Below are positions 1 to 64,000 of a stretch of DNA of 64,000 bases, piece by piece; positions within the stretch are counted from its first letter, which is position 1; every line of letters starts with the position of its first letter. The notes under the pieces are model-generated. The model made no database searches. It was not told where the DNA came from and saw only the letters and a list, made by a program, of their open reading frames with translations. This DNA comes from Perkinsela sp. CCAP 1560/9 (Eukaryota > Protista > Euglenozoa: Kinetoplastea). Location of the stretch: NCBI GenBank assembly GCA_965644495.1, contig CBFFSA010000008.1, positions 558,001-622,000 of the forward strand. The letters run 5' to 3'. The position numbers and the translations under genes are program-made.

Positions 1-253
1 GCAGAGAAGTTTTCGAAAAAAAACCGCAGAAAGGGTAGCCGGGGTCTTGGCACGCATTTTCCACCCCCCTACCCGGGGGTGACCCCCCTGCGGATCCGCA
101 GGACCTCCCTGCGTATGCGCAGGACGGGTCCGCCGAGTTCGAATTTTTTCGGAAATTTTTTTTTGAAAAAAATTTTAACGTGGCGAAAAAAATGGCAAAA
201 AAAATATTTTTCCAAAATCGTTTCCCTTATTGTATTTTGATAGTTTGGGACCT
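1..253. mobile_element. Terminal fragment of an unclassified repeat element: GC-rich hairpin cluster followed by an A/T-tract terminus
   Basis: ~195-252 aligns by eye with the reverse complement of ~8285-8340. There are palindromes at 62-81, 87-102 and 108-123. It runs off the window edge. Confidence 0.4.
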
Positions 254-349
254 ACACTAGCTTTCTCCGCAGTTGTTTTCGCAAGGTATCCCTTCTTCGA
301 ACCGTGGTGCGCCCCTCAAAATGACCCATTCTTGACCAAAAAAGGTGAA

Positions 350-551
350 AAAGTATTTTTCGGACCTAAAGGGGCATTTTTGTGTCGAAAGAATGGTATG
401 GTTGGAGTCGTATTCTCTACCCAATACGTTCGGTAGGCTTCCATTCATGTCTACGAGTGATTTCCCACGCGCAAATTTCGGATTTAGTGCTCTGAGAGCA
501 AAAATATGCGAAAATCACCCGATTTTTACCCGAAATTCGGCTATTTTTGGC
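350..551 (+). repeat. Dispersed repeat B, copy 1 (probable transposon end)
   Basis: Highly similar direct copy at 2211-2412. Both copies end in CGGCTATTTTTGGC. Confidence 0.85.
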
Positions 552-615
552 TAGTACAAGCATAGTGTAGTTTTGCAGTACTAGTACAAGCATAGTAGTT
601 TTGCATAGTACAAGC
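552..615. repeat. Short imperfect tandem repeat (TAGTACAAGCA core x3)
   Basis: Read directly from the sequence. Confidence 0.75.
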
Positions 616-1670
616 ACGCAAGTATGCGAGTGCTATGTGAGACTTGAGAGAAAAACTTGGATCGTCCCATAATAAGGAGCATAGTCTGCACATTCCAGAA
701 AATTTAATCCAAGATGAAAGCGGGCCGATAGGTGGCTTAGAAAGGGAAGTTAAAGGGGACGGCGAAGACGGTAGTGAAGGGGATAATGGAGGGATAACGA
801 AGGGGGCTATGATGGGGATGATGAAGAGGACGATGATAGAGACGATGAAGCTAACGAGCTCCGACTCCTGCCTTCCAATTTCGTCCGTAGAACTCCACGC
901 AAGACCATTCGCCTAAAAATAGAGCAGAAAAAGAAATACATACAGTATGTAGAAGTGAAATAACCCCCCCCAATGAAACGTGACCCACCCCTTTTTTTCG
1001 TACAAGTGTCCGTTTGAGCTGATTTTTGTTGCATTTTGCAGATCTCAACACAAAGACTTTGGGCGAGAAGGAATGAAACTAAAAGAAGCGAATAAGTATA
1101 ATTTAGAGAGAGATTACCATTTTGTCACTTTTTCGCCGTTCAACTTTATACACTGTTTAAGGCGAGAGTCAAAGCTTAAGACCGTTTTGTCGCTCACTTT
1201 TTGAGGCAAAGAAGACAATTCTTTACGTACACATCGGATAAGTGAAGGCTTGTCCGATGGGGTTTGTTCGTCCACTGCCTTTTGAACCATAGACCAGACG
1301 TTTTCTATGGGGGAAAAGTCTGGTGAATTGGGGGGGCAGTTTTTCAATACATCTTTCATTCTACTTGTAATGTAGTCCTTAGAGGCATGGGCGGTGTGCC
1401 GTGGCCCCATCCTGTTGAAAAATACAATTCATGGGGAAAGTTACCCTTTTGAGCGTCTCTATGGAACCCATGCAGTTTTGGCTCGCAGTGGCTGGCAGCG
1501 TTTGACAGCGTACGGCAGCATGTGGCAGCGTATGACATAATTTTGAAAAAAAAATGACATATACTAATTATTGGTCGGACTTTTATTTGAAAAATTAATA
1601 TTTCTACTAGATTCCTTTCGTTTACAAGAACAAAACATTTTATTGATCGTGTCAGAGGAGTACGTTCAGG

Positions 1671-2297
1671 TTGGAAGGGATAGATTTCCACTGCGTTACT
1701 GTGGGACATGCGATCAAAAAAACCCTTCACTCTATTGAGTCCGAAAGCATGTTTGTATTGCGCTACAAACTTCTCGTGGAGAAACCGGTGGAGAAACTTC
1801 CCGACGTGATTGCGGAAGTGGAATCGTGCCTTTCGTGTGGGTATGCGAACGTACCCGTGAGAGCTGTAATATGCCCCCAATGCCACAGGCGCAAGAACGC
1901 GGAACTATTGACTCACATGGATAAGGAAAAGCTTCGTTCTGCGGGACTGAATGTTGAAAGCGCGCAACGCGTGTGCTGCAAATACGCAAAATACATGTTG
2001 TGCGGGAAGCGCCTAAGTCCTTCAGATGTGGCTTACATCCTTTGGCAAATTGAGATGTCTCGTCAGGCCAGGCAGAATTGTAGAAGGGACGGCTCGTATA
2101 TCCGAGCGGCTCGTAGCTTAAACTCTCACTTTTTTCCGCACGGGATTCACGCAGACGATGAGCGAGTCACATCTAATATTCAAAAAAAAAATGTGTGGGT
2201 GGCCTATGATAAAGTATTTTTCGGACCCCAAGGGGCCTTTTTGTGTCGAAAGAATGGTGTGGTTGGAGTCGCATTCTCTACCCAATACGTTCGGTAG
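1671..2297 (+). CDS. Hypothetical zinc-ribbon (CxxC-x11-CxxC) ORF inside the 3-bp-TSD element; the last ~29 codons derive from repeat B
   Basis: 208-codon open frame containing CLSCGYANVPVRAVICPQC. The first ATG is only at ~1750. No family recognised. Confidence 0.3.
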   Translation: MEGIDFHCVTVGHAIKKTLHSIESESMFVLRYKLLVEKPVEKLPDVIAEVESCLSCGYANVPVRAVICPQCHRRKNAELLTHMDKEKLRSAGLNVESAQRVCCKYAKYMLCGKRLSPSDVAYILWQIEMSRQARQNCRRDGSYIRAARSLNSHFFPHGIHADDERVTSNIQKKNVWVAYDKVFFGPQGAFLCRKNGVVGVAFSTQYVR

Positions 2298-2412
2298 GCT
2301 TTGCTTCATCCCTACGAGTCATTTCCCACACGCAAATATCAGATTTAGTGCTCTGAGAGCAAAAATACCCAAAAATGACCCCATTTTTATCCGAAAATCG
2401 GCTATTTTTGGC
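2211..2412 (+). repeat. Dispersed repeat B, copy 2
   Basis: Direct copy of 350-551. Confidence 0.85.
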
Positions 2413-2451
2413 CACAATCTTTCCGTTTTCTTCAGCTTTCCAGGCCAAATT

Positions 2452-2566
2452 TTCTTTTTTAGGCTCTTCGTTAAACGCGGTGGTAGTTTTCCACGCGAAG
2501 CGCGCAGCATGTGTGACTTCTAAGTTGAAAACAACCACCGCGTTTAACGAAGAGTCTAAAAAAGAA
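2452..2566. mobile_element. ~110-bp hairpin MITE family C, copy 1
   Basis: Arms TTCTTTTTTAGGCTCTTCGTTAAACGCGGTGGT / ACCACCGCGTTTAACGAAGAGTCTAAAAAAGAA. Near-identical copy at 39827-39932. Confidence 0.75.
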
Positions 2567-3227
2567 TTTAACTATTAATAGTACAAAAACCACTTGTCTA
2601 CATGTTCGGGTAACCAGCTGGTTTGGCTTCAGGGAGAGAGGCCCTCAGAGGACGTTTTTGGCTCGCAGTGGCTGGCAGCGTGTGGCTTGGCTGGCAGCGT
2701 GTGGCACTGGCTCGCAGTGGCGGTCTGCATGGGTTCCTATGTAGGACATACATATGTACTCGTGATAGACGAGTCAGAATCCAGAATAACCAAGTATCTC
2801 CACCCTACTCCTATGGCACCCCCAACTTGATATCTTGGCGCCCAGCGTACTTTTCGACGCGGGGCTGCTTTTTGACTGGGTGCTACCCGCACATTCGCGA
2901 AATGGCTTCCTTTTTGACACACCCTGACCGTCTCTCATCCTTAACAAAAGCTTTCCGCTATTCGTAAGCCCCCCTTTCGGTAGCCGAAAAGGAGACTTCG
3001 GCATTTTTCCGAAAAAATGAAGTTTTTCAAAAAAAAAAATCAGTTTTTTTAAAGATTTTAAAAGAGCTGAAAATAGCGGGAACGTACAGATCTCAAAATT
3101 TTGAACGATAATGTGGTGCCGTAACCCCCCTACACCCCCCTGTGCGAAAAACAAGGGTGGGTCACCTATTCGTTGGGGGGGGGTTATATGTAGAAATTTC
3201 GCTTCTAATTTTTTAAATTTGTCACTT

Positions 3228-3347
3228 TTTTTAAAGCGACAGATAACTAAGGGGCGTGGTCGACGGAAAAAATGTTCGACGGGCCGAAAAGCGACAGATA
3301 ACTAGGGGGCAGTGGGGGGGGGGTGACAGATAACTAGGGGGGTACAG
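3228..3347. mobile_element. Right end of a TA-flanked (Tc1/mariner/pogo-type) element with repeated GACAGATAACTA(G/A)GGG boxes
   Basis: Three boxes ending ...GGGGGGTACAG|TA. The same family occurs at 25414-25620 (TA|CTGTAC..CTACTTATCTGTCAC). Confidence 0.7.
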
Positions 3348-4386
3348 TAAATTATAAATTTTCGGCCCTGTACTTATTAAAAACTTCCTACCAGTATGAA
3401 ACAGTACCAGGTATTGTATGCCAGATCCCATGCTGCCTCGGACCCTTGTGTGTCATGCTTTTACCGGATTCAACCTGTCCTTGTTGCTATATTTTTCCAT
3501 TTTTTACTGTATCTCCATGGAACCACAAGCAACAAGGCCATATGCGTCACAGGACCCTACTACGGAATCACGTGACGTGACCGAACCTACGACATTCATT
3601 ACTATGCAACCCTGTTCCCCGGATTCCAAAGTAAAAGCATGCCGCTCAGCTGATAATATTGGCCGAAGTGCTCATGACATGCCAAAATGCAATATTGTCC
3701 CGTCTGCGCTACAGCTTTACTATCCACCCATGTCTCACCTCAAACTTTATTCAACGGTTCCAAAAAAGAGCGACCCGGTACCTACGACGATGGATTGGTC
3801 GGATTTCTAATTAGTTTATACGTAGCAGCAAAAGAGGTCGCATAAATGCACTGCATATACGTGTGTAAACACGCAATTACATGTGTTTCATATGTAAATT
3901 ATGAAAATATGCAAAAATAAACGGTTCTCTATGTTTCTATCATATGAACGTAAACAATGTAGCAATCCGATATTCGGCAATGGGGGTGAGCCCTGATCAT
4001 CCAAGCCAATGAAAAGGTAACAAGCACAAAGTACGCGATTATCGTACAGATCAAAATGATTGCCTTGACTTCAACTATGCGTGTGAAACGTATAGAGTTC
4101 ACTCATTTTTTCAACATATTACATCAGCATAAAAGATATGCCATATTTTTTCAAGTAGCCGACTTACACGTCAATATTGGATATTCAAATAAAAACTTTT
4201 TTCAAATCTATCGAATTTATAACATCTACAATGGAAAATATGAATAATCTAAATTATGGAACGTGATTCAAATCAAGTAGCATCAATACATCGCGAAATC
4301 CGAGTTTCACATGATCAATACAAAAACTCAGCAACGTGGTTAAAAAACAATGCAAAATACACGACGACAGGTAACAAGTAGCTGGG

Positions 4387-6363
4387 CTATTTTTTCTCTT
4401 CCGAAGAACCCTCTGACTCTGGTTTCGCTTCCTGTCCTTCAGTGGAGTTCGAAGACGTGGAACTGGAACCGGTGGTATTCTTGGCGGCAGCTTGCTGATA
4501 CTCCGTACGCCCGCACTCCATCACAGCCTTTTGTAGTTTGTCCGTGGCCGCTTGAAGCTCATCCTTGCCCGAATTCGCATTGTCCATGCACGTGCGTAGT
4601 TCAGAGACAAGTTTGCGCACGTTTTCCTTCTCTGCGTCACTAACATATTTCCAGTCTCCTAGTTGACGTTCAGCTGTGTTGAGTTGTGTGTCCGCATTGT
4701 TCTTGCATTCAACTAGATCGCGCTTTTTGCGATCCGCTTCGGCGTGCATTTCTGAATCCTTAATCATTTGCTGTACTTCGGAGCTAGAAAGGCCACCATT
4801 CGCCTGGATAGTGATGTTTTGCTCTCGTCCTGTAGCCTTATCCTTGGCAGTGACGTGGCAGATGCCGTTGGCATCAATGTCAAAGGTGACTTCGATTTGG
4901 GGTACGCCACGAGGTGCGGGAGGAATACCTACCAAGTCGAACTGCCCAAGGATTTGATTATCCGAGGCCATTTCACGCTCCCCTTGAAACACCTTGATAC
5001 CCACCTGTGTTTGGTTGTCAGCGGCCGTACTGAACACTTGGCTTTTCTTAGTTGGGATAGTAGTGTTCTTGTTAATCATCCGAGTAAAGACGCCACCAAG
5101 AGTTTCAATTCCTAGTGAGAGAGGGGTCACGTCAAGCAATACCAAGCCTTTTACTTCACCGCGCATCACACCTCCCTGAATGGCTGCACCTACTGCAACA
5201 ACCTCGTCGGGGTTGACACCTTTAAAGGGCTCTCGGCCAAAAAATTGCTTCACGACTTCAACTACCTTCGGCATTCGGGTCATCCCTCCCACCATGACGA
5301 CCTCTTGTACACCTTTCGCATCAACACCCGCGTCCTTCAGACATACTTTTACGGGGCCGATGCTCCTCTGGACAAGGTGTTCAACAAGGCCTTCAAACTT
5401 GGCGCGCGTAAGATTCATTTGAATGTGCTGAGGACCTTCGCTGTTCGCGCTGATGAAGGGAAGATTGATTTCGGTTTGCGTCGCCGAAGACAGTTCACAC
5501 TTGGCCTTCTCCGCTGCCTCTCGAACACGCTGCAGAGCCATCTTCTCTTTCGAAAGATCAATTCCTGTAGATTTTTTAAAGTCGTTCAGAATGTGATCTG
5601 TCAAAAGTGCGTCGAAGTCCTCTCCTCCCAGGAAAGTGTCTCCATTTGTCGCTTTCACTTCGAAGACGCCGCCGGCAATCTCAAGAATTGAAATATCAAA
5701 TGTACCACCACCCAAGTCGTAGATAGCAACGATGCGATCCTTTTCCTTGTCCATACCATACGCAATAGCAGCGGCCGTCGGCTCATTGATGATGCGGGCA
5801 ACATTTAACCCGGCAATCTGCCCTGCATCCGTAGTCGCAGTACGCTGTTGATCATTGAAATAGGCCGGGACAGTAACTATCGCGTGCTTTACTTTGCGGC
5901 CTAGATGACTTTCCGCAGTCTCTTTCATTTTTTGTAAGACAAACGCACCAATTTGTGACGGAGAATACCGCTTGCCGTTAGCGTCCTCGACCCAGGCATC
6001 ACCATTCGTGTGTCGTGCAATCTTGTACGAAACCATCTTCTTGTGCTTTTCTGTCATAGAATCCTCAAAGCGGCGTCCGATCAAACGCTTAACCGCGTAG
6101 AATGTGCTCGAAGGATTCGTCACCGCTTGGCGTTTCGCTGCGTGACCCACAAGCTTTTCTTCGCCCTTAAAGGCAACAATGGAGGGCGTCGTCCGCATAC
6201 CCTCGGCATTCTCCAAGACACGGGGCTTGCCTCCTTCCATCACTGCCACACAGCTGTTGGTCGTGCCTAAATCAATACCTATGACGTCTCCGTCAAGCTT
6301 GGAAGTAGCGTACTGACGAATACCGGCTAAGGAAAGCGAACCAAGGGAGCGGCGGACAAGCAT
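4387..6363 (-). CDS. mtHSP70: Mitochondrial HSP70 (DnaK-type chaperone)
   Basis: [32 protein letters not shown] and [15 protein letters not shown] motifs. Short MLVRRS presequence. 658 aa, intronless. Confidence 0.97.
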
Positions 6364-6489
6364 CGTTATGGAATCAGAAAAGTTAAGTAAAATTGAGCTG
6401 AAAACTTAAAAAGTATATGAGAAGTCATTTAGCGCATTAGGTTAAAATCATGAGATCGATGGCTACGAGAAAAGAACGTGTACAAAATT

Positions 6490-7530
6490 TTAAGATGTTT
6501 TTACATCTGTGATGCGATCCGCATATGGTTCTGTTAGAATGAAGCATTTTAGTAAGTGATCATTCCAGATGGGAACTATGGCGCACGAACTAGGTGTTGG
6601 ACTTTCACTTTTATCGTGAACTTCGCTCGTATTTTTCTCGGACGAGTGTTCAGATGATGGTACTTGATCACTCCTCAGTGCTCTTGAATGAACGGAATAA
6701 GGACCATGTAAAATTTTTCGGTGGTCAGGAACAACATTTTCTGTGCCGTAGCTAATTTCTGGAATAGCTATCCAAGAAGAACCTTGCATCACAATATTCG
6801 ATCCCCCCTTGTCCGGAATCCCCTTTTCGCCTTCTTCAATAGTTCCGTTGGTAGGAAGACTATAGACAGCTAAATCGAGTAATAATTCAAATGCTGGCAT
6901 ACTTGGATTTGAAAATCTCGGCTCTTGAATAATTTTCCTTTGAGAAACGTTACTGTGGGAAGAGTTGAGTCTCGGATCGTACTGGCAGGCTATGGTCCGC
7001 TCCAGCAGTCCAATCAGACTGTCACGCATGCACATGGGCGACTCTGTCAAACAGGAATTTGTCAAATAACCTTGCTTCTTTCTTGAAGCTGCGCGGTTTC
7101 TAATGTGATCAATATTGAATGTCAAAACTTTCGATGAAACGAAACAGCAAGGAACCACATTTTCAAATTCAAGCGTCACTCCTTCGTTTGGAGCAGTGCG
7201 GATTCGCGCACGACGTATTCCCAAGTAAGGACATTTAGACGTATCTTCCACTGACCATACCTGCGAGATACCTTGAATAAGAGGGTCTTCCAGTAATTCT
7301 GTTATGTAGTACTCCACCGCTTTGTGCTTGCACCGATAATAGAAATATGATCTGCTTGTGTAGGAATTAGAGTTCTTTAATGTTTCCTCATTCTCAAAAA
7401 TATGACCAGGAACTTTGCATTGCTCAAAACATTCTTTCGGATAACACCCACGGGCGTACACCACCTGATGAATCCAGACTTCAAGATATAATTTCCAAGT
7501 TATCGTACACTCTTCGTCCATTGCTTTCAT
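6490..7530 (-). CDS. HORMA-domain protein, REV7/MAD2L2-like
   Basis: N-terminal YLEVWIHQVVYARGCYPKECF..Y.CKHKAVEYYI matches the Rev7-type pattern (FLEV.VH.ILY.R.VYP..F...HP.L..YI). The remainder is divergent. Confidence 0.6.
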   Translation of the reverse strand: MKAMDEECTITWKLYLEVWIHQVVYARGCYPKECFEQCKVPGHIFENEETLKNSNSYTSRSYFYYRCKHKAVEYYITELLEDPLIQGISQVWSVEDTSKCPYLGIRRARIRTAPNEGVTLEFENVVPCCFVSSKVLTFNIDHIRNRAASRKKQGYLTNSCLTESPMCMRDSLIGLLERTIACQYDPRLNSSHSNVSQRKIIQEPRFSNPSMPAFELLLDLAVYSLPTNGTIEEGEKGIPDKGGSNIVMQGSSWIAIPEISYGTENVVPDHRKILHGPYSVHSRALRSDQVPSSEHSSEKNTSEVHDKSESPTPSSCAIVPIWNDHLLKCFILTEPYADRITDVKTS

Positions 7531-7680
7531 TCAGCTTTGGACTCCTGCAGTTTAATCTCAGAAGTGACGAAGTCACAAATATCGCATGCAGCGTAGTATT
7601 TTATATAGCGTTGTAAAACCTTCGGCTTCTGAGCATATGGTATCAATTTCGTCTGAAGTTAAGCTACAGTCCTTCGAATA

Positions 7681-7866
7681 ATCCGGGCTAAAGTGGGCGA
7701 GGGAGCTACCGATAACACAGATGCGGCGGCTTCCCACAGGAAAGATGGTATCCCCCTTTTGGTATGAAAGCACTCGGGTGCATACAAAGTAGGAGATACC
7801 ATCTTTCCTGTGGGAGGCCGCCGCACCTGTGTTATCGGTAGCTCCCTCGCCTACTTTAGCCTGGAT
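7681..7866. mobile_element. 186-bp foldback MITE with TA TSD
   Basis: ~72-bp arms with 4 mismatches plus an imperfect inner stem and ~14-nt loop. TA at 7679-7680 and 7867-7868. Confidence 0.85.
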
Positions 7867-8283
7867 TACAGAGCCATGAAAACAAGTTCCCTAGGTATGC
7901 TTACAGCTTCCAACGCGAGGAAGTCGTCGTCCCTGACGCAAAAAGTCAGAAGTTCTGCTTTCGGCCTTGCGCCCCCTCCTTCCTCTACGGTCCTTGGTCA
8001 CACACTTCCAGTCAAATGAATCATGTGTGGTAATTTGCGCTTCGCAAATTGCTTACCGCGAATTTCGAATGATACATGTTCACGTTGTAAACCAACCCTG
8101 CGTTCAAGAAAGAGCCTAAAACAGAAACATTTAGAAAACACTGAAGAATAATTCTGTTCTCCGGCCAACACCTTTTTTCGCCCAAGAATATCAGATTTCC
8201 GTGTTTTGACCTGAGGTTTTGAATCCTTTACCAGTGGGGGTTGGTTAGGCATCTCATCGTAAAAACATCATAGAATCGTATCT

Positions 8284-8748
8284 GGGTTTCCAAGCTCTCA
8301 GAATACGGTTTGGCAATCTATTTTGAAAAAATACTTTTTAACTTTTTTTTCGGTAAAAAAATATTTTTGGGGAGCAAAAAATCCAAAAAAAAAATCCAAA
8401 TCATTCCGGATTGCTCCGGACGGTCACTGGCAAGCCAGACCCTTCACAGACAGATTTGGAAGTTCCGAGGCCGACGTCCTCGACCAGTTTCCGCCCGTCC
8501 AAGGCGGCACCAACATGCTGTTACCAACACCCTGCGTCGACGAATTGTACGTCAACACGGCTTACCCAAGAGGTGTAAGCCGGGTAAGGGAGCTGGTTCC
8601 CTGAGGGGAGGGTCCGGGACGGTCCTCCGAGTACTGGGCCTAGTCGGTTCTCAGCCCAGCCTCTTAGAGTGAGGCCGCCAGGAATAATGCGATGAGTGGG
8701 TTTGAACTCGCTATCTGAGCATCATGCGCTTCAAACTTTGAATTCTTG
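8284..8748. mobile_element. Fragment of an unclassified element related to 1-253 (inverted), with an internal hairpin array
   Basis: Terminal A/T-tract region similar to the reverse complement of ~195-252. Successive stem-loops at 8558-8711. Confidence 0.4.
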
Positions 8749-8841
8749 CCATCCAAAGATCCTCGTTCCACACGTTTTTGACCCTGCATAGTCTAACTAG
8801 TATACTAGTATATACTAAAACACTAGTATTCGGCTAGTATA

Positions 8842-9622
8842 CAGGGGGGATCACCAATATCGGGACACCTCCTATTTTTGGGCTGTGGGTCCGTTTCACC
8901 TGATTTTTGTTGCAAAAGAGAGATCTCGACGCGAATATGATCGGAACGACATTTTGCGCCTATTTAAACACACTTGTAAAAAATGGTATAAAAAAAATAA
9001 AAAAAATCTCTAAAAAATATGCAAATTTATGTAAGAATTGTGCAAATCCCGTTAAAATTGTCTGTTAAAGGATACAATTCTCTTTTATTGCACCGGGTCA
9101 TGGGCAAGCCCGTCGTGCGGGATTGCAAGCAGGCCTAAACATTATTGATTGGCCCTCAAAGTCACCTGACTTAAACTTGATAGAAAACTTGTGGTCAATC
9201 ATGGATGACTACATTCATAGTTCTTTGCGTCCGAAAAATAGGCATGAATTGCGAGAGGCCATACCCAAGGCTATTGAATGTCTCCTAACCGAAAAGCGGG
9301 ATATCCTAGAGAAGACTCTGAAGAGCCTCCCAAAACGGTTAGAAAGTGTAAGTGAGTTACGGAAGTGTAACGGAGGGGTTATTTCATACTAAATAATTTT
9401 TTCAATGCTTTTTAAGACATTTTTATCCACATTTTCAAATGTGCAAATTTTGAAAAAAATCGTTTTTGTCGTACACACCCTACTTTTTAGGTGTGTTTCA
9501 ATAGGCGCAAAATATCGTTCCGATCATATTCGCGTCGAGATCTCTCTTTTGCAACAAAAATCAGGTGAAACGGACACATGGCACAAAAATGGCGGGTGTC
9601 CCGATATTGGTGATCCCCCCTG
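8842..9622 (+). mobile_element. Tc1-type deletion derivative with long (~130-bp) imperfect TIRs, TA TSD
   Basis: TA|CAGGGGGGATCACCAATATCGGGACACC ... GGTGTCCCGATATTGGTGATCCCCCCTG|TA. C-terminal transposase remnant at 9123-9392 (WPSKSPDLNLIENLW ... LPKRL). Confidence 0.9.
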
Positions 9623-10481
9623 TATACTATAGTATATACTATGAGATACTACTTTTTTGTAGACTGGGTATTTACTAATCGTAATCAACGGACGCATGGA
9701 AAACCTCAAGCAATTCAACGTTCAAGGCAAAGGAAGCAGGAGAATATGCTGAATGCTTCATTCTCCAACAGTTACTTAACAAATCAACCAATAAACTTCC
9801 TTAAAAATCAGGAATTGATTTAGTTTACCACAGCGCAGATGCGCACAGAGAGGTGAAAGGATGCTTATCCTGAGCGAAAGTTGAGTCGAGTGCGTGAAAA
9901 AGTGAGTTGAGGGGTGAAAGGAGTTCAGATCTCGCATTCCGCGCATAAACGCTTCCTCACATATTTTTCATTGGTATATGATGTAAGAAAAGAAACAGAT
10001 CAAGAGCGTGTAGCACGAATATACGAATAAAATTAATATATTGTAGTGTAATAAAAAATACTAAACGTGGCTATTTTCATCAATGCATAAATATTTATTT
10101 ATATGTTATTCTGAATTGATAAAGATACCTGAAGGAATACTTCAAGGACTTACACGACACTGAGTTAAACCACAGAACCCAGTTCCGACGTCAATACATA
10201 GTGCATAATAGTACAATAAACCGTTGCTGTGGACGAAAAAAGTATTTCGCTTGTTGAACACTGAGAAAAAAACCAGAGAAAAATATCTCAGATACGGAGA
10301 AGAAATACCACAAAACGGAGCTCTGGACGTACGAATATTATCGCAATATTACCACATATTCTATTTACCGCAATTCAATTGATATTTACCGCAATGTATA
10401 CCCTGTATGCTACGATACTCTATATGTATGATACTCTGTGCGCCATGTAGTTCGATATTATTTTATATGGAGTGTTCCGCG

Positions 10482-12106
10482 TCAGATCCAGTAGACAATT
10501 AGCCATCGCGTGACCCCGCCAAGTTTGGGAGAAGTGACGGCTCGAATTTCATGAGAATGTGCAATGGATTTCACCACACTAGAACCTTTCGCAATTAGAA
10601 TCTCACATTGGTCTTCTATTTCCAGAGCTTGATTCAGTTCGGCAAACACATCGCGTGCCTTTAAAGATACTTTCGAGAGAGTTTGCAATGCTTCCTTGAG
10701 ATGAGCTATGGTGTCCCTGCGACCCCTCTTGTCAAGTTTTTCGCTGTTCACAGAACGATAAAAAGATTTAAAGTACGATTCAGCTTTTTGAGTCTCTTCG
10801 TCAAAGGCGCTTAATATATCTTCAAGAGCTTTTCCGAAATACTTCCCCTTCTTTGCCCCCACACGGTCCCCTGCATAGAAAATCCTGGAGAAGTATGTTC
10901 TTACTTTCATAATTTGCAGATTTGCGTAGTGCTGCATTGCATCTTTGGCCATATTATGAAACAAGTGTCCGAAGCATGGTAATAGCGCGACACGTGGACA
11001 GTGCTTCGTCACGCCAATTACAATGTTCTCTCGGTCCGTGCTTCCGATAGAGCTGAGGCGCGAGTAAAATTCTTCCTCTGCGGAAAGAAGAGAGTCACGA
11101 ATGCCTAACATAGTGGATTCTATTTCCTGCCTAGCCACATTATTTACTGGGGCTCCGTCTGCCATTATGAATCGCAACTTTAGGAGTCGGCTCTCGGAGA
11201 GGCATGACCGAAGTACTTCTATCAGGGATTGTGCCATCTCGCTACCGTTAAATGATTTGTGCTTAGGGTGGTAGATAGGTGGGAGAATAAAGTGGCGATC
11301 CACAACATACAAAATGGCGATAAGTACATGTTCGCTAAGAACCCTGTCAACTCCACCGTCGATGGCGAGGACAAAGAATTTAGCTCCATCTATGGTTCGT
11401 CGAATGTCTTCCCAGATCATGTCGGCAATTCGACGTTCACTGATATGAAATTCGCGAGGAGAAGGAAGGATCGATGCAGCTTCTGAAGGATGTATGTCGA
11501 GGGGAAATTCTTGAAATAAGTTCTTTACGCACTCGAGGAATCCTTCGGTAGAAAGATTGCTCTGAGCTGCGAAACATGGGAGAGCTTCGGAGATGTACTC
11601 CTCTAGCGACTTGGGATTTGCAACTTCACTGGAGTCTTCTATCCCCTGCTGCGCCTTCGAGCAGCACTCTTTCAAATGTTTATAACAAAAATTTCCCCCT
11701 TGCTATGGGTCACCCACCCACATACTTTACATCGAACATGCTGTGAGTGGCCCATAGCATCATTCCGGATGCCTGAGACGTTTTTCCGAGCCCACTCGAG
11801 GCACAATTTTCCAGAAGACTCAACGCCGAGATCGCATCGCTCGTACGTTAATTGCTGCTGTCGACGGAGGCTTCCACAAGCGAGTGGATCGTTCCCGCAG
11901 TTGCTTTTTCTCTTTCTCTGGAGAGCATTCTCCTCTTCAAGCGGAGAGAGGGACGCACTTAACGGTACTTGGGAAGGTGTCTCCTCTAACTGTGACGTAA
12001 TTGCGGATACTCTCTCGCGATGCTCCCGTGCTGACGGTCGCTTTCTTGTGTTTTCAGGGGTGGGGGTTGAAGGTGCGCTTTCCGAGTTCTTTGAACGTTG
12101 CGTCAT
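10482..12106 (-). pseudogene. hAT transposase, frameshifted (~11690) and C-terminally deleted
   Basis: BED-like CKVC..(frameshift)..HLKEC, first D (LAIDGG), second D (IMADGA), CxxH (PCFGH) and TRW. The region with the catalytic Glu is missing. Confidence 0.8.
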
Positions 12107-12778
12107 TTAAAACAGTGAGTGACAAGGTGATTAAAGGAAGTGATAAGGTGTAAACAAAAAGGCTGAGCAATACTTGTGTACCAGTCCTAAATGTCGCAAT
12201 AAAGACAAATCTTTCCATTCATATACAGGGAAAAACTACATTTCTATAGACACTTAATAAGATTATAGACACCTTCGAAAAGTAGTATCTCATAGTATAC
12301 ATAGTATTGTATACTATAGTATATACTAAAATACTAGTTAGACTATGACCCTGAGTGCTTCGCATCCACTCCTCAAAATTTAGGTCATGACTCTTTTTTC
12401 AAGTGCGTGAGGGCCGAGGAGTAGGAGACTCGAAAAAAAAGGGTTTCTTCGCGCCTGCTTCGCAGACTTGTCATTTGAAATTATGCATCACGAATTTTAA
12501 CAAAGTGTAAAGCAACAAACTCCGCCTGGCTTTCGTCGTTCCGTCGCATATTTGGTATTTCTGAGAAATAAAAAAAATAAAGTTTTATATACATGTACAG
12601 TATTTAAAATTTTATAGTACTATAAAAGTACTATAGTTTTTAAAGTTTTAGGGACCCCTGAAATAAATGACAAAAAATTACGAGTTTTTAAATGTTAGGG
12701 TGCATTTTTGCCGAAATACTGCCCGAATGTTTTCGTACACCACTCTCGCAACAACTTGCAGATTACAATTCAGAACGG

Positions 12779-13519
12779 TTAACCGTTTTGCGGGTAGAAC
12801 CTTACATTCGCAGGGATTGCTTTACTAACATTTGAAAACGAATTCGATGTTAGATCAAGGATTTGCATTCCTCTAGGAAGTGTCCATAAATCGATTGGGC
12901 CGTGCAATGCGTTGTTATTTAAATAAACGTATTGTAGTTCTGATGTGAATGTAGTCGTGTTTACCTGACCGAAAAATCGGTTGCGGCTTACATTAAGTAC
13001 ACGTAACTTAATAGCCCCTTGTGTGGGCTTAGGAAACGTAATTGGCCCAGAAAACTTATTGTAGCTTATGTCGCAGTGCAGCAGAGTTGAAGGTAAATCG
13101 GCAAGGGGAAAACATCCATGGAATTCGTTGTTTTTCAGATCAAGAAAGCGCAGATCAGCGGGCATTGCACACACAGATACTTCACCTTGAAATCTATTTT
13201 CGCTAAGATCAAGAAAAAGAAGAGTGTGTGGAAGGAATGACCAACTAAGGTTACCTGTTAGCATTCTTTTTGACCAGTTCACATCAGTCACGCGGAACGA
13301 AGCGTCACATTGTACGCCTTTCCATGAGCAAGCAGAAATAGCAGAACTCCAAGTAGAGTTGATCTTATTCAGGCCCTTAATAAAGCGCTCCAAGTTGTGT
13401 TCCGGCGGAAACACGCCGGAATGCACTTTACCCAAACGAAGCCTCGTATTGTGTTCCTGCTGGTCTGATGACGTCAATCCCAAACAAATGAAGGCTTTAG
13501 CGAGCTGTACACACACCAT
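12779..13519 (-). CDS. Leucine-rich repeat protein (plant-type LRR with CxWxGVxC N-cap), possible signal peptide
   Basis: ACSWKGVQC cap followed by LxxLDLSxNxFxG repeats. Hydrophobic N-terminus. Confidence 0.9.
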   Translation of the reverse strand: MVCVQLAKAFICLGLTSSDQQEHNTRLRLGKVHSGVFPPEHNLERFIKGLNKINSTWSSAISACSWKGVQCDASFRVTDVNWSKRMLTGNLSWSFLPHTLLFLDLSENRFQGEVSVCAMPADLRFLDLKNNEFHGCFPLADLPSTLLHCDISYNKFSGPITFPKPTQGAIKLRVLNVSRNRFFGQVNTTTFTSELQYVYLNNNALHGPIDLWTLPRGMQILDLTSNSFSNVSKAIPANVRFYPQNG

Positions 13520-14088
13520 AAATTTATTAACTGGTTAGGAAAAAATTCAATGAATCATAAATAAGGCTTCGAAAACTGAAGAGACTTTCGTGTTCGTGCA
13601 TAAAAGTAAACGGCGCGAAAATGTTTTTTTAATCAGCAAAGAAATTTACCGTATATCCCCCCGCCCGCCTAGTACTGGAAGCGTACGATAGTAATCCTGT
13701 GTCTGTATAGTCTATAGATACTGTAGGAATCCTTTTCTGGATTTTCCTTTTGCCTTTTTCTTGACCGGGGGATATCGCTTTACAATAAAGTGAAAATATG
13801 AATTTTTCGACTTCTCTATGGTGGGCGAAGGAAAATCGAATTTTTGTACACAATTTAAGGTCTCGGAACAAATCAAGGCAGCTCGAGTGAAAAAGACAGC
13901 GGATTCGGGACGATTGGGTCGAAAAAGGCGGTACGCGAAATTTTCCTAAATCGAACAAAGTATGCCTGCAGAGGGGTATAAAAAGCTGCCGAGGGGTGTG
14001 TACTGTATAATCCTCCCCTTAAAGGGTGACCGTAAATTTCATCTAAAAACTCAAATATGTGTACTAACAAGCCCGACGAATAATTTCT

Positions 14089-14994
14089 TTATTGCAAGCG
14101 GTTCCTCGTTCCTCTTTTATCTTTAGCTTGAAGGTCAGAAGTATTAAATGCAGTTTTGTTTTTTTCGGGGGATACCGAAAAAGGAGCGAATGAACGATGC
14201 ATTGCTGTGGTAACACGATTCTGTATAGTCTGGCCGTGCTGACTTGAATTCTCAACCGAGGATGCGTCTGGCTTCGAAAGAATTACGCTATTCCGAGAAT
14301 TCAAAGTACGTCGTTTGCCCCAAACTATGATGGAAAACCTTTCCGTAATCATTGCATTGTCCATCGGAACGCCATGAAGAAACGCGTCGTTCACTTTGCT
14401 TGAAAACGCGAAGCAGTCACCATTGCGCTGCGGAAACGAAAATTTCGAATTGGTATCTTCATGGAGAAAACTTAGCTTTCTAGTTGCGCCTAATGATATG
14501 CCTATCGTAAAGTCTTCTTTGACTTCCTTGGTCGCGCTACTGTAAGCATGACTGTCACGATGAAATGTTTTCCAATGTGTGCCATCCGGGTAATAATTCA
14601 ATCGCGATGCAAATCCATCTACATCAAAGTACTTCTTCATAATTGCCACAATGCTTTGAAATGTAGGAGAAAATGTGGGATCCTCATGCCTCATGTGACG
14701 GCTCCAATTAATCATGCCTGTGGACGTCTTTTCGGTATCAAGTGACTGTATTTGACTCGCATGCTCCAATAGCTCTTCCTTTAATGTACGAAAGATAGTG
14801 GTATCCCGTTCTAAGCAAATGAAATCTCGAAGGTAGACGCAGTTTCCCCCAAGCGTGTTAGAGACTGCGTCCTGTAAATCAGCATGAGCTTGCGAAAATT
14901 CGGATTTCTGAAGTTTTGCGATGTATTGTGATGCGAGATTTACCCTTTCTTTATGGAAATCAAAGGAAATAGGCATGAGGGCATGTACCATCAT
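14089..14994 (-). CDS. 2OG-Fe(II) dioxygenase, AlkB-like fold
   Basis: NYYPDG, HxD (HRD), ISLGATRKL, HGVP and RFSI motifs. Confidence 0.85.
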   Translation of the reverse strand: MMVHALMPISFDFHKERVNLASQYIAKLQKSEFSQAHADLQDAVSNTLGGNCVYLRDFICLERDTTIFRTLKEELLEHASQIQSLDTEKTSTGMINWSRHMRHEDPTFSPTFQSIVAIMKKYFDVDGFASRLNYYPDGTHWKTFHRDSHAYSSATKEVKEDFTIGISLGATRKLSFLHEDTNSKFSFPQRNGDCFAFSSKVNDAFLHGVPMDNAMITERFSIIVWGKRRTLNSRNSVILSKPDASSVENSSQHGQTIQNRVTTAMHRSFAPFSVSPEKNKTAFNTSDLQAKDKRGTRNRLQ

Positions 14995-15650
14995 TAATAG
15001 AAAATAGGAATGAAAAAGCCAAACTTGCGGTAAAAGCTCTACTATTGTATAGCAATCTTTCTTATACTTATCAACATCTGACTACGTCAATAGAGCCCGC
15101 CCTGCAAGTGAGCGAACATTCGAGGTGGGAGCCCGCGGCTCGCTACCTACCTCCTGTCGGACCCTTAATGTCCTCTTTGACGAGGACACAAATCTTGCAG
15201 AAAAATGTCGACAAAGTCTATTGCAGACCGGCCTTTGAGACAGTTTCATTATCTGGCAGAGTCGAGAATCTGCCGTTTGGACAGAAGCGCGTGCTTAGCG
15301 TCTGTGAAAGGCAGGCCTGGGGAGCGTCATATGCGCCCCCCAGACTTATCTACATATTCTCTGTCTTTTGAAGGCATGATAAACTAAAATTCCTCTACAA
15401 AGACTAATATGAATAAATAGAGGAAGTTTCCGTCCTCTGTTTCGACATCAGTTCTTACTGTTTCATCAGATCATGGCTGATATGTAAGGATTAAGACTAT
15501 AGATGCATCATAGCAATTAGTGAGAAGGATGAATTTTAAAAGCGGTAACACTCCAAAGCTTCGTAGAGAATGATGTCTTTTTTTCACACGGAATGATTAC
15601 CGTAGACACCCCAGTATGAGACCTCAAATTACGACAGATTTATCTCGGGA

Positions 15651-16105
15651 AGCTGGGTGGCTGGGGGGGGCTGAGGGGGCGCGGTGGCGGGGTGGCTGGA
15701 TGCGTCAAGGTGGCTGGGCGGGGGCATGGCTGAGCGCACACAACATTTGGCAAATATCGGTCAGCGCGCTAATACCAAAAGCAGCAAATACCGGTCAGCG
15801 CGCTAAAGCCTATTATGTCATGCAACTCACTTTGGCTTTCTTCTTTTACCAACAAAATTTTATATCCCCCCTAGGCCCACCGGATGCCTACCCCCTAACA
15901 CCACGGCGGTACCAATCTTGTACCGCGGCCTGAATGATCTGGGCATTGCCTTTCTGGATGGCCACCCCTATGGCCATCAACAGGTGAGAGAGGCACCCGT
16001 TTCTGTCAGAAGAGTGGGCCTTCGCCACCTTCCAGGGTCTGGGGGCCCGGAATCCCTTTAGGCATATCTCTTCGGGCATATCCCTTCGGGCATATCCCTT
16101 TAGGC
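15651..16105. repeat. G-rich GGCTG repeats, 23-bp direct repeat (GCAAATAYCGGTCAGCGCGCTAA x2) and 14-bp tandem (GGCATATCCCTTYR x3); probable subterminal region of the adjacent Merlin remnant
   Basis: Repeats are read directly. The link to the Merlin fragment is positional inference. Confidence 0.6.
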
Positions 16106-16139
16106 AGGGAAGGGGCGAATGGTGCAGGTATCCTGTTTC

Positions 16140-16601
16140 AAGAAGTTATGGATGCTTTTGAGACTCATTGGCGCAACACTCTTGGAGTCTCAATCTGTAC
16201 GCTTCAGGTGGATTGCGTAATCCGTGCAGTGCGAAGGTAAACTTGTTCTTGACTTTCATCAACACAAAGACATCTCTACAACCAGGCCAGCTATTGTTAC
16301 TTTTTGGGGACATCGCCAGTAGTCCTTGTGCTGGTCAAATTGACCGAGGCAGAGGACTACACCACAAAATCGTGTCCAAGTTCATACATGATTAGGAATA
16401 AATTTGGTTTGATGCAGGTTGATGAAATCTTCATCGAGAAAAGGAAATATCACCATGGAAAGCGATAGCGGCATATTGTAGTTCGTCGGCATGACTGAGA
16501 TAATCGGACGGGAAATCGGCCGCACCCGTTGGAAGTTGTTTTCCTGCAAAGATCCAGAAACACTTCACGCATTCATCGGTCCACATCTGTATAGTGCGCG
16601 T
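16140..16601 (+). pseudogene. Merlin/IS1595-family transposase fragment (copy 2)
   Basis: MQVDEIFIEKRKYHHGKR* at 16412 and FVGMTEIIGREIGRTRWKLFSCKDPETLHAFIGPHLYSAR are homologous to the 17797 ORF. The 5' boundary is approximate. Confidence 0.75.
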
Positions 16602-17268
16602 TAGACTCATGAAGGGTTGCCAGACGTGTTAGTTTCGGCTTTCGTGTCTTTCTTGTCCGCCTTCTTCTTCAAACGGCCTGCCTTGAGCAACCTCCTCGAC
16701 ATGAAGAATCCATAAATATCCTCGACGTAAAGAAAATCGGCTTGGGGGTACGTTGGTTGAATTCTCAACGAACGGGATTCCGATTTCTGAAGTCATAAGA
16801 ACTGCGGGGTGCGCTCAGAGAGAACTATGTCTGCCACTTCCGCAGGATTGTGTATTCGTTTTCCTGTACTGCGACACGTAGTTTACGTGGAGGCAAGGCC
16901 CAACTGTGAGCGAAGCCCACTTCTGGAAGCAAAAACCCCCTTTGCGAGCAAGGCCCTACTGTGAGCGTAGCCCTGGGACAGAATTATATTTTTGTGGCGA
17001 TCCGCGTGCTCCAGTGTGTGGGTTGCGCACTGAGAACCTGTGTCTGCCACTACCGCCGGATTATATTTTTTGACTATAGAATATCTCCACTTTTCCTTAC
17101 GATAAAATTACATTTCTTTTTGTATCCCTCTGCTTTTCTTCGTTTACCATGGAACTTCGTCTGCTATGAAAGAAGACTATAATGAACAAGACCGACACTC
17201 TCCTGAAATTAATGAGGCCGAGCGACTCATGATGGTGTTCCTTGAGGCGATTGATCGTGTCGTAGAAC

Positions 17269-19619
17269 GTGTTCTACATGAGACAGCATCGCACGAAAAT
17301 AATCCAGAACCTCATATTCAACCCGTTCTTCAAAACGGAGTTTGGCGAAATTTGCATGCCAGACGACTTTGCTCGCGGTGTGCCGGATTGTTTGCGTTCG
17401 GGGGTGGCGAATCATTGGCTGTGCTCCGCAAGGGGAGAATGCGGTAACCTGGATGAGATCACATAGCCTGTTTGAAGATGCCGTCTGTTACTTTCATGGG
17501 GCGGACTATCTCCGAGATATGCCAGGAAAGCCCGATATGATGGTTTGCGACCACCGTCTTCCGCATGAAACCTGAGTCGGGCCCGAGTTAGCAAATTCTC
17601 TCCATTCCTCTCCATACGAACATTATTGACACCTTCCATGCTCTTTCTTCTTTGGGCAGACGCCGCGAACCATTTATGTACTGGGCAGATTTTCCAGAAC
17701 CGTGGAGTGCAACGAATGGTAGCGCAGAAAATTAGCCCATCGCTTGGCAACTCAGCCTTGCATGAGGAGGAGACTTCGAACTACTAATTTGCCAGGATGC
17801 AGGTTGACAAGACGTTTATTGGGAAACGGAAGTACGATCGTGAGACGCGTCAGCGCGAAACAGGCTACTGGTTCGCAACAGATACTGAGCAAGAAGGAAG
17901 AATGATGGGTCTTACCCACTGTAAATTGGTAAAGACTCGGGATCGTGCGACATTGCAAGCTTGGATTCTGTCTCATTTGGCGAGCGCACGCACAGTAGTA
18001 GTGAGTGATGCTGGAAGGCTTATACTAACCTCGGTGAGTTCTGCCGACTTGGTTCATCATACGCTCATTGGCGCAGAGAGATCCCGGTGAAACTGAACCA
18101 AATTCCGCACTTTTTCTCATTTTTGCAAAATAATTTTTTTTACCAAAGATCTGTCTTTCTTTGATATTGTTTTCACACAAACATAAACTATTGAAGCGAA
18201 TGTCGTGCGAATTTAGTTATTTCTAAACTACTTATCGCTTATTTTAACAAGATGATGCCCTATTTATTGCCTATTTAATACCGTGCTCTGGAGATGTGGG
18301 TTCTTTTGTGGGTGCACCCTAACGATTACATTAATATCTTCGTGAAGTGAATCACAGTGCTCAAAGTGGCTTAAAGATCATCACTTAACCCCTCTAGAGG
18401 GGATACATGATCCCTCTAGAGGGGTACAGGGATGACTCTGGGTGGGCAGTACGTGGTCTGAGATCCTGTGGAACCCGTGGAAAATCGTTCGGTCGATACT
18501 CCCATCCTCAACATCATGGAATTGGAAATCGTACCAAGATGCGGACTAATGGAGCACGGCACAACTTTTCGCCCCAAGGCAAGTACAAGTGGGAGAGTGT
18601 TAGCCACAAACGGCAGTGGTCTACAACTCAAGAAACTCACACCACCACTGGAATCCGCTAATTCCATGGTTAAGCAGAGGTTCAACAGTGAACAGAATCC
18701 AAATCCTCGCAGAGAAATGCACAGGAATTTTGAAGCGAATTTTGAAGAGAATGAGGACAATGTATTGCTCTAATTATTGCTAAATTTGAAGGAGTAGTGT
18801 GCCATCTAAGCAAGAAAAAGGCTCAGAGTTGATGAAGGATGAAATTTTTCGTGAAAACGTTTTGGAGAAAGTGTGGAATTTGGTTCAGTTTAACCGATAT
18901 TCCCCTTAATACAATGGACGGTATCATCGGTACATGATCCGCCCATAACGGATGTCGCCAAAGGGGGTTCGACACGGACTCTGTCGGTAGAGAGGTCCAG
19001 GCAACTCGCCTCTCTTTACGCGGCCGGAGGGGCGCACTTCAACCAACCACTGCCTCGCGATAATGCAAGGCAGTCACGCCCAGTGGTTCTCAAGGGAGGC
19101 CACCATGGTGCGTAGCTCCCAGGAGAAAAAAACGCGAGAAGGAGAAAGCCAGGGAGGGAAGTAACCTTACTCGAGGAGTGAGTCGGGGAGCGGTGAAGAG
19201 TTGGAAGTACATCCCCTACTTCCACGACAAGAGGTACAGTCCCTGCTAGCCGTCAGCCGGGCTTTTAAAAAGAAAATGTATGCCCGTTTCCGGGAAAAGA
19301 AAGGAAGGGCTAGCAAAATGTACCAACAAGGTACAGAAATTGTATCTTTATCATTAACGTTTATGCTATGGATCACAGCAAGGAATTTTTCACCTATCAA
19401 GGGTACCACACCAATCATGCGGAGGGTGTGCACGGTACCTTAAAGGGGTGGGTGAAACGGCAACACTACAACTTCGGTTCGAAACCTATGGACTTACAGC
19501 GAAATGTCACCCTTCAGTATGTAAAGTTTGGAAACATACATCACGCTCGTGAACAGGCATGGCACCTCCGCATGCAAAACATTATTCTTTGCGTCAAAAA
19601 GCCACTACGGTGCATTTAA
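17269..19619 (+). pseudogene. Merlin transposase pseudogene split by an insert at ~18047-19358
   Basis: QVDKTFIGKRKYDR, RDRATL, VVSD.WKAY (frameshift) before the insert. DHSKEFF..GYHTNHAEG.HG.LK after it. The 5' boundary is approximate. Confidence 0.8.
18085..18896. mobile_element. Non-autonomous TIR element nested in the Merlin insert (superfamily unclear)
   Basis: ~29-bp inverted repeat CGGT(G/T)AAACTGAACCAAATTCC(G/A)CACTTT. The right side runs on to CCCC|TTAA. No matching TSD on the left. Confidence 0.6.
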
Positions 19620-19793
19620 TCGCGATTGGAATGGGGAAGATTTGAGTGAGAGTAGCGGGACCGATTCGGAATGAGAAATTTTTAATGGTTTCGGTTTAGT
19701 ACTCAACGAACTCCCGGATTTTCGTTGAGAACTCAAAGAACGTATCCCCAACCCAAATCGGCTATCAACTTCAACATAAAGAAAATCAACATA

Positions 19794-19858
19794 CTGTGCC
19801 CCCCCACTTATAGTGCCGCGGTTTTCGACCAAACGGCACCATAAGTGGGATGGGGTAG
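19794..19858. repeat. TA-flanked 65-bp hairpin; probable terminus of the pogo element or a mini-MITE
   Basis: CCCACTTATAGTGCCG ... CGGCACCATAAGTGGG, with TA at 19792-19793 and 19859-19860. Confidence 0.6.
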
Positions 19859-19891
19859 TATGTTTCAGGTCGAGTATCAAAATTTTCCCCC

Positions 19892-20873
19892 TCAAAAAAC
19901 TTGAATGAGATAAGTACAACCCCCAGGAATCCTGTGGAAGTCACAATTAGTGGGGATTCTATGAACCCGATGGGCTGTGTACTCATCCGCTACAAGAGCT
20001 GTCGCAGGTTGCGAACCTCCAAGTAAGGAAGATTGATCGTGCATGATCTCTTCAAATACTTGACGGTTCATCCAACCAGTCGAAGTTACGTACACCTTCA
20101 AAGCGTTGTCGAGCGTCCGAGCAACATGACGTCGAGCGTCTCGCAGTATGCGGGACTTTTCATCTTCTGCATTGGACTTGAGCAGTATCGTAGGAGGAAG
20201 GGGAAGAGCTTTTCTGTTGTGAACATCGTAAACACCGGAAAGAAAAACAGTTATACTTTCCTTGTCGTTTGTGGTTACGGCTTGCACGTTACGAAGCCCT
20301 ATGGGAGCCAATGTTACTCCCGTATTTTCACCATCAACGGGAAGAGACGTTTCATCCCCAAATATCACATACGCGTATGAACGGACTTGATTTTGTATGT
20401 AGAGCTGCCGTGCCCAAGCTCGTATTCGCGAGCCCACGTCGGAAGGACCCACGTAGTGGACACGTCCAAATCTTCGGTTTGTCCACCCGAAAAGACGCTT
20501 GAAGCGCTTGTATATGCGTTCCTTCGTCTCATCGGCAAAGCTTTGAAAAGCTGTATTCCGTATGTTTCCATAACGGAAAAGACGAATGCCTTCGTTACAA
20601 CATGTTTACCATTGACTTCTTGGAGCAATTTAAGGTGCACTTTCCTTAAAATTGCCTTCCGCTCTTTGTTAAGTCTCTCTGGCGCTTTCTTCACTTGAGA
20701 CCACGATTAGTACGTGATTGATAAAAAGAGGCACCGTTGCTTTTAATACTTCGGACAGTTCTTAAACTGATCCGATACTTTTCGCTCAGCCTTTTTGTGT
20801 CCAATTCGCTCAGACACACATTCAACTTCTCTTGCATAGTCAAACACACTCTAGAGGTCCTAGGTGTGCTCAT
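19892..20873 (-). pseudogene. pogo/Tigger-type (CENP-B-like HTH + DDE_1) transposase pseudogene
   Basis: LTMQEKLNV..LSEKYRISLRTVRSIK HTH, then GDETSL, KESITV, TGWMN..VF, ADEYTAH and IPGGCT.LIQ. Contains stop/frameshifts and is truncated before the third catalytic D. Confidence 0.85.
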
Positions 20874-21347
20874 CTCTAGAGGCTCATCTCTAGGACTCTA
20901 GAGGTCCTAGGTGTGCTCATCGGAAGAGAATCAAGTGTGTTGGGGGGAAGACGGCTGGCCACCGGGGGACCAATTCTCGGCGCTGGCGGAATCACCGTAA
21001 ACCAGCGTCCCAAAGGACCTGAAATCGCCGATCCACGAGTGTGCGCTTTGTCTAGCGTCTCGTTCTCGTTCGAATCGACAGTCATTGAAAGGATAAAGGG
21101 AACTATTAATAAAGTTTCAATGATTTCGATAAAAGAAAATATTAAAATTTTACGCTACATTTACTCTACCTTTTTGGTAAAAAAAATTCCCGTCTACTAT
21201 AAACCCAAAGGGGGCGGGCATACCTAAAACTTTAATAAAGCAAAATGTAGTTTTTTCGCGAGTTAAAATGACGAGGATTCGCCAGATCATGCGAGAACAT
21301 GTGAGATCTCTCCGGAGCGGATTTGGCACGCGAGGGTGGTTGGACGC

Positions 21348-21721
21348 GGGGAGAGTCAAGGAATATTGCATAAGTCAAGGAATATTGCATAAGCCGTAAA
21401 TTGCTTATTTTTGTTTCCTCATGCGCGAGCGTCGGGTGAATTGGTTTATTGAAGCTTGTGACGACTTTAATTGCATTGAATATTTCTCTTTAAACAATTT
21501 TGGAGAAATCAGTGCTGCCCTAGGGCTTCCCTGGCTCATCGGCCCGGCCGGCCCCTCGGTGCGTTCGGCCTCAAAACAACTTGTATTCCCCAAAACAACT
21601 ACCTTCCCCCCTCAACTCCGAGAACTCACCGGGAGCAGGACAGAAGTGCAAGGGCTTTAATTTCATTGGTCCTGACTTATGCAATATTCCTTGACTAATG
21701 CAATATTACTTTACTTTGGCC
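21348..21721. mobile_element. 374-bp non-autonomous element with 9-bp TSD (Mutator- or Merlin-type ends)
   Basis: GTTGGACGC at 21339-21347 and 21722-21730. GG..CC termini. ~46-bp imperfect TIRs, each built from two 19-bp AGTCAAGGAATATTGCATA-type units. Confidence 0.8.
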
Positions 21722-21932
21722 GTTGGACGCTGTCGAAACGAGTTCACGTGAGACCACGCGAGATCATACCCGCAGCCCCTCATGTGTAAACAAGCGAACA
21801 AACTTCTGCTAAGCAACATACGGTAACACGAAGAAATATTGTACAAATTTTGTATTAAGTGGGAAACTTAAAGTTCAAGGAGGAAATCATTCTAAGAATT
21901 TCCGAGAAGAATAGTGAAATTCTTTAAAAGGG

Positions 21933-22487
21933 TTAAGCAAAATCCGACAGCTTTAATTCTGTATGGTCCATGTCTGAACTTTCAGTTGACGTTTCGGAAG
22001 ATTCTTCCTCTTCCGTGGCACAAACACTCTTTGTCTCGCGATCTTTATCGTAGTTCTCAAGCTCCGAATCATGTTTCAGTAATTCAATCTCAATATCCTC
22101 ATAGCCTTTGCCTGCTATGGTCTGCAAGGGAGTAGCGTTCATTGCATTACGTGAACATACAGACCAACCAGCGTCAAGAAGAAGCCGGACGGCTTCTGCC
22201 TGGTTGTTCAAAGCAGCCCAGTGAAGTGCTGTATTGCCCCCCAATGTTTTGGCTTCGCGTTGCAAAACTTTACCATACGGTTCACTCATTAGAAATCGCA
22301 TAACATCGGTGTTACCATTTGCAGCTGCACAGTGCATCATGGTCAATCCTGAGTCATTTGAACAGTTGGGATCATTAGCAGTGCTCTCCAAAACACGTTG
22401 GATTTCTTGTATATCTCCACTTGATCCGACACGAGCGCAGGCTAAAAGATCCTGTATTTGACCTTCACAACTTGGTGTATGCGACAT
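21933..22487 (-). CDS. Ankyrin-repeat protein with acidic tail (Yar1-like architecture)
   Basis: SGLTMMHCAAANGN and GGNTALHWAALNN ankyrin repeats. Acidic C-terminus. Confidence 0.85.
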   Translation of the reverse strand: MSHTPSCEGQIQDLLACARVGSSGDIQEIQRVLESTANDPNCSNDSGLTMMHCAAANGNTDVMRFLMSEPYGKVLQREAKTLGGNTALHWAALNNQAEAVRLLLDAGWSVCSRNAMNATPLQTIAGKGYEDIEIELLKHDSELENYDKDRETKSVCATEEEESSETSTESSDMDHTELKLSDFA

Positions 22488-22869
22488 TTTAAAAAATAAG
22501 ATGAAAAAGAGCGTTAGAATTAGGCAGTAGATTCTATACTTCGATAATTTAAGCTAAGATTTAGAATTATTTTTACTTCGTCAGGCATGTACATGGATAT
22601 AGGCATGTACATGGTACGTGTATGCATAAACGCATACGTTTATAAATACTCGGGACAGATAACAAGGGGGGACACTAAAAAGAAAATGCATCTGCAAGTA
22701 AAGCATGCTTATATACAGGGGAATCATGGACGCTTCTCCCTCAGGAAATGAATTGAGGTGTGTTGATGCTAAAGGATATATTGAAATACAGTACATGGGA
22801 ATTATTTGTTGCAATAAACTCAAGCCGGAACATGCCGTCAAATTGGACACCCTTTTCTTTCAAAATTTC

Positions 22870-24033
22870 TTAGTGAAATGAAAATAATGTCCCGGTCTCT
22901 TTTCTAAGTGTAATAAACATTGAGTGCTCTGCGTCACCTCTAAGCTCAAATATATTTGGGTATCTTTGAAGGAAACGAATGAGTATATTCGTAGAAGGCC
23001 ACACAAAGAGATCAAAGTCATCAGTATCAAGCATCATTTTGACCATTTCACGGTGAGTGATATCCCCCCAGCGTTCGATATGTGTTCGCAGACGGTGGTG
23101 AAAACGCTCCTCAGCTCTCATCAAAGACGTTCGTCGAAGGTCATCAGCAGCATCGCAACTATGCAGCATGTGAGGACGAGCAATACGCAACTCATTCTTC
23201 CCTGCAAGCTCGACGAATAGGTGACGGTGTCTGTGAATGAAATCTCGAAAGCAACCCGTTGTGCGAAGCAAAGTATCAGCCACGCAAGGTGGTATCATTC
23301 CGGAGTCACGCAGCTTATTCTGAATCAGATTGCAGTTCATGCTGCCACGGTATGGATTGTACACCTCGTCATCGAGAAGTTCCACAACTTCCTTCGCAAT
23401 GCGCACCTCACGAGGATGAATCCCAACCTCATGGTAGTGATTATTGAAGGGAGCCCCGCAGCAGACCTCTAAGCAAAACACGGACGGTTGGATCGTCAGT
23501 AAATGAGAGCAACACACACAATTGGAATCCGGGCTCAAGGTACCAAGGTACAAACGCTCGGTACGATTTACAGTAAGATGACAAATCAATTGCAGCCCAT
23601 CCGGCCACGTGCTTCGTGACGGGTACACTAGTGAGAGACAACTGCTTAAATCGAGCAAATTGCGCAAGGGAATTACTTGTAAGTCATCCATAGCAGGTGC
23701 CGTCGCCGTTACCTGAGAGCCTGGTTGAAGCACGGGGCACATAAGAACTTGCAACCCATTCAACAAAACGCAAACCGTGGCTTTATTGTGAGAAAACACA
23801 CCCGGTGGTTCGGCGGAGTGCGTATAAAAAGTGGACGGTTCTCGTGTAGAGGAGCGAGAAACCTGTTCCGAAAGTTCGACAAATTTATTTGTGGTCTCCA
23901 TCCCTTCAACGGAAGTGAAATGTGTTCTCACGGGAGGATGATTTATTAGAGCATGCTGCAAATACCGATAAAATCGAAAGATTCCAACAGAAAAATCTAA
24001 AGTAATATTATCAGCATGGAGATGAATAAGCAT
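22870..24033 (-). CDS. Hypothetical protein
   Basis: 387-codon ORF in the cluster orientation. No family confidently recognised and the start may be downstream. Confidence 0.7.
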   Translation of the reverse strand: MLIHLHADNITLDFSVGIFRFYRYLQHALINHPPVRTHFTSVEGMETTNKFVELSEQVSRSSTREPSTFYTHSAEPPGVFSHNKATVCVLLNGLQVLMCPVLQPGSQVTATAPAMDDLQVIPLRNLLDLSSCLSLVYPSRSTWPDGLQLICHLTVNRTERLYLGTLSPDSNCVCCSHLLTIQPSVFCLEVCCGAPFNNHYHEVGIHPREVRIAKEVVELLDDEVYNPYRGSMNCNLIQNKLRDSGMIPPCVADTLLRTTGCFRDFIHRHRHLFVELAGKNELRIARPHMLHSCDAADDLRRTSLMRAEERFHHRLRTHIERWGDITHREMVKMMLDTDDFDLFVWPSTNILIRFLQRYPNIFELRGDAEHSMFITLRKETGTLFSFH

Positions 24034-24091
24034 ACTACAGATGAATGGTTAATTACAATGTAATTTGTTTTTTATGCTCTCTGGCAAACAT

Positions 24092-24183
24092 GGTGGTTCC
24101 TTTCAGCTTACAGAAGAAGGTACCACTGCTGTGCACTTCGCATTGAAAAGTACCTCCGCATTTACCGAAGAGTCTAAAAAAGA
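24092..24183 (-). mobile_element. Degenerate inverted copy of MITE family C
   Basis: Ends CCGCATTTACCGAAGAGTCTAAAAAAGA. The interior resembles the reverse complement of 2478-2540. Confidence 0.55.
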
Positions 24184-24277
24184 TGGCAAATATCAAGAAT
24201 AATTCATTTTTTGGGTGAAAATACTAGATTTTTTTGCAGTCGGCGAAAATACATGTCTGAAACTCGTCTACCTAAGC

Positions 24278-25275
24278 TCACAATGCCAGCGCTACGTTAT
24301 CCATCACGAAATGAGATAAAAATGCTTCAGCGAAGTTTAACAGGCGCCGTAGCGCATGCACATATTCACGGATTGATGGATTGTTCATCCAATGCTTTAA
24401 ATTGACAAATGCAATTTTTTCGCGACTTACCTGGGAATGTGCGAGAGATAGAGAGACTCCGAGTGGCCAAGGGTGATTTCCAATGGAAAGCTGAAAATAC
24501 CTTTGGTGAGCCTCCACGAAATCTTGGTTTGGATAGATGGAATATAAAATGGAATAAAAATGTCGAACGAGTTCTTCGTTCGTCCTGCCCGTTTTAAGAT
24601 TCACAAGAAGGGGAAGTAATGATTTCTGCGTTTCTAAAAGTTTTGCGCCACCTTTGAATTGAGAAGTGTATTTCGTGTGATGCCCTTTACAACCTTCAGA
24701 AGCGCCGAAAAAGTCAAGAATGTGTGACTGAATCCAGGCGGACAGAATAAAGCATATAGAATGTAAAACATATTTTTCTTTTTCTTCGGTGAGTTGGATT
24801 CCTTTTTCATCAATCGAATCTTTTGTGTTGAGGAATGACCTTTTGTCGTCCCGAGGTACAGACCTTACGAATCCATCAAGCTTTCTTTTGGAAGTCGTTA
24901 ATACCTTCTCTGCAAATTGAGACGACACAGTATCGCTTTTCACTTCGTAGAGGTCACAAAGAAAGTCTTGTAACTCTTTATCAAATACGGGGGCGTATCA
25001 AATACGGCTTTGGGCGTCCTTTCAATGTCATGATTATCTTCAGTGGCATTTCTAAATCCTACTTCCCCTGTATGCAAGTCAGACGGTGATAGACACGAGC
25101 GCACTTCCTTAATAGATCCGTCACAGATTTCATCACACAGATCAATGTTCAACGTGTTCGAGCTGGAAAGATCTTCAATTTTAGACAAAGTCGAAACTAC
25201 TTTTAGATCCGGTTGATTCGGAGACGGTTTCCGCCTCTTCAACGCGCGCGACTGTGATGATAGCTCGGACCACAT
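24278..25275 (-). pseudogene. PRP18: Pre-mRNA splicing factor Prp18, frameshifted by a 17-nt insertion at ~24980-24996
   Basis: C-terminal ORF has EAHQRYFQLSIGNHPWPLGV..SREKI..HWMNN..REYVHALRRL (Prp18 domain) but no upstream ATG. Removing 17 nt fuses it to the ATG-started ORF 25275-24940. Confidence 0.8.
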
Positions 25276-25373
25276 ATACCATATTTCTTATTTATTTGAA
25301 AATAGCTTTTGAATAATGAAAAAGAGTACAAAAAGTGGCAAAATTATCTTTAGTATTCTTCATGGTACAGGTG

Positions 25374-26105
25374 GAGATGTACTTACGGCAGTCTTTATTT
25401 ACGGATAATATTACTGTACTCCCCCCTACTTATCTGTCACTACTTTTCGCGAAAAGGTGACAGATAACTTGTATTTACGGCAGTCTTTATTTACGGATAA
25501 TATTACTGTACCCCCCCTACTTATCTGTCACTACTTTTCGCGAAAAGGTGACAGATAACTAGGGGGGTAGGGGTGTGACAGATAACTAGGGGGATCAGTG
25601 TGCGACAGATAACTAGGGAGGGGCTCTAAAAAAGGCGGTAAATCTCTTCGCTAGGAAGACGAGGTCTCTCCAATGCTGCAAAGATGAGCAAAAACGGATC
25701 AAAAACATCAAAATTCCGAGGGGGGGGCAAGATCAACTGAAACCACTGTATAGATGTTCATGGCCCCTGGCATTCAAGAACAAGTAGCTGCGGCGGCCGC
25801 AGAATCGGATACGAACTTAGGTTCCAAAAGAAATTCATTTTCTTCCGAGGAAATGGAAAGTGTTGCAGGCCGCGCGTAGTTTTCTCCGTCGCAACAACAT
25901 TGGTGTATTCTCCCGTACAATCCCGAAAATAATATCTTCAAATTTGGGCTTCCTGCAAAACTTAACGAATCAGATAAAGCTACATATAACCAAGATGAGA
26001 AAAACTTATTTACAAGTGGATTCATGTACGGATAAACTATTTAAGGATAAAATCGCCAATTTCTTATCCTTTATCCGTAAATAAATATTTCCGTAAATAT
26101 ATCTC
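25374..26105. mobile_element. TIR element (GAGATRTAYTTACGG..TTTATTTACGGATAA ends) carrying nested fragments
   Basis: ~34-bp imperfect inverted repeats at 25374-25408 and 26071-26105. No TSD found. Confidence 0.55.
25384..25620. repeat. ~86-bp tandem duplication plus GACAGATAACTAGGG boxes (left end of the family seen at 3228-3347)
   Basis: 25384-25469 is repeated at 25475-25560. TA|CTGTAC terminus at 25414 and 25506. Confidence 0.8.
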
Positions 26106-26564
26106 GGACGTAAATACAGTCCGCGTCATATTGATCCCCCCCTCAGGAAAGGTTAGTTTTTTTATCCGATTTTGCTCATCTTTGCAGCATTCGAGAGATC
26201 TCGTTCCCGTAGGAAAGTATTTTGCCGTAATAAAACGTAAGGAGGGGGGGCGCCCCCTGGAGAGAATCCCAAACTTAGGAAACAACAGAAAAAGTTAGGA
26301 AAATGACAAAAATGATGTGCGATCGCCGCGTAGCTACAAAGCTTTTTTTCTAGGAATTCGCATTTTTCATGTAACTAAAGGTATTTTTAAGGGATTCAGA
26401 CGGGGATACGTGCCGTTTCGGCCTCTTCGGGGTGCTGGAAGAAGAAGTCATGAAAAAATAAGCAATTTTTAATCTATTCAAAATTTTATTAAAAACAATG
26501 TGTTTTTACTATGTATGGAAATTATTTTCCATAATTTCGAAGTGTCTGGCTAAAGGGTAAAAAC

Positions 26565-28313
26565 CAGGGGTCCTTAAAACTTTATAAACCCCCGCTCACG
26601 AATAAGTGACCCCCCCTTATTTTTAGCACATGGGGGCGTGGGTGGGTTATCATACCACTGTTTCGTTCAAAATTTCGAGATCTGCACGTCCCCGCTGTTT
26701 TTAGCTCATTTTAAAATTTTAAAATTTAGTCAAAAAAAATAATTGGCTTTTCAACTTTTTTTTCCAAAAATGACCAAATCACCATATCGGCTTCCAAAAG
26801 GGGCGCTTACGGATAGTGGTAAGGTTCTTTTGAAGATGAGACATGCAGAAGGTGTTCCGATAAAACAATTATCCCGTGATTTTAACGTCTCTAGAAGGAT
26901 AATCAAAAAATATCTGAAAGAAAAAAAATCTAGCGGGGAATACACTTTGAGTCCTGTGGGTGGAGGTATTTGGTTATTCTACCAAATGACACATCTATTA
27001 CAAGTAAGACGTACATAGAAACATCAAAACAGGTAGATTTCCCCCCTAATAGTGTATTTCAACAGGATGGGGCAACGGCACATACTGCCCGTGCCTCCAA
27101 AGAGTATATTGAGAATCGAATGAGTGATGTTCTAAGAAACTGGCCCCCCAACTCGCCCGACCTTTCCCCCATAGAAAACGTCTGGTCTATGGTCCAAGAG
27201 GCGGTAGACGAACAAACGCCATCGGATAAGCCTTCACTTATCCGATGTGTACGTAAAGCATGGTCTTCTTTAACTCAAAAAGTGATCGACAAAACAGTAT
27301 TAAGTTTTGATTCTCGACTTAAGGAGTGTATAAGATTGAAGGGCGAAAAAGTGAAAAAATGTTAATTCTTCTCTAAATTGTGCGTATTCGTTTCTTTTTG
27401 TCTCATTTCTTCACGCGCAAAGTCCTTGCGTTGAGATCTGCAAAATGCAACAAAAATCAGCTCAAACGGACATTTGTACGAAAAAAAAGAGGGGGGTCAC
27501 TTTTCGTGAGCGGGGGTTTATATATAGTTTATAGTATTTCAAAAAAAATTATGGTACTATAAATGGCATTTATAGCACTATAAATACTTTAAAGTGTTTG
27601 AGAAACTTTATTTTTAAGGGAGGCTAAAAGGGGTTCAAGAAGCCCAAAATTGTATTGGATGTTGTAAGGGGTGATCATCTCAGGGGCCTGGCGTTCGGCT
27701 CGCAGTTCCGGGGTTGAAAACCCTTTTCTGAGATGGCAGTCTCAGGGAGACTCCATGTTGAGGGTGTCAAAAGCTTGCCGAGAACTAGTTGGTCGGCGTC
27801 TGTACCATCAGTGAGATGACAGTGTCAGGGAAGACTACGAGAAGGTCCCGACCCTGCTCCCCATGTTCAGGGTGTCAAAAGCTTAGTAAGTTGTTGATCG
27901 TACTTTCCCCAGGGACACAGCGCAGTCCCTTCGTAAGAAGCCACTTAAGGTTTGGGTCCTGCAAAGCAGCATTGCTAACCCCATGATTGATTTTCCATAG
28001 GAGGTGTCGCTCAAATTCCTGTAATTGTGGTTTCACGGTGAAGGCATCCAAAGATCCTCGTTCCACACGTTTTTGACGCTGAGTGCTTCGCATCCACTCC
28101 TCAAAATTTAGGTCATGACTTTTAGTTCAAGTGCGTGAGGACCGAGGAGTAGGAGACTCGAATCCCCTTTTAGCAAAAAAAGGGTTTCGTCGTTCCGTCG
28201 CATATTTGGCATTTCTGAGAAACAAAAAAAATAAAGTTTTATATATAGTATTTAAAAGTTTATAGTACTATAAAAGTACTATAATAAAAGTTTTAAAGTT
28301 TTAGAGACCCCTG
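26565..28313 (-). mobile_element. hAT family A deletion derivative, 8-bp TSD GTAAAAAC
   Basis: TIR CAGGGGTC(CT/TC)TAAAACTTTA, with TSD at 26557-26564 and 28314-28321. Remnant of a hAT-like N-terminal region at 27875-28093. Confidence 0.9.
26587..27518 (+). mobile_element. Tc1-type (DD35E) internally deleted transposon, TA TSD
   Basis: TIR AACCCCCGCTCACGAA(T)AAGTGACCCCCC. HTH start at 26770 and C-terminal ORF 26970-27365 (QQDGATAH..WPPNSPDLSPIENVW). Confidence 0.92.
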
Positions 28314-28509
28314 GTAAAAACAGTGGCAAAGTACTTTCCTATGGGAACGAGATCTCTCGAATGCTGCATAGATGAGCAAAATCGGATAAAAAAACTAAAA
28401 TTTCCTGAGTGGGGGATCAATGTGACGAGGACTGTATATCTCGGACGCACACATAACTGTATTGTCAAAGGTTCGAAAACATAACTGCCATTTCAAAATA
28501 GTACAACTA

Positions 28510-29250
28510 TCACTTCGCGGGTAGGTCACTAAGGTTCATAAGTATGTTGACCGCTTCCTGAAAAACTTCGTGGCTAATGCTCTCGAGCAAGCCGTCACTC
28601 AAAAGAATGTTTTGAAAATTTTCTGCTTTCGGGGGGGTTACGTGCACTTTGTCTAACTCTATCTCAATCTCGTAGATAAAAGAAGCTGAACCATCTTGTT
28701 TTATAGCTGTAGTTTCTGTAAGATCTAAGATCCACTTTTCTTTTTTGTATGAGTGGCGCACTTTTTTCCGTCTCATCATGTTCCCACAATTTTCTGGAAC
28801 AAAATTTGAAACTTCTTTCTCCTCGCAAATACTAAACCGAACATCAAACTTTGAAGTGGATGATTGTGCATCAATAATCGCTAATTTCCTTTTGTTGGTA
28901 TATCCTTTTGAACACTGAGATACGTGGTCATATGAACTTCTAATTCCATTTTCGTATACGGTGTCAGTTTGCAACGAAGTGCCAACGTGAAGCCAACAAG
29001 AAGCTATACGCTCCTTAAAATTCGTGAAAACACTTTTTGAAACCCCTGGAACAAAACGCCAACGATTCATGTCCCCATGACCTTGATACGAAATTTGCTT
29101 GCCAATCCGCAGTTCGATCTCGAGAGAAGCTTTAGAATCTATGGGGGTTTCAAAGTACCTTTTAATTGCATGGAAGATATGATTCGTTATCTTAGCATTA
29201 TCTCGCATTGGCAGCGGTCCGATTCGAGTGGGTGCTGAGTGCTCAGACAT
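28510..29250 (-). CDS. mRNA-capping RNA triphosphatase, Cet1/CYTH (triphosphate tunnel) type
   Basis: LEIELRIG motif A, RxKxRxSY, W.LDLT and YEIEIE motif C. Confidence 0.85.
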   Translation of the reverse strand: MSEHSAPTRIGPLPMRDNAKITNHIFHAIKRYFETPIDSKASLEIELRIGKQISYQGHGDMNRWRFVPGVSKSVFTNFKERIASCWLHVGTSLQTDTVYENGIRSSYDHVSQCSKGYTNKRKLAIIDAQSSTSKFDVRFSICEEKEVSNFVPENCGNMMRRKKVRHSYKKEKWILDLTETTAIKQDGSASFIYEIEIELDKVHVTPPKAENFQNILLSDGLLESISHEVFQEAVNILMNLSDLPAK

Positions 29251-29388
29251 TGTACAATAAGATTAGTAAATAAAAAAGTTTCACAGAACATAAACATCTT
29301 TGATCTTTTAATTTCACCCAGACGTAATAACATGACTATCCCGAATTTTGTCTCATGTATAAGGTAAGAAATTAGCGTGAATTATTTA

Positions 29389-30180
29389 CTACATGTATTT
29401 ATAATTGGGGTCAACCTTTATTCCCGTATGTATTGCGACTATTCCACCAGAAAGATTCGTGTACTTCACGTTAGAAAAACCGGATGAAGCTATTCTTGCA
29501 CTAAAAGCTTCCTGGCTCGGAAACATACGAATAGATTCGACCAAATATTGATAGCTATCCCAGTCGTCTGCAACTAATTTGCCCAATACGGGTATAGCTT
29601 GAAAGCTGTAGGCATCATATAGCGTGGATAACCCAGGGCACGTCACTTGGCTAAACTCCAAACAATGGAATGTTCCCCCATTCTTCAGTACACGATGTGC
29701 CTGAGCCAACGCTTTGTTGAGATCGGGTACATTTCTCATGCCAAAAGCGCATATGAAAGAGTCAAAAGAAGATTCATGAAATTGGTCCTCCAATCTTTCG
29801 GCGTTTGCTTCCCGAAACTTAAAATCAATATTGGAGCAAGGATGATACCCGCACTCCGTTGCTCTTCTCTCCGCCTCTTGAAGCATTGCCTTGTTTATGT
29901 CAGTAATGACCAACGTGCAATTTTTGGATCGCGCTCTGTGCCAACTTTTAAGAACTCGAAAAGACACATCTGCGGTACCCCCGGCTACCTCTATAATAGA
30001 GCTATTCGCGGTAGGACGAATGCACTTTTCTACAAAGTAGTTCTTCCACCATCGATGAAGAAATCCACTCATTAGATCATTCATAATATCATAGCGAGGC
30101 GCTACACCTTTAAACACCTTGTCGACTAGGGTTTGCTTAGTATCGACCGGTATTTTTCGGAATCCAAAATTCGTTGTCAT
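29389..30180 (-). CDS. COQ5: Ubiquinone biosynthesis C-methyltransferase (COQ5/UbiE)
   Basis: YDIMNDLMS..HRWWK, VAGGTAD, AFGMRNV and SYQYLVESIR.FP motifs. Confidence 0.93.
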   Translation of the reverse strand: MTTNFGFRKIPVDTKQTLVDKVFKGVAPRYDIMNDLMSGFLHRWWKNYFVEKCIRPTANSSIIEVAGGTADVSFRVLKSWHRARSKNCTLVITDINKAMLQEAERRATECGYHPCSNIDFKFREANAERLEDQFHESSFDSFICAFGMRNVPDLNKALAQAHRVLKNGGTFHCLEFSQVTCPGLSTLYDAYSFQAIPVLGKLVADDWDSYQYLVESIRMFPSQEAFSARIASSGFSNVKYTNLSGGIVAIHTGIKVDPNYKYM

Positions 30181-30398
30181 GTCCGAGGTGGTAGACTTTA
30201 GGTATCGTAGGGTTACTAAATGCTAAATGCACGGATTCCGTAAAAAAGAATAGACGGGATATACGAGTGCATGTAAAAAATAGCTCTTTGGCAATCGCAT
30301 AGAAAGCAAAGTAGAATTAGAATATATTTTATAAACACATAGTTTTCTTTAGGCAAGGATCTCCCATACAAATATCATGTTTAGTACTTTTCTATGAG

Positions 30399-31322
30399 CT
30401 ACGTTCCGTTCAAGTGGCTTTCTATTACTTCGTTCGTAGGCCACACACGCACCATGCCGTCTTCCGAGCCTGACGCGTAGGTATCACCTACCGGGGAGTA
30501 CCGTATGTGAAACACAGGACCATGATGTCCTCTGTGAGAGCGCAGTTCTGTCCCATCCAATCGGCATTCTTTTACCTTCAACCCGGTACCCATCACCACA
30601 TGCTTTCCCCCGGGCGAGAGACTCGCGCACTCCACATCCTCACCACTAGTAATTCGATGTGTCTCAGACAACGTTCGTGGATCAAGCAACGTCACCCCCT
30701 GCTTATGCGCCCCCAACACCACCGGCTGGTACATCTCCACATACTCCACCCCGTTTAGGTCCCCGATTTTTGTCTCATGAACAGATGTTTTCGGACTCCG
30801 TAGATCCCACACCCGCAGCGTCTCCTCACACGCGGTCAACACCCATTGACTCTCCACCACATACACCGCCTTAATCACGGAGCCATGTGCCCTAAACACA
30901 CACCCCGGGTCCCCTCCCCCATGCTCCGGGTCATACACCCGCACATTCCCATCAAAACACCCGGTGACTACCTTATCACGCCTCCAGTCACAGCATTTTA
31001 CATAATGCGGGTGGGTCCACGTCGTCAGACACGCCCCACTCAGCGCGTTCCACACTTTTGCGGTGTAATCCCCCGAGGCGGTGACCACCCGCCTGGCCTC
31101 GGCATCGATCGCGCTGCCGTAGACCGCCCCGCGGTGACCCACGAAGGTCCCGACCCAGTTGCCCGTCTCCCCGTTCCGTAGCATCGGCTTGCCGTCGTGG
31201 GAGGAGGTGACGAACCAGTAGGAGTCGTCACGGCGCTCACTGTAGGCGATGTGACACACGGGGCGTGTGTGGCCGGGACAGACTTTGACAGGGGGGAGGG
31301 GGGATTTGTCCGGGGGGGTCAT
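30399..31322 (-). CDS. STRAP: WD40 protein STRAP/UNRIP
   Basis: C.GHTRPV, DGKPMLRNGETGNWVGTF.GH.GAV and GHHGPV..RYSP.G.TYASGSEDG..R.W. Confidence 0.88.
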   Translation of the reverse strand: MTPPDKSPLPPVKVCPGHTRPVCHIAYSERRDDSYWFVTSSHDGKPMLRNGETGNWVGTFVGHRGAVYGSAIDAEARRVVTASGDYTAKVWNALSGACLTTWTHPHYVKCCDWRRDKVVTGCFDGNVRVYDPEHGGGDPGCVFRAHGSVIKAVYVVESQWVLTACEETLRVWDLRSPKTSVHETKIGDLNGVEYVEMYQPVVLGAHKQGVTLLDPRTLSETHRITSGEDVECASLSPGGKHVVMGTGLKVKECRLDGTELRSHRGHHGPVFHIRYSPVGDTYASGSEDGMVRVWPTNEVIESHLNGT

Positions 31323-31643
31323 GGGGGGGGAGGGAGGGGGTTGTGGTGATAGGAGAAAGTGGGATAAAGTGGTTTTAGGGAAGGGTGGGATTTCTCCACG
31401 ATTTATACAGTGTTGGAGTGTACGGAAGGAGTTATACGCTGGAGTAGTACTGTAGTATTGTAATTGATTGATTTAGCATTTACGTGCATCTACTTATTTA
31501 TTACATTCTTATCTTATTACAAGATTTGTATTTTTCATTTATCTGTGATGGATGTATGATCATGATAAAAAAGGCATATAAAATAGGGGAATCATTGAGC
31601 CCAATAATAATACATGTATAATTTACTGGATTAAATTCCTCGT

Positions 31644-34600
31644 CTAAGACATATCCTCCATGATGACTTCGAGTGCACTCCTTGGGAAGTGTGCGCCTGA
31701 CTTTTCTGTCCACATTTTCTCCTCTGATGTTCGTTGAATATCTTTCATATCGTTGGGTTCATTGCGCACACGCAAGCTGCTTATGGCACTAGAAATACAC
31801 TCGTGCAGTACATCGGATCTCGTGGTTCGCTTAACGTACGACGTCACTGCTTTTCGAAGTGTTTGCCGTTCTGATTCCTTATCGTGCTGTTTGAGCCTCA
31901 GAACTTTTCCAGCAACTCGGATGGCCAACGCCTCATCAAGAGGAGCACTACACGTAGAATTCAGGACATCCAGACTGTGCCGAAGCGCACGATCATAGAG
32001 GTTGACCTCTGTGCTTTCTGTTATTGATAAATAGCCGTCTAACACAGCCAATTGTAGGCAAACAGGATGTGAATCATATTGTAGCTCAATCAAATTCAAA
32101 GTGTCGTTATTTTTTTCCATATATGCCATAAGAATTCCGCGCAAAATAGCTATTGAGCAATCATCAGCAAAGGAATTTTGCGAGAAATGGAGTGCGGATG
32201 TATTTTCCACAATCTGACTTAAGACGTTGGCACTCACTTTGGAGCAATCGGTTCGCAGCATCATGGATATCGCGCGCACTGTAGTTAGGGAACAAGTACC
32301 ATCTAATTGTCCGCCTTGCAATATCAAACGAATGTAAGAGCTGATGTCACTACCTTTGAACTGGTAATTACAAAGCGCGTATACATATTCCAGGTACGCC
32401 ATGCGAAGCGGTTTGTCTCTATTTCGTAGCACTTTGCTAGAAAAAGCTCCCAGAACGGAAAGAATAGTAGGTCGAAACGTATTGAAATGAACTCGCGTCG
32501 CTAAAAAGGTAAAAATCTTGATAAACGATTTTATTGACAAAAAATCCGAGGACTGTAAACCGAAACGGAGAATGCGACCGGCGATATGTGCATTGTACTT
32601 GTCAAGTACTCCATCTTTTAGGAGTTCGAGAAGACTACACAGATTATCGGTCGCGACGTTAACGTTCTCAGAGATGGTCGGCTGTATAATCGCACTTAAG
32701 TAAAATGTCAATATTGGATACAGTCCTTCTTCCAGTTCAAGTCCAGGTATGGAATTACTGTGTAACAAGGCAGCTTGTCTCATGGATTGTATGCAGCCAT
32801 CTAATGCAGGAAAAAAATCGGCAATAGCCCTGGCACCATTGCCTACTGCTTTACTATCGTCAGCGTCCGCACATCGTTGTATGACCCGAAGTATGGTCCA
32901 TAAGAATTTTTTTGTAGACTTGAGAACGCCGTTATTCTCACTATCATAGTGCGGGACAACGCGATGAATATTCGAAGTTATAAAACTCTTCCAAGGCCAA
33001 TCACTTTTCAGTGCGCAAGTAAAGGCAGTTATCAAATTAATCTGGGCTGCAATCTCTTTTTGACGTGAATGACTTCTTGTTATAATTGGGCTTACAACGT
33101 CGAGACTCTCAGGGCCAATGTCCACACATATCTTCTCCAGTAGATCCGTAAATGGGAGAACACCGCTTTTCTCAGACAACAGAACTCGAAATGTGAGATC
33201 GACAAACTCATTCAAAATTTCTTCACTATCTTCCATCGTCCTGGCTAAGTACGCGGCGTGTAACACTTTAACATCGCATTTCGCCAAATTCTCTTCAGAT
33301 TCTACAATATAAGCAAAAGCTCGTATTAAGGCGCCCCATACCATTCTTGGTCTATCTTCGGCTAGAAAATTAATCAGAAGTACGCAGGTATCTATGTGAG
33401 TTGAAGTGAAACACAAAACTTGTTTTGCTGATTTCGCCAAAAATAAGGCTCCGTTCGAGGAGCAGGCTGCTTCCCACAATAGTTTCATTGGTGACCTCAG
33501 CTCTGGTTTGTCAATATACTTCAGTGAAATGTGAACGAGGGATTCTGGTATCCCATTTTGCGACTGCCAATTCGAGTAACGCAAAATGCAAGCCATTCCA
33601 ATGATTATGTTCCCAATGGAATCTATTTTCGGATTTGTTAATGAACTTTTTTCAAACAGAAAATACACTTTGTCAAGTAATTTGCTCTCGAGATCCTTGA
33701 GATGCGAAACTGCTCGCTCCATTGTCGCGTGATTGATATCTTCTCCTGAGATTGACAACATTAGTAGATACTCTCCTACTGTCTCCCCAAATTTCAAGTA
33801 ATCACTTAATCCGTCCGAGAACAATTTCCACAATACATTAGATCGCGTCCTTGTACCTAAGCACTCGCTGGAGCGCAGTACAAAAAGCGCCGCAAGCAAT
33901 GATTTGTACGATTCACCGAATGCCGATGCGCTCATTTCCTGAAGTTCTTTGATCTCGCATGCTGCAGTCGGAAATTTGTCAACTTTATCGGATGAATCAG
34001 ATGCCAACAAGGGTGCAGCTACACCTTTTGTTGAGAAGCTCATTAAAATCGTGTAAATCAGTTGAACACATACGCTTCTGACTTCTTCCAGTGGAGACCA
34101 TAATCCTGCACTAAGTATACCCAAAGTTTGCGAACTTTTCTCGTAACTCAATGATTTCACTATCGTTGTTGCGGCCTCCACAGCAGCCAGGCGTACCTGG
34201 CGATCTTCATCGGTAACACATTGAAGGATTCTGGGAACGAAATGGGGACTGATCTTACTTGACTTTTCTTCCAAGCTCGCAAAACTTTGTCCCAAAAACA
34301 GTACAAAACCTTCACGAATGGCAGGATGAACACTTTTTAGTCCAGAGTCAATGCGGGAAAGAAAGGAGTTGTCTGTTAAAGCAGCTTCGCTGATACCGCA
34401 CGCCAGGGTACGAGCACAGGCTGCGCGAGTTTGAAAATCAACAGCTGAGTCAGAAAGTTTCTGCAAATACGACGATAGAATCTGATCCAATTCACCGGTG
34501 CTCATAGCAAGGGCGATTAAAGCGCGAGAACCCGTAATTCGTGTTTCGAAATCAGGATCGCAAGCCACTTTCCATAATGCATCATGGAGTGCGGATTTAT

Positions 34601-37600
34601 ATGGCTCTATTGAATGAACACCCTGAACTAAGTGCAGTAGGACAGAACTAATACGAGCAGACTTCATCTTCGTAGTCGAGTTCGAAGCCCGTAGTCCCTT
34701 AAGTAGCACAGGAACTAGAAGAGCCAACGACGCCGATCCAAGAACTTTCTGAAAATTTATAGAAAAAATGATATCCAGAGCGTCATCCAGGCCTTTTGAA
34801 GGGGTTTTTAAAGGAGCTAAAAGTACGTCAATTTGTGAGCGAATTTCTTCGTTTGCTAAACTGCCGACTCGACGAAGAGCTGATAAAGCTCCCTGTGATA
34901 CTTTCTCATGAGTTTCACATAGGAGTTCAATTAGAAATGGTGCTAACGAAGAGATTGCTTTTTCGACATTTGTCGACCGCTGCACAAGTAGATATTCAAT
35001 CATATCTATCAAATGTAGTCGAACGCGCCAGTCGGCTGCGGAAAGGCATTTTCCAATAATCGGAGTCATTTGTGACACCCCAATACTACTCATATGTGCT
35101 GCCAAAGTGCGAAACGTACTGTTTGAATGATGAAAATTAACATCTGAGCTGCTGCGAATAAGTAACTCAAACGTTGAAAGCACAAAAGGTTCGACCAAGC
35201 GTCCAAAGGTCAGAACAAGGGCTGTAAGTAGCTCGTGGACTGCAATCTTGGCACTGACAGACTCGGACCGCAAATTTTCTTCCATATCGGAGAAAACGAT
35301 TTTGAGTAATGGGTGTTGTAATCCGACACCCTTAATTACTGAGGCAACTATGAATGAATGTGCTTGTCTCTTGTTATGATGCTCACTTTTTTTAATATTG
35401 AACAGCGCCTTATAGCTCTTCTGAAAAATTGTTTCGTAAAAATCTTTCTGAGTCGCATACTTTTTGCATAGCATCGAGATAATTTGCGAAGCAGAATTAT
35501 GGTAATCAATGCAGGAGAACTGCTCGACAAAGTTCGTTAATTTTTCAACGGATTGCATTATAATGGACGTGTCATCTAGGGCACGAAGCCCCGTACCATA
35601 ATGATGCATGATGGCCAAACCCTTGTGTTTGACAAGATCATCCCCAAGAAAATCATTTTTGATTTTCATGCGCCATATCGGATGTTCGTTCAATATTCCT
35701 ACTAATTTCATGGCAGATTCTTCCTGCATAGAACCAAATAATTTAGTCCCACATAGTAAACTCTTTTGAAAGTAGTCCAACGATGTGAGAATTGAATCAA
35801 TGAGAAGAATGTCTATCAATTTGGTGATATTGCCGCAGTTCAAGCCGATGCTCACTTCAAATTGCATCGCTGACAAGGCAACGAGAGCTCCATCTACAAG
35901 ACAGGGGGATTCAACATCGGATCGAAGCACTTGAATCATCAAAGATAAAACATTAGATGAAGCGATGTCCCGAGCTTGCAAATCTCCCAGCGTACGGCCT
36001 GCTGCCGTACATAACCCAGGATTTTTAAGTTGATCACACAAGAAAGGAACATCACTGGCATTCAACTGCGAGTGCATCTTCTGACCAATGCTCCTGGCAG
36101 TAGAGGAAACTGAGTCACACTCGTCATGAGCAAGAACGTGTATTATTCGTTGCGCATCACCGTTAAAAATTTCTGGGTTGAGAGTTGACATGGATGCGCA
36201 CGCAAGTTCTCGAATTTTTGAGTTTGAGTGAGAAAGGTAAGGAACAACAATATTCTCGTTTCTTTGGGCATTGATCTTAAACCCTTCAACAAGGGTTTTG
36301 GCAGCTGCTTCCTTCAGAAGATCCCTTGTATCAATAATATAGCATAACAAGGATATCAGGTCACAATCATTTGCAGAATCCCACAATGAATCAGTCATAT
36401 TGATTATTGAGAGCGCAGCATGTTCAGTTGGGAAGCTAAATTTCTTCGAACTTGAGTTCCTATTTACATGATTGTAAAACCAACGCACGATAGAAATATA
36501 GTCCTCATTAGAGTTCAAGGCACCTTGTGCATCACGTAGAAGAAAGCTTGCTTCACTGGGCAAACATCTAAACACGAATCTCACAATCCGGATAAAAACT
36601 TTTAGTTCAACTTGGTTGAGTCGTGAGTTCGCTAAGCGTCGGAGAACATAATCGGTAAACAGCATATCATTATCGTACGTGACGCGAGAGGGCTCGAAAC
36701 ACCCAACAAAAATTCGAACGAATAATCGTGCAACCTCACGGGCTGACGATGATGCATGTTTTCCAAAACGAAGCAAAAGAATTTCCACAGTTTTGTTAAG
36801 TTGGTGAATTATTGAAGAAATGAAAATAGAAGGATATTTCAGCAAGCTCAGTGTTGAATCAATAAATCGGTTACCTATCTGACGATCCCTGTCCATCTGC
36901 CTGTCGCAGAAGTGGGTAGCGAATGCTATAAGTTGCAAAAATATACGTACCGGATGATAAATTGCCGAAGAATTGATTGACCTACCTTTCTCCAAAATGA
37001 GGGACCGTAAATCTTTTTCACGATTTTCTGTTTGATCTCCTGATTTTTCTGTATTATTCGGAGTGTCTTTCGTATCATGGCAAAAAAGTTCTTTCGGCAG
37101 CAGTCTCATATTCTTAGACAAATATGACACGAATTCGCTTCGGAGTAGCGCGTCCTCAGATGCAACTGAAAATATGAGATCTAATGGAGACATGTGTTTG
37201 GAAATTCCTCGCAGATATCCGTCTAACGCTAAACTGGCATCTTCAATCTGTGCGTAAACCTCTTCAACGGGAAGGAAGCAAAGAAAAATTCCGAATGATG
37301 AGCTCATTACTTTAAGGGATAGAGGTCCGAAATTATGCGAGGACAATAGAAATTCGTGCATGAACTTCGATATCGATGTTCGATGAAGTGAAAAAGTTGG
37401 AATAGTCTTCGCAAGAGGTGGAACTTCTTTTCTGATACATGATACCAGATTTTTGACTTCGCTGGCGCTCTGCTCTGTATAATCGGAAGTGGAATTCCTC
37501 ATCGCACTTAACACAGTGAGTATTATCAACTCTAGTAGGATGTAGTCGATTCCGTTAGACTGGGAAGTTTTGGCAAAAAAGCGGATCAGGATTTCCCACG

Positions 37601-39677
37601 CTGTTTTTCGGAGCGAATATGCGAATTTTGTTCTTGGCTTTTCATCTCGTCGTTGCGTCATTGAATCCCAAAAGTCGGAAGATTCCCACAAAGGCAAACG
37701 AGCGGTCGTTTTGCCTTGTTTTCCTTCTGTTTTATAATTTTCCTTTTCAGACACAGTGCATACTTTCTGCTCTGTAAGTGTCTTCGCTAAAACATCCCAA
37801 AGTAATATCACGTTGGGAACGCTTTCGATATACTGCCACGCGTGCACAAGAACACTGCAGGCCTTCTTTTGGACCTCAATTTCACTACGAACTGTGCACT
37901 GGCAGATGAATTCAAGAAGGATAACCAACTCAGCCCGTGTAATACTTTTGTTGAACAACTGAAAGATATGTTCAATAACACCAAGAAGAGCTACTGATGC
38001 TAGTGAGGATGTCATTACCCGAGAGAGCACTTGTTGTCCTAGTAATTTCGTGAAAGGAATCTCACCCCAGGAGGAGTCTCTCCATATGATTTCAATCGGA
38101 ATACTGGTACTCTTCTTTTCGGTTGGAATATTAACGTCAGCCCACTTTATTAATTCAAGACTTAAAGCCGCTATTACTAAGCATTGTGGTTTCAATGCGC
38201 ACTTCTTCCACAATGCTTTGCAGCACTCATGAACGTCCTTCGTATTTAACTCCATTCTCGCAGCGGCGCATATGATCACTGTCATAAACTCCACGTACTC
38301 CGAACCAATGTCGGCAGGCAGATTCTGGACCTCCTTTTTGAATACATGCATAATGAATGCAGCATCGGAATAAAGAGTGGAAACAATTCGCATACCAAGG
38401 ATTCGAATGCTCAGAGGCCCAGTAGTGCTTATCCTCCTCAATGATTCAGGCAGGGGAATAGGTAATGGTTGAAGCTTGGAAGACTTCAGACGTTCACAGT
38501 CATACATAGCGGAGACAATCATTTGTAGTGTGCCTTTCTGTCTGTTACTAACTGCACTATCTATAATATCGAACATTGGCGTTAAAATTAGCTCGAATCC
38601 AGGAAAGTGAACAGCTTTGTGTACTAAAATTTGCATCAAACCTCTTGCAAATAAATTGGGGACCTCCCGCATCACGCATGCCAATAAATTTTTCAATAAT
38701 CCGTTTAAAATGTGCAAAGGCAGCCATTCCAATATTTTGAACGGGATAGCCAGAAGAACGTCGTTGCCGGGCAATGTGGTCAACTGCTCAGTTTTTCGAA
38801 GCAAAGGCAAAAAACATTTGTTCACTATGTTGGTCAAGTCCGGGTCGTTTACGCTCGTAGCAATATCGACCTTAGCTCCGGAGGACCATTTTTGAATTCC
38901 CAAAACATGTAACGTAATGTTCGCGTGTTCTGAAACAGGTCTTACAGCCCACAGAAATGACACTGTCGAATCCAAAAGCATGTTCTCTATCATCTCGACA
39001 TTGGACCACTGCGAACAAAATACGTGACTCTGCAGTTTTGTACGACCCTTTGCAGCACTTACAATTCTATAGAAAACCTGTGTATCCACGCGTGCAAGAT
39101 AGGCCACATGCTCTTCTATGCTACTGCTGAGATCACTCGTTACGGATTGCTCCAACTTCGCAAAGCAGAGCCAATCGAACAACATTCTGTAAAATTGGAG
39201 CAATGCTCTTCTATGCGATTGGTACCGAAGATCAAAAGTCGTGTTCTTGTACCACTCATGAGCCATTGTCACGTCTATAAGTAAGTCATCGGAAATTTCC
39301 AGATAATTGGAAAATATGCTGACCTGGCGCAGCAAATCGCTTAATAGGCAGTAGTTGCGCGGAGATTTTAGTTCTTCACCAGAAGTTAGCGTACAAAGGG
39401 CCAAATCACTGTCCATACATGCCAAAGTAGTTTCCGTTGCAAAGTGTATGGGGCTGTGTAGACACAGACGCACAATAGATTTTGTCACACATTTGGCGCA
39501 TTCTGCAAACTCTCCTGTGCATGTAGGTTTGTGCACCCCCCGACAGGTTTTATTGTAGCGCTTCAGCAAGCCGATAATTTCGATACAATTTTGTTCAAGA
39601 TGACCTTCATTATGTGAATTAATCAGGTCATTCCACTTTGCTTCGAGGTCCCACTTTTCAGACTCCTTAAAATCCAT
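31644..39677 (-). CDS. GCN1: Large HEAT-repeat protein, GCN1-like
   Basis: 2677 aa, the typical GCN1 size. Motifs GRLVEPFV, WRVR, ETHEKV, SLALLVPVLLKGL, DP..ETR and IREGF match the central GCN1 HEAT repeats. Confidence 0.72.
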   Translation of the reverse strand: MDFKESEKWDLEAKWNDLINSHNEGHLEQNCIEIIGLLKRYNKTCRGVHKPTCTGEFAECAKCVTKSIVRLCLHSPIHFATETTLACMDSDLALCTLTSGEELKSPRNYCLLSDLLRQVSIFSNYLEISDDLLIDVTMAHEWYKNTTFDLRYQSHRRALLQFYRMLFDWLCFAKLEQSVTSDLSSSIEEHVAYLARVDTQVFYRIVSAAKGRTKLQSHVFCSQWSNVEMIENMLLDSTVSFLWAVRPVSEHANITLHVLGIQKWSSGAKVDIATSVNDPDLTNIVNKCFLPLLRKTEQLTTLPGNDVLLAIPFKILEWLPLHILNGLLKNLLACVMREVPNLFARGLMQILVHKAVHFPGFELILTPMFDIIDSAVSNRQKGTLQMIVSAMYDCERLKSSKLQPLPIPLPESLRRISTTGPLSIRILGMRIVSTLYSDAAFIMHVFKKEVQNLPADIGSEYVEFMTVIICAAARMELNTKDVHECCKALWKKCALKPQCLVIAALSLELIKWADVNIPTEKKSTSIPIEIIWRDSSWGEIPFTKLLGQQVLSRVMTSSLASVALLGVIEHIFQLFNKSITRAELVILLEFICQCTVRSEIEVQKKACSVLVHAWQYIESVPNVILLWDVLAKTLTEQKVCTVSEKENYKTEGKQGKTTARLPLWESSDFWDSMTQRRDEKPRTKFAYSLRKTAWEILIRFFAKTSQSNGIDYILLELIILTVLSAMRNSTSDYTEQSASEVKNLVSCIRKEVPPLAKTIPTFSLHRTSISKFMHEFLLSSHNFGPLSLKVMSSSFGIFLCFLPVEEVYAQIEDASLALDGYLRGISKHMSPLDLIFSVASEDALLRSEFVSYLSKNMRLLPKELFCHDTKDTPNNTEKSGDQTENREKDLRSLILEKGRSINSSAIYHPVRIFLQLIAFATHFCDRQMDRDRQIGNRFIDSTLSLLKYPSIFISSIIHQLNKTVEILLLRFGKHASSSAREVARLFVRIFVGCFEPSRVTYDNDMLFTDYVLRRLANSRLNQVELKVFIRIVRFVFRCLPSEASFLLRDAQGALNSNEDYISIVRWFYNHVNRNSSSKKFSFPTEHAALSIINMTDSLWDSANDCDLISLLCYIIDTRDLLKEAAAKTLVEGFKINAQRNENIVVPYLSHSNSKIRELACASMSTLNPEIFNGDAQRIIHVLAHDECDSVSSTARSIGQKMHSQLNASDVPFLCDQLKNPGLCTAAGRTLGDLQARDIASSNVLSLMIQVLRSDVESPCLVDGALVALSAMQFEVSIGLNCGNITKLIDILLIDSILTSLDYFQKSLLCGTKLFGSMQEESAMKLVGILNEHPIWRMKIKNDFLGDDLVKHKGLAIMHHYGTGLRALDDTSIIMQSVEKLTNFVEQFSCIDYHNSASQIISMLCKKYATQKDFYETIFQKSYKALFNIKKSEHHNKRQAHSFIVASVIKGVGLQHPLLKIVFSDMEENLRSESVSAKIAVHELLTALVLTFGRLVEPFVLSTFELLIRSSSDVNFHHSNSTFRTLAAHMSSIGVSQMTPIIGKCLSAADWRVRLHLIDMIEYLLVQRSTNVEKAISSLAPFLIELLCETHEKVSQGALSALRRVGSLANEEIRSQIDVLLAPLKTPSKGLDDALDIIFSINFQKVLGSASLALLVPVLLKGLRASNSTTKMKSARISSVLLHLVQGVHSIEPYKSALHDALWKVACDPDFETRITGSRALIALAMSTGELDQILSSYLQKLSDSAVDFQTRAACARTLACGISEAALTDNSFLSRIDSGLKSVHPAIREGFVLFLGQSFASLEEKSSKISPHFVPRILQCVTDEDRQVRLAAVEAATTIVKSLSYEKSSQTLGILSAGLWSPLEEVRSVCVQLIYTILMSFSTKGVAAPLLASDSSDKVDKFPTAACEIKELQEMSASAFGESYKSLLAALFVLRSSECLGTRTRSNVLWKLFSDGLSDYLKFGETVGEYLLMLSISGEDINHATMERAVSHLKDLESKLLDKVYFLFEKSSLTNPKIDSIGNIIIGMACILRYSNWQSQNGIPESLVHISLKYIDKPELRSPMKLLWEAACSSNGALFLAKSAKQVLCFTSTHIDTCVLLINFLAEDRPRMVWGALIRAFAYIVESEENLAKCDVKVLHAAYLARTMEDSEEILNEFVDLTFRVLLSEKSGVLPFTDLLEKICVDIGPESLDVVSPIITRSHSRQKEIAAQINLITAFTCALKSDWPWKSFITSNIHRVVPHYDSENNGVLKSTKKFLWTILRVIQRCADADDSKAVGNGARAIADFFPALDGCIQSMRQAALLHSNSIPGLELEEGLYPILTFYLSAIIQPTISENVNVATDNLCSLLELLKDGVLDKYNAHIAGRILRFGLQSSDFLSIKSFIKIFTFLATRVHFNTFRPTILSVLGAFSSKVLRNRDKPLRMAYLEYVYALCNYQFKGSDISSYIRLILQGGQLDGTCSLTTVRAISMMLRTDCSKVSANVLSQIVENTSALHFSQNSFADDCSIAILRGILMAYMEKNNDTLNLIELQYDSHPVCLQLAVLDGYLSITESTEVNLYDRALRHSLDVLNSTCSAPLDEALAIRVAGKVLRLKQHDKESERQTLRKAVTSYVKRTTRSDVLHECISSAISSLRVRNEPNDMKDIQRTSEEKMWTEKSGAHFPRSALEVIMEDMS

Positions 39678-39826
39678 TGGAAATTAAAGTTGACAAAACC
39701 AATCGAGTGAAATAATCGAGAGAAAAGTGAAGTAAATTTACATGAAAGACATTTTTAAGGACGTGTAGTAAAAAATCCAACTTTTTCACCCAAAAAAATA
39801 GATTATTCATGGTCCTTCGGCCATTT

Positions 39827-39932
39827 TTCTTTTTTAGGCTCTTCGTTAAACGCGGCAGTAGTTTTCAACGCGAAGCGCGCAGCATGAGTGACTTCTAAGT
39901 TGAAAACAACCACCGCGTTTAACGAAGAGCCT
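39827..39932. mobile_element. Hairpin MITE family C, copy 2 (intergenic)
   Basis: AGGCTCTTCGTTAAACGCGG ... CCGCGTTTAACGAAGAGCCT, near-identical to 2452-2557. Confidence 0.75.
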
Positions 39933-40127
39933 GATATCATAATTAATAAAAGTTGCTCTCCAACAAGCCCAGAGACATGTGAACTCCTATCGCCCACAGA
40001 CCTTCCTTAAGTGTATTCCAAAAAATTTACTTTCAGCTAGCGATACGAAGAGGGTGGGAAATAGAGTAGATCAAATGCATAGTATCTTAGAAAAAAAATC
40101 GGACTACGTTCCATAGAATCACTTTAT

Positions 40128-42122
40128 TCACTGTTCATAAAATTTACTTCTAACGGTTTCCCACTGGGTACCACATCGGCATAGTGAATGTACCACAGCT
40201 GCGACCTCACCCATATCGATACGTATCTGTTCGGTGCTATCACGTTCTCGTAGCGTCACCTTTCCATCACCCACGAGGTCGACAGTAACCGTGAATGGTG
40301 TCCCAATTTCATCAAGGCGGGCGTACTTTTTCCCAACGCTAACGGCACTCTCGTCCGTCTTCGCTCGTAGTCCACACTGTGTCATGTTGCGTAGAACACT
40401 ACGGACATTTTCCATCATTGTGTCCTTTACCATGAGAGGGATAACCGCTACCTCAAAGGGTGCGAGACCAGGGGATAAACTGAATACGGCCCGTTGCTCG
40501 TTCTTTCCACTCTCGTCACGACGTACCCAGTACGATTGTTCGAGCAGAGCGAAAAGCAAGCGACCAATACCAAAAGAAGGCTCAATGACGCTCGGAATGT
40601 AGCTTCGTCCGGTAATTTTTTCAATTCGGTGTTCGAAAGTTACTGCATTCCTGCATATTGTTACGCTGTCATCTGGAGCAATAGATATCGAAAACGAAGC
40701 GTCGTCCGGCATGGCCTCTACTTCTTTCATTTTCTCAAGTGAGAGATTCGAAAGGGCGAGTAGTACCTGATGCGATTTTTTACCAAACACTTTTCCGATG
40801 AGAGGTTTACAAGGTTTACACATATGCCTTAGCTCTTCTCTCGCTTCTGGAAGGGTCTCCCAAAATGTAAGATCTTTTCCCGTTTTGTTGGCATGAGCTG
40901 TAAGATCATACGCTGAGCGATCTGCTATTCCAATCACCTCAACCCAACCGTAGGATGTTAGCAGTTCACAATCCCAACAGTCCTGAGCATAATGAGCCAT
41001 CTCTTTATTGAGATGCTGTCGATATCTCGTGAATTTAACTCCTAAACGTCGTAAAAAGAGTTCTATTCGTCCGAGATAATACCCGACGGTTTCATTGTCA
41101 ATCATCCGGGAAGAAACAGCTTCGCCTATAGTTAGGCACCTGGGAATGCCTGACGCCTCCTGCTCTTCTCGAGTCAAAAGCCAAATCTTTATTTCTGCGA
41201 CGGTGGCAAACTTCTCATGCGACTTGTCTGAAGGATTAACAAAATGCTCGATTTCTGCTAGGGTAAACTCGCGCACTCTAAGCAACGATGCGCGGGGGGA
41301 TATCTCATTCCGAAAGGCAGGTCCGATGGCACAAGCCGCGAACGGTAATCGTGAAACGGAATTTGTTTCCAGCAGTCGTTTGAAGTTTAGACAAATGCCT
41401 TGTGCGAGTTCGGGTCTCAGATAAGCTTTCCGGGTCTTCTCAGGTCCAACATGCGTTTCAAACATTAAGTTAAATTCGAAAGGTTCAGATAACTTGTTAC
41501 CTTCGCTCGACTTCATGTCGTATTTTGCCACCAATTCGCCCAATTCAGTTTTATTTAGGTTGGGAATGATATCTGCTGACACTAAAGGTTCGTCTGATGA
41601 AATTCTTCCGCAGTCGCCATCTAGCTTTGAATTCCGCATTAACCATTCTTGAACAAACTTATCAAGTCTTACACATTCGCCAGTGACTGTGTCGCGTGCC
41701 ATAATGTCATTAAAACGTTGCAGGTGACCGGACGTACTGAATACAACTTCAGGCGTGATACACGAAGGATCAATTTCACACATATTTTCTTCCCGTAAGA
41801 AATGATCTCGCCATTTTTCAAGTACTTGGTATTTTATTGCACACAAGGGAGGGCCAAGGTCATATTGTCCCGAAACACCACCGTAGATATCAAAAGAAGG
41901 ACCAAAAAAGAACCGACGTCGACACGTACCCTCAAAGTCTTCTCTTCTAAACGAAGGTAAACAGTTCGGAAGGGTGGATTGTGAAGTGAGCTTCAAATTG
42001 CTCACCGCATTACATGCATTGTTCATCATCCCAAAACCAAACAGACACAAACAAAGGGCAACAGTGAAATAGAAACGGGATTTAGTGATAAAATATATCG
42101 TGCATGTAAATATTTCTGTCAT
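40128..42122 (-). CDS. GARS: Glycyl-tRNA synthetase (eukaryotic homodimeric type); real start may be 42029
   Basis: FDIYGGV.G.YDLGP, FNLMF, YLRPE.AQG, FRNEISPR..LLRVREF and VIEPSFGIGR, plus an anticodon-binding domain. Confidence 0.95.
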   Translation of the reverse strand: MTEIFTCTIYFITKSRFYFTVALCLCLFGFGMMNNACNAVSNLKLTSQSTLPNCLPSFRREDFEGTCRRRFFFGPSFDIYGGVSGQYDLGPPLCAIKYQVLEKWRDHFLREENMCEIDPSCITPEVVFSTSGHLQRFNDIMARDTVTGECVRLDKFVQEWLMRNSKLDGDCGRISSDEPLVSADIIPNLNKTELGELVAKYDMKSSEGNKLSEPFEFNLMFETHVGPEKTRKAYLRPELAQGICLNFKRLLETNSVSRLPFAACAIGPAFRNEISPRASLLRVREFTLAEIEHFVNPSDKSHEKFATVAEIKIWLLTREEQEASGIPRCLTIGEAVSSRMIDNETVGYYLGRIELFLRRLGVKFTRYRQHLNKEMAHYAQDCWDCELLTSYGWVEVIGIADRSAYDLTAHANKTGKDLTFWETLPEAREELRHMCKPCKPLIGKVFGKKSHQVLLALSNLSLEKMKEVEAMPDDASFSISIAPDDSVTICRNAVTFEHRIEKITGRSYIPSVIEPSFGIGRLLFALLEQSYWVRRDESGKNEQRAVFSLSPGLAPFEVAVIPLMVKDTMMENVRSVLRNMTQCGLRAKTDESAVSVGKKYARLDEIGTPFTVTVDLVGDGKVTLRERDSTEQIRIDMGEVAAVVHSLCRCGTQWETVRSKFYEQ

Positions 42123-42182
42123 GCATACATTATACAGTATAGTTTTGTGGAACAGAATCTGTAATACAATCTGTATGTATTA

Positions 42183-44150
42183 TTATGGCGTAAACACAAC
42201 GTGTTCTCCAGGAGAAATCATTCTCCAGGATAATAATAATTGAAAAACTCTACTAACTACAGAGTTGAACATCTTGGAAAGCAGCTTTTCCCAAAGAAAA
42301 GATTTTGAGATTGATTTCGTCATGTACGTACCTTCTAACTTGTACCCTAGTTTTCGGTAATAGTTTCTTACTCCAATCCCCGAAATAACAGCTGTTTTGT
42401 TGCAACCATGCGTCCTTGAGTACGATTCTGCGGTGTCCATAAGTCTCCTGCCAGCCCCTAAATGCTGAGTTTCTTTACCTGAATTGGTTGAACACACTGG
42501 CACAAGTTGTCCATACGTGTGAAGTTCACGAATTAAAGCAGCATATCTTAGCTCTGGAAACGGATTGTTTGAAATATCGTGATTAATTCGGAGGCGCAAA
42601 TGCGCAAACAACTCTGTGCGCTTCTGATTTTCCAAGCTGAAGTAATACTCTGTTCCACCACTGGCTTTAAACTTGTCAACATACAAGATCGCTTCTCCAT
42701 CATATGTAGTGCGAGTCTTACATTCACGCTCACGAACATCACGGCATTCAATTCCTCTCTGTTTCATTAACCGGTCTATTTCTTGTCTAAGATTGGTTCG
42801 TTTTTCCCCAGCGAGTATATAGTCACCTGGAATGTCTCTTACAATACGATTTAAACGTATCCTATAGGGTACATGTTCCATGATATAGCAAATCAATTCC
42901 ACTATAAGCTCTCCATTGTTTTTCTCCGCGTATGGAGTGTAGAGGCCGTTGTCGTACCACTCTTTAATTTTTGTGTAGGGTACGGTCGCCGTGGGGTAAA
43001 CCTTCCATTGGTCCACCTGAAGTTCCGTATTTTTATGACTAAAAAGGTATTTAAACATCTCTAAGTCCTTCTCAAAAGTCGATCCTGGGAGATCTGGCAT
43101 CCAATGAGCGTCAACTTTGAATCCCGTTTCTAAAAGTAGTCGGATACCCTTCTTAGATTGCTCAATTGAGCATTCTCGATTCACAAGTTCCAGTATTTCA
43201 TTCTCAATGTGTTGAATCCCAAGCTGGACGCGGGTCACACCAAGTTTTCGGAACCTAGTAATTTCGGATAGCGTAACATAGTCAGGTCGGGTCTCCACAG
43301 TCAGGCCAATAATCCTACACTGGGCATCTTCATTTCGCGTCATTTCTTCTTCCAAACTTAATGACTTTCGTGAAGCGGGAGCGAAAAATGTGTTCGCTGC
43401 GAAATATAGCCCAGTCATAAACTCCTCGGCGTACTCTTTGGGGTAAAAGCTAAATGTGCCACCCAAAACAATAATCTCAATCTTGTCCACAGTATGGCCA
43501 TTGTTCTCCAGTGCACGGGCTCGATCATTGAATTGTCGAATTGGGTCCCACCCGTTACGGTAGCCACGCAGAACGCTGGGCTCGCGGAGGAGATATGATC
43601 TTGCGACTCCGGGCTGGTTCGGGCAGTAATGGCAATCTTTTGGACACGAGAAGCGTCCGGGGCCCATCAGTACGCTAACGACCAGTACTCCCGAGTGGGA
43701 TTTCGCTCGTTTCTTCAGTAAGTAGCTAATGAGATCCTGATTGGGTTTCGTTTCGAGCCCACAATGGTCGATATACTCATGATATGCACGTATTACTTGT
43801 GATTTTCTGGCGAATCCCCCTCCAGGATGCCCAACTCTTCTGCATAATGTGTTGTACTTTTTCTCGAATTCTGCTCGAGAGGGAATAGTGGGTTCGCTTT
43901 TCTTTGCGGCTTTTTCCCCATATTGTGACATGAAGTCATGAAGACCCTGTGCAACGGATATGAAATGATTTCTCTCGTTTTCGGATAGATCGTTCCAGTC
44001 TTCGTAAGTTTGCATGCACGTGGCATCTTCGATTTCATTCGCCTCGTCTGGATCTTGATAATCGCCTAAAAGCTCAAAATGCTCATCGCCCATGCAGTCC
44101 GTGTAATCACCATTCGTTCGCTCAGACTTCGCCATTACCTGTACTTTCAT
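42183..44150 (-). CDS. ELP3: Elongator subunit ELP3-like (radical SAM + GNAT)
   Basis: CPKDCHYCP, KIE.IVLGGT, ETRPD, GVTRVQLGIQ, IRELHTYG, QH.G.G and ISGIGVRNYYRKLGY. Confidence 0.95.
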   Translation of the reverse strand: MKVQVMAKSERTNGDYTDCMGDEHFELLGDYQDPDEANEIEDATCMQTYEDWNDLSENERNHFISVAQGLHDFMSQYGEKAAKKSEPTIPSRAEFEKKYNTLCRRVGHPGGGFARKSQVIRAYHEYIDHCGLETKPNQDLISYLLKKRAKSHSGVLVVSVLMGPGRFSCPKDCHYCPNQPGVARSYLLREPSVLRGYRNGWDPIRQFNDRARALENNGHTVDKIEIIVLGGTFSFYPKEYAEEFMTGLYFAANTFFAPASRKSLSLEEEMTRNEDAQCRIIGLTVETRPDYVTLSEITRFRKLGVTRVQLGIQHIENEILELVNRECSIEQSKKGIRLLLETGFKVDAHWMPDLPGSTFEKDLEMFKYLFSHKNTELQVDQWKVYPTATVPYTKIKEWYDNGLYTPYAEKNNGELIVELICYIMEHVPYRIRLNRIVRDIPGDYILAGEKRTNLRQEIDRLMKQRGIECRDVRERECKTRTTYDGEAILYVDKFKASGGTEYYFSLENQKRTELFAHLRLRINHDISNNPFPELRYAALIRELHTYGQLVPVCSTNSGKETQHLGAGRRLMDTAESYSRTHGCNKTAVISGIGVRNYYRKLGYKLEGTYMTKSISKSFLWEKLLSKMFNSVVSRVFQLLLSWRMISPGEHVVFTP

Positions 44151-44530
44151 ACGAGATTAAAATGACATCGAAATACGCCTTGTATAATACGATAGAATAT
44201 GCAATTATTGGTCGTACAAGCAAACAGGTGTTTTGATCGCTGGTTCTCGTACTTCGCTGAAGCTGTATGAAAACGCCCATCTAAATTTGTATACTCTATT
44301 GTACTCTAGTATGTACTCTATTACCAGCAGAAGGGCTGGGTATATTGACAGCATCATAGAAATGAAATGAGTTGACCTCTACCCGAAAGGTCCACAATTC
44401 ATCTTATAGAAAGGTCTATGATGGTACTATGGTAGTAAACGACATGCACCGTCACGGCGTGTAGATAGAGAAAAGTACGAAAATAAAGAGGTGTACTTTT
44501 ACTTTCATGAAATCCGGTGCTGGAAATCGT

Positions 44531-45703
44531 TCAGAAATCAGGTTCAAAACGAACGAAGCACTGGTCTACGGGGAAAAGGCTTTGTGTGTAGATCATGTCT
44601 TCTACCTTTTCGGCTACATCACGGCAGGTTGAAACGGGGAGCTTCTCTGAAACATTAATGGTTAGATCTACAGTATATCCTCCACCCGTCGCATACGCTT
44701 GCACACATCTGAGACCAGAAATCCGTTGGTCGCAAATCAGTACAATAAAAATGATTTGATTCAGCACTCGATTTGGTGCGGTTCTACCGCTTAGTTTCCT
44801 GCTTTGTTCCCATCCCATCTGTGTCCAGGTTGCAACAATGTAGATAGTGATTAAGATGCCCGTGATATCATCCCACATCGGGTGCAAGTAAATGACAAGA
44901 GCAACACCTATCATTCCGGCTCCGTTACTGATCACATCATTTCGATGATCCTTCCGCAGCGCATCACATGACTCGTTTCCTTTTACCAGAGTAACGCAGT
45001 AAATGTACATCAGAAATTTAACCACCACTACGGTTGCTAGAACAAAAAGAACAAGTGTGAGATGGGGCACAGATCGTACTTGGTCGCTCGTCAAGGTTGC
45101 TACAAGCTGTTTCAGACCATGGTTGAGTACATTCATGGCTGCGACTGCCATGATGCAACTGAATACAAGAACTCCCAAAGGCTCTATGCTCTTTTTTCCG
45201 TGTGGATAATATGTAAGATCTTCCTTGCGCAATATTCTATTGAGCACGACAAGAAGAGCTCCACTAATCAAATCTAAAACAGAGTCCAAGAGACTCGCTA
45301 ATGCTGTCAACGATCCGCTTAGTGTCACGGCAACACATTTCAAAGCAAGAAGAAGACAGTTGATCACCAAGGAACCAATGATGGCAAAACGAACCCTTCG
45401 CGAAGATGCTGATAAATTTCTTTCGGAATGAAATTTTTTCACTTTATCAGGACACATCTCCTGTGCGAGGGGTGCGACGGGCACTGCTGAAGAATTTTCA
45501 TTCTTTGAGGGTTGCGACAATCCTTTTTTGTCAATATTGCCGCACTCGTTGTAAAGCTGACAAAAAGTTTTTAAAAGTCCTTCTTGCTGTGCGTAATACG
45601 ATTTTACAGATTTTTTAAGCGACGTCTGAGATTTACCGCCGTCCGGTGGATTTAATCTAGGCACTTGATTGTCTGCGATGTACTCCTCTAAAAAGGTCTG
45701 CAT
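44531..45703 (-). CDS. Cation diffusion facilitator transporter (Mn-CDF/MTP-like)
   Basis: ASLLDSVLD, YP.GK..IEP.G and DHRND motifs. Multiple transmembrane segments. Confidence 0.92.
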   Translation of the reverse strand: MQTFLEEYIADNQVPRLNPPDGGKSQTSLKKSVKSYYAQQEGLLKTFCQLYNECGNIDKKGLSQPSKNENSSAVPVAPLAQEMCPDKVKKFHSERNLSASSRRVRFAIIGSLVINCLLLALKCVAVTLSGSLTALASLLDSVLDLISGALLVVLNRILRKEDLTYYPHGKKSIEPLGVLVFSCIMAVAAMNVLNHGLKQLVATLTSDQVRSVPHLTLVLFVLATVVVVKFLMYIYCVTLVKGNESCDALRKDHRNDVISNGAGMIGVALVIYLHPMWDDITGILITIYIVATWTQMGWEQSRKLSGRTAPNRVLNQIIFIVLICDQRISGLRCVQAYATGGGYTVDLTINVSEKLPVSTCRDVAEKVEDMIYTQSLFPVDQCFVRFEPDF

Positions 45704-45969
45704 TTCAAGCTAGTCCCACACTTACGTGCTTCATTTACGTCGGAAAAAATAAGATACGGAGAGAGTAAGATCATACATGTAGATGTTTGAGCATTGAAAC
45801 CCTGCCTTCACTTACAGTACTTAGGAGTATTTTCTTTCCATGCTTTTTATTTTCTAAATTTCATGATTCTTCAATAGGCGAGACGAATCAAAAATTCACA
45901 AGTAGAAGTATCACTAGAAGCATAGAAGCGTAGAACAGAATAAAATTGGGTAGCAATTTGATACCGACA

Positions 45970-46626
45970 CTAACAAAACAAGGACCAGTTAATAATCTTT
46001 AACTCTTTAGCACAATTCTCGAGTATCAAAGCTATTTCTTCATGTTTAAGAGTTCGTCGAACTGTCCCGAACTCGGAACTTCTTGTACTGATCTCTGTTG
46101 GAGCTGTCACAGTAAGCAAAATATCTGTGTCGATGGGAGAGAGCAGTCGGCCTAGTACAGCCTCGACCCAGACAATATTTTCCGCCCCTTCTTCCTTAAA
46201 CTTATGAACTCTCTGTGATCCATTGAATCGAACCACAAATCCCATAGGAGGGGAGACAATATAGGGAAAATACGTAAAAGCTCGTTGATTGTCTGTCACT
46301 TCTTTTGCAAACATAAGAGTCTCCGCGTTTTCAGAATCAGAATACGATTCATAGCAGAGTTGGCAGAAGCCAGCCTCACGTACGGAACACAATTTATGTT
46401 CGTACGAACTACTACTTTTGGCGTGCTCATCGAAATGAATGCGCGCAGAATCCGCGTCCGCAATATCTTCATTTCGTGCTAACAATTCAATAATTATACA
46501 GCAACCCGTATCAACGTCTGTAAATACTTCCTGATGATCTGGTACTCCTGAAATACCCGAAACATCAGAGAACTCCTTGGGTTTCTTAAAGACTAAAGCC
46601 CCACCGAACAATTTTTTTGTCTCCAT
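45970..46626 (-). CDS. MOG1: Mog1 / Ran guanine-nucleotide release factor
   Basis: LFGGA, F.DVS.I..VPDHQEVF.D, IIIELL, TDIL.T and a terminal WSLF. First ATG at 46626. Confidence 0.85.
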   Translation of the reverse strand: METKKLFGGALVFKKPKEFSDVSGISGVPDHQEVFTDVDTGCCIIIELLARNEDIADADSARIHFDEHAKSSSSYEHKLCSVREAGFCQLCYESYSDSENAETLMFAKEVTDNQRAFTYFPYIVSPPMGFVVRFNGSQRVHKFKEEGAENIVWVEAVLGRLLSPIDTDILLTVTAPTEISTRSSEFGTVRRTLKHEEIALILENCAKELKIINWSLFC

Positions 46627-46851
46627 AGCATTCAAGAGTCCTACAAGGACTTCTTTATGATAGAGTCCTACAAGGTAAAGATTCCATGATTTCGACAGGA
46701 AGAGTATAAAAAGATCGAACCCCTAGTTTCACAGGGCAAATCAAGAAAACTTGTGTGAAAGACAAAACTGTTTCTACTTTTTTAACAAATACGTACAAAT
46801 AATGTGTGTTTGTAGTTCGTACAAGGTGTGCCAATAAAATACAATAGAAAG

Positions 46852-47463
46852 TTAGCTTCCTTTCTTCCCTTTATGTATCGTAATGTTCGTGTCAGTTTCT
46901 TGTTTCATGCTATGAAGAAAGGCCGTATAATCAAATATATGGGGATTTTTATTAAAAGCGTGAACCCATTGTTCGTATTTATTGGGTTCTATGTAGTATT
47001 TCATCAGCATTCCGCAAATAAAGGCACTATCTTCCTTCGTAAATACCTCATCCTTCAACTCAGCGCGGATAAGGACAATGCCTTTTGTGGATGCCAACTC
47101 CGTAAAGAATTGTATCAGCAAATGCGGAGTACAACTGTCTTCTTTATCCTGCCATTCACGTAAAGGAGCCACACCGACTACATCCCGATCAAAACATGTA
47201 ACTGCGTTGAACAGGCATGTTTTTCGAAACACTGGTACACAGAAATATGGACACTGACGTAACCTCTGTTGCATTTGGATATAGGCATCGTTTGAGATGA
47301 CCCTACCCCAGTACTGGAGCAATTGAGAATGATGCTGAACCCAAAGATTTATTATTTGAGGCGCGGGAAGCAGGAGAAGTAAATCCATTTTCATTACCGT
47401 GTCTAAAGATTTTCGTCCCGGTAGCTTAAAAAGATTTCTTAAGTTGGCACTGCGCACAAGCAT
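46852..47463 (-). CDS. ATP11: Mitochondrial F1-ATPase assembly chaperone ATP11
   Basis: SLD.VMK.DLL....I..LW..HH, P.F.VPV.R and FFTELA..KGIVL.R. MLVRS presequence with first ATG at 47463. Confidence 0.85.
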   Translation of the reverse strand: MLVRSANLRNLFKLPGRKSLDTVMKMDLLLLLPAPQIINLWVQHHSQLLQYWGRVISNDAYIQMQQRLRQCPYFCVPVFRKTCLFNAVTCFDRDVVGVAPLREWQDKEDSCTPHLLIQFFTELASTKGIVLIRAELKDEVFTKEDSAFICGMLMKYYIEPNKYEQWVHAFNKNPHIFDYTAFLHSMKQETDTNITIHKGKKGS

Positions 47464-47637
47464 GAAAAGCAAGAGCTCGTGAAACTAAACTAAAATTCGG
47501 TTTGAGTTCAGAAGTTAAATAAAAAATCTCACTATTCAAGAGCACAGATTAAGCTAAAAGAAATCTGCTGCACCTTTTTAAAAGTAACACAGTACTTGCA
47601 AAGAATACAGTGCGATCAGGATATTAAACTGCCATCC

Positions 47638-49968
47638 TTACCGCGTAAAATCAAGAACCTCCTTCCAAACCGGACAGCACGTGCGTAATGTTCGCTCGCT
47701 GCCAACTATATAAATTAATTCTCGGGCTCGTGTCAGCGCTACATTCGCACGTTGGCGGTCATCAAGAAATGTCAAGAGTTCTCCGTACTGAGGTCTACTA
47801 TTGAGAGTACTATCACTTGATACGCGATCCCTTCGGTTGATCAAAGGGCAATCTGCTTCTTTAATACATCGAACGCATGAGATAATGATGACATCTTTTT
47901 CCCGTCCTTGATACCCATCTACGGTGTTCACCTCAACAGATGCTATCCCGGATTCGTTGTGCGAAACCACGACGCTACTCTCGCGTGTGGCGTTTACAAA
48001 TTCTCCCTGATTATTCGCAAACGTTGTCGGAAGGGCCTCGAGAAGCTTTGACTTAATTTTCATCTGCTGCGCAAGGTAAGGTGTGATCACGCCTACCGTT
48101 GCATCGCGACAGCCCTTATTGGGGTTCCCCTTCAATGTTTTGATCAGATTTTCAATAATTCGAAGAACAGCATCGACTTCCTCATCATTGTAATACGAAG
48201 TGCCGTGTAGTTTTTCACTTCCTGTGACGTTTTCGAGATGGATCCGTCGCCTCGAGCTGTATTCTCTGTCGCCCGAAATATTCACTCGTTGACCTGTTTT
48301 TAGACGTCCACCATAAAATAATTCACTGGGTAAAGCGCATAGATCTGGGTGCATCCGATACTGCTCGGAAAGAAAAAAGAACGGATAGCCATTTTCAAGC
48401 ATCCGCTCCATTAAACTACGGTCGTATTTGTTGCGTATACTTTTCCTTCCAAAGACTGTAGGTGGTAATTGCATAGGATCACCTATAAGCGCAGCGCGAC
48501 GACAGGCATGAGATAGTGCAAAAATGGTTTGAGGTTCGGTTATTTGTCCGGCCTCGTCAATTATTACCGTATCGAATTTTATTCCTTCAGTGCGAAGCGA
48601 TCCTATTGTTGAGAAAACAATTTGGAATTGACTTAAGATGTGTTCACGAGGAGCAATCTCTATTTTCTTACCTGTCGTAACTGATCCATATTTATGGTCG
48701 CCAAACTGTTTACGCAGAATGTCTTCAAATAGATAACCTTGCTGAGCTACAACAGGATTCACTCTTTCTCTTGCACCGAGTCGAACCATGGATGGAATGG
48801 GGACGTTCAGGTCTTTAGCCTCCTTTATTGTGCGAAGCAAGATCTCATCCACAGCAGTATTGCTTGCCGCGCATACCAAAAGTTTCCCCATGATAGTTTC
48901 TTTTGCGTATGCATGAGTGGATTGCACAAGTAAATTGTATAATATTCCAACAATAGTATGAGTTTTACCTGTACCAGGAGGTCCCTGCACTACAACAAGC
49001 TCTGCAGAGTGCGACATCGTGTCTAAAGAAATCCAATTTCCTAAAGAAGAAAGCGTGCTGCCTGGAGCGGATGCAGCACTTGTGTCGATTTTTTTCATAG
49101 TTATTCTTGAGAACTCGGTTCTAGACATGTGCGATATCACTGCACGCTGCGTAGCATTGTATTTCTGGGATGAAGATCTTTCATTTAAAGAGTCATAACG
49201 CGATTGCAGCGCATTACATTTTCCCTGCAATTTCGCTTCTGCAGGCTTCAAAATTTGATTCGCATATGGAATCATTTGTTCTAGGAAAAAACACGCCTCC
49301 ATTGAACCAAATACGGATGCAAGACCCATGTGGCGCCTAATTGTGCACTTCATTGGTAACTTAGGTTCTATTTTGACCGGTGTAATAAATGTATAAGCTT
49401 CAGCCGTAGTGGAAGACTGGCGGTGATAAGAATCTACTGTGCGGACAACACCAACCACTTCGAGTCCAGGCAGATAAATTGATATCACGTCATGTGGAGA
49501 GAGTCGTGCACACGTTTCATTTCGGTTTTGCGGAGTAAATACCAGTCGAGTGCGTGACGGTTCAAATTTGTTGGAAGAGGGCTTAGGCAATGTGAAAACA
49601 GAGCGAAGTCGGGCTTCAAATGCTGTTTGTGGTTGTCGCCTGGCTTCAACGACTTCTGCTTGCGCGGCGCACAAGATGTTTCCGAGCCAGACCTCGCCAT
49701 ATTCATCTGCAGAGATAAATTCTTTCGGGATGCGAGCACATTGTATTGGAGGACGAAAACACTGATGCGTATTTTTCTCATTCCGGTTTTCATCTCTTTT
49801 CCTTTTGGTGTGGTCAGCTAGTGCCTCGGGATGTAATATTTCAAGAAAATCACTTTTCAGACGAAAGTACTCTAGACGTTGACGCAACACTCTTTCGGCC
49901 TCGAATGCGTCGTCCGACGATTTTTGCAAAGTACAAATGCGAGATACATGTGCATTTGTCGGTTTCAT
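47638..49968 (-). CDS. Superfamily-1 helicase, Sen1/Upf1-like
   Basis: QGPPGTGKT, CAASNTAVDE, IIDEAGQ, GDPMQLPPTV, QYRMHP, ITPY..Q, VDGYQGRE and R.NVALTRA. Confidence 0.93.
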   Translation of the reverse strand: MKPTNAHVSRICTLQKSSDDAFEAERVLRQRLEYFRLKSDFLEILHPEALADHTKRKRDENRNEKNTHQCFRPPIQCARIPKEFISADEYGEVWLGNILCAAQAEVVEARRQPQTAFEARLRSVFTLPKPSSNKFEPSRTRLVFTPQNRNETCARLSPHDVISIYLPGLEVVGVVRTVDSYHRQSSTTAEAYTFITPVKIEPKLPMKCTIRRHMGLASVFGSMEACFFLEQMIPYANQILKPAEAKLQGKCNALQSRYDSLNERSSSQKYNATQRAVISHMSRTEFSRITMKKIDTSAASAPGSTLSSLGNWISLDTMSHSAELVVVQGPPGTGKTHTIVGILYNLLVQSTHAYAKETIMGKLLVCAASNTAVDEILLRTIKEAKDLNVPIPSMVRLGARERVNPVVAQQGYLFEDILRKQFGDHKYGSVTTGKKIEIAPREHILSQFQIVFSTIGSLRTEGIKFDTVIIDEAGQITEPQTIFALSHACRRAALIGDPMQLPPTVFGRKSIRNKYDRSLMERMLENGYPFFFLSEQYRMHPDLCALPSELFYGGRLKTGQRVNISGDREYSSRRRIHLENVTGSEKLHGTSYYNDEEVDAVLRIIENLIKTLKGNPNKGCRDATVGVITPYLAQQMKIKSKLLEALPTTFANNQGEFVNATRESSVVVSHNESGIASVEVNTVDGYQGREKDVIIISCVRCIKEADCPLINRRDRVSSDSTLNSRPQYGELLTFLDDRQRANVALTRARELIYIVGSERTLRTCCPVWKEVLDFTR

Positions 49969-50599
49969 TTTTGTGGCCTACGTTCAGCATTCAGAGGAAA
50001 TTCCAGTGTTCCGAATGCATGTTTCTGAATACTATCGCACCCTAGGTCGCACAGCTCACGTGAGGAAGTATTTAAGAAACTCATGGAACACGATATTTAT
50101 AGGTAGTTATAGTATTTTGGAGCTCAATGAGTTCTCATAGTTTAGAATTATTAGTCAAATGTATATTATGGTAAAAAAAAAGAACAAGAAGCTTTTTTAG
50201 AAGACCTAAAAATCTATGAGATTCAAATTGCGCTTTGAAGTACATACAACATTATAGCACATGTACGATACAGGGAAAACAAGTGGTTCATACAAACTCA
50301 CTCGAATTACTCCTGGTTAACAAGTTTAATTCGGGGCCTTTCATAGCGTACTTGTTTCAAGTAGGTGCAATTTCTGGAATTCTAATTTTTCTATTCTAAT
50401 CTATATATGAAACATTATTCACATTGTTTATTAAACAGGCAGGAAGTTACTAGGAGTTACTAGTCCATGCCACATTTAAAGTGCATTGAATCTATGAGAA
50501 AGGTGAAATGCAAAGAGTCTGCGTGAAAAAGGTGAAAATTTCACTTTTCAGAAAAGTGATACATTTTTATGTTTGAGTACGTGTAAATATCTAAATCTT

Positions 50600-50962
50600 T
50601 CACGTTCCCCTCCCTGTAAGTCTAGCCCAATTACTTACCGGAGTAACGTGATAAGTAGAATTCAGACGGCGGTTCATTGCGAATGACATGTAAGCGCACG
50701 CAGATCCCAGGATTGCCAGCCAGCCTCCTGCAACTGTGATTAGAGTCAAGAGTATGGCACTCGTACTAGGATAAAATTGAATATATTTCATGATTTCTGT
50801 ATGACTTGGAAACGTAGATTCTCGTCTCGAATTCGTTAAGCCCCGCGTCGGGAATGTGTATTCGGCACCTAAGCTGATATAATAGAAGGTTGCGCTGCTG
50901 TATCCGCCCATAAAAGCAAAGCAGTACTCTCGTGCACGACGCAATGTTACAGCACAAAGCAT
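50600..50962 (-). CDS. Hypothetical small membrane protein
   Basis: ATG-started 120-aa ORF in the cluster orientation, with hydrophobic segments. Confidence 0.5.
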   Translation of the reverse strand: MLCAVTLRRAREYCFAFMGGYSSATFYYISLGAEYTFPTRGLTNSRRESTFPSHTEIMKYIQFYPSTSAILLTLITVAGGWLAILGSACAYMSFAMNRRLNSTYHVTPVSNWARLTGRGT

Positions 50963-51550
50963 CCTACGGTACCTTAGTTTCTACCTATTCTATATCGACT
51001 CATGCGGAGTACCACCTCTAATATTCGGAAAACATGCAAAAAAATATTCAAGATCCTCTTTTTATACTAAAACGTGTTCGTAAGCTTAAACGGTGGCTAA
51101 TGTAAAGAGATGTGAATTCTCTCATATGAATAATCTTACATGAAGTCATTTATACTTCAGAACTCCATATGAGAGAGCATCGTCAAAAGACAATAAATAC
51201 ATCAATGCATGCTGATTAAACGAGTGAAATGCAGGTACATTAAGTGAAAACGCATGTACTTCGCCTGAATGTTCCGGAAGCGTAAAATGAATCGAACTTT
51301 GACCACTTTCTGATTTCAACGTACAGCTACTGTACGAAACGCAATATGACGTATCTCGTTCAAAAGAATGCAGTTCTTAATTACCGGGTGAGTATTTTTC
51401 CTTTTCTTAGTTTCCAACTATCCAGAACTTAATAGGGGAAAATAACAGAACCGCAAGAATAAAATACTAGTATATTTATAACACACTTGAACATAACTGT
51501 GCATAGTAGGAATCAACAAACGGTGGACGCCGCGCATCAGTGGGTTTTCT

Positions 51551-54500
51551 TCAGGCATCCAAATTTCCCCGATCGCGTGAGGTGCTGCGGCTTTTTTGTC
51601 GGCCTTCGGATTGGCTAGAACCAATGACAGTAAGATTTTCAGCAGAACGCTGGAAAGACAAACTTTTCTCATCCGTGGATACTTGTCGGTACGAATCATG
51701 CGTCTTGCGCAAAACAGGCCTTTGAGATCTGCCCCGTAGATCAACTCTAAAGTTGGAGCCTAAGTGACTCCACATGGTCCGGAGTGCTGCATGACATTTG
51801 TGAATTTCATCTCGACACCACAAATGGTCACTCCTTTCCTGCTGCAAGGCGAGTGTTATGCCTTTGCGAAAGTTCACTGCATCAGTTTTCATATTTGTAG
51901 CTTTCGTTCGTAAAAGCTCATACTTCTTTTCCCATTTTTCGCAATTTGACGTGTGCACCTTAAGTATATCTTCAAAGTTTTTCTTCGAACATTCGAATGC
52001 ATCTCGCTCAGCACGATATTTGGAAAGGATTGCTTCTTTGTCATCAAGCAGTTGCTTGAAGTCATTCTTCAGTCTCTCATACTTCTCTTGTGTGGCATGT
52101 TTTTCCTGTGTTCCGGGAGAAGGTGTTTCAGACTGTTCGTTTTGTTTCTTAATATCGTGTAACTTCTCGCGCAGTGCTTTGTTCTCTTCCTCCGTATCAT
52201 GAAGATTTATTTTTAGTGATTCGATTCTCGCTTCCAACTTCGAACTTGCGGATTGTGCGCCATGTAGGGCTTTCTGGTTAATAAGATGGTTTTCATGCTC
52301 TTCTTGTACCTCCCTATGGATATTTTTCATATCGATTCTCAGACGTTCGCATTCCTCATGGAAGTACAGCTTTTGAGACTCAAGTTCCTTTCGTTCCGCT
52401 TCTTGTTGTTGGCACTTTTCGTCCATCACACTCAGTTCCTCTTGTAACGATGTAAGTTTTGTTAAGGTTATATTTTCGACAGATCGGTAGCTTAACTCAC
52501 GCTTCTCTACTTCTTCCTCTAAATTCTTCAATTGCGACAAAAGCGCATTTCGGGATAGACGCTCCGATTCGTACTGGCTATTTACGTCACTAAGAGTATT
52601 CTGTAGGCTATGAACAAGTCTTTTTTGCGCTTCCGAAGACGAGAAATACTCCGAGGCCTGATTGTTGAGGGCGGAAGTGCCCTCGTTTTTGGTTGCCTCA
52701 ATTTGTTCTAAAAGTAGACGCACTTCTCCTCTCAATTCTTGTATTCTGCTTGCAAGATCATGATTTTCCGAGACATGTTCTTGTAAATGATCCTCTAAGA
52801 GAGCGCGTTCTGATTTTATCGCCTCAATCATCGTTCGTGCTTCATGCAATGCCACGTTGTGCTCATCGTTCGTCTTTTCAAGACTGTCGTTCTTCTGCAC
52901 TAGACGCTCTACTTCGCTCCGATACTCAAAAGTCGTGTTTTCAGCTCTCTCTTGCAGATGAAGATTCTCTTCTTCCGCAGAAATGAGTTTTCGCCTTAGA
53001 TCTTCTGAAATCGACGTCACGTTGCGAATTTCATTGCGCGATGCATTCACCTGTTCTTCTAGCTCCCCTATTCGTGATTCGTATTGATCTTTGGAAGAAG
53101 CTTGCAGTTCCTGAGTGTGAATCTGTTCTCTTGTGAATCGCTCCAAGTCGTTTTCTTTCCTCAAAAGGTCTTGGCGCAAGTTATCGTTAATTCTTTGTTC
53201 TTCAGAGTATCTGTCTTTCAATGCATCAAGTTGTGAAATATGTGTCTCATGCGCCGTGCCTAGTTTCCCGCTGTGTAAGCGTTCATTGTGCAACTCAGTT
53301 GTCATTGTTTGAATGCGGGCCAAATGCTCTTGTACAGTGTCTCTGAGATCAGCGATTGTTTCTTGTGCATCGCGTTTTTCCTTGCCGAGCTCCAAACTTA
53401 GATGGCTCAAATCAATTTTTGACTGATTCAGAGAGGCCAAAGCATCTAGTAGTTGTCCATGCAAGTCTTCTTTTGCAGAAAGGTTTTCTTCGTTCGATTG
53501 CAGCAATGATTGTTCACATTGTTCCAATTTCACCTCGATAAGGGATTTGTCTTTCATGGTGGCTTCAAGTCTTACTCTCAGATCATCATTTTCCGTGGCA
53601 AGAGTTTGCAATTGCGTCTTCAAGGATGAATTGGACTTTTCTGATTCTGTCAATTGTTTTCCGCGAATTTCCGAACTTGACAGTAAAGACTCGTGCACGA
53701 CTTGCAATTTTGTCAACGCTTCATTCTTTGCGTGTAGTTCCTCTCGGCCCTTCCCAAGTTCATCTTGAATTGTTTGAAAGGCAAGCGTTTCCTGCTGGAG
53801 ATCCCTGCGCGTTGCTTCTAAATCAGCAGTTAGCCCATTTTTTTCTTCTCTCCACGCTCTGCTGAATTGAACATGTTCATCGCGCTCCCCTTGCAGAACA
53901 ACTTGCGTCTCTGATAATTCAGTTATCGTTCGCTCCAGTTGCTCTTGCGAATTTTCTAAATAATTTCGTGTATTCGTGTGTTCCTTCTGTTCTCTCTGAA
54001 GCATTCTCTGAGTTTCGTGCATGTCAACTTCCAATTTGGAGAGTGTTTCAGAGAGATCCTCAATCCGTAGGGTAAAATCGTTAATTTCTTGTTTAGCAAG
54101 ACTCGCTTCCTGCTCTCTCCGTCCCTCAAGAAGGTGTAGCTGATGTTCCAGGTCTTCTATCTGCGACTTCAGAGAGTTGTTTTCACTGTTTTGCTCACAT
54201 AACTTGTCGTATTGAGATTGATTACTAAGTTTGTATTTGGCCGTCTGTTCCTCCACGCTCCACCTTAATCTAATTTGTTTGTCAAGATCACTGCGCAATT
54301 TTCCAAGTTTCACTTCCATATCATTTATAGTTTGCGTGCGCTCCGTGACGAGAGTCTCAGAGTCAGTTAAACTCATCTTCAGTTTATCGTGTTCGTGCTG
54401 TAGATTGTGTAGTGATTCAGAAAGGCGTTGTGCTTCTTCAGCAGATTCTTGAATGTGTCGTTTATCTTTTTGAAGCTCGGTTTCACGTTCTTTCAGCTGT

Positions 54501-55543
54501 TTTCTGGCTGAATCAAGCGTCGACTGTGTTTTAATTCGTTCATCCTTCTCGTTGATCACATTTTCATGCGAGGATTCTAATAGAAGTGTTAGTCTGGATA
54601 TTTCTTCACTGAGCTCTTTCATTCGTGACTCGTTCTCACGTGAATTCTTTTCAAGTCGATCATGCTCCTCCTCCAGATGCTGATGAAGTGCGGCATTCAC
54701 ATGTTTGAGCTCAGCGAGCCTCTGTCTTTCTTGTTCTAGTGTCTCCTTCCATTTTCCAATAGCCTGATTCGCTTTGTCTTTGTCAATATGATGACGTTCC
54801 GCGATTTCTGATCTTTCCCGCTGGGCGGAGTCTCGCTCGGAGGTAAGTTTTTCAACAATTCTTTCAAGTTGTCTTTCCCGCACTCGCGCGCGCTTCTCTT
54901 CATCTTGATGATTTCGATTTTCTTCCGCCCTCAAAGACCTTAGATCTTGCACATGTTGAACATTAATTTCACGAAGTTCTTGATTCTTTGACGTAAGCCG
55001 CTCCACTTCGCGCTCAAGTCTATTCTTCTCCTTTTCCAATCTTTGGACATTCCGGGATGAGGGAGCTGTGTTTAGAGAATGCTCTCCTATTCCACCACTC
55101 GACGTGTCACCGAGCGTACGTACACTACGTATCCGTTCGTTAAGCATCGTGTCCGCTAAAGTCGGACGGCCTTGAAGTGAAACCGAAAAATGGTGCTGTA
55201 CAACTTGATCAGAATCTGTTTCTTGCAGATGATTGGCCTTAGGCTGTGCATTGCTCGCCAGATTATCTGACGCTTTACTAGGTGATGCCATTACTTTTTT
55301 ACCAGACAGAAATTCTGAGTCACTCCATTGTATTTTTGCCCGCTTCAATGAAACTTGTGCTGATGGACTCGGCAAATGAGAACGCAATGGCTCCGATCTC
55401 AATAAAGTGTCGCTCTCTTGGCCGTTCTTCCCCAAAGCAGTCTTTGGTGGAGATGTCAGCTCCTTTCCTAGTTCGGGAGTGTGTAAAAAATCAGAGCCAC
55501 GAAAGGGTGTGGCGGTAAGCTCGTGGTTTACGTTTAAATCCAT
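51551..55543 (-). CDS. Long coiled-coil protein
   Basis: 1330 aa of E/L/Q/K-rich heptads after a disordered N-terminus. Confidence 0.9.
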   Translation of the reverse strand: MDLNVNHELTATPFRGSDFLHTPELGKELTSPPKTALGKNGQESDTLLRSEPLRSHLPSPSAQVSLKRAKIQWSDSEFLSGKKVMASPSKASDNLASNAQPKANHLQETDSDQVVQHHFSVSLQGRPTLADTMLNERIRSVRTLGDTSSGGIGEHSLNTAPSSRNVQRLEKEKNRLEREVERLTSKNQELREINVQHVQDLRSLRAEENRNHQDEEKRARVRERQLERIVEKLTSERDSAQRERSEIAERHHIDKDKANQAIGKWKETLEQERQRLAELKHVNAALHQHLEEEHDRLEKNSRENESRMKELSEEISRLTLLLESSHENVINEKDERIKTQSTLDSARKQLKERETELQKDKRHIQESAEEAQRLSESLHNLQHEHDKLKMSLTDSETLVTERTQTINDMEVKLGKLRSDLDKQIRLRWSVEEQTAKYKLSNQSQYDKLCEQNSENNSLKSQIEDLEHQLHLLEGRREQEASLAKQEINDFTLRIEDLSETLSKLEVDMHETQRMLQREQKEHTNTRNYLENSQEQLERTITELSETQVVLQGERDEHVQFSRAWREEKNGLTADLEATRRDLQQETLAFQTIQDELGKGREELHAKNEALTKLQVVHESLLSSSEIRGKQLTESEKSNSSLKTQLQTLATENDDLRVRLEATMKDKSLIEVKLEQCEQSLLQSNEENLSAKEDLHGQLLDALASLNQSKIDLSHLSLELGKEKRDAQETIADLRDTVQEHLARIQTMTTELHNERLHSGKLGTAHETHISQLDALKDRYSEEQRINDNLRQDLLRKENDLERFTREQIHTQELQASSKDQYESRIGELEEQVNASRNEIRNVTSISEDLRRKLISAEEENLHLQERAENTTFEYRSEVERLVQKNDSLEKTNDEHNVALHEARTMIEAIKSERALLEDHLQEHVSENHDLASRIQELRGEVRLLLEQIEATKNEGTSALNNQASEYFSSSEAQKRLVHSLQNTLSDVNSQYESERLSRNALLSQLKNLEEEVEKRELSYRSVENITLTKLTSLQEELSVMDEKCQQQEAERKELESQKLYFHEECERLRIDMKNIHREVQEEHENHLINQKALHGAQSASSKLEARIESLKINLHDTEEENKALREKLHDIKKQNEQSETPSPGTQEKHATQEKYERLKNDFKQLLDDKEAILSKYRAERDAFECSKKNFEDILKVHTSNCEKWEKKYELLRTKATNMKTDAVNFRKGITLALQQERSDHLWCRDEIHKCHAALRTMWSHLGSNFRVDLRGRSQRPVLRKTHDSYRQVSTDEKSLSFQRSAENLTVIGSSQSEGRQKSRSTSRDRGNLDA

Positions 55544-55759
55544 GAGGTAGAGTTAAAAAAGAATATAGTGTTATAGGTAATAGTAAATCAGTCTTCTGTT
55601 GCACATTAGGACTAAAACTACGCTACCCTTTCTTCTCGTTTCCCTCCTCATGTTACGAAAGGAGTCAAACAATAGGGTGAAACAAAGGCTGAAAGTCTCA
55701 TCTCCGTTCGGTACCGAGAAAGTAACTTTCTCCATAAAAACTGTTATCCATAAAAACTG

Positions 55760-56365
55760 TTATATAGAATGCGCTCGCCAAAGTCCATCCCCCATAGTGT
55801 GAACAGTTTGAATCGCAATCCCCTTGCTGGATGACGTAATCTCATCTGTATCCATGCAAAGGACACCGATCGCCGCGGAGTGTTGCATGCCCTCAATATC
55901 GACCCGCACAAGCGAGCCTTTGATAACCCCGGGGGAAACGACTCCCCCTGGAGAGGTGAGGCCAGGGCACATCACATCAGCCCCGCCCAGGACGTGGACG
56001 CACCCACCGGCGTCGCACTGCATGCGAGGCAGCAGTGTGGGGAAGCGATGGAGAAGCCGGAGATGCGGCCAGTACTTTCCATCAGAGTGCTGAAAGAACA
56101 GCACCTCGGATCGAGCCACCACAAGTGTTAAACGGTTCTGGCACTTTACGAGTCGAAAACCGCCGTTCTCTTTTGGGAGAATACGGAGTAGGTCCTCCTC
56201 GGAGAAACGAGGGTATTGTGTGAGAATCGCAGCCCGAACTCGTTTTTGTGTGGAGCTCTGCGTTCGGCCGGAATCCAGTATGCAATTTGTGGTGAACTTA
56301 CGGATAGCAATGGTTAAGGATTCGATAATGTGGTCCTCTTTCGTGGCTACAGCCTCCTCGTGCAT
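55760..56365 (-). CDS. MCTS1: MCTS1/Tma20 PUA-domain translation re-initiation factor
   Basis: P.LRLLH.FP, VLGGADVMCPGLTSPG and KGIAI...H..GDGLW. Confidence 0.92.
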   Translation of the reverse strand: MHEEAVATKEDHIIESLTIAIRKFTTNCILDSGRTQSSTQKRVRAAILTQYPRFSEEDLLRILPKENGGFRLVKCQNRLTLVVARSEVLFFQHSDGKYWPHLRLLHRFPTLLPRMQCDAGGCVHVLGGADVMCPGLTSPGGVVSPGVIKGSLVRVDIEGMQHSAAIGVLCMDTDEITSSSKGIAIQTVHTMGDGLWRAHSI

Positions 56366-56947
56366 GTTTCCTATCTTTGTATACTAAAAAATCTCTGATA
56401 TTTCTTTTAAAAGCACTATCCTAGAAACACTTGCGTATTTCATGCATATTCTTGATTTATTTTTATGGTTGATTCTTATGATTCGCTCAGAATGCATGTG
56501 GTCCTAATATTTACTGTATCTGAAGCCTATTTGTATATAGTCTTTGTAATATGCAGTAGAAATGTAGCTTAGAAAACTTATGAAGAATGTATCCAAACCA
56601 GATGGCTGGAATACAAAAACCGTGTTAGAAACGTGAAAATAAATCGAACTTCTATTAGCAAGATGGCAAGGATTATGTAAAAAAGGGAAATAACAAGACA
56701 CAAAACTGCAAACTGAAGTAAAAATTATTGAAATATACAGTATATCTTTACAGTAGAATTGTCTGTACAGTATAATTAATACATATCTTTACATTTTAAT
56801 AGTATATCTTTACAGTAGAACTACTTTGTGAACTACTACAGTAGATCTACTTTGTGATGTGATGAATTTATGACTCTTCGATGCATGAATTTAAGTTTTA
56901 AGAACTTACAATCGAAAAATAGTTTGAATACAAACACATCCTACCAC

Positions 56948-58114
56948 CTACGGCAAGATTTGGAATGGGGGGAGATGTGCTGTCATGTGCTCTTCGGAAC
57001 CAACATAGACATCACGAATAGATTTATTAAGGTTAACAAGCTCAGTGTCCCAACCAATCAAAGTTTCGTTATATGATGGCGCTACGTCTTTTGATCGTGC
57101 CTTGGAGTTTTCATCCGTCGTTTTCTCACATTCACTTCTGACCACCAGCAGCATGTGCTCCCCGTGCCCCGTGGCCCGAAGGTCGTCAAACACACAATAT
57201 TTTTGATCTTCCGACATTCTTTTGACCGTAGTACCGCGCAAGGAGCTGGAAATGGGTCGGGCAAGAAAAATACGAACCCAAGATTCCTTTCCCCGCACAG
57301 GCGCACCAAACACATCTTCCACCCATATGCGAATGTGAGAAATATGCCGAGGTTCTGGAGCAGAGGTACACGTCAGCCACTCCGCCCGCAGGCGACAGGG
57401 AAGAACGCCGCACCCGAAAGAGTTTCCAATTTTGGTCCGTTTAGACATAACCTCCTGAGGAAAGTAATCCCAGGGTTCGTAAGTGACCATTGTGCCTGTG
57501 GCGTTCAACCCTAATCCGATGAGCCCCCAGGAAGTTTTTGTCTCCTGTTCATTTAAATTGTGGAAAACAGTACCAGCCGATGAGAGTGTAGGTTTCCAAT
57601 TTGAGTTCAGTGATAAATTCAGTAGTTGAAAAAGGTAGCTTTTGAAGTCGACGAAACGAACGCCTTCTCTCACTTTTCGGGCATTGTGTGCAAAAATCGA
57701 AGAGAGAAACTTTGGGTTCAGCTCCGCCGGTGATGCGACGTCCTTACGAGAGGATACCTTTGCAATATCTTGACGCCGTATTACAAGAAATATAAATGTG
57801 CTACATCCTTCAGCCACGAACAAATTCGGCACATCATTCGCGCCATTTGAATATTCTGCCGATAGTTCCTCCAACTTCCTTGAAGAGTTTGTCACACTCA
57901 TATCTAAAAACTCGTTGATGGCATTCTGAATATCGTAAATAGTTGGTCCCTTTCCAGCGCTTTTCCCTCGTAGTGATAGCGAAAAACTTTTCCTAGAATT
58001 GCAGCTATGCTCCATCTTGTATGTGTGTACCTCAACAGACAGAGGCGAGCTGAGTTCGCACGATGCTGCTTCCGGGCTGGAACAAGAATCTGATGCCTGC
58101 GAGACCGAGACCAT
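56948..58114 (-). CDS. Hypothetical protein
   Basis: 388-codon ATG-started ORF in the cluster orientation. Confidence 0.75.
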   Translation of the reverse strand: MVSVSQASDSCSSPEAASCELSSPLSVEVHTYKMEHSCNSRKSFSLSLRGKSAGKGPTIYDIQNAINEFLDMSVTNSSRKLEELSAEYSNGANDVPNLFVAEGCSTFIFLVIRRQDIAKVSSRKDVASPAELNPKFLSSIFAHNARKVREGVRFVDFKSYLFQLLNLSLNSNWKPTLSSAGTVFHNLNEQETKTSWGLIGLGLNATGTMVTYEPWDYFPQEVMSKRTKIGNSFGCGVLPCRLRAEWLTCTSAPEPRHISHIRIWVEDVFGAPVRGKESWVRIFLARPISSSLRGTTVKRMSEDQKYCVFDDLRATGHGEHMLLVVRSECEKTTDENSKARSKDVAPSYNETLIGWDTELVNLNKSIRDVYVGSEEHMTAHLPPFQILP

Positions 58115-58330
58115 GGAATAGTAGACGAGTAAAAGTGATTAAAACACCTACCCTTGGAATAGAAATTTCATTCTTTCCTTGAAAATACGAAAAAGAAAAA
58201 ACGCATGGCTTTGTTATTGAGCACGATGCATGTACAATGTATAAATGCATGTACATTGTATAAAGCAAGCATAAAAACTACGGAGCTGTTTTAGTTTCGT
58301 CACAACTAAAATGATCAAACGGGGGGAAAT

Positions 58331-58879
58331 CTATCCAGGTCGATGAAGTAGCTTCCTGGATATCAATTTAGTAGTATTCTCGCGATAACGTTTCTTTGCC
58401 TCTTTTGTTGGAAGGGGGGAGTTTCGTCTAATTTCGTTCTCTTCAGAAAGTAGTATTGCTCCGTCATTCTCCGAATAAATCGAATCTTCTGAATGGGAAG
58501 AATCACGGTCCTTTTTTTTGTTTGAATCACTCAAAGAACTGTTTTCTGCACTTGTGCTAGCAGATGAAGTCGTGCTCCAAGTAGTATGCTCTGTCCGGCA
58601 TTCACGCACCTCGTTGCTTAACACACTTTCTAGATAACCTGTCTCCTCCTGCGACTCATCATCGTCCGCTAGTAATCGATGAGATACGTGCAGACTTGCC
58701 ATTGGGATATCGGTCACGTCCCGCCCTTCGTTGTAGCTTATCGTAGGATACTTTCCACAATCTCCGAGAAACACACGACATTGCGAGCAAAGACCTTGTC
58801 TGTCACACAGCACATCGTTAATATCGGCACAGAGTAGACAACACATATTAGGGTCCGCAGGAATCAAATTCGGGGCCAT
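58331..58879 (-). CDS. Hypothetical protein, Cys-rich N-terminus and Ser/acidic tail
   Basis: 182-codon ORF with CxxC..CxxC near the N-terminus. Confidence 0.6.
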   Translation of the reverse strand: MAPNLIPADPNMCCLLCADINDVLCDRQGLCSQCRVFLGDCGKYPTISYNEGRDVTDIPMASLHVSHRLLADDDESQEETGYLESVLSNEVRECRTEHTTWSTTSSASTSAENSSLSDSNKKKDRDSSHSEDSIYSENDGAILLSEENEIRRNSPLPTKEAKKRYRENTTKLISRKLLHRPG

Positions 58880-59247
58880 GTCGGAGAATAGTTCGGAATT
58901 GATAGACGGAAAGCAAGTGGTTTAGGTCGGTCGTCAGCATTGCAAAACAAATCTGTTAAATTATTGTGTGCATCCTATAAAAGAAATAGTGAAGGAAAGA
59001 AGCGTTATGGGCTTAATAAAGAAACTGTGCTTTAAATTGAAAAACTTGTATCACGAATGATAATTTCCGACCTACGAATCACGTACAAAAACGTAGAAAA
59101 TCGGGCGCACGCACCTGTTCCAACCTGAGATGTCCTAGAGATGTCTTACCTGAGATGTCCTATTACTCAACCTTACATCCTACATGAGGAAATACAAGTA
59201 CAAGTCCACTATCACGCCAAACGCTGTGAGGACCGTGTTCCCTTCCT

Positions 59248-59643
59248 CTAGGATTCCACCATAGGAATCACTTCACCCCTGGACGCACATTCGAGTATAA
59301 GACGTGAGGGTCGTGGCGGGGAGATCGTCGCACTGGTGACGAAGGCGTCCAGGGGAGGGTCAGGGGGTGCGTTGTGTTCACCGTCGAACCCTCCTTCGAG
59401 GTCTACCTCATCACAGGTCGGTCCGCCTACCATGGTGGTCAGCAGGGACCACGGCGAGTCGTGCTGGTCTCCCCAGCGAGAGCGACGTCGTACGCGGGCC
59501 TCCAAGTCCTCCGCATAGCCGGGGAGGCCCTCATCCTCGGAGGCAGAGTCCTCAGAGAATTGGGCAAGATCGACTCGATGATTTCGCGTTTGTGGGTTGA
59601 GGTCCTTATGGTGTGAAGCAGAAATATCTCCAGGAAAGGACAT
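59248..59643 (-). CDS. Hypothetical low-complexity protein
   Basis: 131-codon GC-rich ORF in the cluster orientation between AT-rich spacers. Confidence 0.4.
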   Translation of the reverse strand: MSFPGDISASHHKDLNPQTRNHRVDLAQFSEDSASEDEGLPGYAEDLEARVRRRSRWGDQHDSPWSLLTTMVGGPTCDEVDLEGGFDGEHNAPPDPPLDAFVTSATISPPRPSRLILECASRGEVIPMVES

Positions 59644-59866
59644 GGAGAGGAATCAATGTGACAAAGGAAAATCTCTAGGAAAGATTGATAATGAGAAGGA
59701 AGGGAACTCACTATTTATCTTAAAATGAACGCTTTTTTAACGTTTGGTCCTTTGTAGTGTATTCGTGATCTTATTGTACACGTAAAAGCAATAACAAACA
59801 CATGGGCATCGATCCGGTAGCTCTCCTCAGCTCCATGCCTCTTTTCCGAACCGTCCTAGCTCTCTG

Positions 59867-60928
59867 TTACCCAGCTGTCACATCTCCCGCCTCCGTCTGG
59901 GCATGGGGCTCGCTCATCCCGTGATACACCAGTGAGATCACCTCCGTGCTTGCCGTAGACTCACTCACCGGAGTTGCCTCCGACTCCATAAATGAAGAGC
60001 TGCGGTGCATTTTACCACTTGTCTTGGGCGACGAAGCCGAGGACGACGAAGACGACGAGGAGGACAAACTTTGCGACCCTGCTTGACTCGGGGACAGCGC
60101 CAACGTATTCGCGGTGTCCTCCCCGAGCCCAAACACCACCCCGGAGGTGTCTAGCGGAATGCGCCGCTCCCCGTCGCCCCCACACAGGTGAAAGAAACAT
60201 TGCGCAGTAAGAAGACTGTCACTGCCGGCCTGGTGGGCTGGACCAATCCGACGAACCCCAATCTCCTCCGCGACATGGTCCAACCCCTTTGAGTACGGTA
60301 CTTGGGCACTTTTCTTTAACACGTACTTAATATCATACAAAAACGGAAAGTACGCGTGGAGGAGCTCCAGGAACTCAATCTCCCTTTCCGGGAGATCCAC
60401 CCCGGAGAGGAGTTTGATCAAGTACCCAAAGTCGTACCCGCTGTGGAAACTCACCCAACTCACCTCCGGGCACAGCACAAGCCCGGAGGTGGTGAGGAGC
60501 TGCGCAAAGTGCGTGACGTCAACCCCTTCCCGCTCCAGACGATCGAAATTAATCCCACTGTTATGCAGCAAGTCTATCGAGTCCTGCGCGTAGACATCCG
60601 TGGATAAACAAAACCGAAAGTTGAACTGCCATGTACAGGGCCCGGAGGCCGGTGGGTCGCCGTTCTCATCGACGAGCGTAAGCCCGAGTTGGATCAGTTT
60701 TAGAAGATTTACGTTACACCGCAGGGTTTGGTAGTAGAACTCGTGAGTGGAAGCGAAATTACCAACAGGTCGGCCGACGATCCCGGGGAATTCCGTATCC
60801 ATGGCAACATAAGGACATGTTTCCACCGCACGCCGGATATTGGAGAACTCGGATTCGAGATTCGTGGCCCAGACATCCTTGATGACGCTGCTGCTGCTAC
60901 TGTAGGAGCTCCACTTACCGCCACTCAT
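59867..60928 (-). CDS. CAF1: CCR4-associated factor 1 deadenylase (DEDD)
   Basis: VAMDTEFPG, YQTLRCNV, WQFNF.F, FHSGYDFGYL, YDIKY and HQAGSDSLLT. Confidence 0.96.
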   Translation of the reverse strand: MSGGKWSSYSSSSSVIKDVWATNLESEFSNIRRAVETCPYVAMDTEFPGIVGRPVGNFASTHEFYYQTLRCNVNLLKLIQLGLTLVDENGDPPASGPCTWQFNFRFCLSTDVYAQDSIDLLHNSGINFDRLEREGVDVTHFAQLLTTSGLVLCPEVSWVSFHSGYDFGYLIKLLSGVDLPEREIEFLELLHAYFPFLYDIKYVLKKSAQVPYSKGLDHVAEEIGVRRIGPAHQAGSDSLLTAQCFFHLCGGDGERRIPLDTSGVVFGLGEDTANTLALSPSQAGSQSLSSSSSSSSSASSPKTSGKMHRSSSFMESEATPVSESTASTEVISLVYHGMSEPHAQTEAGDVTAG

Positions 60929-61237
60929 AAAAGGAATGTTGATGTCAGTGCAAGCTTGATATGAAGTCTAAATTTCTGAAAAACAAATCATTAAGAACGG
61001 GTACACGAAACAGAGTGCACTCGTTGGCAGTGTACAGGGGGGGTATTGTAAATTTGTAAATTATAAGGTAAATTATTGTAGGAGATGAAATTCATTTCAG
61101 AAAAACGGTTTTTTTGTGGAGACGCACCAAGCTACGAATCTGTGCGCACTACGAGTTACATGAACACATTTTGAACCGGAAATCAGGTCCTGCACTCATA
61201 TAGCCAAAAAGATTTTATGAAAAAGAAATCCTTGTTC

Positions 61238-61780
61238 TCACGTGTCAATTCTCCAATTTTGCAAACAACTTGTACATTGAAGCAAGAGTGAAAACCCTTC
61301 ATCCGCACTTCGCATTTGGACGGCCCTGTACCAGCATATGCGTTGAGAGGCACAATTATCGCAGAATGCCTCCTGCGTGGGGAGCGAGGTTTCACTCTCC
61401 TCTGCAGAGACCCATTTAAGTCTTCGGGCTTCTGCGTAACGTGAAAATTGGCGAGCATTTGATGCAACGTCATTCGCTTTATTATCGTGATGTTCCGCTG
61501 TGGCCCTCAAAAACTGAGATCGCGTTTTCTCCTCACGATGCTGAAGCGCCGCTTCATATTCCGCTACCCTTTCCTCTATGCTTAGCCATTTCCACTCAAG
61601 TTCACCCATTTCAAGTGACATGTTTTGTGCGGCGTCCTGTTGTGGTAGAACACAGTGCGGACAGGAAGCACCTTTCCTGTTTTCGTCAAACAGAGGCAAC
61701 AGACTCCGACATGTGGGACAGAATTTCATATTTTGTATTAATAACATTGAAAAGGAATCTCTATTTGCAGTATTGGTCAT
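61238..61780 (-). CDS. RPA12: RNA polymerase I subunit RPA12-like (two zinc ribbons)
   Basis: FCPTC..LL N-ribbon and C-ribbon with QMRSADEG (RPC11 typically has SADEP). Confidence 0.78.
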   Translation of the reverse strand: MTNTANRDSFSMLLIQNMKFCPTCRSLLPLFDENRKGASCPHCVLPQQDAAQNMSLEMGELEWKWLSIEERVAEYEAALQHREEKTRSQFLRATAEHHDNKANDVASNARQFSRYAEARRLKWVSAEESETSLPTQEAFCDNCASQRICWYRAVQMRSADEGFSLLLQCTSCLQNWRIDT

Positions 61781-62020
61781 GTAGCAAACTTGAACGCTAC
61801 TTCTCTACGTTCACGTTGGGAAACTTTTCAAAAGAATGTTCTATTTATATGCGGTAACTATTCTTTTTTTGCACGCTTGTGGTGGAAGTTTAGGTTTAAA
61901 AAATATTTCGTAGTTTAGCGAAACGAAGGAGGTCGAGTTTTGAACTTATCCAAAAAAGCCTTTGGAGCTCAGTTTGAAATTTATGTGTGTTCGTTCGAAC
62001 TCGTATTCTTTTTGGTTCAA

Positions 62021-64000
62021 CTACAGCTGTAAAATGGCTTGAGAAACCTGAAAAGAAACGTCATCCTCAGCTCCGGCATCATCAGAAGATGTACCACGGT
62101 GTAGTAAAGTTTCCTGTTCTAATTTTATCAATGACTCTCGAATAAGTTGATACAACTCCGTGGAATTGACGCCACCCGCGATTTCTGGCGCACTGATGGC
62201 GAGGTAGTCCGCTATATCGGAAACACGAAATCCTTCTTGAGGCAATTCTGCAATCTTACTTTTTACAAGATCGTATATCTCCGACCCACGCGAGGACGAT
62301 GATTGATTTGACGCGTTGCTTTCATCAATATTAGGAATGCCTTGGTTCTCTTGTGCAAAGTCGGAACTGATGTCTGTGTGTGTCATTGAAGCCTTCATAA
62401 GTGTCAATGCCATTCGAACGTGATCCGTTCGGACTTCGTCGTCGAGGTGCAGTCGTGCAACGGCTTCGGATAACCGAATCATCGACTCAAGTTGCCTCGT
62501 GGTGTATCGAAACATTCGATGCGTCACCGTGCGCGTCTTCTCCATCCGAAGGTCTCGAAAAGCAATGGAGAGAAGGTCGCACGCACTCTCCGAAAGCCGA
62601 GGTTGTACACTCGTCGCATAACTCAGGTAGAGCATAAAGTCCTCATGGCTTAGTGTTTCGTTTGTGGTGTCTTCCGGTTGCTCGGAATTATGACGATGAA
62701 GGTCGGTGATTTTCTTTGCAAGCATTCTGTCCGATTTATTCGATGTATCAGCGAGAATAAATATCAAGTCAAAGCGTGAAATGATAGGTTGCGTCATGGT
62801 TACATTTTGGTGCAACGGTTTGCTGATGTTATAAATTCCACCAATAGGACTGGCAGCCGCAAGAATTGACGCTCGAGCTCTCAATGTGGCCTTAATTCCG
62901 GCCTTAGCAATAGAAATGGTTTGCTGTTCCATCGCCTCGTGAATGGCCACCATATCCGCCGGGTCCATCTTGTCGAAGTCATCAATGCAACACAACCCAT
63001 TGTCGGCTAACATCAACGCTCCTGCCTCGATCGTAAACTCCCCCGTGTCTGGGTCCTTGGCGACACTTGCCGTTAGTCCTGCGGCGGTGGAGGTCTTTCC
63101 GCTGGTGTATATCCCACGCGGGGCAATCTTGGAGGCCCATTTCAGAAAGTGGGATTTCCCGACAGCAGGGTCTCCAATTAAGCACAAGTTAATGTCCCCT
63201 CGCAAGGAAGACCCGTCCCGGGTCTTTTTGTGCACACCCCCGACCTGCTGCAGGAGTACACCCAGCTTGACCAGAGCGTACCCGAACAAATTCGGGCACA
63301 CACTATGCACCAGGGTGTTAAAAAACCCATCCCGGGAGACAACACGTGACGCGACGCTCTCCTGTTTGCTTCGAAGCTCTTTGGAAAGACTAAACGACTT
63401 TGTTTTCTCGTCTGCAAAAGGACGGTTGGGTGCGTACCCGGCTCGATTCGTTACTGTCATTGCAATGAAACAAAGTTTATAGGCGAGTGTGCGGGCACCA
63501 AGTTTTTTAAGCCCCTCCACACCCTCGGTTCCCATATCCGCCCTCCTTCCCTCGTTTGCATTGGGTGCCGCATCATCCACTCGGTGGGTAAGTTCCCGTC
63601 TCTCCTGCTGCGAGAACAGTTTCCCCACCTCCGGAATCATCGAAATAAACCCAATAAACCGCAACTTGTCCCCGGGAAGGGCCCGTTCCACGGACTCCCC
63701 CCTTAGAATCACATCAATACTCCGTGGGGTGGATCCCGGAAGCAGGGCCTCGGAGTCTTCCTGTACTTTTAGCTTCTGCCAGTCATTTAAAATGGTGTTG
63801 CGGTTGTAGACGACTGCCCACTGGTCGCGGTTCCCGCACCCATCCTGTTTACACACGATCGGGGTGGTGTAGGTGTAATTCTGTAGCACCGGGTCACTCA
63901 CGCAGCCACAGTTCTGACACGAGAAACAGGTCTGTAGCAACTCCGGGCGGACTTGGGTCATCCGGGTCACGGTGGCATGGAGGTTGCAGAGCAGACCGCA
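62021..64000 (-). CDS. MCM6: DNA replication licensing factor MCM6 (5' end beyond the window)
   Basis: VRPEL, C4 zinc motif, DWQK..QE..PGS.PRS.DVILR.E.VE.A.PGD, LRGDIN, AAGLTA, IHEAMEQQTISIAKAG, SRFDL and RQLESMIRLSEA. Confidence 0.9.
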   Translation of the reverse strand, partial: CGLLCNLHATVTRMTQVRPELLQTCFSCQNCGCVSDPVLQNYTYTTPIVCKQDGCGNRDQWAVVYNRNTILNDWQKLKVQEDSEALLPGSTPRSIDVILRGESVERALPGDKLRFIGFISMIPEVGKLFSQQERRELTHRVDDAAPNANEGRRADMGTEGVEGLKKLGARTLAYKLCFIAMTVTNRAGYAPNRPFADEKTKSFSLSKELRSKQESVASRVVSRDGFFNTLVHSVCPNLFGYALVKLGVLLQQVGGVHKKTRDGSSLRGDINLCLIGDPAVGKSHFLKWASKIAPRGIYTSGKTSTAAGLTASVAKDPDTGEFTIEAGALMLADNGLCCIDDFDKMDPADMVAIHEAMEQQTISIAKAGIKATLRARASILAAASPIGGIYNISKPLHQNVTMTQPIISRFDLIFILADTSNKSDRMLAKKITDLHRHNSEQPEDTTNETLSHEDFMLYLSYATSVQPRLSESACDLLSIAFRDLRMEKTRTVTHRMFRYTTRQLESMIRLSEAVARLHLDDEVRTDHVRMALTLMKASMTHTDISSDFAQENQGIPNIDESNASNQSSSSRGSEIYDLVKSKIAELPQEGFRVSDIADYLAISAPEIAGGVNSTELYQLIRESLIKLEQETLLHRGTSSDDAGAEDDVSFQVSQAILQL

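What the first reader, a model, noticed from the sequence alone, without database searches (positions are those of the whole stretch)
1..28436. A kinetoplastid-type gene cluster invaded by four recognisable DNA-transposon groups plus unclassified TIR elements
Seen: intronless, unidirectional host genes interleaved with Tc1-type, pogo, hAT and Merlin transposase remnants, plus elements with 3-bp and 9-bp TSDs. Known: trypanosomatids are considered to lack DNA transposons, and to my knowledge only Merlin has been reported in other kinetoplastids (Bodo, Perkinsela). Inference: if the host is a kinetoplastid, this is a largely undescribed cut-and-paste mobilome, possibly acquired horizontally from a host or cohabitant. 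This is the best candidate for novelty in the window.
Basis: partly seen in the sequence, partly recalled or inferred. Interest (0 to 1): 0.85.

Follow-up and report, generated by a model that had tools for sequence, protein, structure and literature searches.

The report
Active DNA transposons in kinetoplastid endosymbiont
The genome of a kinetoplastid that most likely lives inside a marine amoeba is packed with recently moving cut-and-paste jumping genes of at least six kinds, although this group of protists was thought to have almost none, and at least two kinds look inherited from kinetoplastid ancestors rather than caught from the amoeba.

Summary
Confirmed. Window 1-28.4 kb holds seven intronless minus-strand host genes (26%) among at least 58% transposon and repeat DNA: Tc1-like (DD35E), pogo, hAT and Merlin remnants, plus elements with 3-bp and 9-bp target duplications. 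The host is a prokinetoplastid (GlyRS tree 96/94), probably the Perkinsela-like symbiont of a Paramoeba; its assembly is 21 Mb, against 9.5 Mb for Perkinsela CCAP1560/4. Genome-wide matches: Tc1 150 or more, IS30 127, Merlin 109, Harbinger 60, pogo 59, hAT 16.

New here: (1) a second, 99%-identical allele of this locus differs by three transposon presence/absence events, so junctions are real and movement is recent; (2) the hAT has a Hermes fold, 6-bp duplications and Asp instead of the third catalytic Glu, and its only named kin come from the free-living prokinetoplastid Papus; (3) the Merlins share the Bodo/Perkinsela motifs but keep terminal repeats and 8-bp duplications. Merlin and hAT therefore look ancestral, not caught from the amoeba; IS30 came from bacteria; Tc1, pogo and Harbinger origins are open. 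This scan reported the mobilome and the IS30 family before, on other DNA of this genome. The papers searched report only inactive Merlin in kinetoplastids.

The parts
8..553 (+). Piece of an unclassified non-coding dispersed repeat whose full copies (about 0.68 kb) end in a ~115-nt palindrome
   Evidence: 91% over 546 nt to copies in L069, L006
963..3184 (-). Tc1-like element (family A relative), TA duplication, split by the TAT element
   Evidence: tblastn 67-79% to L034 transposase; ends and TA
1463..2737 (.). Element with 13-bp TIRs starting GG and a 3-bp TAT duplication; no transposase found; Harbinger-like by ends only
   Evidence: end sequence at 6 other genomic places
2207..2567 (+). 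3' piece of the palindrome-ended repeat, nested in the TAT element
3233..3349 (.). Orphan pogo-type end with three 23-bp subterminal repeats
   Evidence: repeat family D3; relatives in L086, L042, L015
4387..6363 (-). Host gene: mitochondrial-type HSP70
   Evidence: PF00012 E 8e-264
6490..7530 (-). Host gene: HORMA-like protein (weak)
   Evidence: PF02301 E 0.003
7679..8054 (.). Unclassified repeat starting with a 190-bp near-perfect hairpin
   Evidence: copies in L086, L004
8380..8754 (.). Very high-copy short repeat, unclassified
   Evidence: contig depth about 2100 against 4.5 for single-copy DNA in run X1; 92-94% copies in L073, L014
8750..12660 (.). Small repeat split by the hAT (8750-8786 and 12348-12660); unsplit copy at 28045-28313 shows the empty site
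8787..12347 (-). hAT transposon, 31-bp TIRs starting CATAG, 6-bp duplication; transposase 12106-10482 with a frameshift at 11691 and about 780 bp of the 3' coding part missing at 10490/10501
8842..9622 (+). Tc1-like family B deletion derivative, about 180-bp TIRs, TA duplication, nested in the hAT left end; absent from the other allele
12779..13519 (-). Host gene: LRR protein
14089..14994 (-). Host gene, 301 aa, no family
   Evidence: same gene called in the other allele
16165..16601 (+). Merlin transposase remnant 1
   Evidence: tblastn E 1e-23
16610..20897 (-). pogo/Tigger-type transposase in several frames (CENP-B-like start at 20897, catalytic core 20605-19895, tail 16610-16738), interrupted by a 66-bp mini element and by Merlin 2; ends not located
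   Evidence: (37% to L048, E 1e-37)
16739..19754 (+). Merlin 2 with both TIRs, degraded transposase 17354-18047 and 19362-19607, duplication 5 or 9 bp
18085..18896 (.). Unclassified element with 32-bp TIRs nested in Merlin 2; no duplication readable
21348..21721 (.). 374-bp non-autonomous element, GG..CC ends, exact 9-bp duplication; Merlin- or Mutator-like by duplication length only
21933..22487 (-). Host gene: ankyrin repeat protein
22870..24033 (-). Host gene, 387 aa, no family
24278..25275 (-). Host gene: Prp18, in two frames
   Evidence: PF02840 E 2e-24
25368..28459 (.). Outer TA-flanked element with CAG..CTG ends and pogo-type repeats (tentative boundaries)
26117..28434 (.). Tc1/mariner-type non-autonomous element, 110-bp TIRs at 93%, TA duplication
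26587..27518 (+). Tc1-like family A, 932-bp internal-deletion derivative, 99.4% to its nearest genomic copy
40128..42122 (-).

Best explanation
This is an ordinary kinetoplastid one-strand gene cluster whose intergenic DNA has filled with nested, mostly dead or non-autonomous copies of terminal-inverted-repeat transposons. Autonomous copies elsewhere in the genome encode DDE/D transposases that bind the terminal repeats, cut the element out and paste it into a new target, leaving superfamily-specific duplications (TA for Tc1 and pogo, 6 bp for this hAT, 8 bp for Merlin, 3 bp for IS30). SHOWN: the anatomy, the copy numbers, empty sites, amplification of deletion derivatives in trans, and presence/absence differences between two alleles. 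INFERRED: the transposases are made by read-through from the host polycistron plus trans-splicing; new insertions survive mainly between genes and inside older elements; weak selection in an obligate endosymbiont lets them pile up and helps explain 21 Mb against 9.5 Mb. Origin is mixed: Merlin and the DDD-type hAT were probably inherited from kinetoplastid or prokinetoplastid ancestors, IS30 entered once from bacteria, and Tc1, pogo and Harbinger are unresolved.
For: Host: GlyRS tree; kinetoplastid-type SSU on contig C11, which also carries Tc1, Merlin, pogo, IS30 and Harbinger matches. Recent movement: allele ctg4014l is collinear at 98.6-99.0% but lacks the 781-bp Tc1-B, has an extra 724-bp TA-duplicating element with a clean empty site at window 2752/2753, and has an extra 4.4 kb with a second hAT at 1626-1974. 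19 copies of one deletion derivative, most within 0.4-1.5% of their nearest copy, in two bursts. Seven IS30 ORFs at 97-100% protein identity on six contigs. hAT: Hermes profile match E 2e-10 and Foldseek E 7e-8; 6-bp duplication exact in three copies and 5/6 in a fourth; Asp at the third catalytic site in 22 of 22 aligned rows that keep the motif; named relatives only from Papus. Merlin: 8-bp duplications with GG..CC ends in L059, L073, L079 and (one base shifted) L075; 22 of 28 residues identical to the Bodo Merlin around the first catalytic Asp, counted by eye. IS30: one clade (98), sister to a mostly verrucomicrobial group (99).
Against: No RNA evidence for any transposase; no fully intact autonomous copy of this hAT family was seen. 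Host placement rests on one gene with a long branch. The symbiont reading is indirect (a second, amoebozoan-type SSU on C58; no myosin and no paraflagellar rod match, both without a positive control). Papus is represented by a transcriptome, so its hAT transcripts could come from a contaminant, and most hAT relatives are unnamed metagenome proteins. The Merlin kinship was read by eye, not by a tree. The 9.5-Mb Perkinsela assembly is short-read and may have collapsed repeats, and the 21 Mb may hold some haplotype duplicates, so the size contrast may be overstated. The Tc1-B site in the other allele holds an 18-bp palindrome, not the plain ancestral site.
Confidence: 0.8

Rival explanations
1. 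The symbiont caught most or all of these transposons recently from its amoeba host, with which it shares a cell.
For: Permanent intracellular contact; trypanosomatids lack class II elements (PMC12278014); the Tc1-A family has no named close relative (best outside hits 31-46%), so a donor not in the databases is possible.
Against: Merlin motifs match Bodo and Perkinsela, and no Merlin was found in the P. pemaquidensis host genome (PMC8101967). hAT kin are in free-living Papus. Within-genome families have diverged to 34-60% protein identity, which needs long residence. The three close homologues traced lie on repeat-rich contigs of the same sample that look like this genome, not on recognisable amoeba contigs. 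No Tc1, Merlin, pogo or IS30 match falls on the amoeba-rDNA contig C58.
Confidence: 0.1
2. The elements are ancient, dead relics or domesticated genes, as proposed for Merlin in Perkinsela CCAP1560/4 and Bodo.
For: Every copy inside the window is broken; many genomic matches carry stops.
Against: Intact TIRs and duplications, copies at 99% identity in unrelated flanks, and allelic presence/absence differences.
Confidence: 0.04
3. The transposons belong to the amoeba (or another cohabitant) and were joined to symbiont genes by a chimeric assembly.
For: The assembly does contain an amoebozoan-type rDNA contig; no short-read contig spans the whole stretch.
Against: A second long-read assembly gives the same gene-element junctions over 2753-8842 and 9622-17155 on molecules that differ by 1%; the families sit on all large contigs, with target duplications at the junctions.
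Confidence: 0.02
4. The host is a free-living or fish-parasitic prokinetoplastid (Papus- or Ichthyobodo-like), not an endosymbiont; the endosymbiont-drift part of the mechanism would then fall.
For: GlyRS is only 48% identical to Perkinsela CCAP1560/4 and does not nest in that clade.
Against: AU test does not reject a sister position to Perkinsela (p 0.43); amoeba-type SSU in the same assembly; no paraflagellar rod match (no positive control); earlier notes file the culture under Paramoeba atlantica (unchecked).
Confidence: 0.08

Closest known systems
Merlin of Bodo saltans and Perkinsela sp. CCAP1560/4 (Lopes et al. 2021, PMC8101967)
   Same: IS1595-type DDE domain and the same lineage-specific motifs around the first Asp and the final Glu
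   Different: There: a few divergent copies, no TIRs or duplications, called inactive or domesticated. Here: 109 matches, ORFs of 300-450 aa, long TIRs with subterminal repeats, 8-bp duplications
hAT superfamily (Hermes); Repbase hAT6 group with 6-bp duplications (cited in PMC12730594)
   Same: Hermes fold with helical insertion domain, D..D, CxxH, RW motif, C-terminal dimerisation region, short TIRs; 6-bp duplication as in hAT6
   Different: Third catalytic residue is Asp throughout the clade, 13% identity to Hermes; kinship to hAT6 (Blackjack lineage) not tested
Tc1/mariner (IS630-Tc1-mariner), DD35E type
   Same: DDE_3 and HTH_Tnp_Tc3_2 domains, TA duplication, about 1.35-kb full length, deletion derivatives amplified in trans
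   Different: DD35E rather than DD34E; family A begins with A, not CAG; nearest outside proteins 31-46% and unnamed; not reported from kinetoplastids in the papers searched
pogo/Tigger
   Same: DDE_1 core, CENP-B-like start, TA-flanked ends
   Different: Window copy broken, ends not located; not reported from kinetoplastids
Bacterial IS30 family
   Same: HTH_38 plus integrase core, 315 aa, 44-49% to bacterial proteins, imperfect inverted ends, 3-bp duplication
   Different: Resident and multi-copy in a eukaryotic nucleus; a 2013 screen of 430 eukaryote genomes found only IS607 (PMC3673617). Not in the window itself; nested in a sister hAT copy

Membership tests
Kinetoplastea (Prokinetoplastina) host | Conserved gene branches inside Kinetoplastea | tested here: met
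   GlyRS: Kinetoplastea 100/98, with Papus and Perkinsela 96/94; one gene only
Kinetoplastea (Prokinetoplastina) host | Intronless genes in one-strand clusters | tested here: met
   All host ORFs on the minus strand across 64 kb
Perkinsela-like endosymbiont | Lives inside a Paramoeba; flagellum lost | tested here: inconclusive
   Amoebozoan-type SSU in the assembly; no paraflagellar rod match but no positive control; AU p 0.43
Tc1/mariner | DD(34-37)E catalytic domain with paired HTH | tested here: met
   L034: D158, D236, E272 = DD35E; PF13358 E 2.5e-15, PF01498
Tc1/mariner | TIRs and TA duplication | tested here: met
   single TA at empty sites in three sister hAT copies and at the allelic site
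pogo/Tigger | DDE_1 domain with CENP-B-type DNA-binding start | tested here: inconclusive
   Window pieces miss Pfam DDE_1 but match a genomic pogo-like ORF at E 1e-37; CENP-B_N E 0.02; 59 DDE_1 matches genome-wide
pogo/Tigger | TIRs and TA duplication of the coding copy | tested here: inconclusive
   Ends of the 16610-20897 copy not located
hAT | Hermes-type fold with CxxH and RW motifs and dimerisation domain | tested here: met
   Profile to Hermes E 2e-10; model pLDDT 81, Foldseek E 7e-8, TM 0.6 by target
hAT | D-D-E catalytic triad | tested here: not met
   Third residue Asp in 22 rows, Glu in none: D-D-D variant
hAT | 8-bp duplication (canonical) | tested here: not met
   6 bp in four copies, as in the described hAT6 exception
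hAT6 (Repbase) | Phylogenetic membership in the Blackjack-related hAT6 group | not testable with these tools
   No Repbase sequences on hand
Merlin | DDE_Tnp_IS1595 domain | tested here: met
   PF12762 E 7e-14 for L059; window remnants match it at up to E 1e-57
Merlin | GG..CC TIRs and 8-9-bp duplication | tested here: met
   8/8 in L073 and L079, 7/8 in L059; window copy ambiguous
PIF/Harbinger (for 1463-2737) | DDE_Tnp_4 transposase linked to these ends | tested here: inconclusive
   3-bp duplication and GG ends fit; no transposase in the copy; 60 DDE_Tnp_4 matches elsewhere not linked to these ends
IS30 | HTH_38 plus DDE core, bacterial IS30 as nearest kin, inverted ends, 2-3-bp duplication | tested here: met
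   (locus L043/L055, outside the window)

The most novel reading that the evidence does not exclude
Ancestral kinetoplastids carried a diverse cut-and-paste mobilome, including an undescribed hAT lineage with a D-D-D active site and 6-bp target duplications, which trypanosomatids lost. In this endosymbiont it is still moving, has been joined by a bacterial IS30 that became a eukaryotic transposon, and has roughly doubled the genome: the first eukaryotic parallel to the insertion-sequence blooms of young bacterial endosymbionts.
Probability: 0.45. Interest if true: 0.85.

Novelty: new variant of a known kind. Interest (0 to 1): 0.7.

Why it matters
A 2025 survey concluded that trypanosomatids have no DNA transposons, and the only kinetoplastid report is of inactive Merlin without ends. 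This genome shows that cut-and-paste transposons can be expressed, move and amplify under polycistronic transcription and trans-splicing, so their absence from trypanosomes is a loss that needs explaining, not a built-in barrier. It answers the open question of the Merlin paper (real mobile copies with TIRs exist in this lineage). It offers native transposases (Tc1-like, Merlin, IS30) as candidate tools for a symbiosis with no genetics, a D-D-D hAT that tests how fixed the hAT active site is, and a case of repeat-driven genome growth in an obligate eukaryotic endosymbiont. The amoeba host genome of the same culture makes host-symbiont transposon exchange directly testable.

Tried and rejected
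Viral origin: no relative of the Merlin or Tc1-A transposase in viral contigs (these scans see close relatives only). Merlin in JGI metagenomes: none; the hAT alignment was too divergent to scan. Rfam: only hairpin-driven microRNA matches below threshold, so no ribozyme or RNA gene in 1-30 kb. The 780-bp stretch present in sister hAT copies was first read as a second Tc1 insertion (a local hop); it is the hAT C-terminal coding region deleted in the window copy. P-element class for the CATAG-ended element: rejected, Hermes scores far above P transposase. An 8-bp duplication for the hAT with uneven ends: rejected by three other copies. Orientation bias of elements against the polycistron: window copies point both ways; not pursued. 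Trans-splicing signals before transposase starts: pyrimidine share 0.72-0.78 for hAT and Merlin, 0.53-0.55 for Tc1 and IS30, host genes 0.38-0.85; not discriminating. Species name: could not be checked with the tools.


Full report
Observation. Window 1-28436 contains seven host ORFs, all on the minus strand and without introns: mtHSP70, a HORMA-like gene, an LRR gene, an ankyrin gene, Prp18 (in two frames) and two unknown genes. They cover 26% of the span, while the rest of the window is 84% coding; at least 58% of the span is transposon or dispersed-repeat DNA. Using longer copies from elsewhere in the genome as probes, transposase remnants map to Tc1-like (1117-3004, 9090-9362, 26770-27359), hAT (10364-12106), Merlin (16165-16601, 17354-19607) and pogo (19967-20521). 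Exact target duplications flank eight elements: TA (five), TAT, 6 bp and 9 bp. The elements are nested: Tc1-B in the hAT, the hAT in a small repeat whose empty copy lies at 28045-28313, Merlin 2 in the pogo tail, and three levels at 25368-28459.

Host. The window is G000:C8:558001-622000; the assembly has 21.0 Mb in 110 contigs. GlyRS hits kinetoplastids best, 55% to Papus and 48% to Perkinsela CCAP1560/4. A careful tree puts it in Kinetoplastea (100/98) and with Papus and the Perkinsela clade (96/94), on a long branch; a sister position to Perkinsela is not rejected (AU p 0.43). The assembly holds two SSU genes only about 74-80% alike: a 50% GC one on C11 and a 38% GC one on the small contig C58, which I read from my own knowledge as kinetoplastid-type and amoebozoan-type. 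No myosin and no paraflagellar rod match was found (no positive control).

Genome-wide load (lower bounds, matches not copies). DDE_3: 392 candidates, all 150 scored significant. IS1595/Merlin 109. DDE_1 59. DDE_Tnp_4/Harbinger 60. hAT dimerisation 16. IS30 127. Many lie in open frames of full transposase length. C11, which carries the kinetoplastid-type SSU, has matches to Tc1, Merlin, pogo, Harbinger and IS30.

Recent movement. The window's mtHSP70 is also encoded on a 251-kb contig of ENA assembly ERZ24900291. That allele is collinear with window 1974-17155 at 98.6-99.0%, so the gene-element junctions are not a chimera. It differs by three elements: it lacks the 781-bp Tc1-B (an 18-bp palindrome stands between the two TAs, as after excision and templated repair, though a simple local duplication cannot be excluded); it has a 724-bp TIR element with a TA duplication where the window has a clean single TA at 2752/2753; and it has 4.4 kb with a second hAT family where the window has 348 other bases at 1627-1973. 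It also keeps the base whose loss frameshifts the window hAT at 11691. Whether the two are haplotypes of one clone or two isolates is not known. The 932-bp Tc1-A derivative has 19 copies with both ends among my loci, in two shallow clusters, most within 0.4-1.5% of their nearest copy: a deleted element copied in trans by intact 1.35-kb relatives such as L034 (334 aa, DD35E).

The hAT. Sister copies are 95-99% identical and give 6-bp duplications in three copies exactly and one at 5/6. The 714-aa frame of L044 has D..D, CxxH and RW motifs; a profile of its family hits Hermes at E 2e-10 and the model (pLDDT 81) matches Hermes at E 7e-8, far ahead of P and Mutator-type folds. The residue aligned to the third catalytic Glu of Hermes is Asp in all 22 rows that keep the motif. 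I found no paper on a D-D-D hAT clade; a hAT6 group with 6-bp duplications is known (PMC12730594) but kinship could not be tested. Among 20 relatives looked up, the only named ones are two families from the Papus ankaliazontas transcriptome; one falls in the same well-supported subclade as the symbiont proteins, with unnamed metagenome sequences.

The Merlins. Full copies have GG..CC ends, long subterminal repeat arrays and 8-bp duplications. Their catalytic region matches the Bodo saltans Merlin printed in the supplement of PMC8101967 at 22 of 28 residues around the first Asp, against about 11 for typical animal and fungal rows, and the window's Merlin 2 shares a ten-residue stretch around the final Glu exactly with Bodo (by eye). 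Lopes et al. found no TIRs, called the elements inactive or domesticated, and found no Merlin in the P. pemaquidensis host. The present copies are the mobile form of that kinetoplastid lineage.

IS30. A sister hAT copy on C4 holds a 1,424-bp insertion with imperfect inverted ends, a 3-bp duplication and an intact 315-aa IS30-family ORF. Seven copies are 97-100% identical in protein on six contigs, with subfamilies down to about 40%. Nearest outside proteins are bacterial IS30 at 44-49%; four symbiont sequences form one clade (98), sister to a mostly verrucomicrobial group (99). This is the one clear horizontal entry, from bacteria and not from the amoeba. The scan reported this family before (s1-369804, s1-399723 and others). 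It is not in the window.

Mechanism. Shown: TIR-bounded elements with superfamily-typical duplications, autonomous-length ORFs elsewhere, trans-amplified derivatives, allelic differences. From established knowledge of DDE/D transposases: binding of the ends, excision and strand transfer into a staggered target. Inferred: expression by read-through of the host polycistron and trans-splicing (no RNA data; upstream pyrimidine tracts were not discriminating); survival of insertions between genes and inside older elements; accumulation under weak selection in an endosymbiont. I put the whole account at 0.8.

What is known. PMC12278014 found no DNA transposons in 57 trypanosomatid genomes and cites only Merlin in Bodo and Perkinsela. 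The Perkinsela CCAP1560/4 genome paper reports 9.5 Mb and mainly ingi-type retroelements. Searches for Prokinetoplastina with transposase, and for long-read Perkinsela repeat studies, gave nothing relevant; the library lacks most subscription papers and Repbase.

Verdict. Real, recent and apparently undescribed in print: known superfamilies in a lineage thought to lack them, with one variant active site. Interest 0.7.

Noticed in passing
L043:77-1500 (G000:C4, about 209.2-210.6 kb): Intact IS30-family element nested in a sister copy of the window's hAT; 127 matches genome-wide; reported before by this scan.
   Followed up: yes
G000:C2:618440-637295: Twelve Merlin-domain matches at a 1,692-bp period: a tandem array built from a Merlin piece.
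   Followed up: no
G000:C20:103431-108237: Nine matches to the IS30 N-terminus at about 540-580-bp spacing: a tandem array from an IS30 piece.
   Followed up: no
window 8380-8754: Short repeat with contig depth about 470 times single-copy DNA; no ORF, no Rfam match; class unknown.
   Followed up: partly
window 8-553, 2207-2567, 8079-8361, 24063-24233, 39771-39949: Family of non-coding repeats ending in a ~115-nt palindrome; two direct copies flank a Merlin piece in L069. No TIR pair or duplication found; could be Helitron/Helentron-like.
   Followed up: partly
window 7679-7868: 190-bp near-perfect hairpin (88-nt arms, 90%) heading a repeat also seen in L086 and L004.
   Followed up: no
window 24940-25020: Prp18 is split into two frames beside a short internal duplication; not covered by the second allele, so real change versus assembly error is open.
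   Followed up: no
window 15894-16016 and 3659-3808: Remnants of non-LTR retrotransposon C-termini.
   Followed up: partly
G000:C58:32767-34872: Amoebozoan-type SSU rRNA on a small contig: probably host DNA left in the symbiont assembly; it also has one weak Harbinger-domain match.
   Followed up: partly
window 40128-42122: GlyRS does not nest in the Perkinsela CCAP1560/4 clade: this symbiont may be a deeply separate lineage or an independent symbiosis; one gene cannot tell.
   Followed up: partly
window 30001-32000: GC skew flips from -0.23 to +0.10 with raised GC around the eIF3i-like gene.
   Followed up: no
L089 (ENA ERZ21831265): Contig of another sample with tandem Tc1 pieces (38% to family A), a pogo ORF and retroelement pieces; organism unknown.
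   Followed up: partly
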